The position numbers and the translations under genes were made by a program. Under the pieces are notes generated by a model. That model made no database searches. It saw nothing but the letters and a program-made list of their open reading frames with translations, and was not told the DNA's origin. DNA of 64,000 nucleotides from Protoeuglena noctilucae (Eukaryota): the NCBI GenBank assembly GCA_958009085.1, contig OY253675.1, positions 992,001 to 1,056,000 on the forward strand. The letters run 5' to 3'. The number at the start of each line of letters is the position of its first letter. Positions within the stretch are counted from its first letter, which is position 1. This document shows, in pieces, positions 1-64,000 of the stretch.

Positions 1-2101
1 ACCCCTCGCCCAGGCGCTTGGAAGCGTCACCCATCGAGATGCCAGGCGTGGCAGCCCGCACCGCAGGCCCGTGCTCCAGGCAGTAGAAGACGAAAGCCCC
101 CCGGGGCCGTTTGATGTGCCGCAGGGGGTCCGGCGCCGCCCCTGACTCGGGGCCTGACTCAGCGTCGCCCGCGTCAAACGACTGTGTCAGGGACGCCTTG
201 GGGGGGTCCTCGGCGCGGGGCCTGCAGAGAGGGACGGGGCAGATCGTGTGAATGTGACTAAGTGACTGGATGACAGAGGCTGAGCTGTCAGTTGCGTGCA
301 TGTCAGCAAGCAGACCCCAACCCACCAATATGCAGCAACCACCCCCCCCCTTGCCTGCTCACATCCACTCGCCTACACCTTTACGCCCTCTCCTCCCCAG
401 CGACCTCACCTCCCCCGCCCCCTCGCAGCTTGGCCCCTCCCACCCGCGCCCCTGCCCCTCCCGCCGCCCCTGCCCCCCGTGCCCCTCAATCGTTTCTTGT
501 CCACCCACTCCACCGCCGCCTCCATCGTGACCTCCCTCCCCGCCTCTGCCCATGCCTTGGGCACCGTGGCCATCACCCCCTCGTGCTCCACATAGGGACC
601 GTACTTGCCTGCCTTGAGGTACATGCTCCCGCCGCGGTCGGGGTGCGTACCCAGCAGCTGACCCTTCTGCAAGGCGCCAGGCAGGGTGAGGTGACGGTGT
701 GCGAGCTGTGTACATGATAGTGGTGCACAGGAAGCGACGTGTAAGGCCACCAACCGCGGTTTGGCAAAAGCCGACGGTGGTTGTGTGGCCGCAGCTGTGA
801 ACAGAGCGAATGAAAGGGACGAAACGAATGAGTTGCATCTTGCAGACATGTTCCGTATCACATTGACGCATCCCCGTGCCACCATCCCACCCTGTCCCTC
901 GCCTTGAGCGTGAAGAGCTCCGCCACTTGCGCCGCAGTCGCGGTGGTGGGGTCCCATGCCTCGGGGCAGTTGGCCCTCTCGAGACCACTCGGGGTGTCCA
1001 TCTCAAAGTACACGCCGTAGGGGCCGTTCTTGGCCACCATCCTGCGAGGTTGGTATGCAGGGGGGGCAGTGAGTGTACAGCCACACACGCATCGCCACGC
1101 ACAACCACATTCCAGCCCACACCCCCCTACCATCACACGTTCCCTCGCCTGTACCCCGTCTCTGAGTGCAGCCCCACGTCGCGCGGCAGCCCCGGGTCCC
1201 TCCCCTCCGCCATCGCCCGCTGCACCTCCGGCCACCCGCTGCCCAGCACCGGCAGAGAGAAGTTGCAGTCCCCCGGGCCAGGCACCCCCTCGTCACTCCC
1301 CCCATCTAACGCCTGGCTCGGGTGCTTGTCATGCGAAACCCCGTTCGTTCCCTGTGCATGTGCCTGTTCCTCTTTTTGTGGCTGATCTCCCTTGGGTGTC
1401 TTTTTGCGGAAGTTGCTGCATCCCAGGAAGGGCGCCCCCGTCTTTAAGACCTTGAGCTCCAGGCGACCGGTGCGGCACCTGCGAATAGTGTCGGGAGAAG
1501 GGAGGTGTTTGAACTTATGACTAGCAGCCAGGTTGCCACTGCAGACAACGCGCGGCTGAGTGGGCAGGGCGCACCCACACCCACACCCACACTGTTACCC
1601 ACACCCACACCCACACTGCTACCCGCACCCGCACCCACACCCACACTGCTACCCACACTGCTACCCACACCCACACCCACACTGCTACCCACACTGCTAC
1701 CCACACCCACACCCACACCCACACCCACACTGCTACCCACACTGCTACCCACACCCACACCCACACTGCTACCCACACTGCTACCCACACTGCTACCCAC
1801 ACCCACACTGCTACCCACACCCGCACCTGGGGCACGCCCGTGGGTCGCTGCCGTCCTCCCTCGCCAGAAACAGCTGCGGCGCCAGTCTCTCCGTCAGCCT
1901 CTCCAGTACCTGGGGTCGGTCGAAGCCCATGGCCCCACGCACCGCCCCCTCGAACGGCTGCCAGAAACCCCCAAGCACGTCGCGCCACGCGGCCGCACCG
2001 CCGCTCACGTCGTCCAGCGACCGCTCCATGTCCGCCGTGAACTGCGGTGGTAGTGAGGGTGGTGGTGGTGAGGGTGAGGGTGATGGTGAGAGTGATGGTG
2101 A

Positions 2102-2176
<75 letters not shown>

Positions 2177-5146
2177 TGAGGGTGAGGGTGAGAGTGAGGG
2201 TGAGGGACTCCGCTCACGACACCCATGCCCCACTCGCCTCGTATTCGACGTACTGCCCGAAGAACTCCTTCAGGAACTCCGTGGTGACCCTCCCAAGTGT
2301 AGTGGGCACCAACGGAGCACGCCCGCCTCTCCTGGGGTGCACGTAGCCCCTCCTCTCCAGCATTGCTACGGTAGATGCATACGTGGATGGCCGACCAATG
2401 CCCAGCTCTTCCATAGCCTTGACCAGCGAGGCGTCGTTGTACCGGGGGGGCGGTGACGACACGTGCTCCGTAATGCGGACGCTCACCACGGGAAGGGACT
2501 GGGGCAGGGGAGAGGGGAGGGGGTGAGGGGTGGGATGGGAGTTGGCTGTGCAGGGCAGTGTGCGGGGCAGACTGTGCGGGTGAGGCTGAATGGGTGCTGG
2601 CATGTATCATTATGGGTGAGACGACCACACAGGAGATGCACTCATGAATAACAACTTGACCATGTCACAACAGCCGCTGATACTGCCAGCACAGCACACA
2701 GCACACTGCGCGTCTCACGTCTCCCTCCGCCAGTCTCCGGACCTCCGCGCCCCCTCCGCTGCCCCCTCCCTCGTCCCACTCCTCCCCCTCACCCCCCTCG
2801 TTGCCCCCCTCAGTTCCCTGCGCATTGCTGGCCCCCTCCCCCGCCCCATCCGCCCCATCTCCCTCCCCGCCCTGGCTGGCCAAGGGCCGAATCCTGATGA
2901 CAGAAAGAACAAGGCCAACAGTGTTGTATCATACATTCGGAGATTGAATGGTTATACATCTGCTGCACTGCAGTCGCCCTCTTGATGCCCTACATGTACC
3001 ATCCACCCCTCGCTTGCTCTCACCTGTTCACCGCCAGGTACCCGTCAAACATCTCTTCATCTCCTCTCTCACCTGTTCACCGCCAGGTATCCGTCAAACA
3101 TCTCATCCGTCCCCGACACCCGCAGCGTCACGCCCCCCGCCACCATCTCCGCCGTCGCCGTCTCAAACTGGGCAGGCGCCATCTGGCACGCCACCGCCCT
3201 GCGCCACACCAGGTCGTACAGCGCCGCCTGCTCCCGCGTCAGCCCGTGCGTCTCTGGCACCGCCCAGGGCAAGGTACCCGGCCGCGTGGGGCGGATCGCC
3301 TCGTGTGCCTCCTGGGCGTTCTTGGCGCGTGACTTGTACGCAGTGGGAGCGGCCGGGAGGTGCCTAGGCGAGAAGAGCGACGCGATCTGCTCGCGGATGG
3401 CGTCGACGGCGGACGCGGCCAGGTTGGTCCCGTCCGTGCGGGGGTAGGTGATGAGGCCCTCGGTGCCATCCGTGCCCTCGTAGAGCTTCTGAGTGAAGAA
3501 AAGGGATACGAAGCGGCATGGTATCGCATGCTGCAGGCAGAACAGAGACCCGGTCCCACCTCGTCGCTGGGTGGGGCACTACACCCAGTAATAGCTTCCC
3601 ACGTCGCTCCCATCCATGTGCTCGCCTGGGCGGTGGTCGAGGTGAACGACGAGCTGAAGCCCAGGGCCCCCTGCGCGCTCTGCAGGAGCGATGAGGTGAC
3701 GAAGGGGGGCGGCGGGCGGCGTGATCTCTGAGACCGGCGTGTGGATGTCACAGTCGCCAGCGCACCCCGGAGAGCGGAGGCCGCCGCCTCCGCCGCGCCC
3801 GCAGAGTCGAAGGAACTGCCCGCGCCGAGCTTCTGCGAGTAAGGGACGTCATTTGGAAATCCCCCAGCCTCGCCTCGTCCCAGCCAGGCTAGGGCTGTGG
3901 TAGGTCCCAAGGCCAACCGCGGATGATGCGCGAGGACATGCGCATGGAAGCACCGGCCAGACAGTGAGAACGCAGCAGCATCGCACCTGTCCGTCCGCGG
4001 CCACGACCCTCGCGGTCAACACGGCCCCCGAGGGCGTGCGGACGTCCACGGCGACACGCCAGAAGGGCGTGGGCACGAACGCCTCGATCTGCGCCTCCCT
4101 CTCGCAGACGAGGCGCAGCGCGACGCTCTGCACGCGCCCCGCGCTCTTCCCCGCGCACCCCGGCACCTTCTGCCACAGTACGGGCGACACGGAGAAGCCC
4201 ACCAGGTAGTCGAGACCCAGCCGGGCGCGGTACGCGTCGACCAGGTCCGCGCTGATCTCGCGCGGGTTGCGGAGAGCTTCAACAATGGCGTCCCGCGTCA
4301 CTTCCGTGAACGTCACGCGGCGCACGGGGCGGTCGCCCAGCGCCCCCGACGCACGCAGCACGTCGTGAACATGCCACGAGATGGCCTCGCCCTCGCGGTC
4401 TGCGGGGAGCCATGGAACAACCTAAAGTTTGATAAAGGCATACGATGAGAGGCCATGGGGCGCGCGGAAGGGACAAGCGGGGACGTGGGGAGCCCTGAAC
4501 ACATTGCATGACCCCCGGCCTGCGCCCCCTGTCGCCTCACCGGGGTCGGTGGCGAGTATAAGGTCATCGCAACCCTGGAGGGCCCTCGCGATCTCCGTCA
4601 TCCGCGGCACTGCTCGGGCGATGGGCTCCCACTCCATGCGGAAGGCGTCGGTGGGGTCCACGGCGCCGTTCCGGGCCGGAAGGTGCCGCACGTGGCCCTC
4701 TGTAGCAATGACGATGTACTGCAGAGGACGAACCGGCGGCAGGATGCAGCTGGAGGGAGCGGCGGGCCATGGAAGCACAGGGTCGAGCGTCACTGCGCGC
4801 TCCAGCACTCCTCCCGCTGTCGCGCTGTCCCGATGGTCACCTTATCTCCCAGAAACTTGCCAATCTTCCCTGCCTTGGCGTTGGATTCGACGACCAGCAG
4901 CGTGCGGCCCGTTGTGGCCGGCGCGCCCACCGGGGCCCGTGGAGGGAGCTCCGAAGCCTGGGCCAGCGACCGCACCGACGTGTTGCGGCGATAGAATGGC
5001 GAAGCATGTGACCAGAAAGTGGCTCGGCGATCGCTAAAGGCGGACTGGGAGGCCGCGCGAGGACAACTGCACGCGTGGGCTAGCGGCTGAGCACCCGGCC
5101 TCCAGAGCGCGCCGTCCACGGCGGCTCTGGCAGCGATGGAAAGCAT
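1..5146 (-). CDS. topA: Bacterial-type (type IA) DNA topoisomerase I, probably organelle-targeted, multi-exon, with C-terminal Toprim-C repeats and an HMG-box-like domain; 3' end runs off the window
   Basis: Spliced motifs: TOPRIM LLVVESNAKAGKIGKFLG, ATEGHV, LATDPDREGEAISWH, SAGRVQSVALRL, TAQKLYEG, catalytic GLITYPRTDG, AHEAIRP, GIGRPSTYA, EYEFTADMERSLD, and repeats LPRDVGLHSETG..KNGPYGVY / LGTHPD..GKYGPYV. Ala/Arg/Ser-rich N-terminus from ATG 5146 (start inferred). Confidence 0.93.
1575..1825. repeat. Intronic minisatellite built from CCACAC and CTGCTACCCACA modules
   Basis: Directly visible tandem array in the 5' part of a topA intron (sense GTGTGG / GTAGCAGTGTGG); it generates the spurious HPHCYP / VWVWVA ORFs. 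Confidence 0.95.
2050..2205. repeat. Intronic hexamer microsatellite (GAGGGT/GAGAGT)n; sense (CCCTCA/CTCTCA)n upstream of the acceptor
   Basis: Visible array lying between the GC donor at 2237 and the acceptor near 2049 of topA. Confidence 0.95.
3017..3104 (-). repeat. 39-nt duplication of a topA exon 3' end plus its GTGAG donor inside the intron
   Basis: 3017-3055 and 3066-3104 differ at one position (a synonymous GGA/GGG change). Confidence 0.95.
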
Positions 5147-5571
5147 ACTGCTGAAGTTATCTGGGGAAATCCAAGCGGGCCTCGAAAGAGCCGCCAGCGC
5201 GCTGGAGGGTCCCACCAAAGACTGTGTTGCAAGGGCCGGACCGCGCGCGGCGCGTAAGGCGGAGAGAAAACGCGACGCCGGACTGAGATTGCGCCACAAG
5301 CGCGCGGCCCGGTTGTCAAAGCTCCGGCGAAGGCAAATGGCTAATGGCAGCAGCACAGTACAGGGCCTTCTCCTCAGGGTGCAAGGCCTGGTGCCCGCTT
5401 GGCCCGGCACAAACGCCTGGATGGGCGTATTGTCAGCGGCGCGAGGTCACATGCACCAATCAATGCGCGGCGATGCACGCCAAGTGCCAGTGCTCTGGCA
5501 CAGAGTCGCTGTCGTCATCGTCCATGTCATTAAACACATAACATACGCCAAACCCCTTCTCTCCCCACTGG

Positions 5572-7159
5572 CTAGCGCATCATGAATGCGTCCTCGTCAC
5601 TACTGCCCTCATCGTTCCCCTGACCAGCCCCGCTCCCCCCTCCCACTGTGTGCCCCGCCCCAGACGGCCCCGCCGATGGGCCCTCCACCTCGTCCCCATC
5701 CTCTTTCCACACCGCACCCGCCTTAATCCCCTCCTCGCTCACCATCTCAAACGACCCCACCTCCTCAGACGATGTCTCCCCCTCGCCCTCCCCCGCCCCC
5801 TCACCGCCCTCGCCCCCACCACCCTCGCCGCCCGCCCTCCGCCGCTTCCGCTCCCTCCGCCGCCGCTCCGCCGCCATCTCCCGCTCCTCCTCGGCCATCG
5901 CATCGAAGTCCGAGTCCGCATCCTCATCATATGACGAGCCCTCACTGTCGCCGCTACCCCCATGCCCCTCCCCGCCCTCCCCACCCTCCCCGCTGCCCTC
6001 CGACTCGTCCCCCGACTCTGGCGGAGCACCCAGCGCCACCTTGCCCGCCGCAGCCCACCCAGCGACCGCGGCGGCGTGCTCGGCGCCCACATTCATGAAG
6101 TCGTGCATGGTCCCCTCGTGGTCGTACACTCGGACGTCGAAGGTCCGGCTGGCCGTGCCGTGCCGCGGGAGCTCGATGCAGCGCACGCTGGTCAGGCGGA
6201 GCAGCGTCGGGGGCGTCGGGACGAAGCAGACGGCGCCGGGGAGCAGGAACAGCTGTCCCTCCTTGATCCCGCCCCGCGCATAGCTGCAGGGGAGCGAGTT
6301 CTTGCCTGCGGTCGAAGGCGGGAGGGATTCGGCAGCTTAGTTGCATTGCGGAGCATGCCATGCAGGTGCCATGTGTGTTTTGCGATTCGGGAGCCGCCGC
6401 GGAGGGCCGCTGCGGGCGCGGCACCTGATGCTGGGCGGAAGATGCGAGGGTCCGGACCGAGGAAGCGGTCTCCGGGGACGCCGAGAGTGGCCAGAAGTTC
6501 GCAGAAGACGATAGATGCTTGCTTGGGCGCCGGCAAGGCCCCGTCGGGGCCCACGTTGGCGGCTGGGAGCGTCTCGTTCGGCAGCGTCTGCGAGCGCTTG
6601 ATGAAAGCCGTTTTGCGGCTCGCAGCGGCCGCCAATGACGATCCCTCTAGGCGTGATGTCTGTCTCTCACCTGGATGAGTACGTTGCGGAGGGTCTGCTT
6701 GCCGTACGTGGCCTCGGCGCCAGGGCGCAGGGCGAGGAGCACGTAGACTTTGCCGGCCGTGTCGTTCGCGATCCGGTCGAGGACAGCGACCGCATCAAAA
6801 TCTCGCACGGGCACGATCAGCGATTGCTTGGGTCCGGAGAAGCGGAGGGCGTCGCGCGACGCGGAGGCGTCGAGACGAGCCCTCGGCGCAACAAGGGACA
6901 CGGGGCCGCCGCTCCAGAACGCCTCCCCCACGCTCGCGGCGCCGTTGTCACGGCCATCACTCTGTTCGTTCCGAACATGCTCGTTGGCATCGGCGTCGCG
7001 TCGCGACTTGGCCTCCCGGATCGTGGCGAGCACAGCGTGTATCAGCGTCGCATCCTCAGCGCCCCGGACGGCCGTCAGGAGCGCTTCGACCGTCTTCCAT
7101 CCCTGGACCTCGGCCGCAAGCTCGTCCATGGCCTTTGAGGAGCCAGGCATGCCAGGCAT
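5572..7159 (-). CDS. Rtt106/SSRP1-like PH-domain histone chaperone with acidic tail and NLS (3 exons)
   Basis: Spliced FRPASGKNSLPCSYARGGIKEGQLFLLPGAVCFVPTPPTLL..SVRCIEL..TASRTFDVRV..HDFMNV resembles the Rtt106-like domain; D/E-rich tail with DSDF and RRRRERKRRR. Confidence 0.7.
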
Positions 7160-8138
7160 AGGCGCTAAGCAGTTTTGCAGACGTATATCTCCATCAGCTT
7201 TGCCTAGTCTGTCTTTTCGACGAATCGGACGCCGTAATGTTTGGCACTGTTATTGTCGGCATTCAACGACATGTGTGAGCAAGACAAGGCCGTTGCAACA
7301 CAGACGGCCACGCCAGAGTCTAGCAGAGCGCCAGCAAGCATGGGTGTGGGGCCTTGGCAGAAAGGCGCGGTGGGTCGTGAGTGCCACGAGCCAGCGCGCA
7401 GCATTGTTTGGCCATATGAACGCCATAAAGTCCGGGCCCGGGCATGCATTGAGTGGTAGGGCACTCCAGGCTTGGGAAGGAAAGGCACAAGTCCCGCTGC
7501 TACAGGAACGCACCGTGAAGCGTTAGAGAGCAAGGGTAGCCAAACGGCAGCGGGGACATGTCCGGCGATGCAAGTCCGCCCTCGCAAGGGCGGACGGCCC
7601 GCAAGTCCGGCCCAGGGCCAATCGCCCGGGCGAAAAGGATCTACGTGCATGCACTACCACAGTGGGTACGTTTACGGGGCAAGACGGGCCAGGAAGGTTA
7701 GCCCCGGGGCGCTGGGAGACGGACAGGCGCCCTTTGCACAACGGGCGCCTGCCCTGCGCCATGGTACCCGGTCTGTTGTCATTCTGAGCCACGACCCCAG
7801 GAAAGAGAAAAACAGGGCTGCGACGCCGGGACCAGAAAGGTTGCTGTGCAGAGTCCCGACGTCTATGCCGTCCATCAAACCCCCAACTAGCGCTGCATTC
7901 GCCAAAAAAGACCCCTTGGGTCGAAAAGAGCCGCACGCACGGTGCACGCATGTCGGGGGTGAAGCGTGCCGCACGCCGCGATATACAAAAACCTCCTGAC
8001 ACTTCCCGAAACCTCCTACGTCCGCAATAAAAGATATAGCCCGTCTCAGGGCAGGGAGTGCACCTGACAAAGCACCCTGCATGGCTCTGCGCCAACCCTC
8101 GCCATACGCCATCCAAGCTGCACCAGGCACGCACCCAT

Positions 8139-11100
8139 CTAATGCGGTAGACGAAGCGCCGCCCCGGGATGCACCGGCCCCGCGCCGTGTCTGCCAGGCG
8201 CAGAGGCGGGGGCTGCCGACCCCCCCATCCCCCCCATCGCCCCCATCGCCTGGCCCTGCAAGACACGGCCCCCAGCCTGGCCGGCAGTCTGGCTCTGGTA
8301 GGCCGCGGCGGACATGGCGGCGGGGCTGACCGCGTAGTAGACGCCCTGCGACCCTGGCGCTTGGTGCTGCGCCTGTCGCAGTAAGGCCAGCTGCTGGGCC
8401 TGGGCCATCTGCGCCTGGGACCACTGCAGCTGAGCCATCTGGGCTTGCGCCACCTGAGCTTGGGCCATCTGGGCCTGGGCCACCTGGGCCTGAGTCATGG
8501 GGCGGGACCCCTGAGTCAGGTGTGCCTGCGCCTGCGCCAGGGCCTGCATCTGCTGTAACTGCTGCACCTGGTGGGCCTGGGCCATGTGCATCTGCATCGC
8601 CAGCGCAGGGCTGACGCCCACAGAAGCACCGCCCATCGCACCGCCCATCGTCGCGACAGGCACCGCCACACCAGCGCCCGCGTGCCAACCCATCCCCCCT
8701 CCCACGCTTCCCATCGCAAAGCCCGCCACCGGCGCGCCCCCGTACGCCACAGCCACGGCCCCCGAGTTGGGCGCCATATGCATGGGCTGCATGCCGCCAG
8801 ACACCACCGCGTACCCCCCAGGCCCCACAGCCCCGCCCTGCTCCCCCTTTGCCCCACGCTCTGAGATTCGTTTGGGCGCGCCAGCTCCCGACGCCACCGC
8901 ACCCGTCGCACCTGCCTCAGACCCCCTCCCAGCCACGCCTGTGTCGCCTCCCTCAGGCCCACCCTCCTCGTCAGCCCCACCCCCGTCCGCCCAGGCATGC
9001 ACCGACGCAAGGACACCTCCGCTTACATTCGCCTTTGCCCCGTCCGACAGGGGTGGCGTGGGCGGCGCGGGTGGCGCGGGTGGTGGTGGGCCGTGGGGTG
9101 GTGGCGGTGGGGAGGGCGGAGGAGCGGGCGCAGCGAAGGGGGTGCCGTGGAACTGGGCCGCGAGAGCAGAGGACACGCGCCCGGGAGGCCCTCCAATCAT
9201 GGCGGGGGGCACTCCCAGCGAGTGGCTGCGCTGCAGGCCCTGGCTGAGGCGGGGGCCGGGGGCCGGTGCGGGGCCTCTCGCCCCGTCTGCTGTGCCGGGC
9301 GGGGGCGGCATAGGCGGGGGCGGCGGGAGGCTTCGCAGTGCGCTGCCGACGGGCGCAGGTGCGGCCGCGGCGTTGGCGAGGGCCATCTGCGCGACGGCCG
9401 GGGCGAGGGAGTTGGGGGTGACGGTGCGTGAGGCGAGGACGGCGCTGAGGGGGCGGGTGAAGCCGTCGTGGTTGCCTCGGAAGGAGGAAGAAGACGCCAG
9501 GGACGATCCCCCTCCCCGGGCCCCGAAGGAGTTGGCGCCAGAGTAGGTGGTGCCAGAGTATGTGGTGCCAGAGTAGGTGCCAGTGCCAGAGTAGGTGCCG
9601 GGGAATCCCAGGTGGTGCGGGGACCGAGCGAAGGAGCTCGAGGCGGAGGGTAGCGTCGACAGAGTGGACCCGGGAGTGCTGGGGCGGCCCCCCGAGGGCG
9701 TGGTGGCCCAACTGGCCTGGCTGGGCAGGCTGGGGATGCTGGGGATGCTGGTTTGAGAAGGGATGCTGGGGTGTCGGGGGAGCGAGCCGACGGTGGAGAG
9801 GGTGCGGGAGGTGGGGGAGGGGCACTTGGCGGGGGAAGTGGCCTCGAGGAGGTCGCGCACGGCCGCCTGGGGGGGTGGCAGAGGGGGTGGATGGTGGGTG
9901 GGTGACATGGGGGGAGTGAGAGGGGGGCATGGGGAGCGTGAACAGATTGACAACGAACAGCTTGGGTGCCGTGCGACAATCAACCGCCCTTGCACGCCCA
10001 ACCCTCAACCCACCTCTGCTCACCACGACTGCCCTCATCCACCCCCACCCCAGCACTGCTCACCACGAGTGGCCTTGCCGCCTCGTCGATGTCTTCCCCG
10101 GGGTTGGCCGCCTTGCGGTGCAGCAGCGCCGACAGATGCGCCCGCACCGCCCCCACGACCCCCACCACCCCCGTCGTGGCGTTGAACAACACCAAGTCCC
10201 CCAGCACCGCCAGGCAAACCTCGGACCGGCCTGGGACGGGGCGCACGGTCCCCCCGAACAGCACCAGGGCCCAGTCAGGGACCACCGTCAGCGTGACCAG
10301 GAAAATGCCGCCCCCGCCCTTGCGGACCTTCTGGGGGAATGGGAAGAGGTGAGGGAGAGGTCAGGGAGGGTGTGAGGGTGGGGAGAGAGAGTTGAGGAGA
10401 TGGGGAGAGGTGAGGGAGGGTGTGAGGGTGGGGAGAGAGAGTTGAGGAGATGGGGAGAGGTGACGAAGGGAGAGGAGAATAGAGAGGGTGGGGAGAGAAG
10501 GGCCGAGCTGGGAGCGGTGGTGGGTGTTGTCTCTTTCTAAGAGAGAACAGACAGTTAGCCACCAGGTGCACAGTTACTATGCTGCTTTGAGTACTGGTAA
10601 CGTTGCGTTGCTCTCTCCCCATCCAAACACCCACAGACAGTCAGCCACCCCATCATGGCCGCGTGCCATTGCCAATCGCAGCCCCCAACACTCGCCTGGG
10701 AGTAGGCGGCGAAGTTGGCCTGGATGTCGTCTCTGTGGGCGTTGAGGACCGAGTTGGGGTGCAGCTCCACGCGGCCGTCGTCCTGCGATGGCATGGGAAC
10801 CGAGCGGAGATGGGCATGATGGGCCGGGGTGGTGAGGGTGCCGGGAATGACATGGGCGGGAGTGACTGTTTGTGTTATGCTGTGTAGGCTATCCCGATCA
10901 TCGGGATATTGGCAACAGCTCGTGTGGCACGTGTGTTGGTCACAGCCACCATAGGCACTACCATAGCTGCCATCATAGGTCCGTCCCTACACCTCCACCC
11001 ATCGTCATCGTCGCACGCCTCGCCTTGGTGCGGAATGCGGCCCTGTTCCTCTTCTGCTCGACGATGGCCACGTTGGGGTACATCCCCGCGCATATGACCG

Positions 11101-14100
11101 CGCGCACCAGGCCGTCGCTGTAAGCGTTGGATGAGTGGGCGGCCACGGCGGCCATCAGAGAGGCGCGGTCGGGGCGACTGCAAAGGGGGTGGATGGGGAC
11201 GATGGATCAATAAAGGAGAGGAGTATTAGAGCAATAACAGAGACGAAACGTGATGCTCGGTACTGCGACGCAACAGCATGCACCCATCGCACCGCATCCC
11301 CACCACCCCCCGTCCCTCACTGCGACATGCCCCTGCCGCCCTCCCCGTCCCCCCCGTACCCCCGCCCGACAGTCAAGAACCCCGCGTCGGCCAGCAGCTC
11401 CGCGAACTGCAGCACCGTGTCTTGCATCTGCTGCAGGGTGGACGAGCGCAGGAAGCTCCTCCGGCAGAACTCCTCCCTCTCCACGACGGTGCCCAGCGCC
11501 GACCACGACTCGTACGCCCTCTGCAGCGCCACGTGATCTGACAGGGCGCCCCCCGCCAGAAACGCCCGGACGGCCTCGGCCTCGCGTCTCATCTCCGGGG
11601 GCGGGACCACCCAGGGGTCCCTCTGGGCCAGCCCCGCTGCGATGACCAGCACCGGCTCCAGGCACCCAAACACCGTCCCGAGCACAATCATCTTGCCGAC
11701 CAGGGGGTCGACGGGGAGGTGGGCCAGGTGTCGGCCCAGGGGAGTGAGGGCATCTGTGGCGGGGTCCAGTGCCCCCACTTGGTGCAGCAGCAGCCGGGCG
11801 TTGTGGACGGCGCGGGCGCTGGGGGGCTCCAGGGCGCGGGAGAGGAAGGCCTGGGGGGATGGGGGGGGGGGGGGGTGGTGGGAGAGAGGGCATGAGGGGT
11901 GGGGTGGGGTGAGGGTGGTGAGGGAGAGTGGCTTGGTAAAGAGAGGCATGAGGGGACGGGAGAGAGAAATTTGGGGACTGGTAGGGGTGCAGCGAGATTG
12001 TTTGTTACCAACACGCTCCAAGACATCACGTTTTCAGATATCGCGCACCCATTCACCCATTCACCTCCCCGCCCCCTGCCCTCCCCTCACCTCCATGTCC
12101 CCCAGTCCCAGCGCCTTGATGGACAGGCACAGCTCCTCCAGCGGCGTCCTCTGCATCTCCGGCACCGAGTAGTTGGCCATGACGGAGTCGTGGAAGTCGC
12201 GGGGGTAAAGCTTGAAGCACTTGCCGGGGCGGAGGCGGCCCGCGCGACCACGGCGCTGGCGGGCGCTGGCCTGGGGTGAGGGTGGGGGTGGGGGTGGGGG
12301 TGAGGGTGGCGGTGAGCGTAGATCGAGGGTGGAAGTGGGGGTGGTAGTGAGGGCGGCAGTGAGGGTGGCAGTGAGGATGGCAGTGAAAGTGGCGGTGAGG
12401 GTGAGGGTCACATGGGCCAATCCATTACTCTAGTTACTAACAGTGCAAGTCTCACCTTGGACACCCACTGCGGCAGTAGCGTGGCCAGCTTGTTGAGGGG
12501 GTCGTAGCTCTTCTCCTTGGCCAGCCCGGCGTCGATGACGAACCCCACGTCGTCGATCGTGATGCTCGTCTCTGCGATGTTGGTCGCCAGCACCACCTTG
12601 CGCACCCCGGGTGGTGGGCGCTCGAATATCTCTTGCTGAGAAGCCGTGGGCATGCTGCCGTGCAGGGGGAGCACCCTCACCAGCTGCGGGTGTCGAGGGT
12701 TGGAGAAGCTGGGTTGGCACAGCACGTCGGGGTCAGCAAGGGCCCTCAACTCTAAGCTACCCCAGCCCTAGGCTACCCTCACATTCCCCCTGCCACCCAC
12801 CCACTCACCTTCTTCTGCCCCAGCACCCGGTTCCGCTCCAGCTGCCGCTGCAACGCCGAGATCTCCTCCCAGCTCGCCAGGAACACCAGCACCGCGCCCT
12901 CGCCCTCCCTCCGGCAAATGTGCTCCAGCACATCCTCTACCAACCCCAAGTCCGCCTTCAGCGCTCGCCCGGAGTTGACAGCATCCGCCCACGCCTCCAG
13001 CCCGGTCACCACGTCTGCCCGGTACCCCGCCGATATCAGAGATGCGCCGTTGGGCGTGTAGGGCACCCCCGGGGCCGCAGGGTAAGGGATCGAATCCGGG
13101 GAGAGCTCCAGGTCCGAAAGGGTGCGCAGAGGCGCGGGGAGGGGGGCGGAAACGTCGCTCAGACTCGCAGGGGTGAGCGAGGGCGGACGGGGCTCATCGT
13201 TGTCGTTGTCGTGAGCGACGTGCGCCTCGGAGTCCGATGCCACGCGATCGTAGGGGTAGGGGTACAAGTGCGCGTGGGACGGGTGGTGCGGGGCGAGGTC
13301 CACCTCCCGGGCACTCGCGGGGGCGCGGGCGCTGGGGTCCTTGGCGGAAGCAGCCAAGTGGCCTGCGTCAGTGTGACCTGAGTCAGTGTGGCCTGCCCCA
13401 CCCCCAGGGCTGCTCGTGCGGGGGTGCAGGTGCGCGGCGTTCAGTCCGGCGATGATGGCGGCGGCGTCTGGGTTGTTGTTGTTGCCGCCCCAGCTGTGGC
13501 TGTGGCTGTTGCTGGGCTGGGTGGCGGCGCTGGCGGTGGAGGTCTGGCGGCTGGGGACGGGGGGGCGGCGGAGGGACGCGCCCGTGATCTGGGGAGGGAG
13601 AAGAGGGTTGGCTATAGCACATACTATGCATTGGAAGATGTCGCATATATGCAGCAATCGAAGATGTTCTCGACATACAACAGTGCTAGATGTAAGATCA
13701 TCTGCACGGCATGTCTGTGGGGCATCACTGCACCAAGGCAGGGACATGCGAGGCGCCAGTGATGACCCCGTCATCCCACATCACGTTCGCCGTGGCTTTC
13801 CCATGCCCCTCGCCTGCAGCACGTCTTCGAGGAAGAGGTCCTGCACCGGGTGGGTATACCCCGGCACCTTCACCGTGGGGCAGTGCCCGAAGTAGGCAGA
13901 GAACAGTGCGCTGTTGAGGGTGGCGGACATGAGGACGACCCTCAGGTCGGGTCTCCTGGGCAGGAGGTCCTTGATGGCGATGAGGAGGAAGTCCTCGTTG
14001 CAGCCCCGCTCGTGGACCTCGTCGATGAGGACGTGGGAGACGCCGCGGAGGTCGGGGTCGGACGCCAGGCGGCGGAGGAGGATGCCCGTGGTGCTGGGGG

Positions 14101-16420
14101 GGAGGGGAGATGAGATGAGGTGAGAGAGGTGTGAGATGTGGGTGTGGGTGAGGGCAGGAGGATGCCCGTGGTGCTGGGGGAGGGGAGAGGGGGAGTGAGG
14201 TGAGGGAGGAGAGGTGATGAGAGCAGCAAAACGCCCGTCATGTTGAGTGATGTTGGGTCATTGAATGGTATGTGAACGGTGGCATGTGACCCACTGTGGA
14301 TTCTCATCCCGCATGCCTCACCACATGAGCAGCCTCGTCTCCGGCCCCCTGCTCGCCTCCAACCGCACTTGGTACCCCACCAGGCCCCCGATCGGCACGC
14401 CCGCCTCCTGGGCCACTCTGGGTGCGTAGAAAAGCGAGATATAGTTTGCGAAAACTGTTACATACAACTACTACATGTGACTATGGCTTACAGCTCGTTG
14501 AGTGATTGGTGGGTCAAGGGAGGCGCGGCTGCGATGATGCCGAGCAGTGCAACATGGGCAGTGCAACATGACAAAGCATAGCAACAAGATGGCATACCAA
14601 CGTGCGTATCTCACCTCTGCGCGACGCTGATGGCGCTGATCCTCCTGGGCTGCGTGCATATGATGCTGGTGCGCCCACCCATGCCGCTCGCGATGGCGTC
14701 CTCCAAAAGGAACTGGGGCAGCTGCGTCGTCTTGCCACACCCTGCGTGGGTGATCATGGCGACAGAGCTTGAAGAAAGGGTATGTGGAGAAGTAAGCAAC
14801 GTTGGAGGTGGGCAAGGCGAGGAGCAAAGAACAGGTGAGACGGCCAGCCACCTCTCGCCTGCCCCTCAGACCGATTCTCACCGAACTCTCACCCGTCTCC
14901 CCCGACACCACCACCAATGACAAAACCACCCCACCCCACTCCCACTCCACCCCACCCCTCACCCGTCTCCCCCAACACCACCACCACCACCACCACCACC
15001 ACCACTGATCAACCACAATAACAGCTCAACTCATCCCATCCCACCCCTCACCCGTCTCCCCCGACACCACCACCACTTGGTGCTCCCGCACTTTGGCCAG
15101 CAGCTCCTCCCGCATCTCCCAGCACGGCAGACGCTGCCGGGTCTCCAACAGCCGCTGCACCGACTCCAGCGACGCTCTCCGGGCCAAGTCAGCCTGCAGC
15201 GCTGCGCTGCGCTCCGCCACCACCTCCGCCGGGCCCCAGCCGTCGCCCGCCCGGGGGCCCGCGTGGCGCGGACGGTGGTCCGACGCCGTGGCGCTGCGGA
15301 GAAGATGCGGGGATTTGGTCACTGACACCGTTCGTGCCAGGGCAACGTGCCAGCGTGGCACGAGGTGGACGCACCCAACCCAAGTCTGCCGCACTATTTA
15401 ATACAGCAAATTGCACGTGTCTGCATGCGTCCGCTCTCCCTCACCCGCTGACGTCCGGCGGCTGTCCCAGGCACCGCAGTGCGTCGGCCAGGCGGGCGTG
15501 GGCGTCGGGGGAGAGCGTCAGCGTCCGCTCCACCCGGGCCTTGTGGTCCAAGTCGGCACTGAGAGTGATATAAGAGAAGAGACAGGTAAACGTCAAAAGA
15601 GATACACACGGCAGCCAGCACCACCCTCGAGTCAGTCTTGCACACCAGCAGTCTCATGTCCCTCTGTTGGTATGTGGACCACGACCCCCAAGCAAGACAG
15701 GGCGCTCTCACCGGTACTCCGGCAGCTCGTCCCGGCTCAGGCAGTGCACGCGGTCCTTCTTCTTGCCGTAGGCCTTGTAGTAGAGCCCCGCAGCCTCGGC
15801 CGCCCGCTGCAGCATCCGGCCGCAGTCGAGGCCCTCAGGGTCTCGGAACACCGCCTCCTGGGTGGCGCCAGAAACCAGCTGCGCCAGCGTCCACTGCAGC
15901 GCGTTCTCGTGCCGGGGGGCCTGCGGGGATCGGATGGGGGAGAAATGAGGTGACACTCGGCGGCCATCACGATTCATTGTCATGGCACCGATCGCACAGC
16001 ATGCGACGGGTCACAGATCACATGCGTCACGCCGCGGAGAGCGCGAGTGGATCGCCGGGCGTTGCAAGGAGTATCGAGAAAGCGAATCACAGCCCGTGCT
16101 CTAGTCCGTGGTCACACCTCTGGGACCTGGGCCCGCCGCCACGCGGGATCCCACCAACGCTCCTCGACCACATGCTTGGCCTTCTTCCCTGCGAAGGACG
16201 CGGGGGCGGCCGGCACGTCGAATTGGGGGAGGAGTCGCCTGGTGTCGGAGGCGGTAGCGAAAAGTGCGCGGCCCGGCCTCACGGGAGCAAGGCCCGCCGG
16301 AACGTGAATGATCGCGCCAGCATTTCGCGGGACTCACCTCGCTTCGCGCCTTTGGACTTCGACATGTCCCGCCCACTCCTTTGTAATGGCCTGCGCGGCG
16401 ACGCGAGGAGGCGTTCTCAT
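8139..16420 (-). CDS. DExH1: DEAH/RHA RNA helicase, plant DExH1 / DHX36-like, multi-exon, with a long low-complexity C-terminal tail
   Basis: [99 protein letters not shown]2 [24 protein letters not shown] 16420 is inferred from splice phase. Confidence 0.92.
10363..10462. repeat. About 50-nt tandem duplication in a helicase intron
   Basis: Two copies of agggagggtgtgagggtggggagagagagttgaggagatggggagaggtg. Confidence 0.85.
14076..14188 (-). repeat. Duplicated acceptor plus exon start (ccccAG|CACCACGGGCATCCTCCT) inside a helicase intron
   Basis: 14076-14100 is repeated at 14156-14180. Confidence 0.9.
14888..15076 (-). repeat. Two intronic copies of the helicase exon end VVVSGETG plus GTGAG donor
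   Basis: ctcacccgtctccccc(g/a)acaccaccacca at 14888, 14958 and 15047 (the true junction). Confidence 0.9.
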
Positions 16421-17508
16421 CCTCGATTGCGGCGCCCGGCGCAATCTATAACACATCTCTGAGCCATCCGTGCCGCTTGCGCGGCTTGGCGGCCGCCCTT
16501 GCCTGGCCGGCAAGGCGCCGTGATCGCGGCCCCCTCCTACCGTGGTCGATCACCACCCGCTGCTGCTCGCATGCCCCGGAGCAAGGAAATACGCGCTGGA
16601 CCTCGCCGGGAGAAGCTGGCGGGACGCAGACGCCTGTGAGGGGAACGGGGGAGCATCGCACTCTGGGCCTCGCATCTCGGGAGGTGTCGCCAGCACCCGT
16701 CCCGTGCCCCCCCCCGGCACTCCATGGACATCGCCTAGTCTAAACACAGATACGCGCAGACCCCTCACGACGTGGTGTGTGCGGGGAGGGGGGAAAAGTA
16801 GCTCGCGGGGGGTGCGCGCCCGAGGGGAGGCACGCCGCAGCGACCCGTCGGGCGCCCCCAAAGACGTCACCACACACGCGCTTGGTTGCAACACATCTCG
16901 GCTTTTCATACACACGCCGATTTCCGCGCGCGATCGCCGCGCTTGACCTTCCCCCCCAAAGTCCTTTAGCGCCGTGCACCCCGCGCGTGGAAACCCGAGG
17001 GTGGAAACAATGGTTCGAAAGCTGACGACAGGGCGAGTCCATCGGCAAGGACTGTGGCGCCGCGAAGGGGAAAATGTCGGCGAAATCCGCGCTGCAGCAT
17101 TTTCCCGATGCGGCCGAGGAGAAGCAAAAGCCGCGGTTACTCCTATCATCCCCCAATGTCTGGGCCCCGGTCACCTTGGGCTGCCGGCCGCACGTGCCAA
17201 GGACGCGAAAAACTTGGCGGCCCGTGCTCCTTCGCCCGGCGAGGGAAGCCCGCTCCCACAAAATGCCAAAACGGCTGGAATGCGCGATATTCTGGACCGC
17301 ACCGCCCATGCGGTCCGAGATTGCAGTCAGACGGACCAGCTGTCAGCTGGACTGGGCGGGCACCGAGCGATTCAGAGGCCGGCTGCCATGCGATACGACG
17401 AAGTCGCTTCAGTAGTTGCCTGGGACAACAACCAGCCGTCATCGCCTCACCCCGCGCTCCCGGGCGTCGATCCCGATCCACGCAGGCGCGGAGGGGAGCG
17501 GGCGCGCC

Positions 17509-20500
17509 ATGAGGGATCCGGCGGCCCTGAGGGGGGAGCTGGAAGCCCTCACTGCGGCAGTGGATGAGCAGGCTGCCAAAGTCCGATCCCTGAAGGAGCA
17601 GGCGACGCGGGAGTACGTCGCCAAGGTGATGGCTGCGCTGGCCGCCGAGAGGAGCTCCGGACGCCCTGGCCGCGGCGGTGGGAACCAAAGGTAGTGTGTT
17701 CTCCCTCGCCTCATGCAGCCGGTGATCGACGGGGAGGTCCAGACGCTGCTCGCACTCAAGGGGCGGCAAGCGGTCAAGAAGGACGAGGTCGACAGGGCCG
17801 AGAAAGTGGCGGCTTTCCTCGAGAAGCTCACGCTCGATGGGTCATCTTCCGCAGCAGCGCAACAGGTGGGGCGTAATAGGCGCGCGTGCGGCGGTGGCCG
17901 CGCAATCGCACGGGACGCCTTGCGGGCGGCCGTGGGATCGTCTCCTTGCCTCACCGCAGAAGTCCAAGGAAGCGGAGACGCTGTGGAGCATCCAATCGGA
18001 GCTCCACGCCTCTCTGGAGACGCTTCTGCACCAGGAGCGGGCGGTGTCGGAGGAGAAGGCGGCCGTGAAGGCGGGGACGAGCACCAAGGCACGCGGGGGC
18101 AGGGCCAGCGCACGCGTGACATACACATGCTCCCAAACCTGCTGTGTCTGACGTACCCTGTCGCTGGACGCCTCGCAGGAGGCTCTGAAGAGTGCGGAAG
18201 AGCGCCTGGCCACGCTCAAGGCCGAGTTGGCGTCGAAGGAGGAGGAGCTGAAGCGGGCGACGGGTGAGACGCCAATCGCATATCCGCCGCGCAGCAGCGA
18301 TATCTATACTGCGCAGATGTGGAGACACCTGTGTGCAGCTCATGCGCTTGGTGCCGGACCTCGTCCCGCCACATGCACTACGTACGGGCCCTGCGTGTTG
18401 GCCCCGGCCAGCAGATGAGCGTATGGATATGATGTGCTGTGTCTGCCTGCAGCCATGCTCCTGGGGGAGCAGATGATCACGCCGTGGGACGTCACGGGGG
18501 GCGCGGATGGCGGCATTGACTACGACAAGCTGACGAGGGAGTTTGGGTGCTCGCTCATCTCCCCGCTGCTCATCGAGCGCATCGAGAAGGTCACGGGGTG
18601 CCGGGCGCACCACTTCCTGCGCCGGGGCATCTTCTTTGCCCACCGGTGATGGTCGCACCCGTGTCTGTGATGCTCTGTTGACTCCTCACGAGCTCTTGCG
18701 CATGCGTCCTTGCGTCGCGTGATCTCCGCTGCTGTCACGGCTGCACCCTGCCTGCCGTGGCAGCGCTGCTTAGTCCAGGGCCAGCCGGTCCTCGCTTGCG
18801 TGGCCGGTGAGCACTCCATTCCCTGATCAATGGCCCATGCATCCTGCAGGGACTTGGAGGAGCTGGTTGCTTGCGTGGAGAAGGGCGAGAAGTTCTATCT
18901 CTACACGGGGCGCGGCCCCTCTTCCGAGGCTCTGCACATGGGACACCTAGTACCGTTCATGTTCACCAAATGGCTGCAGGCGAGTGCGAGGTGGCTGCGA
19001 GTAAGAGCTGAGCTGTCGTCCTGGACGCCACGGTCATTTTTTCACCGACGAAGCCCCAGTTGGGATCGACAGCTTTGCTCACGCCAACATGAGTTGGGGC
19101 CAGGTGATTTGCTGATGTCAGCAGCTGCCCGCCCCTCGCAGGACGCCTTCAAGTGCCCCCTGGTGATCCAGCTGACGGACGATGAGAAGTGTCTGTGGAG
19201 GAACCTGTCGGTGAGTCAGTGACCGCCGCTACACTCGCTGCCTGACACTCGCCCCCAATGCGACCCACACGTAACTCCCGTGACTATCGTGACGTCCTCT
19301 GTGGCCGTGCAGCATGAGGAGGCACTGCGACTGGCGAAGGAGAATGCGAAGGACATCATCGCCTGCGGATTCGACCCCGAGCGGACCTTCCTGTTCAGCG
19401 ACTTTGAGTACATGGGGGGCGCCTTCTACCGGTGAGCCTCAGTGACAGTTGCTTGCCACGATTTGGCAGTGCTGCTCCGCGCGGCCGAGTAGATCTATCT
19501 ACCCTGGGTGCAATGCGCAGTAATGCTATGCTTTAACATGAAACGTGCCACTGATCCTTTCCCCGACTCAGGAACGTCAACAAGATTGCGGGGGCCGTGA
19601 CGTTCTCCCAGGCCAAGGGCATCTTCGGATTTGAGAACACGTCCAACATTGGGCAGATCGGGTTCCCGGCCGTGCAAGCTGCCCCTGCCCTGCCGGACAC
19701 CTTCCCTCACATGTTTGGGGACAACAAGGCGAGGCGTCAGCAGCGCGTGGTTGGACTTTACGCCGTCTGTCACGCCTGGTGACATGTCAAGTTTACAAGC
19801 TGAGAAACAGTTGGCATCCCTTTCGATTGTTTCTTTTCATCTGCAGAAGGTCCGATGCCTCATCCCATGCGCCATTGACCAGGACCCCTACTTCCGCATG
19901 ACACGGGACGTGGCGCCGCGGCTGGGGTACCTGAAGTGCGCCCTCATCGAGTCGCGGTTCTTCCCGGCCCTCCAGGCGAGTCTCACCGCATCCCCGGCTG
20001 CCTTGCCTGAACTGCAGCCAGGGGCCCCGGCAGCGGCTGGCCCCGCCATCTATCGTGCCTGCTGCAGCAGTGGGCGGGGAACGCTAGCGAAGCAGCACTT
20101 GACTTGCGCTGTCCGCACCTGAAAGCACCCTCTCTTATGCCTTTTCAACTTCGTCGTCCGCAGGGCGAGTCGGGGAAGATGTCGGCCTCGGATTCCAACA
20201 ACGCCATCTTCGTGACTGACACGCCCAAGCAGATCAAGAGCAAGATCAACAAGTACGCGTTCTCCGGAGGGCAGCCCACCGTCGAGGAGCACAGGTGCGG
20301 GGTTGCATGGGCGCACGCCTGCAAGGCACAAAGCACGTGACAACAGCACGGCTGCAAACGGGGCCTCCTCTGCTGGGCCCCTGCAGGGAGAAGGGCGCCA
20401 ACCTGGCGGTCGACGTCCCGTACAAGTACTTGAATTTCTTCCTGGACGATGACGAGAAGCTGGCGGAGATCGCCAAGTGAGTGTGCCCCTGTGCACGCCT

Positions 20501-20724
20501 CCGGATGGCTTACGAGGGAAGTCGACCCAGTGCACACTCGTTATCTTCTCGGTGTTCGCAGGGAGTACTCGGCCGGCCGGATGCTGACGGGCGAGGTGAA
20601 GCAAGTCCTGATCGACCTGCTGTCGGAGATGACGCAGCGGCACCAGGAGGCGCGCAAGGCCGTGACGGACGAGGTGCTCGCCAAGTTCATGACGCCGCGC
20701 AAGATGGAGAACCTCTGGGGCTGA
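17509..20724 (+). CDS. WARS: Cytosolic tryptophanyl-tRNA synthetase with N-terminal WHEP/coiled-coil extension (13 exons)
   Basis: [87 protein letters not shown]. The upstream exons splice in frame. Confidence 0.95.
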
Positions 20725-21118
20725 AACGCGTGAGGAACACGAGTACTCGCGTGCCCTCGCGCGCCAGTCTGTGATGTCTGGCGCGCACGAGTGATGACTG
20801 CACTTTGAGCCTCTGACGCATTTCGGAGAACTTTCTATTGAAGCTCCCATGCGCTTGAGGCACGTCGTTATAGTGGGCTATCTCGCCTGATTGGGACCCC
20901 TGCATGACAGGCCCACCGATGACGGTCCCCGCACATGATTGAGCCTCTGAGCGTGACAGCGGCACAAAGACCTGCCGTGTCGAGGAGCTGACGGCGTAGT
21001 CCGGGTCTGCTGCCCTCCAGGCAGCCCGCATTTCGTTCGAAGAGACGGCGCTGGCGGCGGCCCTCCTGAGGCATCTCTTCGCGCACCGCCGAGCCTGCAT
21101 TCCTGCCATTGGACTGAC

Positions 21119-24100
21119 ATGCACTTCGACGAGCGACTGAAGGCGTACGGGCTGGCAAACGGGCTCGCAGCGCCGGCAAAGGTACGGACTTGCGCTGGGT
21201 CGCCCCTCCAGCGCAATCCGCTCCGATCTCGACGGAGTGCGCTGACAGAGATGTTACTCCTCCCCAGCTGCAGCTCGGTGGTGGGACTATCGGGACGATC
21301 GGCGCTGCCAACGCGTGGCGCCCGGCGCCCTCACCGGCGCGACTTCCCGCGCCAGCCCTTGCGCAGTCCCCTGCGCCCAACTACGCAAGGTGCGCTGCAT
21401 GTTTGCTCATTGTCGAAGTTCGGGACATGCGCAAAGGCGCTGCGATCTCTCCAGCGCGCGAACAGGGAGGAATGCAATTTGGGCGGCCCCTCAGACTCGC
21501 TTTACGGCAGCAGACACGCAATTTTGTGATTTCTTGTCACGTGCAGATACGGGGCAAGTGGTGCGGCTGCGCGGGGGCCCGCGGCGAGCGGCAGCGGCTC
21601 CACGTCGCTGCCGGCCGCGCCCGTGCTCCCCGGTGCGAGGTCCACAGGCCCGCTGACCCCGGCTAGCGCGCGGCTGAGCGGCGCGCCGAAGCGCAAGTCG
21701 CCGGGCTCTCGACCCTACGGCGAGGGGGAGGCGTATAAGCGCGTGATGGGCATCGACGGCACAGACCTCCTTGACCGAGCACGGCGCCTGGGCATTGGGG
21801 AAGACCGTGGCTGGTGAGCGTGCACGAGATCGGCTAGCGATCTCCGCCGTGTGCTGAATGTAAAGCCTGGCGCGATGGTCACACGCTTTGCAAATTGCAC
21901 TCTTGCCTCACCAGTCATGGCTCTGTGGCGCACGCAGGGACGTGTCGCGAGTCTTGCCGGGGGCTGACAGGGGCGTCTCTAAGGACCCCGTCGCTGCGTG
22001 GGACCGTGCCAGAGATGGCCGTGGCGCCGGTCACGCTGCGGGCGTGGGGCCCGCCACCCCTGTCCCCGTCACGCCCCCTCTGGTGCCAATGCGACTGGAC
22101 TCAGCGTACCCTAAGGAAGACCCGGTCCGGCCCCCAGCTGCGCCAGGTCACCGTGAGGTGCCTGTGCCAGGCGGAGCTCAGCATGACGGCCTTCACAACC
22201 CAAACCACCACGCAGCATGGGGATCCGATCGTGGGGTGTATCTAGACACGGCGGAGGCGGCCGCCCTTGCGGGGCGGGGCAACGACGCTGTGTGGAAAGA
22301 GCTACAGAGCCTCAAAGCAGAGGTGGCGGCCTTGCGGGGCCGTGGGGCGGATGCTGCGACGGGCGCAGAAGCGCGGGACGTCGGGGGGTGGGCTGCGGGG
22401 GCTAAGGTGGCTGGGCCGGGGTCGGGGGGCTCCCAGACGACGCCCAAGGGCGGTCTTCACGGCGTGGGTGCGGGGCGGGCGTGGGGCGGCGGCAAAGCTG
22501 GGGGTGGGGCTGGGGGTGGGGCTACCGACAGGGCCGGCCATGGGGCTAGCGGGTACCCCCACAGTGACCCCTGGGTCACTCCTGCAAGGGGCGTGCGGAG
22601 CGCAGGGCCCATGGTGGACGGAGGCGTGGAGCTTAGCCGCGAGGCGTATGCGCAGGCATTGGAGGCAAGGGACGCCGGTGTCACTTACGAGGCGCGGCCG
22701 AAGAGCGACCCGGGGGGGGCGGGGAAGGGCGGGGCGAGGTCGGAGGTGGTGCGGCAGGTGAGCGTGGTATGTACTGCGTTGGTGTGGATAGAGCAGGGCA
22801 TCCGATGAGCGAGCACGATGGTGGGGAGCATGTAGTTGATTGCATTTCCCGTTCATCGTCTGTTCAATCGCCCCGTGAATGGCAGGCGAATCAGAAGGAG
22901 CAGGAGCTGTGGGACCTCATGAAGGTTGCCTTGGCAGGAGCCCCGAAGGCGAGCACCAGCCTGGCCAGGGCGGAAGACGTGGCGCGGACGCTGGAGCAGG
23001 CGAGGCTGACGCAGCAGCTGCGGAATGCGAAGGAGAGGAGGGAGGCCCTGGAGGCGACGGCGGTGGGGGAGGGCGCGAGGGTGGCTGAGGACGCGTACGT
23101 GAAGGTGTGACCCGGGGAATGGCATACGCGCAAGTGACTGCATCACGGGTGCTGCTTGCTTACACACGGGCTACGATTCAGGCCAACATGTGCGGATCTG
23201 ACTGTGCCGTAGCCAAGTGATGCGGGTGTTGGCATGTGACCTGTGAGGTTTGCGTGGCCTCTGTTTGAGTCGTCATGCTGTGTGTTAAGCCACCGCTGTG
23301 TCGCAGGCCCACGTGGCGGAGCTGGCGGACGCATTGAGTCCCGGAGACGAGGCCAAGGTGGAGGAGGCTTTGAGTAAGAGCTCCCGCAGCGACACCTTCC
23401 CCGTCTGCAAGAACGCCGCAGTGGGGAACGACCGCACGCTGCTGGGCAGGGACTTCGTTACGCTGCGCAGGGGCATGTGGCTCACGGACGAGGTCATACG
23501 GGGGTACCTGCACCTGCTGCAGGTGAGGGAGGGGTCACGGGGTGTGCACAAGCCTTTGCGTGTGTCAACGATACGTCACCGCAGTTTGTCTTGGAGCAAA
23601 AAGTTTTTTTGGTTAGCCTGGCGCTTGTTCGTGCTGGGATGGACCGTTGCTGCCCTGCCCTGCCGCCCACGTCACGGCGGCGGCTGTGGGGTCGGTGGGA
23701 TATGCCAATGCGCTATGCCCTGTGCGAGTGGACATCGGGGTGAGAGGGTACCGGTTGCAGCCCGCGTCGTCGTCTTAGTCGTGAGAAAGCTGTCAATACA
23801 TTCCGCCCTTGGCAGCTTCTCCACGGCTTGTGACGACGACGCGGGCTGCGACCGGCACCCTGTCGCCGTATTTCCCATTATTTAGGCGCGGGCCTAGCGC
23901 CTTTGCGAGCCCCACCGACCTGTCCACCCCCACCGACCCTCGCCACCTCACCACCCCTCCCCTCAGAAGCGTGACGCGCGGTGGCGGGAGGAGGGCCGCG
24001 GCACCCCCCGCGTGCATCTCTTCCACAGCCACTTCTTCGCCACGCTGACGGGCATGCCCATGGGGGGGGAGTACAGCCGCAGCAAGGCCAAGTACGACTA

Positions 24101-25348
24101 TGGCAGGTGAGAGCGTTACAGATACAGACTCAAGTACGACTGTGGCAGGTGAGAGCATGACACATACAGATTCACGCCCTTGCTTATTACGAATCACCAT
24201 TTAAGCAGCACCTAGTCTCTCTGCGATGCACGTTGGTCTTTGACTGGGAACCCACCCTGCTTGGCTCCCGCATCTGCGGTGTCTCACATGCGGCGTCTCA
24301 CATGCGGTGTCTCCCATGCTTACCATGCAGGGTGCAGCGGTGGACCAGGGAGCGCATGCTGAAGATCAGCGGGCAGGTGTCGCCATCGGTGCTTGACTGC
24401 GACCTCATCATCGTCCCAGGTGAGCCAGCCAACCGTGGGGCGGTGGGGCGTGAGATGCTTTGTGACGGGGCTTGTGCTTCACATGCTATCTGGTCACGTA
24501 GCCTCCCTGTGGTTCTATGCATGTTGATGGATTGGATCGTGAGCCCTGTGATGCAGCCAGCGCCTCCTCGCCCCTGCAGTCAACCTGCCCAATCACTGGG
24601 TGTGCGCGTGCATCGACCTGCGCCACCAGCGATTGGGGTTCTTCGACTCGATGGGGTCGCAGCGACAGGACGTGCTGCAGCACCTGGCACGGTGGGTGGG
24701 CGACGAGTACAAGGCGAGTTGCACTTGCCATGAGGGTTGCGGGGTGCAGGGCGGGCGGTAGGTGGGCGACACTGCGAGCGTCGTGCGAGCTGGTTCAGAA
24801 CAGGGTGGTCACGAGGGCCGATGATGGGGCGAAGGAAGGGCGTGTGATGTCCATGGCGTGGGTGACTGTGGCGTGCTCGTGCCCGTGCATCGCTGCAGTC
24901 GTGGCCTCACATGCGACCCGTCACCAACCCCGCAGGACAAGAAGGGCCAGGTATTGGACGCATCTGACTGGGAGATGTGCATGCCAGGGGTGCGCGCGCC
25001 CCAGCAGAACAACGGCAGCGACTGTGGGGTCTTCACCCTCATGTTCGCCGACTGCCTGGCGCGGGGGATCTCCCCTTTGGAGGACGCCACGGGGCGGAAC
25101 GCCTTCCCAGAATGCCTGGTGAGACACCAGGGCTGGGACAGGGTCTGTTAACTGTTAGTTAGCGCCGAGCTGTGCAGGCATGGCCTCCTGCACTTGTGCT
25201 GAGCGTGGCGCATGCCTCCAGGGGCCTGGCCCGGGGTTCGCATGCTGTTGTCTTATCTCCTACATTCCTCTTGCTGCAGTGTCAGGACAAGATGCCTCAT
25301 TTCCGCAACAAAATCGCGCGGGACCTCATGCGTGAACAAGCGAGCTGA
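21119..25348 (+). CDS. Ulp1/SENP-family SUMO protease (peptidase C48) with a long disordered N-terminus
   Basis: LRRGMWLTDEVIRGYL, VQRWT, LIIVPVNLPNHWVCACID..FFDSMG, PQQNNGSDCGVF (H-D-C triad); ends KMPHFRNKIARDL. Start and 5' exons are inferred from splice phases. Confidence 0.88.
24089..24172 (+). repeat. 42-nt tandem duplication of a Ulp1 exon end plus donor
   Basis: caagtacgact(a/g)tggcaggtgagagc at 24089 and 24131. Confidence 0.9.
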
Positions 25349-25726
25349 CAGCACAGTCCTCTGCAGTTTGTATCGCAGCTATGGGCTTGGAAGTTGCTTA
25401 AGCAGAGCGTCGTTGCCCTCTCGGATGATCCTAGAGCGCTACTGCGGATGTCAGATGCGCAAGTGAACGATTCAACGAAGTTGGCTGCCTCAAACTCTCT
25501 CATTGGGCGTGAACTCTTGGGTCCAAACTATCAGAATGTTCGAAAAGAGCGTCGCGGTCGTAGCGAGCGAGGTTGTCGCGATCGGGAAGGTCAAAGCGGG
25601 GCACTGTGCGTGTTCGGTCGAGAACTTAAAAACCGTTGCCGCGCCCTCGGCCAGGGGTGGCCCCGGCGTCAGTCTGGTTGCCGCGTCGTAGTTCGTGCCG
25701 TTCGGGCGCACTCGCCGGGGCCCGCG

Positions 25727-27720
25727 ATGGCGTCGATAAGCGACTATGTGTCCGGCACCCTGCGGACGCCGACCGCGGCCGCGGCAAGGCCTAAGTCGCC
25801 CCAGCGCCAGGAGGAGCGCAACCGCAGGCGGGAGGAGGTGGCGGCCGTGCGCATCCAGAGTGCGTACCGTTCCTTCAGCCAGCGGAAATCCTTCCGGTCC
25901 ATGCAGCTCGCCGTGCAGGTGGTGCAGAAATGGGTTCGGTGAGTGCCGAAGCGACTCGTTCGTACTTGTCGATGTGGTACACGAACATCTGTTTGCTGCA
26001 GCAGTCGTCAGGATCGATGGCTCTTCGTAGAGGCACCTTGACGCCCGCCCTTCCCCGCCCTGCCATGCGCAGCCGACTTTTGGCCAAGAAGGAGTACGAG
26101 CGGCTGTTGAAGGCTCGGAAACGGGAGCAGGCGTTCGATCTCCTGATGAAGCGGCATCGGGAGATGATGCAGGGCATGGCGGCGGACTACCGCGAGCTGG
26201 AGGGCATGGAGGTGAGGACTGTGTCGGCACAGCTAACCTCGTCACGGCCACACCCGTGCGTGCAGCCAAGCACCATCCTTTCCTCTGCACCCCGCAGGCG
26301 TACCAGCTCATGGCTTACAACCGTCGCCGAGAGGCCGCGGCCACGCTCATCCAAAAGTACGTGCGGCGTTGGCGGGCGCGGACCCGCTTCCTCCGCGACC
26401 GCAATCGCATGGCCCTGCAGCGAGGGGCTGGCGTCAACCAGCGGGTGCGTACCATGCCTGTATTGTGACACCTTCGAACACAACCACCAAGGACCGTTGA
26501 CCCGCCATGGGCGTTGTTGTTGTCCGAGCTTTGGCGACAGCCCTATGGAGAGTTAGCAGACAACATTCCCCCAACCAGTGCCTGTTCCTCCCACTCGCCT
26601 CTGCCGCAGGTGTACGATTCCCTCTGGGGCCGTCGTGGCGTGGCGCTGAGCGATGAGGAGCGTTCGCAGGACGACAGGATCCGCGCGCTGGCGGCGCGGC
26701 TGCGGGGCGACGACGACGGCGCGGGGGTGCGGGACCGGGAGGAGGCGGAGGAGCGTGCGGCAGCTGCAGCACAGAGGTCGGAGATCTTCGCAGATGGGCG
26801 GGTGCGCGTGGCGGAGGGGCGGCGTGCCATGCTGGAGCAACAGGTTCACGACCGGGTCTTGGCGCACAAGATGGCCGGGCGCGTGCCGGCGCCGACGGAC
26901 GAGGTCGCGGGTGCGTGGGGGGCGATGTGGATACAGGCATGGGTGATGCGATGGGTGACATGGAGTGGCTGAGTGGCATGGAGGGTTCGGTCAACGACGC
27001 AGCGGCGTGGAGCTTGTCAGTCCTACTTAGGCGCTGCTTCCACTGCCCCCCCTGCAGAACTGGATGAGCGGCTGGGGCGGCTGATGGGGGAGCGCCGGGA
27101 AAGGCTGAAGGAGGACGCCCAGAGCTTGATGCGGCGGAGGCGGAGGAGGATGCAGCTGACCGTGCTGCGGGAGAATCTCTTCGACTCCTCCTGGTGACAG
27201 GCGCAGTCTAGTGCTCAAGCGTTGCGGGACATGCCACCATGGCACAGTGCTGGTGGTACCAGCACCCGTGGGCCGCTCGTATCGTGTCCCAGCGCGCGAC
27301 GTCCTTCGCAGGTCCCTGGAGGAGCTGCCGAAGGGAATGCGCGCGCACCAGTTCCCGCTGCCGCCCGAAGAGTCGGGGCGCATGGCGAAGGCGGCGCAGG
27401 AGCACGCGCTTGCCCTGGCTGAGATATCGGACGCGTGGTGGAGGCCGCTCGGGAGGTTCCGGGGGACCGAGGTGGCCGCGGGCGAGGACCGCGCGGCGCT
27501 GGGGCGGCTCGAGGCGCGGGAGGCGGCGCGCAGGGCGCGGTGGGAGCGGGAGGAGCGGGCCCTGCGCGCGCGGCCGCGCGTCGAGGACCTCGAGCGAGCC
27601 GTCCGCGACCGGCTCGGGGTCCGGACCGCAGCGCTGCTGGCACGGGACGAGGAGCGGGAGGGCGACGTCGGAGCGGGAGGCGAAGCCGGGGAGACGGCCG
27701 AAGCGGTGGCAGCCGCGTGA
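25727..27720 (+). CDS. IQ-motif (calmodulin-binding) coiled-coil protein of unknown function, multi-exon
   Basis: IQ motifs AAVRIQSAYRSFSQRK, AVQVVQKWVRRLLAKK, AATLIQKYVRRWRART; E/R-rich helical exons with GT-AG boundaries. Confidence 0.7.
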
Positions 27721-27982
27721 TCCTTGGGAAGTAGCATTGGCACAGCTGGCCATGTTCTGCGGCCATCATAACCTGACGTCCGCGGTCAAACAGGACTGGC
27801 AGCGCTTTTTCGCTTGACAAGGCGCGTGTTCGTGGATGACTGGCCTATCTACGCCCCCACTTGCCAAGGGCGCTTCAGTTCTGAAATCGACACGCCCAGC
27901 TTATCCTTGTGTATGGGCTGATAGGGTCTCGGGGCGACACGGGCAGTTCGGAGCACAGACCCAAGCGGCCAGGCGGCCCGCG

Positions 27983-30900
27983 ATGGGCGTGCCGGCTTTC
28001 TATCGCTGGCTTAGCGCAAGGTATGCGCCCGTCCGCTTCCGCCGCGTGGCCCGGCGGGTCCTTGGCGGGTGTGCTACGCGCGAGGTTGCAGCATGCGCGG
28101 CGCGGGGCTGCGAGACGCGCGCTCGGCCGTCATCTATGGGTTCCGTCACGTGACGAGAACGTGCCAAAGGCGCCGCACGGCTGCGCGACCCTTGAGACCG
28201 GCGCCCCGTCGCGTTCATTGCGCAGGTACCCAAAGATCGTCCAGGATGCCGTGGAGGACGAGGCGGACGTCGTGGCGGGGGAGGAGATTCCGGTGGATGG
28301 AACGGAACCCAATCCCAACGGCGTGGAGTTCGACAACCTCTACCTGGACATGAACGGCATCATTCACCCGTGCTTCCACCCGGAGGACCGCCCCGCGCCC
28401 ACCACGGAGGTGATCGGCGTGGCAATGCGTGCGTCAACATCTGAGGATAGCACACACCTATCGGCTGCGTTCCTGCGTCGCACGGGCGACGCCCGGCGAA
28501 GCGAGACCTGCCGCGCTCATTGCGAACGCAGGTGGAGGTCTTCCAGAACATTTTCGAGTACATCGACCGCCTCATGCTCATCGTGCGGCCGCGGAAGCTC
28601 TTGTACATGGCCATCGACGGGGTGGCTCCCCGCGCGAAGATGAACCAGCAGCGTTCGCGGCGCTTTCGGTGCGTGCACGGGCCTGGCGCGCTGGCGGGGC
28701 TTCCTCTCCGATGCGCGAGTGGTCGCGGATATTGTTTGTAGCATCTTACTCGTGCCTATTGGCTCGCAGCCCCGCTCGATTGCGTGACGTCGCTGCTGTG
28801 GTGCTTTGTTCTGCAGGGCCGCCCAGGAGGCCGAGGAGCGGGCCAAGGCGGAGGAGAAGCTGCGCGCGAAGCTCGAGTCGCAGGGCACGAAGTTGCCGCC
28901 GCGCGGCGCCAAGAGCGAGGTCGTGGACTCGAACGCCATCACGCCCGGCACGCCCTTCATGGGCCGGCTGTCGGCCGCCCTGCAATACTACATCCACCGC
29001 CGGCTCAACGAGAACCGCGCGTGGCGACAGCTCAAGGTCATCCTCAGCGACTCCAATGTCCCCGGCGAGGGCGAACACAAGGCGAGCAAGCTTCCTGGAT
29101 ACCAGAGTGCTGGACATTGTTGATGTGCTCTCCACTGTTTTCCCGATGTTTTGGCTCTAATGCGCGGCCTTCTGTATACTATGCACCTTCTTTACGCCTT
29201 CTTCGCATCTCGCGATCCTTCCCGCAGGTCATGCAGTACATCCGCGAGCAGCGCGGCCTCCCAGGGTGGGACCCCAACACCAAGCACGTCATCTACGGCC
29301 TCGACGCGGACCTCATCATGCTGGCGCTGGCCACCCACGAACCGTGGTTCTACATCCTGAGGTGCGGGGGCAAGCGGGAGCTGCCGAGACGCGCGGCGCG
29401 ATGCACTGCATTACCTGGTGCAGCTGCACAATGGCAGCGCTGCAGCTGTGGCTACCTCGCCCCTTTTTACCAGCGCTGCCGACAGCGATGCACCTCCGCC
29501 TCTTTCGCATAACTATGTGCTCAACTCTTCCATTCATTCCCTTTCCACCGCGCAGGGAGGTGGTGACGCCCCCTCCACAGCGCGACCCCCGCGCGACGAT
29601 CCTGGAGCAGGCCATGGCAGCGCAGACCAAGAAGAGGGAGGTCGAGAAGCCCGTTTCCAAGAAACCCTACCAGTTCCTCAAGTGCTCCGTCCTGCGCGAG
29701 TACCTCGTGCTCGACCTGGCGCCCAGGTGAGGGGTGGTGCTGCGGGTGTGGCTGGTCAGTCGACACGGCGCGGTGTGTGTGCATGTCGTGGCCTGCAGTG
29801 CCGCACGCTGCTTTCGCCTGCCACCAGCTTGCAATACACATACATGTTCTACTGTGTTGTGACGTCGCTCGTCCCTGATCGTTACACCCTACCTTACCCC
29901 TTGCCTGTCCTGACTCTGTTCCCAGTGACGTCAACCACCGCGTGGACAAGGAGCGTGTTTTCGACGACTTCGTCTTCATGTGCTTCTTCGTGGGCAATGA
30001 CTTCCTGCCCCACATGCCCACGCTGGAAATCCGGGAGGGGGCCATCGAGACCCTCATGACCGTCTACCGAAGGCGAGGGGTGCATGTGTGGTGGGGTTGC
30101 ATGAATGCCTGTGCATTGTGACTCGGTGGCTTTGTAGCCTCGGGTACCAGAAAGCTACGCTCAGATGCACGTAGTTGCGTGTTGTGTTGTTGTACCTGAA
30201 GGGACGAGCCACTACCACCCTTGCCCCGCTACATCGCCTCACCTCTCCCCACCCCTCCGTGCTCCCCAGGGAGCTCCCCCGCCTGGGCCACCTGGTGCAG
30301 GGCCCCCACATCTACCTTGATCGAGTGGAGCAGTTCATCCAAATCGTCGGGTCGTTCGAGGACGCCATCTTCGCCAAACGGAAGCAGGCGCTGGAGAGGC
30401 AGAAGAGGAGGATTGCCAGGGACCGTGCGGACAAGAACCGCATGCTGCAGGGGCTCGTGCCTGGGGGTGACTTCCGAGATGGCGGTCAGAGGGCGACAGG
30501 GCCGGGGGCGGGAAGCGGGGCGGCGTGGATGGGGGGCGACAAGAGCAAGGCTCAGGTGGCAAAGGAGCGGAAGCTGGCGGAGGCTGTGGAGCTGGCGCGG
30601 GCGGTGGGGCAGGCGACGCCGCTGCCGATGCCTGGGGGTGGGGATGAGGCAAGGCCGTGGGAGGGTGGGGGCGGCAAGCGGGGGAGGGAGGAGGGGACTG
30701 GGCCGGGGACTGTGGGGGCTACGAACAAGGATGCGGCGGCTGAGCTGCGTGCCAAGATACTCAGCGGAGTGAAGAGGGCCAAGGGGGACGGGGAGGGGCA
30801 GGTGATGCGATGGGGGTGGTCTTGGTGCATCAGCTGATGGCGAGGTGTTGGAAAGGGGACTCGGTGGTTTGCAAGAGGGTCATTTAGATTGGGACAGCCT

Positions 30901-33900
30901 GAGCTGCGGCGCGTGACTGTCCCTGTGTGTTTCCCCCACGCAGGCCGCTGCCGTGTCAAGCGCCCCCGCGTCAGTCCCGACTCCGGCGGCCGACGCGGCC
31001 TCGAGTTTCTGGGACTCCCTCTCCGCGGCCCCGAAAGCGGAGGGGGGCGCCGCGGGGATCGAACCCGCGACCGCAGGGGACGCAGGCCCACAGGGGTCGG
31101 CCGCCACGCCAGACGTGAAGAGCGGTGGGGACGGCGGCCATGCAGGGAGCAAGAGCAGCGGCAAGAAGCGGCGGTGGGGGGAGGCAGTGGGGCCTGCGAA
31201 TGGCGCTGGGCACAAAGAAGGGGCCAAAGAGGATGGGGCTGTGGCGGTGACGGGAGATGGGGGGGTGGAGGTGGCAGGGGTGGCGGTGGGGGATGAGGCG
31301 GTGGGTGAAGAGGAAGATGAGGGTGATGATGAGGAGTTGGTGGATGACGAGTTGAATGACCTGGGGGAGGAGGGCGACGCGGTGCTGGCGGCGCTGGCGG
31401 AGGAAGTTAAAGAGAACGAGGTGAGATGGGGGGATGCCTGGTGGGGTGATGGGCGAGGTGATGGGTGAGGGGTCATGATGTTTGTGAGTGAGCGTCTTTA
31501 ATAATCACGTATCACATTATCGTGTCCTCATCGCGGCTGTCTTCGCCCCTGATCTCCCAGAAGGCGTTCAAGGCCAAGATGTCCGCGATGCTCGACTCCC
31601 AGAAGGACATGTTCGATGCCATGGTGGAGGAGGAGAGGGGCATCCGGTGAGTCATGGGTGCATGAATGTGGGGGGTGGGAAGAGGGGTACATGGGGTGTA
31701 TAGGGTGCATGAGGAGGGTCTGAGGTGGTGACAGCTTGTGGCGGTGCCATGTCGCACAGTGCTGCGAGTAGTACAAACACGCCTGTCCCCGTGCATACTA
31801 TGCTTATACATATGCAATTGTCCCACCTCCCCTCAGCCTGCACGAGTCCGGTTGGAAGGAGCGCTACTACATGGAGAAGCTGGGGGCGACCAAGGAGACG
31901 CTGCCCGCCGTCATCCGGCGCGTGGTGGAGGCGTTCGTGAGGGGACTGGCGTGGGTCATGCGGTGAGCAGTGGCAGTGTGTGTGTGTCACTTGCTCACTC
32001 ATTTATACCATCTCCTCTCCTCCTTCAGTTACTACTATGACAGCGTGGCCTCCTGGTATCTTTCGCTTACACCAGCACCACCACTTATTCGCATATCCCA
32101 TCCCCTCTCTTCCTTACTCAGTTACTACTACGACAGCGCGGCCTCCTGGTCCTGGTACTACCCCATCACTTACACCCATCACTTGTCACATTCATTTACC
32201 CCATCGCCCCATCTCTGCAGTTATTACTACGACAGCGTGGCCTCCTGGTCCTGGTATTACCCCGAGCACTACGCCCCCTTCGCCAGCGACCTGGTCGACC
32301 TGTCATCCATCGACATTCGATTCGAACTGGGCAGGCCCTTCAAGCCGTTCAACCAGCTCATGGGGGTGCTGCCCGCCGCCTCCAAGCACTGCCTGCCCGA
32401 GGCGTACCGGTGAGGGGGGGGTTGGGGGAGTAGGGATGAGAGGCATAGAGTGATCGAGTATTGTGAGGGGCGTATGGCGGTGATGGTGGTGGTGGTGGTG
32501 GTGAGGGAGTTAATGTGAGAGTTGTGAGGTAGTGATGGGAGGGGTGCATGACGGGGTGCTAGTCATTGCTTAATGCTATAGAGAATGCCATAGAGAATGC
32601 TGTAGACAGAATGCTAGAGAGAATGCTCCAAAGATAAATCTTCATCATCATCATCTGTTAACAACCAACCACCCCCCCTTCCCTCTCCCCCCAGTTGGCT
32701 CTTCGACTCCCCCCAGTCCCCCATATTAGACTTTTACCCCAAGGACTTCAAGCTGGACATGAACGGCAAGAGGTTCGCCTGGCAGGCCGTGGCGCTGCTG
32801 CCTTTCATCGATGAAAAGCGACTGCTGGATGCCGTGGCGTTGGTGGAGGGGGAGCTGAGCGAGGAGGAGAGGTACCGCAACTCGCAGAGGCTGGAGATGC
32901 TCTTCGTGCATGCGGAGGTGAGGGGATGGGCGTGATGATGGGGTGATAGTGTTTGTCCAGCTGAGGCCCCTTCTTTATTCCTATAAACCCTTTCTGTCAC
33001 TCCTCCTCTCACTCCACCCTACCTCACCCCCCCTCTCCCTCTCACTCACCCCCACTCACCTACTCATCCCACTCCCCCCCCCCCCCCCCCCCCCCCCAGC
33101 ACCCCCTGGCCCCCGCCACTCTGGAGCTCGCCCACCTCCCCCCCTCCTCCACCACCCCACCCGAAGCCCCCATCGACCCAGCCGAATCTCAAGGCATGAA
33201 CGGCACCATATCTGCGCCTATGGGAGACCCGATGCCTGCAGTGCTGGAGGCGCCGTTTGGGCTGGGGGAGCCGGTACGGAACAACAACGCGGTGTGTGCG
33301 TTGTACCGACTGCCCGCGCACCACCCCCACAAGTGCACCATCTTAGAGGTGAGGGTTTTTGTAGGGGGGCGGGGGGGTGGAGGTGGGGATGTGGTGCTAT
33401 TGCATGCAAACCCTTTTGTTGCGTCATTCCTCAGCATATCTCTTTCCATGTCACTCACTGGCCCTACCAACCCCCACACCACCCCACTCTCCCCAGGGCA
33501 CGGTACTTCCCCCCCTGGAGTGCACAGAGATGGATCGCCCAGCTGTCGAGCAGATGTGGCACTTGTCGCAGGCAGGTGGGGGGCCCAGGCCACACTACCA
33601 CGGCGGCGGTGGGGGTGGCAGGGGCTACGGTGGCCACCCTGGTGGGGCAAACCCCGGGGGACACCCCAGCGCCAGAAACGGGCCGGGTCAGGCGGGGTGG
33701 GACAGGGCGCACGTGCCAGTGGCGCACCTGGCGCCAGAATCGCAGCAATTCCTGCAGCACGAATTGGGGAGGGGGGGGCAGCCGGGGCCCAGGGGACCGG
33801 GGGGGTACGGGCCTGGGTATGGGGGCTACGGTGGTGGTGGCGGCGGTGGGAGTGTGACGTTTGGGCAGCAGCAGGGGATGAATGTGGCGGCGGGGAGGGG

Positions 33901-34628
33901 CATGGGGCGCGGGTGCGTGGGTGGGGTGGGGTGTGGGAGGGAGTGGGGTGTGTGGAGATAGTAGCTTGCGTGGGGAGCATGGGCTGTTATGGTTTGTCGT
34001 ACTTAGCATGTTTGTGCTTGGCAGGTGCCCTGCTCAGCCTTACCCATATCTCGCATCCCACTGCCGCGTCCCAGCCACCCCACGTCTCCAATACAAGGAT
34101 CCACAGTTGCACTTCTTACCCACTCTCATCGCTCTCCCCCACCTTCTTGCACGCAGAGCACCCCCCCAACCCCAACCCCACGCCCCGCCTTTCTACCCTG
34201 GCCAAGCCAGGCCCCCCGACGCCTACCCCCACCAACCACCACCCTACCACAACCCCCCTTACAACATGAATATGCTGCCCGGTAACTTCGGACCTAACCC
34301 TGGTGGGGTATACCCCCCTGCAGCGGGTAATGCCCCGCCTGCCTATGGCGCACCTGCAATGGGCGGTCCTGGGGGCTTTGCAGGGCAGCAGGGCTATGGC
34401 GGGGGTGGGTACGGCAGCAGTGGGGGTTTCGGTGCTGTGCCTGGGGACAGATATGGGGCAATGGCTGGTGATAGGTATGGGGCGATGGCGGGGGATAGGT
34501 ATGGGGGGCCGCCAGTAGGGCGGGGAGGTGGAGGGCGGGGGGGTGGGGGTGGCGGTGGTGGGAGAGGGAGGGGTGGGGGGCGATTCGATGCTCTTGTGAG
34601 GCATGGGAGAGGGGCGGGGGGGTACTGA
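27983..34628 (+). CDS. XRN2: 5'-3' exoribonuclease of the XRN2/XRN3/XRN4 family with a Gly/Pro/Tyr- and RGG-rich tail
   Basis: [117 protein letters not shown]. Confidence 0.95.
32026..32265 (+). repeat. Triplicated acceptor plus exon start (CAG|TTACTACTAYGACAGCG..) in XRN
   Basis: Copies begin at 32026, 32119 and 32218; only the last continues into the conserved exon. Confidence 0.92.
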
Positions 34629-34917
34629 GGGAGTTGGGGAGTTGGGGTTGAGAGTGCAGCGATGATGGGTGGGTGCGGTTATGGGAGCTGGGTGGTAGAA
34701 AGGGATGGGGGGGCGATGTGCGTGTGCATGCGTGCCTTTTGTGGTAGCTGTGAAGGGCATTCGTGCTCATCGTTGTCTTTGAAGAAGTGGTAGAGCAGGA
34801 AAGGTTACAATGCTACGATACGCTTCAAAGCACGCGGCTCGTGCCATCTGGCCTGCTATGACGTTCCATGCCAACCCATGCCGCAGTGCCACCCATGCCC
34901 CGCTCAGTCACCACCCA

Positions 34918-37443
34918 CTACGCCCCCTCGCCCCCCTCCCCATCGCTCCCACTCCCACTCCCGCTCCCCTCACCCCCACTCCCCCCGTCCCACATCCCCC
35001 GCTCCTTCCTGGCTCGCCTAGGCGACACCCACGGAGCGAGAGTGATGTCATCTGGCCGTCGGTCATTGCGCTCATAGTAGGCACTCCAATGGGCCATCAG
35101 GGGAGCAGGCATCTCCCAGGGACGGTGAGTGGTAGGAGTAGTAGTGGTGGTGGTGGTTGCACCTGTAATGGGTGCACTAACGCCTTCACCCATGCTTTCA
35201 CTCATGCCCTCCGCCACACCCTCTCTTGCACAACCACCACCCCCCATTGATCCTTCCAATCCCTCTCCACTCCCCATTCCACTCGACTGTTCTGAATGCC
35301 CCACCGCCACGCACACTGGCAGCCATGGCGCGTGAGCCCCACTCGCCCTCAGCCTGGCTTCCAGTTCCCCCACTGCAACGCTGGGGTCGTCGGGTGAGGA
35401 ACACTCCCACCGCGGCATCAGCAGCAGAGACCCTGCATGTGTGGTGGGGTGGGGAGAGATGAAGGGGATGGCATAAGAGAGTGAAACATAGGGACATGGA
35501 GACAGCACAGCTCCAAGCGTACCCATTGTGTACTGTACTGGTACTATACTATCAGTATAGTACAAGTCTAATGTATCTCGTCACATCTCACCGGGTCTCT
35601 TCTCCCTCTCCCTGGGTGTGCTGAGGGGCGCCTGCACGAAACGCGTGCGCCCCTCCCACCGCACGCCACCACCACCACCAACGCCCTGCTCTTGCATCGA
35701 CCCAGCCACGCCAGCACCCTCCACCTCTTCTTCTGCTTTCGCCCACCCCTGTGCCATGGGCGCTGGCCTCTGTCCCTCCCGTGACACATCACGCTCATAA
35801 CGCAACCCACTCTCGCCACCACCACCACCGCCACTCCGCTCTCCGTTCCTGCCCACCACTCCACCTCCACCCCCACCCCGACCCTCTTTATCTCGCTGCA
35901 ATCTGTCACCCCCATCGTCACCCCACCGCAGCGCAGTGTCCCAGGCGAAGTGCGTGTGGCCATAGATGTGAATGTGGGGGCGGAGGCGATTGACGCGAGA
36001 GCCCAGGGGATCGGAACCGGACATCTTGGCAAAATCTGTGGGGCGCAGATAGGGTGGGTAACATTGGTGGAGAGAGAAGGTGATGTAAGTAACATGTATG
36101 TTGGTTAGCAAGGGCGAATGTAGCAGGGGCGGCAGGGTGACAGCAAAAGCATGGACAGCTGCCCCGCTCCCCTGCAAAGCCACGTGCTCACCGGGATAAG
36201 TCAGGTATCGCTTCTCCGGCAGCAGCAGCTGGTAGGGCAGGTAGTGGCTCATGGTGACGAGCGCGCATCCGTGCAAACGCGCGTGGCACGCCGCCTCCTC
36301 CGCCGTCGCAAACTCCCGCACCGCGCCCCCTCCTGCCTCTTGCGCCCGTCGGGAGTTCGATCCCCTCTGACGAAACGTCGTCCTCTCTCCCGATGTCGAT
36401 TGTGCTGCATCGCTCATCACCAACGCAGATGGGTCGTCGTTCAGTGCGTCGAACCACTCTGCCAGCGCCAGTGACCCTTTCTCGTCTCCACCAGCCACAC
36501 TTGCAGGCCACTGGCAGGCGCGGTAGTCATTGCAGGCGATGCCCACTGGGGAAAACCCTGCGATGTCCCTCTCCTTGTCCCAGGACCTGGGTGGGGCAGC
36601 GAGTGGGGTGTGTGGTGAGGTGAGATGAGGTGAGGTGAGGTGAGGTGAGGTGAGATGAGGTGCTGGCCATGGAGACGCCAGGTGGCGTGTCACGCATCTG
36701 TGAGACAGATGCCAATGCCACCATCGCATGCCTCACTCACTTGTGGTGCCACGGGAACAGGTGCAACTGCTACCATCACGACTCACTTGTGGTGCCATGA
36801 GAACAGAGGCGCCACGACCACCGGGCCCAGGCGGAAGGGCGACGTCCGCACCCCCTCCTCCTCGCACACCCGCATCACCAGCCGCAGCTTCGCCAGAGAG
36901 TCCGAGCAGCCGCCGTTGCGGCGATGGGCATCGGGGCCCGAACCCCTGCGATGGGAAGCCGAGGGCTGGTGCCGTTCACTCCCCTTTGTTCGCATGCACC
37001 CGTGGGTCCGCATAACCACCACATAAATCCAATCCAGAGAATCTGGCTATTGCATCTTTCGATTCCTATTCCTCGCCTGACCCATAAGTCGTGGTTCCCC
37101 GGCGTGAAGCACACCTCCCGGAAGCCACGCCGCAGCACCGCCAGCGTCTCCCGCACCATGTCGATGTCGTCCGAGATGTCGCCGGGGAGCAGCAGGACGT
37201 GGTCCTGCGTGGAAAGCACGAACAGAACGACAAGTTGAGGATGCGCAGGGAAGAGGGACGGCGAAGGTAAGCAGCGGGCTTTCTTCACAGGGCCGAGCGT
37301 GAGCGCACCCGGTACAGTCCTCCCTCGGCGAGGTCCCGAATCCACTGCATGTTCTCGGGGTGGTCCGTGTGCACGTCCGACTGCGGATGGGAAGTGGTGA
37401 GGAGTCGGCAGAGCCTAAAATGGGGAACGTGCCGTAAACGCAT
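34918..37443 (-). CDS. Calcineurin-like metallophosphoesterase, multi-exon
   Basis: SDVHTD, LLLPGDISDD, FTPGNHDLW, PLFSWHH, TMSHYLP, HIHIYGHTH. The start codon is uncertain. TGTAA (chlorophyte poly(A) signal) lies on the minus strand at 34804-34808. Confidence 0.85.
36615..36661. repeat. Pentamer array, sense (CTCAC)n, near an intron 3' end
   Basis: gtgaggtgagatgaggtgaggtgagg... visible on the plus strand. Confidence 0.9.
36735..36806 (-). repeat. Duplicated exon end plus donor (LFSWHH|GTGAGT and LFPWHH GTGAGT)
   Basis: actcacttgtggtgcca..gaacag at 36735 and 36781. Confidence 0.88.
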
Positions 37444-38125
37444 GCCCCGGGCGGAGCGTAGTGGGCGTTCTTAAGACCCTGACGTAGAGCGCAGCTTTGT
37501 CAAGAGCCATAGCTTAGCGAGCAGCGCATGCTCGGTCGCTCGGTCGACCAGCGCGGCGCGCACCATCGTGTAAAACCCGCAGGCGCCCTTCGCATGCCCC
37601 GGATCGAGGGTCCTCCGCAGCTCCGCGGCCTCGAGCTGTCCCGTGGCAGGCGTTGTCTTTCGAACGTCTGCCACGCGCGGTCTCAACCGCGCGCGCCTCT
37701 GCCCCAGGCGGCATTCGCTCGAAGAATGCCGAGTGAACGTGTGGGCCCAATGGGGCTTTGGGCGGGAAGCGGGCGTGTGCAGTCGATTGGGAGTGAGGCA
37801 CGTATGTGAGCGCGATGTCGCGCCGGATCCGCACGCGCGCCCCGGCGGAGCGCCGGCCGGCGCCTGCATTCCGTCGCGACCGCAGCGTCCCCCTGGCACC
37901 TAAGAGACAGCGGCGGGTGCGTCGCGAGGCTAAAACGATCCCAAACAAACCATTGCTACCAGCGCCTGGCGATCTTACTTCGTGCCTCGTTCAATCTGGC
38001 GTGTCAGCGACGCGACGCCCCTCGCCTCGCCCCGTTGCCGAGGCTATGCCGCTTTAAAAGTGCTTTCCCATGTAGCAACCCAGCATGTCGCAACATCGCG
38101 GCGTCAACGTTCATCACAGCCAGCC

Positions 38126-41100
38126 TCAATCGACGGCAACGACCCTGCCACCGGTCCGCGCCCTCTTGGCCGGCGGCCCATTACCAGGCAAGACCCCTCC
38201 CTGCCCCCGCGGCCCCGCGTTGGCACACGCCCTCTGCAGCGGCCCCGGCGACGACCCGGACCCCGGCCCCGGCCCGGAGCTCTGCCCCACAGGTGGCGGT
38301 GCACGCGCGCCTTCCTCTCTCATCAACCCTGACATCGCTGCCCCTGACCCAGCCCCTGCCCCTGACCCTCCCATTGCCCCCCGAGCCTCAGCCCACCCGA
38401 CGAGCTCCACCAGGTCCGCATCATCGATCCCCGAAGCCGCCCCACCTGCTCCCGCACCCGCCGCCTCCCCCGGCCCTAGTGTTGCCGCCTGCGAGGCCGC
38501 CTGCCTCGCGAAGTAGCTCCCGATGTCCGGCCCAGCCTGCGCCGCGGGCGGTGCGGTCTGCGAGGCGAGCTTCCCCGCTTTGCCGTCCAGCACCGTGCCG
38601 ATGTTACAAAGCTTGGACACCACCGTCCGCCTCATGTGCTCGTCGCACGTGCCGGCCGTGAGGAGGTAGATGACGCGGACCTGGCTGGTCTGGGAGATGC
38701 TGCGAAGGGGCGTGGGGAGGAGAGAGAGATGTGTGGGGTGATATGGTCGCGTAAGCTCTCTACAATGTAAACCGCACCGAGGGTAGACAAGCACCGCACC
38801 GCCCACCCTCTCTCCGCCACACCCTCTCTCAGTCACTACCCTCTCCACCCACCCATCATTCATCCCCCAATCCATTCCATCCCTCACCGGTGCGCCCGGT
38901 CCTCGCACTGCTGCAGCAGCCCCGGCGTCCAGCACATCTCGGCAAAAACGACCGTGGACGCGGCCGTGAGGGTGATGCCCGCGTTGGCGGCCGTGATGCC
39001 CAGCACCGCCACCCGCACCGAGTCGTTCTCCTGGAATCGCTGCACCTGGGCCTGGCGGTCCGCGGCGGGGGTGCTGCCGTCGATGCGGACGTGCGGCACG
39101 CCCTTCTGGCGGCACACGGCCTGACAGGCGTCCAGCTGCAGAGGGTGCGGGGGTGTGTAGCGGGGTCGTGAGTGGGACTCACAATGCTGCGGTGAAACGC
39201 AGTGTAGCAAGAAAGCTCGGCTATGCAAAGCAGAGGAGAGGAGCAGCTGTGTTACTTCGCTCCTCCCACTCACCATGGGCAGGTGATGCGCGAACACGAG
39301 GAACTTGGTCCCCTCGTCGATCATCTTCTCCAAGTGCCTCTGCACGGGCTTGCGCTTGACCTCCACTGCGATGGACAGGGAGAGGGGTTCGTTACTTAGT
39401 ACTGAAATATTTTAAAGGGTGTCTGTGATTAAGAGCTGCTCCGCATGACACCCCCCACGACTTGCTCTTCCCACCGCAAGCACCGCAGTCCCACTCGCGC
39501 CATCCGCCACCAGGCTCATTGCATCGCATGGCACCCCTGCCCCACTCGCAAGCACCGCAGTCCCACTCGCTCCCCCACTCGCAGGCGCCACTCGCCCGTC
39601 TCGCTCCACAGCTTGTTCATGAGCGTCTTGGCCTCGACCCGGAGCCCCTCCAGCTCCGCCGACGCCTCTGCCCCACGCCTGCCCTCCAGGTCGTGGATCA
39701 TCTCTGCCACCCGGCGACGGCGGGAGATGACGGGCTCCAGGAGCTGTAGTGAGAGATGACGAGGTTTGTCCGTTGTATTAGTGGATGAGTCAATGGATGA
39801 TGGGCACACACTGGGGCACCCACACACACACCCCACGCCCACCCGCCCACTCGCATGCGGCCAGATCCCCATTCACTCGCACTGGCATACACCCATATGC
39901 CCCGCCGCCCATGCATTGTCTCACCTGCAGGTCCGCTGGCGGCACCTCCAGCCACACATCCACGCGCACTTTGGAGGGCAGCTGCGACAGCACGTCCTCC
40001 TTGCGGCGGCGTATCATGATGGTGTTGGTCAGCATCGCGTTGAGCTCCTGCTTGTTGGAGGCGCCTGCGAGGATGCGGGAGGTATAGTAAGGGTGAGACT
40101 GAGACTTCGCCACGCTGCTTGCTACTTGCAGCTTGCCCCATTCTCGCCCCACCCCGCTCCGTACCACTCCCCTCACCACCCCTGCCACACAACACACCCC
40201 ACACAAGTGTTCACAAGTCCTCTCCTATACACATGCCCCCCATATTCACGCACCTTGGAACTCCCCGAATCTCCCCCCTGAGCAGTACCTCTCCCCGTAC
40301 GCCTGGAGACCCACGCCGGGGACCAGGGAAGACACGGCCGTGAACATCTGCGGTGACAGTGAGGTGGGCAGAGATCATTAGCAATGACCGGTTGTGGGCT
40401 TGCAAGTGAGAATGGGGCGAAGCTCAAGGCAGCAGCGCCCCATATGCACACCAAGTGACCCATGTGCGCACGGTGTACTCGTGTCACCTCGATGGGCTTG
40501 TTGAGTGCTGGCGTGCCGGATATCATGAGGACGCGCTTCATCTTGCACGCCTTGAGGATGGCCAGGGCCGCGCGGGTCGTCTTGGAGGTGTGGGCCTTGA
40601 TGCTGCGGGCAGTGGAGGTGCAAGTGTGCACGAGCACTCACTCACTGGTATAACAGCCAACATGCGTCATCACCACTGACACTCGTCCCTTGCTCCGTCA
40701 CTACCATCTCCGCCCTCATCAGTAGCACCAGCTCGCACACCCCAACTGAAACCTCACCAGTAACGCTAGCTCACACATAGTAGTACTACCTCCTCCACCC
40801 TCACCAGTGGCACTCGTCCATGATGGCCACGTTGAACCCCATGGACCCCAGACACTGCCTGAGCTTGTCCAGGAGAGTGTACGTCACGATCACCACCTTG
40901 GGGCGGGACGACGACAGGCGGTCCGAGTCCTTGCCCGCCGTCACCTGAGGGTAGTTTATTGATATGAGAGATGAGAAGAGAGGAATTGATGATACAGCGG
41001 GTGCCAGTCAGCCGCACACGACAGCTATCGGTCATCAACGCCTGCCCCACCCACTCCCTCACTCACTCTCTCACACCCCACCCCACTGCACCACACCCCA

Positions 41101-43239
41101 CACGCGTCTCACCGTGAACACGTCCCGGTCGTCCACCCCCAGCCAGTCGTACATTGCTTCTCTCCACGCCTCCCTCGTCGACGTGGGGCACGTGATGAGC
41201 GCCGGCCACTCGTCACGGTAAGCTGCCATGGCGGCGATCGCCTGCACCGTCTTGCCCAGGCCCCTGCGGGTGGGCGAGATGAGGATGGTGTGATTGCATG
41301 GTACTGCGGCATTAGTTTAAGGTCATAGGTCACAGCAAGCAGGAGCGGTTACGCTGTTGCATAGGGCTGTGCAGGGCGGCGACAGTGACCCGTTCTGTCC
41401 TGGCGCAACTGAGGTGCTAGTACTATAGACTGCGCCCTCACATGTCGTCTGCCAGGAGCGCCCGCCCCCCCCGCTTGAGGATGAACTGGATGCCCTCTCT
41501 TTGGAAGGGAAGCAGACGCTGCAAGGGAGAGCGAGGGCGACAGTGGTAATGTGTGAGATCCACTGGTGCTCTTGGTGAGTACTTATGAAGAGTGGGAGGG
41601 GCGGAGGGCAGCACTGCCAGCGCCGGTGCCGTCCACATGCCGCTGTTCTACCGATCATCAGCCAGCCGACGGCCCCACCTTGGCGAGACGCTCGGGGATG
41701 TTGCTGAAGCGTTCCGAGTCGTCCGGCCACGTCTGGACGGACCGGAAGACGAGCATCGGCAAGTCGTGCAGCTCCTTGACCTGAGGTGAGACAATAGTGT
41801 TGGGTAGTGATGAGGACAACATGAGCGGACATTTACCCTTGCAAAGCTGCAACAGAAAGAAAAGTGCATCAACACCCCCTCAGAGAGCGCCCCTCGCCTG
41901 CACTTGAGCCCCCGCCGTGGCCCGGAGGCCCTCGGCCACGCGGGCGGCGTCAGAAACGGACGGCCACGTCCACATGCGCGAGGCGGCGTCCCACTGACCC
42001 CCCAAGTCCCGGCACCGGGACTGCACCGCGGCGTGGAAGCCGAACTTGGCACCCAGGCGGCCACCTGCGGGGGGCGGGGCGGCATGGCAAAGCACGATTG
42101 GGTGTGAGCGACATGGCACGCGACATTTGCGATCCCTGCTCGCCTATGCAGACAACTGTGGGTGGGTCTGACAGACCATCGTCGTCTTGCATCTTCACAT
42201 ACACACAACTCTTGCAATGCCAACCTCGCTCACCTGCTGCCAGCATCAGCTCCACCGTCACTAGCGGCCCCAGGCCCGAAGGCCCCGCCGGCCCGCCGGC
42301 GTTGCGGGTGAAGACCGGGGCGAGAGGCAGCGGCGCGGGCTGCCCCGGCACTGCTCCCGCTTGCGCCCGTGCAGCACCGGACCCCGATCCGCTGAGCCTG
42401 GCGGGAGGCGCGGGCGCGGATCCCCGGATGCCGTCGGTGGCAAGGGCCGGCGCGGGCGGCGTGGCGCGGGTCAGGGGCGGGTGCGGGCGCCCGGAAGAGT
42501 GGCCGGAGCCCGGGCCTGGGTCGCTGCGGGGCGGTGCTGTATTGCTGGGGCCGCCGGCAGGGTGCGTCAGGTGGCCTTGCGCGCGCGACTCGTGCCCCGT
42601 AGCTCCGGAAGCACCGCTGGACCGCCCGGAGCCGGACTCCGCGGCGTGGTGTGGCGGTGGAGGGCGCCATCGGGTGTCCGCTGGGCCTCCCGGGGCGACG
42701 GCACGCCCGGACGAAGCCGTGAGCTGCAGAGGGAGAGATTCGAGGACATGGTTTACAGAAATCACAACGAGATGCATTTTCATGCAGCGTCCGTTCGTTA
42801 CCTGGGGCTGTGCGCTTGCTGAAGGGAGCGCCGCGCTTGAGACGGCATTTGACGGCCGCGCCGCGACGGAAGCTGCTAAAGCATCCTGCGTTCGAGACGC
42901 GGGGATGCTATCATGAGCGAAAAAGCGGCCAACGACCCGCTGCGGGTCTGCGGATGGGCTATGCACTTCCCTGCGAGAGGAAGAAGCGCAATCGGTGCAT
43001 CTCGGCAGCGATCGTGAAATACTTGGCTATTCGTATCAAGCACGCGGCTCGCGGGGGCGCGAAGGGCTGCCGTCGCCGCAGGGCGGACCTCAGCGTGCCG
43101 GGCGCGTTCGCAAGCCCTCTCGGCGCACCTGGCCGTTCCCCTGCTTCCCCCTCCCCGCCAGGATCTGCTGGCGCTTCGCGAGGGCCTCTCGCCGCTTCCT
43201 CTTGATCTCCTGCCTCTGCTGCTCCGTCAGCTGCTCCAT
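38126..43239 (-). CDS. SMARCAL1: SMARCAL1 (HARP) SNF2-family annealing helicase, multi-exon
   Basis: N-terminal RPA-binding helix MEQLTEQQRQEIKRKRREALAKR, HARP-like KFGFH..GGQWDAASRMWTW, LLPFQREGI..GGRALLADDMGLGKTVQA, IMDECH, ISGTPALNKP, FLVFAHH, RIDGST, AGITLTAA..QCEDRAHR. Confidence 0.92.
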
Positions 43240-43762
43240 GCAGTTGGTGCTGCGAGCTGCAATCTGGCCAATGCGACGGCGTCGGCTGTTACTGCTGCGA
43301 TCCACGACCTACTGCCGGTGCACAGCGCTCGGCCAGCTGCTTCAAGTTGTTGGGGAACGAAGCGTCTGGCACACTGCAGGACTTGCGTATCGCTGATGGT
43401 GCCCTGCGTCTTCACTATCTGAACACGTGCAAGGCCAGGCCGTGCATCTCTAATCACGCCATCGGGCTGTGCAGCGCAGGGGAGCGGACAACGCGCCTAT
43501 CAGCATGCGCAGCTGCAGGCCAACATGCAGTGGCAGCGGCCCAATCCAACCCATCACTAGAGCTATGCATGCAGCGCACTCTCTCTCTCCTTACGCCATG
43601 TGGTCAGAACATCTCGGCTTGGACCGCCTCGGAGCTTCGCGCTGGGTCTTGCGCCTCACCAGCCTGTGAGCAGACTCGTGCGAGTGCCCGTCCAAGCTTG
43701 GCGTTAGCTCACTGCAGCCAGCTGTAGGCACCCATTGTGAAATGTCTGCTCACCTCTTTCCC

Positions 43763-46725
43763 TTAGAAGCCCCTTCCGCCCTCCTCGTCCCCGGACTCCC
43801 CCTCCTCATCGCCGCTGCTGCCGTTACCGTCGTCCTCGTCCTCGTCCTCGCTGACGCTGTCGCCGTCGGAACCGCCGTCGCCATCGCCCTCCTCCGCATC
43901 ATCAGGGAACTCCTCCTCCGCCTCCTCGTCGAGCCTCAGCTCCTCGTTTAGGCTGATGACCATGGCCAGGTCCTCATCGTCCCCCATCTCCATCTCCTCG
44001 CCCAGCGCCTCCACCTCGTCCCACTCCAGGTCGGTGTCCGTCTTCGCCGCCCCCACCGCCTGCGCCACCCCGGCGGCCTGCTTCCCACCGTACTGCCGGA
44101 GGTGGGCTGGCAGGATGAAGTAGACCATCTTGCTGTCGTTGTTGAACTCGAAGTTGCTCTTGCACGCAGCGACCTTGGCCAGGTGCGCCCGGAACTCCGC
44201 ATCCGACAGGTCCTTCTTCATGTAGTTGCACTCCTTGCAGCACGTCTGGACGTTGCCCTTGACGTAGCCGAGCTTGTTGTCGATCCGGTCCACCCCGTTG
44301 GTGCCGGTCTTGAGCTTGCAGTACACGCACGGCTTGGCACGGAGGTCGTTGAACTTGTCCTCGGTGAGCGCGAAAGCGAGGCCCTTCTTCTTAGCCCTCC
44401 TGCGGTAGCTCGCGAAGCTGGAGGCCGACATCGGGGCCGGCCACGCCGACGAGTGGCTGCCGGCTCCCGTGATGTGCTTGGCGCGGCAGATGAAGTTGGA
44501 CGGGTCGCACTGGCCCTTCATGTTGTTGCAGATCTTGCAGGCGGGCGCCACGTTCCCCCTCACGTAGCCCTGGCCGACCACCATGCAATCGATGCCGTTG
44601 GAGGCCCCGGGCTTCGACTCCTCGCCGCAATATACGCAGGGCAGGGCCATGAGCTCCATCGCCGCCTGGGTGTCTTCCAGGAACGTGATGACGCCGCGCT
44701 TCCGACGGTGGAAGACCATGACGGCAAGCTTACTCGATGCATGATTGGCGTAGTAAAGCTTCTTGTAGTAGCCCGGGTGCTCGGCACGGAACTTGGCCTG
44801 CAGCTCACTGTAGTAGCGCAGGAAGCCCTCCAGGTCCTTCTCCTTGTACCTGGCGCGGAGCTCGCGACGATACTTCGCCACGGCCTCCCTCGTTCTGCAG
44901 TACCACGCTCGCTTCGCCTTCCGCCTCTCCTCCCGCTTGTCGTAGTGCATGCCCTTGTCCCGGCACGTGAGGCAGTAGCTCGCGGCGTCCTTGCGCTGGC
45001 CCAGCTGCGTGGCGATGCTGCCTGCATTGCCGCGGTCCACGAACTGGTCCGGGGGCTGGGGGTCACGCACCGTGCACTTGAAGTATCCGCATACCACGGT
45101 GCCCTCAGGCGCCGTCTCCTGCGCGTGATGGGCACGTGATGCTGCTGCGCAATGCTGGAGCTTGTTGCTAGCACTTAGCGTCCATCAGCAATCCTGCGTC
45201 ATCCACACAAGAACGTTGCCGATACAATGCCGATACATTCATTGCATGCAACACATGCATTACCGATACATTCAGTGATCAAGTGACAAAGACTGAGGGC
45301 AGCGGTCACCTTCATCGCCTGGATCTCGCTCTCCCGGGTTTTGATGTACGTGCGCTCCTGCTCGTAATGGAGCTCGCATCGTTTCCCTCCCTCCCGCTTC
45401 CGGTTCTGGCAGTTCTTCCGGCTGCACAGCCCCGGGTCCTTGCCCTGATACCTCGCCTTGTCCTTGGCCTCGCGGTCGTCCCGGCAACCATTGCACCACT
45501 TCGAGAGGCCCTTGCCCTTGCGCCTCACAAACTCGGCCGGGTCCTTGATGGCGTCGCACTTCTCGCAGCGCTTCTTCCCCTCGCGCTCCGCGGCTGCGTC
45601 CTTGGCCTCGCGCGCCCCCTTCAGCCATTGCTCCATGATCTCCTCCATCTCCACGAGCTCCTTGATGATGGGCTTCTGCTTGTCATCGAGCCCGTTGGCC
45701 TTTAGGCCCCTCTTATGTCGCTGATACCAAAGCCACTCCTCGCTCGTCTTGGCCATGCCCCCACCAGACTTGAACTCTTTCTTGAGTTGCGCCACGTGTT
45801 TCTTGGCGTCCTTGTGCCACTGGTCCTTTTGAACATTTTCCCAGGTCCACCCCGGCAAGGACTTGAACATGTCCACGACCTCCTTGGTAAGGTTGCCGTC
45901 CCTGTAATGCCTGCGGTAGTTGCTGCACATCTTTCCCACTTTCGTCAAGTCCCCCACGTCTTGGTTCGCTTTAGGCAGGCGCTTGTACTTCTTCCAACAC
46001 TCTTCGCATGCGTCGACCAGTTTCCGCGCAGCCCTGAGCATTGCCGGGTTCGTGGGCCCCGCCCTGCAGGCATGAATCAGGCAACTCGTGCAGTGAGGTG
46101 TGGCCGCAGACTACCTCAGTCATCCATCTGCTACCCCTGGAGGGTTGCTCACTTGAACTGCGGTTCCTCGTCCCCATCCCTTTCTGCCCGCTTCCTCTTG
46201 GCGCCCTGCCCACGCCCTCGTCCCGCACCGGCCTTCCTCCCCCGCTTTGAGCTCCCGGAGCAGCCACCAGCACCCCTGCGGCACACGACAGATCATTATC
46301 CGCATAAAGACAGATCCCAATTCTCAGCCACATCCACCCTGCGCCTACGCTGCATGTGCTCACCCCGACCCTGCAGCCCTGCTCGGCGAGTCGCCGGGGG
46401 CTTGTCCTGAGGGGGCCGGCGAGGTTCCGTCCACCACATCCATGCGCAGGTCCTCTCTGGGGGCGAAAAAACTCAAAGAGAGCTTGGAAATCGGTTGGAG
46501 CACTGTAGCTGCAGTCGGAAAGCCGCGCCCATCTCACCCTTCGCCGGACTCTCCACCAGTCATGTCCTCATCTCGTCCCTCCATTCCCCCGCCCGGAGAG
46601 CGAGAGGAAGGGTCGGCGCTGGGCGCCAGACCCGCAGGCGCTTCCTGCAGCACTTCCTCCGCGAGCGCCTCGTCCGGGCCTTCGTCGTCGCTCATCTCTA
46701 TCACACCACCATTCCCACGCGGCAT
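43763..46725 (-). CDS. Five-exon, about 837-aa protein: acidic N-terminus and NLS, two helicase-associated (HA)-like repeats, several Zn-binding Cys clusters, two tandem HNH-like modules, acidic tail
   Basis: Exons 46725-46538, 46456-46364, 46275-46153, 46063-45310 and 45118-43763 join in phase at GT-AG sites. Motifs: YRRHYRDGNLTKEVVDMFKSLPGWTW; PCVYC..NGIDC..GYVRGNVAPACKICNNMK; PCVYC..NGVDRIDNKLGYVKGNVQTCCKECNYMK. Confidence 0.82.
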
Positions 46726-47457
46726 CCTGCCTCGGACGGCCCCGACGTGGGCCCTGCGTGAAGAACATGGTGGTGCATTTGGACAAGGCACTTCGTCCAG
46801 CAAAGGCGATGGCGCCCTCCGCACGCCCTCTGAGCGGTTTCCTTGCCGACATACACGCGCGTTAAAGCCGGCACTTCGGACCAACAGCACCGCGTGCGCA
46901 CGGCGCGGCCCAGCGCAGACAGCGCCACACCACTCGCTCCCCGGCTCGCCTTCCGACGCACGCCTCGGCGCGCACGGTATGCCTATTGCGCGACGAGGTC
47001 CTCGTCAAGCCGGCCGCGACGGGAGGGGTCCGTAGCTCCTCTGTGCGCCTACGTCCGGGGGGTAGTTCTCCAAGGAGCTCCCCAAGGCTCACTAACTTGC
47101 CGATCGCCACGCCAACTAGCTACCGCTGCTCACGGAAGTGCCTGTCGCCACGCAGCGGCACGGCCGACGACCGCGCTCCGCGCTCGGTCTGACTGGGTTA
47201 ACCTCCGTCCGACTTTTCCATGAAGCCGACAGCACGCTCCCTCTCCCCTCACCCACGAGCAGAGACATTCCCGTGTCAGGCGCCTGCGTCCGAGAGGCGT
47301 CTTCCCGCCAGCTTCCAGCTTCCAAAAGGTGCGCATGTCTGCGATGCCATATCCACCGCGGCGTGCGTCGCCCGGCCCGATATCCACTCATACTCACACA
47401 TCGAACCGGCCTCTCTCGCAAGGACTCCCGTATTGTCCTACACAACGCCCCTGGAGG

Positions 47458-49462
47458 ATGGCAGACGCAGGTGCGGCATGCCCAGCTAACAATGCGCGTT
47501 CCTCGGCACCTTGCGATGGCACGTCTTGACACGGGACGCTTTTTAACAACCCCAGGGTACACGTGGGACGACCTGCCCAGGGAACTCCATTGCAAGGTCC
47601 TGCGGCTGCTGCCCCTGGAATACGCGACGCTCGCCCGGTGGGCCTCGAAGATGCGCGGAGAGGTGGACGAGATATGGGGGAGCTGGGGCCTCCGCGCCGC
47701 GCCCTTTGATGGCACCAATCGGGTTCCGCCCGGGGGAAACCTCGCGGAGGAGTTCACATTGAGCGGCCCGCTGCACGTGTGGCTGCACAACGGCTCCCAC
47801 GCGCACCACCTGGCGAGCGTCGGCAAGCCGTGGCTAGCCGTCATGGTCTCCGAGCCCGGGCTGGCGATGAACGAGCCATGGGACGAGGTCCCGTTCGCAT
47901 TTGCGCATCCCCCGGACACGCACGTGCACTCGCCGCTGTCGCTGGCGGTGCAGGCGAAGGTGCCGGTGGGGTACGACATGGTAAGGTTCATCCGGTGGGG
48001 ATACGCGCTGGGGGACGAGGAGATGGCGCGGATGGTGCGCGCGGCGGTGGCGATGGGGGTGGACATCAACCGCACCCTGCACTCGACGGGCCCGCTGCTG
48101 GGCTCCTGCGCGGGTCGGGGCCTCGTCCGGGCGGTGAGGGCGTGCCTGAAGGCGGGGGCGGAGGTGGACGCCCGCAGCACCTGGAATGGATCGATGGCGC
48201 TTTTCTTCGCCGCGCACGGGGGCCACGAGGCGGTGGTGGACGTGCTGCTGGAGGTCGGGGCGTCGGCGGAGTTGGCGGTCACGACGGGGGACCCCACGCT
48301 GGTGGCCGTGTGCACGGGCAGCCCCACGCCCGCCATCGTGCGGCGGCTGGTCGAGGAGGGGGCGCATCTGAGCGGGGGGGCGCTCCTGTCCGCGTCGATG
48401 TTCGGCAACGTGCCGGTCCTCGAGGCCCTGGTGGAGCTGGGGCTGGACGTGCGCGCGTCGTTCGACGGGACCACGGCGATGCACGTCGCGAAGAACAGGG
48501 ACGTGGCGCAGTGGCTGGCGGCGCGGGGCGCGAGCGTGCAGGGGGACGGCGGGGGCCCGTCGCCCCTGCAGCGCGCATGCAGCACCGGCAGGCTCGACGT
48601 CGTGTACGCGCTGATCAACCTGGGCGCGGACGTCCACTGGCGCGACGGCGAGGGCCGGACGGCCGCGCACGCTGCCGTGTGCGCGGCGAACCTGGACAGC
48701 GAGCCGAGCGACCCCGCTGTCTTCGGCCTCCCCCTGGACATGCTGGATGTGCTGATCATGGCGGGGGCGGACGTCACCGTGGCGGACAACCACGGGGTCA
48801 CGCCGCTGCACCTGACCCGGTGCGTGGAGTGCGTGGACCTGCTGGTGGAGACGGGGGTGCCCGTGGACGCGCAGGACACGGCAGGGCGGACGCCCCTCTT
48901 CTCCGCGTGCGTGCCCATAGAGGGCTTGCCCCAAGCGAAGCCGGACCCCAAGGCGTTCGATATGCTGGTTTTCTGCGGGGCGGATACCCGCGTTACGGTG
49001 GGCGGGGCTAACCTGGTGCACCAGGTCACCAAGTACTGTGGTCACTACCACATCTCGCATCGCGAGAGGGTTGAGTGCGGCTGGCCGAGAGCGCTGTCTA
49101 CGGCGCTTGAGGCGCTGGATGGCGCCCGGGGGAACGACGTGAACAGCAAGGACGGCGAGGGCTCGACGGCACTGCATCACGCCGCGCAGGGCATCTGGGT
49201 GGAGGGGATTCGCATCCTGCTGGCTGCCAGCGCGTCGCCGCACGTGTCGAACGCGGACGGCAACACCCCTCTGCACTTGGCGGCTGTGAAGGACCAGCCG
49301 TCCCTCAAGGACCCCTACCTCAAGCAGCTCATCTCCGCGTGCGTGGAGGCGCTGCTCAGGGCGGGCGCGGACCCGGCGGCAGTCAACAATGCGGGGGCGC
49401 AGGCGCTGTCGGAGGGCATGCAGGCCCAGTTTGCCGCCAAGCTCGCGACCGCGGCTCCCTGA
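47458..49462 (+). CDS. F-box-like plus ankyrin-repeat protein (short first exon MADA, intron 47471-47555, then a single 1.9-kb exon)
   Basis: WDDLPRELHCKVLRLLP F-box-like start; many ankyrin motifs (GTTAMHVA, SPLQRAC, GRTAAHAA, GVTPLHL, GRTPLFSA, GSTALHHAA, GNTPLHLAA). Confidence 0.85.
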
Positions 49463-49619
49463 GCGCGGCACCGCTAGTTTCTATGGCCCCCCATCGGTGC
49501 CGGAGCTGCGTTAGAGCGGCGCTACTCGTTTGCATACCCCCCCGGCGCTGCCAGAGCAGCCTGAGCGTGGCTGTTTGCACCCCTTATCTGTGCTTCAAAC
49601 CCCTTGCCATGCCGTTGAA

Positions 49620-50489
49620 CTACCCCTGCCGCCTCTGTTCGCGCTCCAGCCGCTTCTGTTCCAGCTCTTTCTCGTACTCTTCGTCCGCAATGGCACCCAC
49701 GTCGTGCAGATGACTCAGGCTCAGCTTCCATGGCTGCGGCGCGTCATCCTCCGATGCGTCCAGCGACCCGTTCTGCACGCGGGGGCACAGGTGCACGCGT
49801 CAGCGTTCTGAGATCCCAGTGGGACCTGCAGTGGCAGAGTCATGCCTCAAAGCACTCGCCTCCCGCACGTCCCGCCGGATCACCCAGCCCCTGAGCTTGT
49901 GCAAGCGGTCCTTCATGTGCTGGAACGCCACGTCCTCCCGGTACGCGTTGCGAGCCTCGCACGGCTCGATGCGCTGGCGCCGGGCACGCAGCTCGCCCCT
50001 GCAGGGGCGTCGGCGCATCTTCTCAGGCGCGGGGGCACGAGGACGCGCGCACTGCGATCGACAGCATGCCCCGTGCAAAGAGCGAGTACATGACAGCATG
50101 TAGAGGCACGTAGCTCGCCTGAGGTTGACGCGATCGGTGATCTGCATGAGGTGTTGCACGGCCGCCTTGGCCGCCCTCGTGTTCCTCGCGCTCGTCTTCT
50201 CCTTGCCCTGGCCCTCGCTCCCCTCGTTCGCGTCCTTAGTATTCACCGACACCTCGGCGTAAATAGACCGCGCCTGAGACACGGGGCGAGAGAAGGGCGT
50301 CGAGCGTCTCCAGCGGCTCACAGCACTCGCCCTTCCCGCAGATTGACCCGAAAATGCGCTCACCTGTCTGTTGCAGTCACACGGATGTAGTAGATGCAAC
50401 ACACACCCGCCGCTTGTCGGCATCCGCGACGGCAGACCCAGCGGCCACGGCCCCCAGGCCAGGGCCCGCCGCCCCGCCCTCCACGACAT
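49620..50489 (-). CDS. Probable mitochondrial ribosomal protein bS21m-like (4 exons)
   Basis: Arg-rich presequence-like start; ARSIYAEV..AKAAVQHLMQITDRVNLRGELRARRQRIEPCEARNAYRE..MKDRLHKLRGWVIRR resembles the S21 pattern (L.R......L..ELK.R..YEKP.E.R). Confidence 0.55.
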
Positions 50490-51004
50490 GCCCGGCCCGT
50501 CCACACGCTCGCGATGGAATCTATGACCGAGGTGCAGGAGCTTGCTTGGCACGCTGTGCTCTCTTAGCCGCAAACAACGCAGCTACACCCGCGATGGCCT
50601 GCTACCAGTGAAGATCCGCGGCGAAGCGCTGTCCTCTTGGCGCTGATGTGACGCAAGTGGGAAGGACGTCACGATACTGGGCCTCATCAGGGCGCCATCC
50701 CCTTCCACTGGCGCGCTCGTCACCACCTTCTGGCTTCCACTGGCAGCAGCTGCGGTCGAGTCACCCTTGCAGCAATCACATCTCTGCAGTCTGTCGCTAT
50801 GCCGCGATCCCGTGTCTCGATCGTGAGGGAGGCATTTCTTCTGCACGCATCCTTTGGCACTCTCGCTCAAGCCCCACAAGAGCCAGTGTCGTTCGCCTGC
50901 TCTCACACCAATCTGCAGACTCGCGGACAGCCCTGCGTCGTGGAGCGTGGGCGCTGTCGTGCCAGCTCGCCACGAGCGTGCCCGGGAGCGTGCTCACGCC
51001 CGCC

Positions 51005-52430
51005 ATGGCGAGCCTGACGAATGAGGACTACTACAAGCTAGTGGATGCGCTCCCGTACATCGACGGGATTGGCCCGGCGGAGAAGGTCAAGGCGAGTCGC
51101 GCTCCGTGCCGGGCACGCCACGCTGGAAGAGTCGGCGGGCGTTGTGCGCATCTGCAGCAGCGCCTGGCCAGCCGCTGCCCATGATCTTGGACCTGCAGGT
51201 AGATACGCTCATCAAGCAGGAGATGCGCACGATGCCGACGTCCCTCGCGGACTACGAGGCCAAGCTGCCGCCCCTCCCTGCGTCCCGCATCCCCGACGAC
51301 GCGCTCGTCGCCGCGGAGCTGCAGGTGCGACATCCGCGCCGCGCGATGAGACCCTAGTATCGTCAGCTGCTGGTACGTGCGCTGAGACGCGGCCGCGCTC
51401 GCCCTCCGCAGCGCATCGAGGAGGGCCGGCAAATGCACCGCCTGGACATGTCGCGGTACAAGGTGGAGCCGCCGGGGGAGGACGCCAAGGCAGGCGTGGA
51501 TGAATGGAATCGCGCGCTGGAGAACGCGGGGGCGCAGTCGGAGCACCAGCAGCTTCGGTGAGGACGTTATTGCTTTGCAGCCCTTCATGCGGGCTCTTGC
51601 CGAGCTCGTTGATTGGTATCCAACAAAGGGATGGTTATCGACTCATGTCCTGCAGGTTGGTGAATTTGGAGCTGCAGAACAAGTTCGGGCCCAAAGTGTG
51701 GGGCGCCCTCAACGCCGTGCTGGACAAGGCAGTGACGGAGACGGAGGTGAGCGGCAGGCATGGGATACGTGGAGATGCGGGTCGCATGGCATGGTGGTGG
51801 TGCAGCACACTGCGTGGCATTGTGGCGATGCGTGGGCGGGTGGCCTCGGTACGGCGTTGCAGGGCTGGGTTGGGACTAAGCGACACGGGCGGCCTTACCA
51901 ATGGCAATGTAGCTCCGTCCAGCAGCAATGCGCGTTTCTAAGACACTCGTGGTCCTGACCGCAGGAGCGTCTCAAGGAGGTGCGGGCACGCGTGGATGCG
52001 ACCAACCAGGCACGCAAGCTGCAGCACGAGGCGGCGGGCCGGGAGCTCGGCGGCATTCAGAAGCGACTGGCGGAGCTGGAGGCGGAGGAGGCGACGCTGC
52101 GGAAGGCCAAGGCTGCGTTGGAAGCGGAGGTGACTCACACGGCGCCATCCATGTCGTGTTGGCATTGAGAGATTGTCTTGCAGAACACAACTGCTGATCG
52201 ACGAGTTGCGTTGCTGACCGGTACTTGTTGCAATGACCTGCACCCATGCACCTCTTTTGCAGGTGGAGGAGTTACGGGCACAGGCGGGGGTGACCGGTGG
52301 CGGTGCGGGGCAGCAGGGGGGGTCATCGGGGGCAGCAGGGGGGGCAGACGGAGCGGGGGAGGAGGCGGGGGATGGCGAAGCTGGGGGGGGTCCGCAAGCG
52401 GGGGAGAACGGGGGCCACGATGCTGCATGA
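51005..52430 (+). CDS. BCAS2: Pre-mRNA splicing factor SPF27/BCAS2 (MOS4)
   Basis: VDALPYID, LIKQEMR, LDMSRYKVEPP..EWNRALENAGAQSEHQQLRLVNLELQNKFGPKVW, NQARKLQHEAAG. Confidence 0.93.
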
Positions 52431-52568
52431 GATGCTCACTGTTGTTGGCAGCAGGTAATGGTGGCTTGAACAGTGTCGTGCTTTGAGTTAGATTACGTCG
52501 ACATTGATGCCTGTGAACAGACCTGGACACCCACACGAACAAGAGCATGCGACCAAACCAATTGTGGC

Positions 52569-53525
52569 TCAGGAGAGGTCGGCGATGGGGTTGGCGTGGA
52601 TGGTGATCCGGTTGATCCGGACTTCCTGAAGGGGTCGGTCCTGCATGAGCAAAGCACGCAGCTGGCACGTCATGTGCAGTGTGGGTCGCAGACACTCAGC
52701 TGGACGCAGGGGACCCTTCCTTCGCACCAATATCACCAACCTCGCCATGCGCACTCGCCTTCTCCCCCACCGGCACCCTCTCCATCTTGTCTGGCGTAGG
52801 CATGCCATCGATGACGTGGCCAAACACCGTGTACTTGCCATTCAGATGCTGGTGGGCCTTGTAGGTGATGAAGAACTGGCTGCCGTTCCTGCAAGCCGGG
52901 TGAACGAGCGATTGGAACACCCAGTGGGGATGCAGGGTGTGTTGCCAGGCTACTGAGACATCGAGTGGGGATGCAAGGTGCGTCGCCGTCGATCGACTGG
53001 CGCATCACGACTCACGTGTTGGGCCCCGAGTTGGCCATCGAAACGATGCCGCGCTTCGAGTGCTTCAGCGACTCGCGGATCTCGTCGTCGAACTTGCCAT
53101 TCGGTGTGGAGTAGATGCTCTGCGGAAGAGGCACGGGTCTGGATGGTCCAGCCACAGTCACAACGTCACAAACGGCAGCCAGGCTGTACGACGCTCACCT
53201 TCCCGCCCTTGCCCGTCCCCGTGGGATCCCCGCCCTGGATCATGAAGCCCCGGATGTTCCTGTGGAAGATCGTATTGTCATAGTACCCCGACGCACACAA
53301 AGCAAGGAAGTTCTCGCAGGCCTTGGGGGCCTCCTCCTGCAACGAAGGACGAGCTCGCCGCCATCGCACGCCTCCCGTGCAGCGCCGAGGTCTCCACGGC
53401 TAGCCATGGACGCCACGCGGAAGTGACGAAGGAATCAGACGCATCGGACGCCAGCGCAATGCGGCGCTCACGCAGAAGAGCTCGAGCTTGAGGTCGCCGA
53501 GCGTGGTGTGGAGGGTCACGGCCAT
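52569..53525 (-). CDS. PPIL3: Cyclophilin-type PPIase, PPIL3/CYP18-1-like
   Basis: [88 protein letters not shown]. Confidence 0.94.
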
Positions 53526-54032
53526 CGCGCCGAGCCCGCCACGCTCGGCGGTGGGACGTCACACGCGCTGATGCGTCCAAGTAGCGTGCCAAGCGAGGTC
53601 AGGGCGCGGGAGAAACCCTGCGTGGCCGGGTTGGCACCAAGCGACGGACACTGAGGCTGAGGATTGCGTCAAGAGCACACCAAGCGGATACTGTCGGTTA
53701 CTTGAGATCGCACTTCATCGCTGGGCGACGCGGGCAGAGTAGAGGTGCCGCATCCGAGCTGCTTTCCTTCTTGCGACGCCGCGCAAGAAAGGAAAACTCG
53801 CAGCAAGCCGCCCCGTGATCCTGGGACGACAGCACGCGCAAGTCCTGTTGATTGTGCAAGCTCTGGGACAGGTCGTATTCGCATCGCCCCTTTGCTCTTC
53901 GCCCGGGCCTCGTCACGCAGCGCACCATCTTTGCAGCCCTGCGATGGCGTATGTACGCATTGAGCCGTGATTATACCGTGTCTGACGTGTACATTGGAAG
54001 CCTGTCTGCTGCTGGGCACTCTAGCAAGCGCA

Positions 54033-55654
54033 ATGGACCCGGCGATAGAGGAGTTTTACGCGAACTGTCCGTCCTCCGGGGACGGGGTCCGCGAGCGCGT
54101 CGCACAGTTCGTCGGAGCGCTCCCCTCAAGCATTCGGGTGATTTTTACATCCAAAGAGCGGGATAGTCCCAACAGGCTCTCGAGATATCCCCTCCGTCAT
54201 ACCCGGCGGGCCCGCATGCTTCGCAGGTGGCGGTCGTCACTTCCGGAGGCACGACAGTGCCGCTGGAGAAGCGATGCGTGCGTTTCATCGATAACTTCAG
54301 GTGACGTTCTACGTCATGCCAGCGTTTCACAGCATTCAGGCTCGCCCAGTCCCGCTAGCCAGCGTGTGCGGAGCACGCCTCGCAGGTTTGCTGGGGCCGG
54401 CGCCCGCCACACCCGCGCCGCGCCCCGTGACTCGCAGCGCGGGCACCCGCGGCGCCCGATCGACGGAGGAACTCGTACGGCGCGGCTATGCAGTCATCTT
54501 CGTCACGCGGGTGACGAGGCGCACCGGTTGCTGCTGGCTCACATGGTTCACACTGTGCCTGGACATGAAGCATACGCGCCGCGTCAGCATCCTTGCCTTG
54601 TGCATGCACCAGCAAAGCTCAACGGCCCTGCTCCTCCTCGCCACCCGACGCAGCACAGCACAACGCAGCCCTTCGCATTGGGCCTGACGCCAGTGGAGGC
54701 CTTCGACTGCCTGGCGGACGCCGCTGTGCGCGGGACGGACACCGCCGGCGCCTCTGGAAACCCCCACGCGCGCGACGAGCCCCCCATCTTGACGGCGATC
54801 CGTGACGGCAACGCGGCGAGGGACGGCGGCATGCTTCACATCGAGCGCTTCTCCTCCGTCTTTGACTACCTGGTCGTCCTCAGGCGAGCCGGCAATATTG
54901 CGTGTGTTGTGTGGGCGCTGTATTGTGTCACGTGGGACTTGTTGTGTCATGTGATGAAGGGGCCGTGTGGCCACTCAGTGACATGCTCTGCCGTGTCTGA
55001 ACTGCAGGCACGTCGCGGAGAGTCTCGCGCACCTGGGGCCACGAGTGATGTTCTACTTAGCCGCAGCGGGTGAGTCAGTGCCCGCTTGGCTCAGCTGCTT
55101 GTGGCGAGGGTGCGTGTAGGGTGCAGCGTGACTGCCCCCCTGCATGCCGCGCAGTGTCCGACTTCTACATTCCCTGGGACTTGCTGGCCGAGCACAAGAT
55201 CCAGTCGAGGGAGGGGGACCTCAACCTGAGCCTGAGGCAGGTGCCCAAGGTGCTAGGCACGCTGCGGCAGCGCTGGGCGGCCCAGGCATTCCTCGTGTCG
55301 TTCAAACTCGAGACGGACGAGAAGATCCTGCTCAGCAAGGCCCGCGGGGCAATCCAGAAGGTATGAAGGCACCCGAAGGCACTGGGGATGGGTGCATGAG
55401 GGGTCCAGGTGCAGGGCGCACGCAGCATCAATCGCAGCAAGTGGTCTCGCTCACAGTACGGTTCGCACGCCGTGGTGGCCAACCTGCTGCACAACCGCAA
55501 GGACCGCGTGTACGTCCTCCGCCCCGACGATAGCGGCCAGGACGGTGTGAGCGTCGAGGTCGTCGACCGGGCGCCCGCGGACATCATCGAGGAGCCCCTC
55601 ATTGCCGCCATCGAGCAGCTGCACGCTGCCCACGTGGCACGCTCGAACTCTTAA
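54033..55654 (+). CDS. PPCS: Phosphopantothenate-cysteine ligase (eukaryotic type)
   Basis: [71 protein letters not shown]. Confidence 0.94.
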
Positions 55655-55929
55655 GGGGCTTGGGTTGGTTTGAACCTCTTCTCGATGGTCCCATCACAGC
55701 ACGGTGCTGCAATGCGGTGCCATTCTGGGAGGGCGCAGGGGGAGGCATGGAGAGGGCCCGGGCCCTCTCCACGGCCGTCTGTGAGTGGAGCGTTCGTGAG
55801 GAGCTGCCAGGGCTGTCCCGGGCGCCCGCTTCTCGGGTGTTTCTGGCAATATATCGGCGACGCGAGATCTGGGCGGCGCCCCCATCTCGTCCGCCAGGAT
55901 TATTGATTAGAGTTGGCGATCGAGACACG

Positions 55930-58900
55930 ATGTCCAGCGCTGCAGGGTTGGGCGTCGTGCGCGGCCCCTCCGCCGGGGCCCGGACGGCCCGGCCGGAGGC
56001 GCGATCCGGGCGCGCTGCCGCGGTCCCGCGATCGGGATCCATCCCTAGTCTCCCCCAGACCAAGCCTGCGCCCGCCTCCCTCCCATCCCAGGCCGCGGCG
56101 CGGCGGCAGGGCACGCTGCGGTGAGGGCGCTGCATCTACTCCCCGTGGGCGCGATGCGCCCGATTTCCGGCGGCCCGGCACGCATAACGCACGAGTTCGA
56201 GGGGCCGATGAGCTGGGCGCCGCCTCATTGGGCGCCGGATCGAGGGAAGACGCGCGCCCGGCGTCCCCATGCAGGTGCAACGCTGTGCTGAGCGATGTGC
56301 GCCCCAACCGCGAGTACGCGGACACGTTCCCGCGCGGCAAGAACTGGGACGTGCACAAGTTCGGCGGGACCTGCATGGCCACGGCGGAGCGCATCGAGGA
56401 CATCTGCCAGATGATTGCGAAGGACCCGGCGGACAGCAAGCTGGGTGAGGGGCGCGCGGAGGCCTCGCGCGAGCCGCGGATCGCAGCGGCAGACGCTTGG
56501 TGTTGCTTACATCGGATCCGCATTGGACGGACCGGCTCCCGCGGGACCGTCGCGCGCCCCGGACGCCGCTTTGTTGCGCCTTTCCTCGTCCCCCGCGATC
56601 GCGCCACGCGGCGCCCGGCCGGCGCCGGAGCATCGGCATTTGCGATTGTCTCTTTTGTGTCCATGACATGGCTGCCTGTAAAGCCCGATTGGCGCCCGCG
56701 GTGGGTGGCGGTGACCTCACCGCGCAAACGACGCCGCCCTTCCGCCCTCCCCTGCAGTCGTGGTGTCGGCGATGGGCTCGCTCCCCACCTCGCCCATCAA
56801 GGTCACGGACCTCTTAATCAACATGCTTGCCAAGGCTTCGCGGGGCGACAGCTCCTTCGCCGAGGTGAGACTGAGGGACGGGATGGGCAGTACAAGGTGC
56901 ATGGCCCCTCGCCTGGTCTTCCAAAGCAGTCTGCCATTGCACCGCTCGTTGATTTTGTTCCAATAGATACGCCAAGCCACAGCAGTGGATGGTATAGAAG
57001 CAAATGGGATGGCAGCTGGGGACGCATGGGTGACGCGTGGGTGAGGAGATGTGGACTGCGTGGCTGCGATGCAGGACTTGGACAAGCTGAAGGCCAAGCA
57101 CGAGGAGGCGGCGCGCAAACTGCTGGGCGGTGACTCCAAGGAGTACCAGGCCGTCATGGAGGCCATCTCCAAGGCAAGGGATGGTGGGGCGATGGTGGAC
57201 GTGTCGGTTCAGACTGGGATCCAATATGGGTGGATTGGGTGCCGTGCCACGGTATCTGCGAGACATGCGGTGTGGTAGTGAACAATGCCATGTTCGCTGG
57301 GACAGGGGGTGCCGTGGTCAGTGGACGAGGTCAGGCTCGCACCGGTGGCCCTTCGCTCAACATCCCAACAACCCACCTCACCCCTCGCGATCCCCAGGAC
57401 ATCTCCGGCATCGTGGCGATGCTCCGCGCGGTGGAGGTGGCGGGGATGAAGGTGGAGGCCTTCGAGGACTTCGTGGTGGGCCACGGGGAGCTGTGGAGCG
57501 CGCGCATGATGGCGAGCCGCATGGGCCAGATGGGCGTGGACGTGGAGTTCATGGACGCGCGGGAGGTGATCGTGGTCAAGCCGACCGAGACGGGTGCGGA
57601 CGTGGACGTGCTGTTCGCGGAGAGCAACGCCAAGCTGGATGCCTGGGGCAAGGCGCACGGCGTGCCCAAGGTGGTCGTGTGCACGGGGTTCGTGGCGCGC
57701 AACCAGGACGGCCGCATCACCACGCTCAAGCGCAACGGCAGCGACTACTCGGCCACCATCATGGGGGCGCTCCTGCAGGCCAGGAACATCACCATCTGGA
57801 CCGACGTCAACGGGGTGTACTCGGCCGACCCACGCAAGGTGAGAGGGGGTGGTTGATTGGTGAAGAGTGGTAGAGGGGGAGGGGTATGAGATACGAGGGT
57901 GTTTGTGCAGGGCGTGGTGGATTGGAAGGGAGAAGGTGTGGAAGTGGAAAGCACAGCGCATGACAGGCACCAGTGATCACGTCACATCAACCGCTGTGTA
58001 CCTCTCTCTTACCCCCTTGCAGGTGAAGGACGCCGAGTGCCTGGAGGTGATGTCCTACAACGAGGCATGGGAGCTGGCGTACTTCGGGGCCAACGTGCTG
58101 CACCCGCGCACGACCCTGCCCGCCATGCGCTACCGCATCCCGGTCGTGCTGCGCAACGTGTTCAACCGCCAGCACAAGGGCACCACCATCACCACCAAGG
58201 AGGAGGCCGCGGGCAGGGGGCCCAAGGTGCGGTGGGCTGGGGGGCTGAAGGAAAGGGCTGAGGGGGTTTGCTGGGGTGGTGGTGCAACCACGACTGTCTT
58301 GGGCCCTATTACTACTCACCAGCCGCAACATCTGATGTCAAACTCTTAGTGATATGGACAGCTTCTCCCCTGTGTCCCTGTGTATCTCAGGTGAAGGGTT
58401 TCGCGACGGTTGAGGGCGTGAGCTTAATCGAAGTGCAGGGGACGGGCATGGTGGGGGTGCCGGGCACGGCCTCGGCCATCTTCAGCGCGGTCCGGGACGC
58501 CAACGTCAACGTCATCATGATCTCACAGGCGTCGTCCGAACACTCGGTGAGTGTTGATATATGTATATGTCAGGAGTCTGTGTGTGTATACCAACGTCAA
58601 CGTCGTCATGACCTCACAGGCGTCGTCCGAGCACCAACCCCACTCATCCTTCCACCCGACCCCGCTTATCCCACTTCACTCACCCCAGACACCCACTCAT
58701 ACCACCCCACCCTACCCCACCCATTCACCCCATCCCTCACCCCACTCACCCACCCCCAGATCTGCTTCGCCGTCAAGATGGCCGACGCCGACCGCGCCGT
58801 GGAGTGCGTCAAGGCCCGCTTCTCCGACGCCATGCGCGCCCAGCGAATCTCCGAGGTCACCAAGATCGACAACTGCACCGTCATGGCTGCCGTGGGGCAG

Positions 58901-61298
58901 GAGATGGCATCGAGGAAGGGGATCTCCGCCAAGGCGAGTGTGGGTAATTGGATTTGAATATGCAGGGAGAGAGGGGTGGGTGGGTGGACGAGTGCGTAAG
59001 TTGTGTAAAGCACGGATGACGCAGCTGTGAGGATGGAAGCCGCGGTTGCGCTCACCCCCATTGCCACCCTCACCCCCACCCCCACTGCTACCCCCACCCT
59101 CACCCTCATTGCCACCATCACCCCCACCCTCACTGCTACCCCCACTCATACCCCCACCCCCAGCTCTTCACCGCGCTGGCCAAGGCCAACGTGAACGTCC
59201 GCGCCACGGCCCAGGGAGCCTCCGAGTACAACATCACGGTGGTCATCGACTCGGCGGACTCCGCCCGGGCTCTCAAGTCGGTGCATGCCGAGTTCTACGC
59301 CAAGGGCATCCCCCTGGGGGTGGCGCTCGTGGGGCCCGGGCTGGTGGGCAACACCCTGCTCAAGCAGCTCAGGGACCAGATGGGGCGGTGAGGGGTTGGC
59401 ACTAAGGGTTGGCACTAAGCGTTCCTTTCCCTCACCACGCCGTGCATGAACTGCCGTCTTACCTCCCCTGTCCTCCCACCTCTCACCCCCCCACCCCCCC
59501 CCCCAGCCTGAGGGGCGACCTGGGCGTGGACCTGCGCGTGCTGGCCATCGCCACTTCCAAGCAGATGCTCCTGAGCGAGACGCCCATCGACCTGGATGGC
59601 TGGGAGGAGCGGTTCAAGGCCGAGGGGACGGCCACGGACCTCAGCCGGCTGGGGCAGCACATGAAGGTGAGGGGTGGTGGGTAGGTGTGACTGGGGCACA
59701 GCACAGCGCATGAAGGTGACTGATGAGGCCACTCTCACTCACACCCTCACTTACCCTCGCCTTCAAATCGCAACCCCCAGGAGTGCTACACGAATGCCGT
59801 GGTCATCGACTGCACGGCGTCCGAGTCCGCCCCCTCCATGTACCAGGAGTGGGTGCGGCAGGGGCTGCACATCATCACGCCCAACAAGAAGCTCGGGTCG
59901 GGGGACCTGCAGAGGTACCGGGAGATGAAGGCCGCCCTCAAGGACAGGTGAGAGTGATAGTGATGGTGATGGCAGTGGAACTGAGATGAAACCGAGGGAT
60001 GGTCAATTCTTTGTTTCCGCAAACACCATCACGGACCATTACCCTCACCCTCACCCCCACCCTCGCCCCCACTGCCACCCTCACCCTCACCCCCCCCTTC
60101 CCCCCAGGGGCCTGACCTGGGGCTACGAGACGACCGTGGGCGCGGGCCTCCCCGTCATCTTCACCCTGAAGCACCTGGTGGACACGGGCGACCGCATCAA
60201 CCGCATCGAGGGCGTCTTCTCCGGCACCATGTCGTACCTGTTCAACAACATCAAGCCGGGCGTCAAGTTCTCGGAGGTGGTGGCGCAGGCCAAGGAGCGG
60301 GGGTACACGGAGCCGGACCCACGGGACGACCTGGAGGGGATGGACGTGGCCAGGAAGGTGAGGAATGTCGGTGGTGTTTGAAAGTAAGCAAATGGGTCAA
60401 GCACTTGACCCACTTGCGCCACCTGTTCTCCAACGCTCACTCTCACCGCCCCCACATCCACTTCCCCACTTTTCACCTCACCTCTCACCACCCCACCCCC
60501 TCCTCCCCCCTGCAGGTGGTGATCCTGGCCCGTGAGGCAGGTGCCCCCGCGTCGCTGCAGGAGGTGGCCATCGAGTCCCTGGTGCCCGCACCCCTGCGCG
60601 ACAAGAGCAAGGCGAGGGGTGTCGTATGGGGATGGGGGTATGGAGATAGGGGCATGCACGTTTGGGGGCCGGTCTCTCATTCTCAATAACTTGGCAGGGC
60701 ATCCTCTCCCCGCCCTTTCCTCCACTCCAGTCATCTTCTGCACCGTCACCCACCCCACCCCTCCCCATCCCACCCCCCCAGGTGTCGGTCCCTGAGCTGA
60801 TGCAGCGCCTGCCCGAGTTCGACGACGACCTGGCCAAGCGCGTGGAGGAGGCCGACAAGGTGAGATGAGTGGGTGCATGGGTGGACGTCATGGGTGACCC
60901 GCGGCTATGGTAACGATGAGCGTAGTAAGCATCGGTCAACCCCGTCTGATGTGCCACACGTGTTGACATCCCTGTCCCCCACACACAAACCGCACGTTCC
61001 AGTCTCATCACACCCCCCCTCCCACCCCTCCCCCACCCCCCAGAACGGCCAGGTGCTGCGTTTCGTGGGGGTGGCAGACCTGGCGGAGGCCAAGTGGCGC
61101 GTGGAGCTCAAGGCCTACCCCAAGGACCACCCCTTCGCGGCGCTGACGGGCGCCGACAACATCATCATGTTCTCGACCGACCGGTACAACACCCTGCCCC
61201 TCATCGTGAGGGGCCCCGGGGCGGGGGCCGAGGTCACGGCCGCGGGGGTGTTCAGCGACATCCTCCGCCTGGCCGCGCACCTGGGGGCCACCATGTGA
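55930..61298 (+). CDS. AK-HSDH: Bifunctional aspartate kinase-homoserine dehydrogenase, plastid-targeted, multi-exon
   Basis: WDVHKFGGTCM, VVGHGELWSA, TTLKRNGSDYSA, WTDVNGVYSADPRKV, YFGANVLHP, ACT domains (MISQASSEHS, AQGASEYNIT), GPGLVG, TPNKK, YETTVGAGLP, GYTEPDPRDDL, GPGAGAEVTAAGVFSD. Confidence 0.96.
58500..58634 (+). repeat. 44-nt copy of AK-HSDH exon sequence (NVNVIMISQASSEH) inside the following intron
   Basis: 58500-58543 versus 58591-58634, 3 mismatches. Confidence 0.92.
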
Positions 61299-62285
61299 GG
61301 CGGAGGGCGAGCGGTGGGGCGCGGGGAGAGGTGTAATGTGGAGGACGGGGTGGGGTGTGGCACGCATGGCCGTGAATCAGTGCTCTTGAGCCGCTGCTCG
61401 GCAACGTGCTCCGTGCTGAGATGGGTCTGCCAAGTGCTGCGGCCGTTGCGCTGCCACGCTTCCCTCACGGTAGCTGTCGTTGCGTCGCGTGGGTGGGCTG
61501 CTCTCAGCGCCAGACCGCTGGGCTGTGAGTGTCGTGTAACGTCGTGCTGTCTTCCCCGCACGCGTGCTGTCGATGAGGATGTGTTTGACTTAATGTTGAC
61601 TCGGCAAAGCGCCGCATGAGTTGGGACGACGTGGCAGGGCAGGATGCACCCTCCCCCTGCCGGCCTGCCCCCTGCGAGCGTCGCCTGCCGTTGTCGTTGT
61701 TTTTGACGCGAACCACGTTGAAGAGAGCAGATCTCCAACCACGCGTGCCTGCACCAGACAGGCTCTCATGTCTGCAGCACTGTGCATACACTGCCAGTCA
61801 TAAAGAGTTTCAACAGGCGGCGCGACAGCAGAGGGACAGCTGCAGCCATCGCGTATGGTGCGTCACACGGGGACACTCCCGGTTGCAAAACGTGGACGGG
61901 CACCCAGGAAACGTCGACGCAGGGTCAGCCCCAAGTGCGTCGGGAGGGATAGGCTAGGAGCGCCAGGGCTCTGATGGGCGACACGTGGGGCGCAGCGCTG
62001 AACAAGTGCACAGCGCCGCTATCGTGGCGTGGTCAAAGCAGCAAAGGTCACCAGCGCTTAGAAGGAACGCGAAAGGGATGGCGGATGGATGGCCACGGGT
62101 GCGCAGGCTGAGAGGTCAGGGCCGCAGACGCAACAAGGGAATTGACGCGGAGAGCGCATGCTAGGGCGCTCTCTGATAGAAAGACGCGAAGGGAGGACAA
62201 CGTCGGATTGGTGAAGAAAGCGGGGACAAAACTCTCTCGTGTGCTGCAGGCGACCCTCAGCACGGATCCCGGCCAAAATAACCAA

Positions 62286-63066
62286 TCACTCCTTCTTGTT
62301 CGCCGGTGCGGTCTCGGTCGTCTTCTCATCCGGGCCCGAGGCCTGCTGAATCGTGCTGAGCACGGCCGTCCAGCCAATCATGACGGTGTTGATGTAAAGG
62401 AGGCGCAGGTGGGACGGCACGAACCGGAAGTTGATGAGGTGAGCTAACGGCCACAACGCGTACCCGGCCAAGAGCGTCTGCGGGGATCGCGGAAGCAGCC
62501 TCCCTGTCGCTCCCCATCAACGCATCACCCGCGCGAAAAGGGGCTCCTCCCTCGCCCGCTCTCCCAGCCTGCGTCGAGAACGACATATACTAAATTGCAT
62601 CGGCTGATGTGCACTCAAAATCGACGCACCCGCCGCGCACCTTGGGAACCTTCTGCTTCCACTCCGCGTAAATGTCCGCGACGTCGACGCGGCGCTTGTC
62701 GGCGACGTTCATCGCCGAGAAGAAAAGGCACGTGCTGACGGGCGTAAGCGCGAGCTGGTCGAGGGCCATCTTGGCGAGGATGGTCGCCGCGGCCTTGGGC
62801 GCGTGGGGGAAGATGCGCGCGTCCAGGAAATTGTACCAGTAGTGGCCCATGGGCCCGCCGACGACCGTCCCGTAAACGGCCATACGCGCGAAGCGCTCCC
62901 AGTCGAACTCCGGGGCCTTGCCCAGCGACTGGGCGAGCAGGTCCCCCAGGCCAAAGCCGGCCGTGCATGTCAGCGACTTGGTGAGGAGAGGAGAGGACAC
63001 GAGGCTGCGGTTGTAGGCCGTCCAGAGCGACTCGACAGTCGCCGTGAGGGCGGCCGCGGGGCTCAT
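62286..63066 (-). CDS. Mpv17/PMP22 family membrane protein (2 exons)
   Basis: YNRSLVSSPLLTKSLT..GDLLAQ, RFARMAVYG..GPMGHYWYNFLD, KMALDQL, LWPLAHLINFRFVP..RLLYIN. Confidence 0.92.
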
Positions 63067-63616
63067 GAGCGCAGCGACGCGACGAGGGCTTCCGGGGGCG
63101 GGCGATGGCGTCCGGCCTGCACATCGAGGGGCGGGAGGCCCTCGTCACTGGCCTCCCGGGCGCAGATGCCCCTCCCTCGTCGCGAGCCGCGGGAACTCAC
63201 CCAAAGGCCGGTTCATCGGCAGGCGAGGGACGAACGGGGGTCCCCAGCTGGCGGAAGCCCCCAAACGCTCGCGATGGTGACGTCGCTCGATAACGATGAT
63301 ACTCTGGGCTGGGGAGGTTGAATCGTGTTCGCTTCGACGCCGGTGGAAACACCTGTTTACTTGCGGGAGGGGAAGGTGGGAACACGTCGCGCCGCGCAGG
63401 GTCGACAATCCCACAGTCGGACCGCTAGCGCTCGCGCCATCGGTAGCTCAACCTTCGCGTAGAGGGCCTCAGTTACCCCGCAGCACTCCCACCCCGGCCA
63501 CCGGCACCGGGGTGGACCTGTGCATCGCCCGACGGCCGCATATGATTAACAGGTTCATCAGCTTCGTCACAGGCAGGGCAGAGCGGGCTCCGGAGGCTCA
63601 GGGAGAGGCCGAAGCC

Positions 63617-64000
63617 ATGGTGAGCACGAGCTCGTGCCCATGCCTGCGGCCTGCGCCGCGTCTGGGTTCCGTTCCGCCGCGCGTGCATCCGATCGGCATC
63701 CTTGATTCTATCGCTACACATGTGGATCGTCGGCGCGCGCCCACGCCGACCCCTCGCGGCCCTCGCTCTGCGCCCAGGCCGGCTCGACACGCAGCCAGCG
63801 CGACAAGATTAAGGAGTTCCGGACGGTGACGGGGGCGTCCGAGACCGAGGCGAAGGTGAATCGTGGCGGATATCGCGCGCATCGGGTCGGCGCGCGACGG
63901 CCGGGGACACGGCCAGCAACTTCGCTCCGCGCGTGCCCGCAGGAGAAGCTGCGCGTGTGCGACTGGCGCGTCAACGCGGCGGTCGATCTCTATTACTCCG
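63617..64000 (+). CDS. DCN1: DCN1-like protein N-terminus (UBA-like domain), truncated by the window edge
   Basis: Spliced M|AGSTRSQRDKIKEFRTVTGASETEAK|EKLRVCDWRVNAAVDLYYS matches the DCN1-type UBA pattern; an in-frame upstream ATG at 63542 is possible. Confidence 0.65.

Follow-up and report, generated by a model that had tools for sequence, protein, structure and literature searches.

The window, by which we mean the whole 64-kb stretch analysed (G000:C8:992001-1056000), lies within a 26.3 Mb, 27-contig assembly and carries, among others, the topA, DExH, WARS, Ulp1, XRN, phosphoesterase, SMARCAL1 and AK-HSDH genes. These names match Pfam in eight of the nine exons scanned, two of the eight falling below the curated cut-off. 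A protein search with the AK-HSDH exon found its best named relatives in chlorophyte green algae (61-64%), the best match overall being 77%, and DNA of the window is present in marine metagenomes. Two topA introns (1570-1810 and 2061-2206) are filled by long 6-nt-based tandem arrays. A gene whose exons are very long and which has two Cys-rich repeats (43763-46695) adjoins a nearly intronless ankyrin-like gene (47458-49462); judged by eye, we take the Cys-rich repeats to resemble HNH-type endonuclease motifs of large algal viruses.

At several exon/intron junctions of the window the end of the exon, usually with its splice site, recurs within the adjacent intron (Table 1). We call such a copy an echo. 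Comparison of the window with itself recovered every pair named in the original prediction, with 0-5 mismatches. That prediction had placed the echoes in five genes; the echoes stand, and the genes holding them number six, plus SMARCAL1. Two regions of SMARCAL1 had been thought to hold partial echoes. The one at 40675-40820 does, in the form of two decayed donor echoes, while in the other (39470-39600) the repeat 39475/39547 is wholly intronic. The intron there (39366-39595) carries a donor-like motif several times over, including an identical 24-nt pair, without exon sequence. A low-complexity filter removed both DExH donor echoes (14888 and 14947) from the pipeline counts given below.

Table 1. 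Junction echoes and related features of the window (positions numbered within the window)
Feature	Position	Strand	Remarks
topA donor echo (32 exon nt + donor)	3017..3055, copy of 3066-3104	-	Offset 49; 39 nt, 1 mismatch; intron 2894-3072
DExH extra weak donor echo, absent from the original prediction	10001..10035, copy of 10041-10075	-	Offset 40; score 17
DExH acceptor echo (CAG + 18 exon nt)	14156..14180, copy of 14076-14100	-	25/25; offset 80; out of frame; in X5 contig
DExH far donor echo	14888..14916, identical to 15047-15075	-	29/29; offset 159
DExH near donor echo	14947..14987, copy of 15036-15076	-	2 mismatches; offset 89
Ulp1 donor echo	24131..24174, copy of 24089-24132	+	5 mismatches in 44; tandem unit of 42 nt, nearly complete (18 exon + 24 intron nt); in X5 contig
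XRN far acceptor echo	32026..32057, vs 32218 onward	+	2 mismatches; offset 192; use would keep the frame without a stop; found in contigs of X7 and X5
XRN near acceptor echo	32119..32164, vs 32218 onward	+	3 mismatches (2 synonymous, 1 non-synonymous); offset 99; use would keep the frame without a stop; found in contigs of X7 and X5
XRN predicted true acceptor and exon start	32218..32263	+	Gene model, intron 31963-32220; Pfam XRN_M
Phosphoesterase donor echo	36735..36760, copy of 36781-36806	-	Offset 46
SMARCAL1 intronic 24-nt repeat pair, donor-like motif, without exon sequence	39475..39570	-	Window self-comparison
SMARCAL1 pair of decayed donor echoes (junction at 40804)	40670..40728	-	Offsets 131 and 85; scores 13-14
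AK-HSDH exon-only echo, without donor	58591..58634, copy of 58500-58543	+	44 nt, 3 mismatches; offset 91; copy ends 3 nt before donor
AK-HSDH donor echo with 7-nt insertion	59691..59719; core 59704-59719 copies 59655-59670	+	Window self-comparison

Allele-like differences between two copies are also expected where an assembly has merged two haplotypes. We regard such an artefact as extremely improbable here, and for the echoes covered by two DNA runs it is already contradicted. The runs were compared with the assembly over 19 kb, a stretch outside which the topA, phosphoesterase, SMARCAL1 and AK-HSDH echoes lie. In run X7, which is not flagged as an assembly source, a single contig crosses 31756-32350 and holds both XRN echoes with zero differences. 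Run X5, which may be an assembly source, covers 13950-14916 with 0 differences and 16360-32471 with 1 difference, and its contigs include the XRN, Ulp1 and two DExH echoes. These echoes are thus, as had been argued, no product of assembly.

Echoes are remnants of head-to-tail duplications of ~40-170 nt that lie across a junction and take in the exon end, the splice site and part of the intron, which supports the view that local duplications survive where they straddle a junction. Offsets range from 39 to 172 nt (5th-95th percentile) with a median of 83, and a few echoes lack the splice site. Among 36 donor-intact echoes the ungapped match reaches a median of ~7 nt into the intron; identity between echo and exon side stands at 0.94 for the final bases of the exon and 0.91 within the donor hexamer, and drops to 0.52, 0.46, 0.37 and 0.34 intronward (unrelated sequence, 0.37-0.28). 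Homology in the intronic portion of the unit is present but slight: 12 of 39 score above other introns at p<0.05, and the others are weak. Spacers look like the intronic portion of the unit they belong to, as an inserted introner or transposon would not. Divergence of exon and of spacer is uncorrelated across echoes (rho -0.17, p 0.31). Just 3 of 63 units match over at least 80% of their length, which leaves no group of young, perfect copies, and the 'very active' duplication process first proposed is not supported. At one locus (L105 8084; G000:C3:520001-530000) a 22-23 nt unit that begins at the donor recurs in an almost perfect tandem array and so makes a minisatellite at the start of the intron, similar to that of F7 intron 7.

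For a genome survey, 100 stretches of 10 kb were taken and the six holding N were dropped. Frames and junctions are those of our own gene finder, whose starting set was 12 RNA-supported WARS introns plus a handful read by hand and which then trained itself; its single independent check was the one RNA-supported intron outside the seed (31421-31560), which was recovered. The finder yielded 1,838 introns, 1,500 in a first sample and 338 in a later one, whose stretches were picked beside echo-rich loci and which was used for the synonymous test and excluded from frequencies. GC donors are very common, with 352 among the 1,838 predicted introns and 4 among the 12 RNA-supported introns of WARS (17626-20561).

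Exon ends aligned with their own introns gave 36 donor and 10 acceptor matches of score at least 12 among 1,446 introns, where length-matched other introns gave 0.95 and 1.25, so the copying described in the window holds when exon ends are compared with flanking introns across the genome sample. Outside the window, 44 of 1,371 unselected introns contain an echo (3.2%), with chance-level matching amounting to ~1% of that. The window itself has echoes in 9 of 129 introns, plus the filtered DExH donor intron; this is about twice the unselected average (p 0.04). Echoes are clustered, being absent from 54 of 75 stretches and present in 7 of ~20 introns in two stretches. They concentrate in long, G/C-skewed introns deep within gene bodies: 6 of 597 introns within 700 nt of the start codon have one, and 49 of 547 beyond 1,500 nt. 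Echo introns have a median length of 238 nt, or 146 nt without the unit, against a genome median of 119 nt, in line with the suggested route to intron growth.

Introns in general change along the gene (e.g. window 57839-61043). With distance from the start codon their median length goes from 102 to 163 nt, CpG observed/expected from 1.02 to 0.71, 5′ G skew from 0.07 to 0.41 and 3′ C skew from -0.29 to -0.50. The commonest hexamers of the G-rich and C-rich intron ends are complementary and might pair. Our guess is that gene-body methylation lies behind this gradient.

The two kinds of junction are not represented equally. Donor and acceptor echoes stand at 67:19, where random placement gives ~1.2:1 (p<=1e-4). 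The decoy splice sites that had been foreseen are present: 47 of 72 donor echoes keep an intact GT or GC in register, 17 of 22 acceptor echoes keep an intact acceptor site, and spare donors score a median of 7.0 versus 7.4 for the real donor. Extension of the exon to the spare donor shows no enrichment for being in frame (18/72), and 81% of donor-echo read-throughs meet a stop, just 5 of 47 being both in frame and open. Of 19 introns with surviving acceptor echoes, 12 hold an in-frame copy (p 0.007, a bias noticed after the fact); in the later sample alone 6 of 10 echoes are in frame (p 0.08); a stop is present in 5 of 14 in-frame acceptor cases. This in-frame bias suggests that acceptor copies were used when they arose. 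Two neighbouring introns (L122 6427 and L122 7453; G000:C12:190001-200000) have two acceptor echoes each, with private changes that are mostly synonymous.

Intron gain or sliding, also put forward originally, finds no counterpart in these units. As judged from their sequence, none of 69 contains an in-register pair of donor and acceptor by which it could be spliced as a new intron or alternative exon, and no exonised junction copy was found. Most copies are out of frame or contain stops, unlike mutually exclusive or other alternative duplicated exons. Two metatranscriptome runs were compared with window 13950-33050, and among the joints listed none belongs to an echo intron; those listed belong to 12 introns of WARS and to a single XRN intron free of echoes, along with two rows common to DNA. 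One RNA contig over the DExH donor junction has other letters and probably comes from another organism.

Repeats lying wholly within introns provide a comparison. Near-complete tandem units make up 28 of 61 such repeats, just 3 of these being at least 35 nt, and among long intronic repeats off junctions 3 of 35 are near-complete. Donor echoes exceed long wholly intronic repeats by 67:24, as against ~1:1 predicted for duplication on the same chromosome, an excess at junctions of the kind on which the original prediction depended. These figures bear on the reading that echoes are simply old same-chromosome tandem duplications, made by slippage, staggered nicks or polymerase-theta-type repair, in which indels scrambled the low-complexity G- or C-rich intron part while the exon part stayed recognisable. 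The near-complete intronic repeats indicate that duplication in cis occurs, and the head-to-tail units with residual intron homology suit this reading, although it requires either that the process has stopped or that introns take 2-4 indels per substitution.

A further test concerns the differences between echo and exon. A neutral same-chromosome copy changes at all sites and its exon at synonymous sites only, which caps the expected synonymous rate at two times the non-synonymous rate. Echoes scoring below 16 or having fewer than 12 exon nt were left out, as were the three junction-adjacent exon bases. For each intron and side only the top echo was kept, and the rate fit was stratified by mutation class and CpG. 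The 63 echoes have 76 synonymous and 55 non-synonymous differences from their exons, and the fit puts the synonymous rate at 4.75 times the non-synonymous rate of the echo (against 2: LR 17.6, p 2.7e-5), with ratios up to 3 rejected at p<0.05. Shifted reading frames give ratios of 0.5-0.6. The first sample (39 echoes) gave 4.76 (p 0.001), and the result was replicated with 24 later echoes (3.9, p 0.034). The excess is seen for donors, for acceptors and in 43 out-of-frame units. Expressed as a share of differences, synonymous changes reach 0.55-0.58 (bootstrap 95% range, 0.48-0.68), where 0.40 is expected. The seven scorable echoes of the window itself show no excess (5 synonymous, 7 non-synonymous, p 0.39-0.49). 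Neither the synonymous bias nor the donor/acceptor asymmetry had been mentioned in the original prediction.

CpG decay was considered as a cause of the bias and rejected: CpG sites are fast, but they contribute 13 synonymous and 14 non-synonymous changes, and the excess is mostly elsewhere. It is strong among C<->G changes (22/244 vs 7/742). The non-synonymous changes are no more conservative than random (BLOSUM p 0.16), which fits decay after duplication. Synonymous excess and random-looking non-synonymous changes together indicate that echoes are neutral now and that part of their divergence was built under protein constraint.

Protein selection on both copies could have acted if echoes are or once were translated, through alternative sites in regular use or because they are remnants of whole-exon duplications (mutually exclusive exons) trimmed by deletion. 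We hold this to be very unlikely. It would explain the synonymous excess, spare sites that score like real ones and acceptor echoes that are mostly in frame, both XRN echoes being open; but the excess is equally clear in the out-of-frame units, the donor read-throughs mostly end at stops, no unit is spliceable in register, and the non-synonymous changes lack conservatism, some echoes even having stops or indels.

Simulated cis duplications, young or old, gave synonymous shares of 0.37-0.41 in all eight settings, below the observed share. Ongoing cis duplication produced many intact units as well, and such units are not seen. With 2-4 indels per substitution in intron-derived DNA the identity cliff was reproduced, and the synonymous share was not. 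In a trans simulation, with allele divergence set at 0.45 in introns and 0.15 at synonymous sites (both values chosen to fit), the share was 0.55 and the identity profile 0.91/0.95/0.55/0.44/0.36/0.31, so that both features were matched; it requires introns ~3x more diverged than synonymous sites. The trans model also fits the 67:24 ratio of donor echoes to intronic repeats (p 0.10), which cis does not (p 1e-6 and 3e-4), since a diverged allele yields intron-only copies that are difficult to recognise. Apparent junction targeting would therefore be largely a matter of what survives and stays visible. Same-chromosome duplication can thus draw on high indel rates for the cliff and on the window alone for a lack of synonymous excess. 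Elsewhere it has to treat that excess as an unmodelled mutation-context effect, yet the excess persists after base-class and CpG stratification and in the C<->G class. We consider this origin unlikely, though with appreciable weight.

The explanation we favour, at about an even chance of being right, is that echoes are non-coding remnants of short head-to-tail junction duplications whose two copies come from different, diverged haplotypes. What the alignments display is a doubled unit of ~40-170 nt that joins an exon end and its splice site to a piece of intron. The second copy would have been made in trans, either when an intron break was repaired from the homologue and the repair was ended by end-joining, or when an unequal crossover joined the two homologues. 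One-ended copying from a homologue finished by end-joining, and unequal crossover, would both follow from established repair pathways. The homologue would have had similar exons and far diverged introns, and the event would unite alleles already differing at synonymous sites and across the intron. Selection on splicing may then have filtered the products in the pattern observed: a spare donor downstream of the real donor would be tolerated if the first donor met is used, and a spare acceptor upstream of the real acceptor would be harmful and survive mainly in frame. The copies decay neutrally thereafter, leaving the intron longer.

Another way to the same synonymous excess and cliff is a cis duplication after which the real exon end and the first intron bases changed faster than the echo, by allelic gene conversion replacing the ends of exons or by hypermutation near used junctions. 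Intron L054 8183, where both echoes share synonymous states against the exon, is of the kind expected. Seven introns with two echoes, however, argue weakly against the exon alone changing faster: echo-private changes are rich in synonymous ones (10 synonymous, 8 non-synonymous; p 0.04), and just 3 of 21 changes are private to the exon. Nor would a faster junction account for long repeats off junctions, which are mostly incomplete too, and its gene-conversion form still needs diverged alleles and so overlaps with copying between haplotypes. We judge it quite unlikely.

A search for the diverged allele supposed by copying between haplotypes, made by scanning metagenomes with the XRN exon, gave 22 loci, all distant relatives (best, 78% amino-acid identity) and not the allele; one of them (L081) has no intron at the XRN site. 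The closest relatives for an empty-site comparison reach 77-78% amino-acid identity at best. Between the independent run X7 and the assembly 1 of 5,519 listed nt differs, so the population sampled by X7 shows no such diversity now. Other samples' runs bearing the same species label contained almost none of the sequence words looked for, an outcome that we count neither for nor against. No paralogue emerged as template at the one locus searched, AK-HSDH, whose exon/echo stretch has a single match in the assembly.

Somewhat short of an even chance, in our estimate, is the bolder proposition that echoes are fossil alleles, that is, pieces of a strongly diverged second haplotype trapped where recombination between diverged lineages broke off at the drop in homology from exon to intron. 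If so, a single haploid-looking algal genome records past sex or hybridisation, the divergence of the partners and a recombination map, and outcrossing itself drives intron growth in gene interiors. If the allele-like signature is upheld, one genome would record directly how diverged haplotypes recombined in a microbe that otherwise reveals little of its sexual past, and would offer a mechanism by which recombination bears on the length of introns. How splice sites are chosen in a green alga is put to the test by the asymmetry of donor and acceptor echoes and by the in-frame bias of the acceptors, and the synonymous-share test is applicable to any annotated genome.

Duplications spanning a junction are known as single cases; here they affect 3% of introns, and up to 7 of ~20 in some 10-kb stretches, which makes a natural experiment. 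In human F7 intron 7, a 37-bp VNTR lies across the border of exon 7 and the intron, and the most upstream donor alone is used (Borensztajn et al. 2006, PMC1557585). As in the alga, junction-spanning units arranged head to tail, each uniting the end of the exon with its splice site and the intron next to it, place intact spare donors downstream of the real one, and use of the first donor as reported for F7 would explain why donor echoes are tolerated. F7 is one gene with many identical units, whereas the algal echoes are dozens of independent cases of 2-4 copies, diverged, with synonymous bias and with acceptor cases, and copies near-identical along the whole unit are few (3/63).

The short, local, imperfect break-repair (SDSA) duplications of vertebrates likewise put exons and splice sites in adjacent introns, and templates on the homologous chromosome have been suggested for them (Pace et al. 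2009, PMC2671141). In that study, copies within 50 bp were excluded as tandem, mean spacing was ~1.2 kb, and duplications were identified via empty orthologous sites. The algal units are head-to-tail and come without an empty site to compare; their copies differ like alleles, a form of divergence of which the pertinent passages of Pace et al. make no use, while the allele itself was not found in the X7/X5 runs or the metagenome scan.

Among intron gains by tandem duplication, a potato duplication crosses an intron/exon boundary on the acceptor side (2011, PMC3265369), as acceptor echoes do. The potato case makes a new intron, and new introns also arise in the gains described elsewhere (PMC3443670, PMC4974935), whereas the algal units form none in register and their copy is absorbed into an existing intron. 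We did not find a genome-wide class of junction echoes with synonymous bias in the literature searched, a search whose coverage excluded most subscription papers and supplements. Duplications across a junction belong to a class of events already known; the novelty lies in how echo and exon differ, as two alleles do and not as a gene does from its neutral copy.

Follow-up and report, generated by a model that had tools for sequence, protein, structure and literature searches.

This locus raises the question of what kind of gene it holds, a resident of the host nucleus or a piece of some viral or mobile element, and what its protein might do. A sequence-only reading had seen here a spliced gene with HA-like repeats, zinc-finger-like clusters and two tandem HNH-like modules, and had taken it either for a domesticated viral or mobile nuclease gene or for the coding core of an undescribed mobile element. 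We analysed the gene together with its surroundings, a stretch of 64 kb of DNA that we call the window; all parts of the gene given below lie on its minus strand. We hold it moderately probable that the locus is a host-resident nuclear gene encoding a single-chain PacI-type DNA endonuclease with two active sites, most likely derived from a giant virus.

Gene structure and transcript

The coding sequence of the minus-strand locus (46725..43763) begins with an ATG at 46725 and ends with a TAA stop at 43765-43763. Five coding exons (46725..46538, 46456..46364, 46275..46153, 46063..45310 and 45118..43763) sum to 2514 nt, that is, 837 codons and the stop, and join in frame without internal stops. 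They are separated by intron 1 (81 nt, 46457..46537), intron 2 (88 nt, 46276..46363), intron 3 (89 nt, 46064..46152) and intron 4 (191 nt, 45119..45309), all four with GT..AG borders. The RNA data were runs X1, X3 and X4, marine metatranscriptomes of three samples from a single study, whose contigs between them span all four coding introns and an intron in the 3'UTR. The joints of introns 3 and 4 (46063/46153 and 45118/45310) were present in all three runs; that of intron 2 (46275/46364) was solid in X1 and present in X3 with just 26 letters on one side, and that of intron 1 (46456/46538) was found in one run of the three, X1. Exon 2 (46364..46456) is given by the gene model and the RNA contigs alike. 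The in-phase joining and the RNA joints, two of the four coding ones being seen in every RNA run, bear out the five-exon spliced gene of about 837 aa that had been proposed from the sequence.

Taken as a whole, the last coding exon extends over 43754..45118, with 9 nt of 3'UTR following the stop. Next to it lies the 3'UTR intron (90 nt, GT..AG, 43664..43753), the joint of which was seen in X1, X3 and X4 and was absent from the DNA run X5. No splice joint at all was found in X5, where the locus is unspliced and in one piece. The gene is expressed, and 0.64-0.74 of the words of the locus were found in these RNA runs, compared with 1.00 in DNA runs. In RNA runs X9-X12 almost none of the locus words were found, a result that has no bearing on expression in culture.

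At the other end, contigs of X1 and X3 have loose ends at 46755, past which they extend by 141 and 158 letters respectively, and 30 letters of this extension match the window from 46952 on. From these ends we infer a 5'UTR intron of 196 nt (46754..46949) of the GC..AG type, with the minus-strand borders GAAG/GCGAGC and CGCAG/GG, and a first 5'UTR exon at about 46950..47090, the extent of which is approximate. The remaining 5'UTR and coding exon 1 would then occupy 46538..46753. The reconstructed 5'UTR of 171 nt contains no ATG.

The tandem PacI-type modules and the rest of the protein

The C-terminal half of the protein consists of two homologous modules that are 36% identical over 73 aa (E 6e-13), in agreement with the two tandem HNH-like modules seen earlier. 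Module 1 lies at 44468..44695, as placed by alignment A1, profile comparison and a structure model, and module 2 at 44165..44416, which is where PacI aligns when a profile of 50 relatives is compared with its structure (3ldy, E 4.5e-6). The same profile matches the Gme HNH nicking endonuclease (4h9d) with E 1.9e-5. Among the PHROG families the modules match phrog_1035, 'endonuclease VII', in two stretches (E 2.3e-25), and further HNH families with E 2.8e-18 (phrog_3322) and 1.3e-16 (phrog_3118). These were the strongest library matches of the modules. In Pfam no model passed its threshold here (HNH_5 E 0.034, HNH E 0.073), and NCBIfam gave no match.

The predicted structure points the same way. 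The AlphaFold model (pLDDT 87.7, pTM 0.71) contains two beta-beta-alpha units, the strand-strand-helix elements falling at 175-201 and 275-301 in the numbering of exon 5. PacI was the sole Foldseek match at E<=1e-3 (8.5e-4, probability 1.00) and ranked first in a VIA fold search, followed by Cas9 HNH domains, with a Z of 7.7 that is below the level the tool considers safe when standing alone. The model and both fold searches predict with confidence the HNH-like fold suggested for this protein, with PacI as the nearest structure.

In the available text of Jablonska et al. (2017; PMC5714182), a 'group 20' of His-Me fingers is described in which the catalytic His is missing and a Tyr takes its place; this group counts 78 giant-virus, 4 bacterial and 6 eukaryotic members and has no Pfam family. 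The portions available of two further papers (PMC4081073, PMC3384342) describe PacI as a Cys4 homodimer that holds its metal on an Asp and an Asn and uses a Tyr as the general base. On the evidence of the alignments and the model, both of our modules are His-Me fingers (HNH) of this PacI type, group 20, with a predicted beta-beta-alpha-metal fold.

The motif residues are consistent with this assignment. Module 2 has the complete motif (C650, C653, D663, R664, D666, Y671, N675, C680, C683, N684 and K687), and module 1 has kept C547, C550, D563, Y571, N575, C580, C583, N584 and K587 and has changed at two positions, the conserved Arg being C564 and the second Asp V566. The columns of the four cysteines of each module (C547/C550/C580/C583 and C650/C653/C680/C683) are invariant or nearly so in A1 and form a predicted zinc site. 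D563 and N584, like D663 and N684, align with the D and N of the PacI motif 'VDR...CN' and are the predicted metal ligands. Y571 and Y671 fall between the predicted strands, in a column that is invariant in module 1 and at least 90% conserved in module 2. The Arg after the Asp is conserved in at least 90% of relatives. Because this Arg and the second Asp are lost from it, module 1 may be inactive.

The usual DH motif had been read as altered to DC in the first copy and DR in the second. The letters stand, D563-C564 and D663-R664, and the RNA contigs contain no differing letter. However, DH is not the motif of this family: among 289 modules of the best 150 relatives DH occurs in none, DR in 265 and DC in 4. 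By this comparison the absent His is a hallmark of the family and not a decayed DH motif. The domain combination had not been recognised as any named family; the modules can now be placed in PacI-like group 20, and the combination recurs in a giant-virus lineage.

The order of parts described for the protein is confirmed from its sequence. Exon 1 encodes an acidic, Gly/Ser-rich N-terminus (aa 1-100 of the protein hold 21% D/E), and exon 3 (46153..46275) encodes a basic KRGRK...KRKR stretch (aa 104-125, 46182-46247) which, judging by its sequence, is likely a nuclear localisation signal. Exon 4 (45310..46063) carries two HA-like repeats, zinc ribbon A (CEKC..WCNGC, aa 301-328, 45484-45567) and the Cys3His cluster B (CSRKNC..C.LH, aa 348-367, 45364-45426). 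Zinc ribbon C (CGYFKC..CLTC, aa 396-438, 44963-45091) is the conserved N-terminal ribbon of the family in A1, and the profile comparison shows a weak match between it and the zinc motif at the N-terminus of PacI. It is followed by a long helical region (44696..44971), conserved in the family in A1 and modelled as helices at 50-141 with pLDDT 84-97, then by the modules, and finally by an acidic tail with 47% D/E (aa 746-837, 43766..44041).

The two HA-like repeats (45835-46041 and 45628-45834) are a less secure part of the earlier description. Repeat 1 matches Pfam PF03457 with E 0.089 and 13.6 bits, or E 0.016 and 16 bits when searched as a 76-aa piece, the gathering cut-off of this family being 28.4 bits; repeat 2 has no Pfam match. 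A protein language-model look-up (Atlas) does point to HA clusters (0.88-0.89, 176-178 shared features), which we take as a lead only. Aligned with the N-terminal, HA-bearing end of the viral P0045 family, this part reached an hhalign probability of 0.6%, and the single-sequence fold of exon 4, with pLDDT 50.5, was too poor for a structure search. Apart from itself, the exon 4 protein has no homologue in a word-indexed protein search. The HA identity of the repeats is thus weakly supported.

Relatives, host context and origin of the gene

The family was detected only by a full HMMER search; word-indexed protein searches returned almost nothing beyond the ORFs of the window itself. In many relatives a single match extends over query residues 47-320, and two modules are found in 139 of the 150 best, making the tandem form the norm of the family. 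Once its own predicted ORFs are set aside, the window protein has its best relatives among 5.8 billion clustered proteins at 46% and 31% identity, and metagenome contigs gave none above 33%. The vertically conserved orthologues that could have spoken against a captured gene were found in neither collection. Of 76 long relatives, 68 have no Pfam family at E<=1e-3, and one touches PF01844 below the cut-off.

Wherever the relatives can be placed they are mostly viral. In the nearest 30 Atlas clusters, Nucleocytoviricota is the only phylum among members of known phylum, and relatives sit on contigs with GVMAG names and on one viral contig of 1.26 Mb; four from viral contigs are 30-35% identical to the window protein over about 250-285 aa. 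The viral loci scanned also encode a capsid protein, VLTF3 and ribonucleotide reductase, and in seven of the eight the relative adjoins the capsid gene. One virus lineage shows the same layout of HA, zinc ribbon and tandem modules. Some relatives have an amino-acid make-up of the GC-rich type and could be cellular. A tree was made from 147 core sequences of 181 HMM hits, after excluding 34 (including P0005) that did not cover both modules. In it the window protein stands on a long branch (1.08) within no well-supported set, its nearest rows by path being unlabelled, and the tree indicates neither donor nor direction of transfer. Neither tandem PacI-type modules nor an algal nuclear copy were specifically described in the literature we searched, which also gave no biochemistry for any tandem member.

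The surroundings of the gene are those of a eukaryotic chromosome. Its neighbours in the window include genes for a topoisomerase, a FACT/Rtt106-like protein, a DEAH helicase, XRN and aspartate kinase, and the family matches among the ORFs of the window also include HA2 helicase, Helicase_C and ankyrin. The adjoining gene is an intronless 780-aa ankyrin ORF, of a kind common in giant viruses. The GC3 of the gene is 0.855, compared with 0.60-0.85 in neighbouring coding pieces, and its synonymous choices are the same as theirs. Host-like codons, RNA splicing and the HNH prediction agree with the earlier proposal of a nuclease-type gene of viral affinity that has acquired spliceosomal introns.

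That the locus belongs to an integrated giant-virus element or to another mobile element is very improbable, even if the viral relatives, next to the capsid gene, behave in the way of mobile, free-standing nucleases and the adjoining ankyrin ORF is of giant-virus-like kind. None of the viral hallmarks (capsid, VLTF3, packaging ATPase, PolB) was found among the 138 ORFs of at least 170 aa in the 64-kb window, no second copy, paralogue or repeat of the locus occurs there, and alignment of the flanks for terminal inverted or direct repeats gave short matches at chance level (75-94% identity, at most 29 nt at 75-76%). A single contig of DNA run X5 spans the gene; two further ones meet it just in bits of about 20 nt, of which two fall in the region of the acidic tail. 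With host-like composition and eukaryotic neighbours as well, the idea that this is the core of an undescribed mobile element finds no support in the window. It is also improbable that the gene is a functionless relic of a viral insertion, decaying, and transcribed and spliced because of a position in open chromatin beside a divergent promoter. Such a relic would fit the restricted distribution and low identity of the relatives, an exon 4 that matches nothing but itself and the two degenerate positions of module 1. However, the frame of 837 codons is intact over five exons, the GC3 of the core (0.91) equals or exceeds that of host genes, all zinc and metal ligands are retained, and six introns, counting the inferred one in the 5'UTR, are precisely removed.

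We give an equally low chance to an ancestral eukaryotic gene from which giant viruses acquired the family. The 6 eukaryotic members counted in 2017 in the available text of PMC5714182, the possibly cellular relatives and a tree without direction would suit this explanation, but the family is overwhelmingly viral wherever it is labelled, its four viral-contig members are merely 30-35% identical to the window protein, and neither the 5.8 billion clustered proteins nor the metagenome contigs contain an orthologue above 46% identity. Less improbable, though still unlikely, is a domesticated regulator which binds DNA through its modules and ribbons without cutting it, the acidic ends serving as activation or chaperone-like domains. 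The acidic N-terminus, the basic stretch and the acidic tail, taken with the DNA-binding modules, fit a transcription-factor-like protein, the conserved Arg and the second Asp are gone from module 1, and inactive His-Me fingers have been recruited as transcription factors (PMC5714182, in its available text), the SMAD MH1 domain being a precedent. Against this, the Asp, Asn, loop Tyr and four Cys of PacI are retained in both modules and module 2 retains every residue of the motif, whereas the inactive groups in the same available text lack both His and Tyr.

We take the locus most likely to be a nuclear endonuclease gene of viral derivation and long residence, probably captured from a giant virus; in such viruses the same tandem gene is abundant and adjoins the capsid gene, much as a free-standing homing nuclease would. 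Its residence in the host would have been long enough for six spliceosomal introns (with the putative 5'UTR one) and for host codon usage. The basic stretch would bring the protein into the nucleus, where the three zinc clusters, the HA-like repeats and the long helical region may bind and select DNA. The two beta-beta-alpha-metal modules, each with a predicted Cys4 zinc, Asp/Asn metal and loop Tyr, would act as a single-chain pseudo-dimer and face the two DNA strands by analogy with the subunits of the PacI homodimer. The outcome would be a double-strand break, or a nick instead if module 1 is weakened by the loss of its Arg and second Asp. As long as there is no need for it, the acidic ends may cover the surface that binds DNA. 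What such a nuclease does for the host is more speculative. Perhaps it is a restriction factor, a captured nuclease that cuts a conserved site in the DNA of an infecting giant virus, possibly at the end of the capsid gene, and is held back by its acidic ends as long as no infection occurs; we consider this role improbable.

PacI-type nucleases and known systems

The window protein adds a member to the known PacI-type family and does not represent a new kind of system. These nucleases form a small and odd branch of the HNH enzymes, of a rare type and mostly from giant viruses; one bacterial enzyme has been studied and thousands of giant-virus genes are uncharacterised. An intact, expressed and intron-bearing cellular copy shows that this family is able to establish itself in the nucleus of a eukaryote, and it offers a tractable protein for asking if the tandem form cuts both strands as a single chain and which target it recognises. 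An antiviral use, if true, would mean that a eukaryotic innate immunity was built from a viral selfish homing nuclease; if not, the gene would be another case of genes passing between giant viruses and marine protists, for which there is already good documentation.

With T4 endonuclease VII-like and other phage HNH endonucleases the modules share the Cys4 site as well as a beta-beta-alpha-metal core. T4 endonuclease VII carries the 'DH' motif with its His and, as a domain-swapped dimer, resolves junctions, whereas the PacI-type family has Arg and Tyr in place of this His. Free-standing homing endonucleases, for which the available text of PMC5871332 gives examples from giant viruses and phages in virus-virus competition, adjoin essential genes, and the viral relatives likewise adjoin one, the capsid gene; HNH endonucleases are common mobile elements of giant-virus genomic islands according to the portion available of PMC13620141. 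In contrast to homing endonucleases, the window copy has no plausible target gene alongside and shows no signs of mobility.

The tandem PacI-type genes of giant viruses (for example the P0045 family on GVMAG contigs, and loci L007, L008 and L014) have the same core of a ribbon, a helical region and two modules, and one lineage has an N-terminal HA above the Pfam cut-off (E 2.6e-8, 1.2e-9 and 3.7e-10). Their loci are AT-rich (20-42% GC), and in the eight scanned the gene is a single unbroken ORF, adjoining the major capsid gene in most, whereas the window gene has a high GC3, introns and acidic ends and lies among host genes.

PacI itself (PDB 3LDY/3M7K) is the closest known system both by sequence profile and by fold. 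It shares with the window modules the pattern CxxC ... D-R-x-D ... G-Y ... N ... CxxC-N..K, from which module 1 deviates, and, as far as the available accounts of PacI go, the lack of a catalytic His, the loop Tyr, the Asp/Asn metal ligands and the Cys4 zinc site; a helix-turn-helix-like lead-in and an N-terminal zinc ribbon are common to the two proteins as well. However, PacI is a bacterial homodimer of 142 aa with one module per chain, while the window gene is eukaryotic and intron-bearing and its product carries two modules in one chain of 837 aa, the first with Cys for Arg and Val for the second Asp, and adds to them three zinc clusters, HA-like repeats, a long helical region, acidic ends and a basic stretch.

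Gene structure and expression

Removal of four GT..AG introns joins five open pieces of the minus strand (46725..46538, 46456..46364, 46275..46153, 46063..45310 and 45118..43763) in frame and gives a coding sequence of 2514 nt, or 837 codons. The translated protein has an acidic, Gly/Ser-rich N-terminus, a KRGRK...KRKR stretch (aa 104-123), a helical part with two HA-like repeats (aa 143-280), three Cys clusters (aa 301-328, 348-368 and 396-438), a long helical region, two C-terminal modules homologous to each other (36% identity, E 6e-13), and a tail that is 47% Asp/Glu. Translation, composition and module self-comparison thus agree with the domain layout proposed in the sequence-only reading.

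Four marine metatranscriptome runs contained 64-74% of the words sampled from a 3.3-kb stretch in which exons make up 76%, and four further runs of unrecorded kind contained 100%. All of the RNA support comes from one metatranscriptome study, from which three RNA runs (X1, X3 and X4) were compared with one DNA run. The RNA contigs, 3035, 2546 and 1822 nt long, had their joints at the predicted exon borders. Joints 45118/45310 and 46063/46153 were seen in all three runs, joint 46275/46364 in X1 and, with only 26 letters on one side, in X3, and joint 46456/46538 in X1 only. The DNA run showed none of the coding joints and carried the entire stretch as a single unspliced contig, which bears out the spliced five-exon gene proposed earlier. 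No letters differed between these contigs and the window at the locus, and therefore the 'DC' of module 1 is not an assembly slip.

The untranslated regions are also interrupted. A 90-nt GT..AG intron (43664-43753), 9 nt past the stop, was spliced in all three RNA runs. A likely 196-nt intron upstream of the start (46754-46949), with GC..AG rather than GT borders, is suggested by the RNA contig ends: those of X1 and X3 depart from the genome at 46755, and their loose-end letters recur from 46952 (resuming at about 46950). The reconstructed 171-nt 5'UTR has no ATG, so the start ATG at 46725 stands. Within intron 4 (191 nt), an AT-richer stretch at 45222-45277 holds a 23-nt direct repeat (83%) overlapped by a 19-nt near-palindrome.

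A tandem member of the PacI-type nucleases

Pfam gave sub-threshold matches only (HNH_5, E 0.034; HNH, 0.073; HA, 0.089) and an NCBIfam scan of exon 5 gave none. Strong matches came from PHROGs: these were phage families annotated as 'endonuclease VII' or HNH, among them phrog_1035, which matched in two stretches (E 2.3e-25). With exon 5 as query, HMMER brought up 19,692 proteins at E<=1e-3 from 1.84 billion representatives, of which 2,718 reached E<=1e-10; in many of them the match covers exon-5 residues about 47-320 as one stretch. Fifty of these relatives, when aligned, follow a fixed order of zinc ribbon (CxxC...F...CxxCR), helical region and two modules of the form CxYC...NG(I/V)DRxD..GY...N...CC..CN.MK. 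Against all PDB sequences, the profile of this alignment matched best the restriction endonuclease PacI (3LDY, E 4.5e-6, module 2) and then a Geobacter HNH nicking endonuclease (1.9e-5, module 1); its zinc ribbon aligned weakly to the N-terminal zinc motif of PacI. A confident AlphaFold model of exon-5 residues 1-340 from the same alignment (pLDDT 87.7, pTM 0.71) predicts two strand-strand-helix units. PacI was the sole Foldseek match at E<=1e-3 (8.5e-4, probability 1.00, 104 columns) and ranked first in VIA-align (Z 7.7, rmsd 5.3, 106 aligned), followed by Cas9 HNH domains (Z 6.6 to 5); the Z of 7.7 is middling alone and agrees with the sequence result. The locus adds a eukaryotic, intron-bearing member to a nuclease family that is known but barely studied.

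That family is the His-Me finger 'group 20', described by Jablonska et al. 2017 (PMC5714182) as defined around PacI and having no Pfam model, with 78 giant-virus, 4 bacterial, 0 archaeal and 6 eukaryotic members and a helix-turn-helix-like domain ahead of the finger. The group is reported there to lack the catalytic His, a loop Tyr substituting for it, and its viral members are speculated to be restriction enzymes. In PacI, one Asp and one Asn are given as the metal ligands, a Tyr is placed as general base, and structural zinc occupies Cys4 sites (Pingoud et al. 2014, PMC4081073; Taylor and Stoddard 2012, PMC3384342). Across the modules of the 150 best relatives, found with a loose regular expression, DR occurs in 265 of 289, DC in 4 and DH in none. 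The His is indeed absent from both modules, as had been noticed, but its replacement is a hallmark of the PacI-type branch and not decay. Module 1 keeps D563, Y571, N584 and C547/550/580/583, and module 2 keeps D663, Y671, N684 and C650/653/680/683; module 2 additionally keeps R664 and D666, where module 1 has C564 and V566. Judged from these sequences, two modules per chain is the rule among the 150 relatives (two in 139, one in 8, three in 1, none in 2).

Viral relatives and accessory domains

The 30 nearest Atlas clusters are all viral, with Nucleocytoviricota the only known phylum of their members, and when viral contigs were scanned with the locus core, four loci with 30-35% identity turned up, one of them on a contig of 1.26 Mb. 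In eight viral loci, 81 ORFs were scanned and included genes for capsid, VLTF3 and ribonucleotide reductase besides others typical of giant viruses. The tandem nuclease gene adjoins a major capsid gene in seven of these loci. In L014 the two lie tail-to-tail at a distance of 89 nt, in L007, L008, L011 and L012 they converge, and in L015 and L016 the nuclease gene follows the capsid gene on one strand; the remaining locus, L017, is a contig of 4.4 kb. The L016 gene (7317-9605, plus strand), directly downstream of the capsid gene, combines the tandem modules with a fused Druantia DruA domain (PF14236, E 2.1e-27). Homing endonucleases have been discussed as weapons between competing giant viruses (PMC5871332), and HNH endonucleases are listed as common mobile elements in the genomic islands of giant viruses (PMC13620141).

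Extra domains vary among 76 long relatives scanned with Pfam, 68 of which had no family at E<=1e-3; DUF5763 is among those found. In two relatives, P0051 and P0063, the two modules are accompanied by an EsV-1-7 cysteine-rich motif (E 9.5e-18) or by an SBP zinc domain (E 9.1e-8), so this family freely swaps its N-terminal DNA-binding part. One relative, P0045, has an HA domain above the Pfam cut-off (E 2.6e-8). The relatives of P0045 come from giant-virus contigs, two of which carry GVMAG names, and HA was confirmed in two of these relatives (1.2e-9 and 3.7e-10). HA, zinc ribbons and two modules, a combination that the sequence-only reading had not recognised as any named family, therefore occur together outside the locus as well. 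The HA assignment of the locus repeats is itself weak. Repeat 1 scores 13.6-16 bits, below the Pfam cut-off of 28.4, repeat 2 had no Pfam match, and profile comparison with the viral HA part found no similarity; a language-model look-up placed all best family-bearing matches of this part in HA clusters (0.88-0.89). Exon 4 has no detectable homologue besides its own predicted ORF.

Origin and likely function

A search of 5.8 billion clusters returned only the gene's own predicted ORF, the relative P0005 (299 aa, 46%) and one relative at 31%, and the best relative in a metagenome scan had at most 33% identity. Neither search found orthologues. In P0005, the closest relative (45-46%), the last ~35 residues, at the position of module 2, read like an out-of-frame translation of a module, which could reflect a frameshift or an unrecognised intron in the source contig; its module 1 keeps DR but, in common with module 1 of the locus, misses the second Asp. 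A FastTree tree of 147 core sequences, from which 34 of 181 HMM hits without both modules were excluded (P0005 included), gave the locus protein a long branch and no supported partner, and favoured no donor or direction of transfer. From the family's distribution, a viral origin of the gene is most likely, and we consider it improbable that the family passed from host to virus, a direction that the six eukaryotic members of group 20 would favour.

The surroundings are those of the host. GC is 61-72% per 2 kb, the window carries multi-exon eukaryotic genes, and a Pfam scan of 138 of its 144 ORFs of at least 170 aa (the six omitted overlap the locus itself) gave matches to topoisomerase IA, an Rtt106/FACT-like chaperone, a DEAH helicase, an XRN exonuclease, a helicase C-domain, an ankyrin protein and aspartate kinase, and no viral hallmark gene. 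The ankyrin-repeat ORF, divergent and uninterrupted (47120-49459, plus strand; 780 aa, GC3 0.92), starts within a few hundred bases of the 5' exon; L014 and L016 likewise have ankyrin genes close to the viral nuclease gene. No second copy was found within the window, and flank matches, direct or inverted, were short and at chance level. Within the window, these results speak against the suggested core of a mobile element, and it is very improbable that the gene belongs to a mobile element or to an integrated viral one. As had been proposed, codon usage is host-like: GC3 is 0.855 (core 0.91) against 0.60-0.85 in neighbouring coding pieces, and synonymous choices are the same (e.g. AAG 0.91 versus 0.89). 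The introns have 51-58% GC, and the lower overall GC of the locus is due to the first two codon positions, as the protein is rich in Lys, Asn and Tyr. With its eukaryotic neighbours, no second copy in the window, plain flanks and host-like codons, the gene looks long resident, not newly inserted. The earlier observations thus hold, and their interpretation in part.

As to function, we lean towards an active, nuclear, single-chain endonuclease of PacI type. Loss of the two residues in module 1 would also suit a DNA-binding regulator that no longer cuts, which we regard as unlikely with the triad kept in both modules; for an expressed relic, with transcripts that are still spliced, there is little probability. 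The boldest reading, a host restriction factor derived from a viral homing nuclease, is doubtful. In the favoured endonuclease, the zinc ribbons, HA-like repeats and helical region would select the DNA site. Module 2 is fully equipped, and module 1 keeps the catalytic triad without two conserved residues, so that cleavage may involve both strands or end with a nick. PacI is a homodimer in which each subunit carries one module (PMC4081073; PMC3384342), and the two modules of the single chain would stand in for its two subunits, one per strand.
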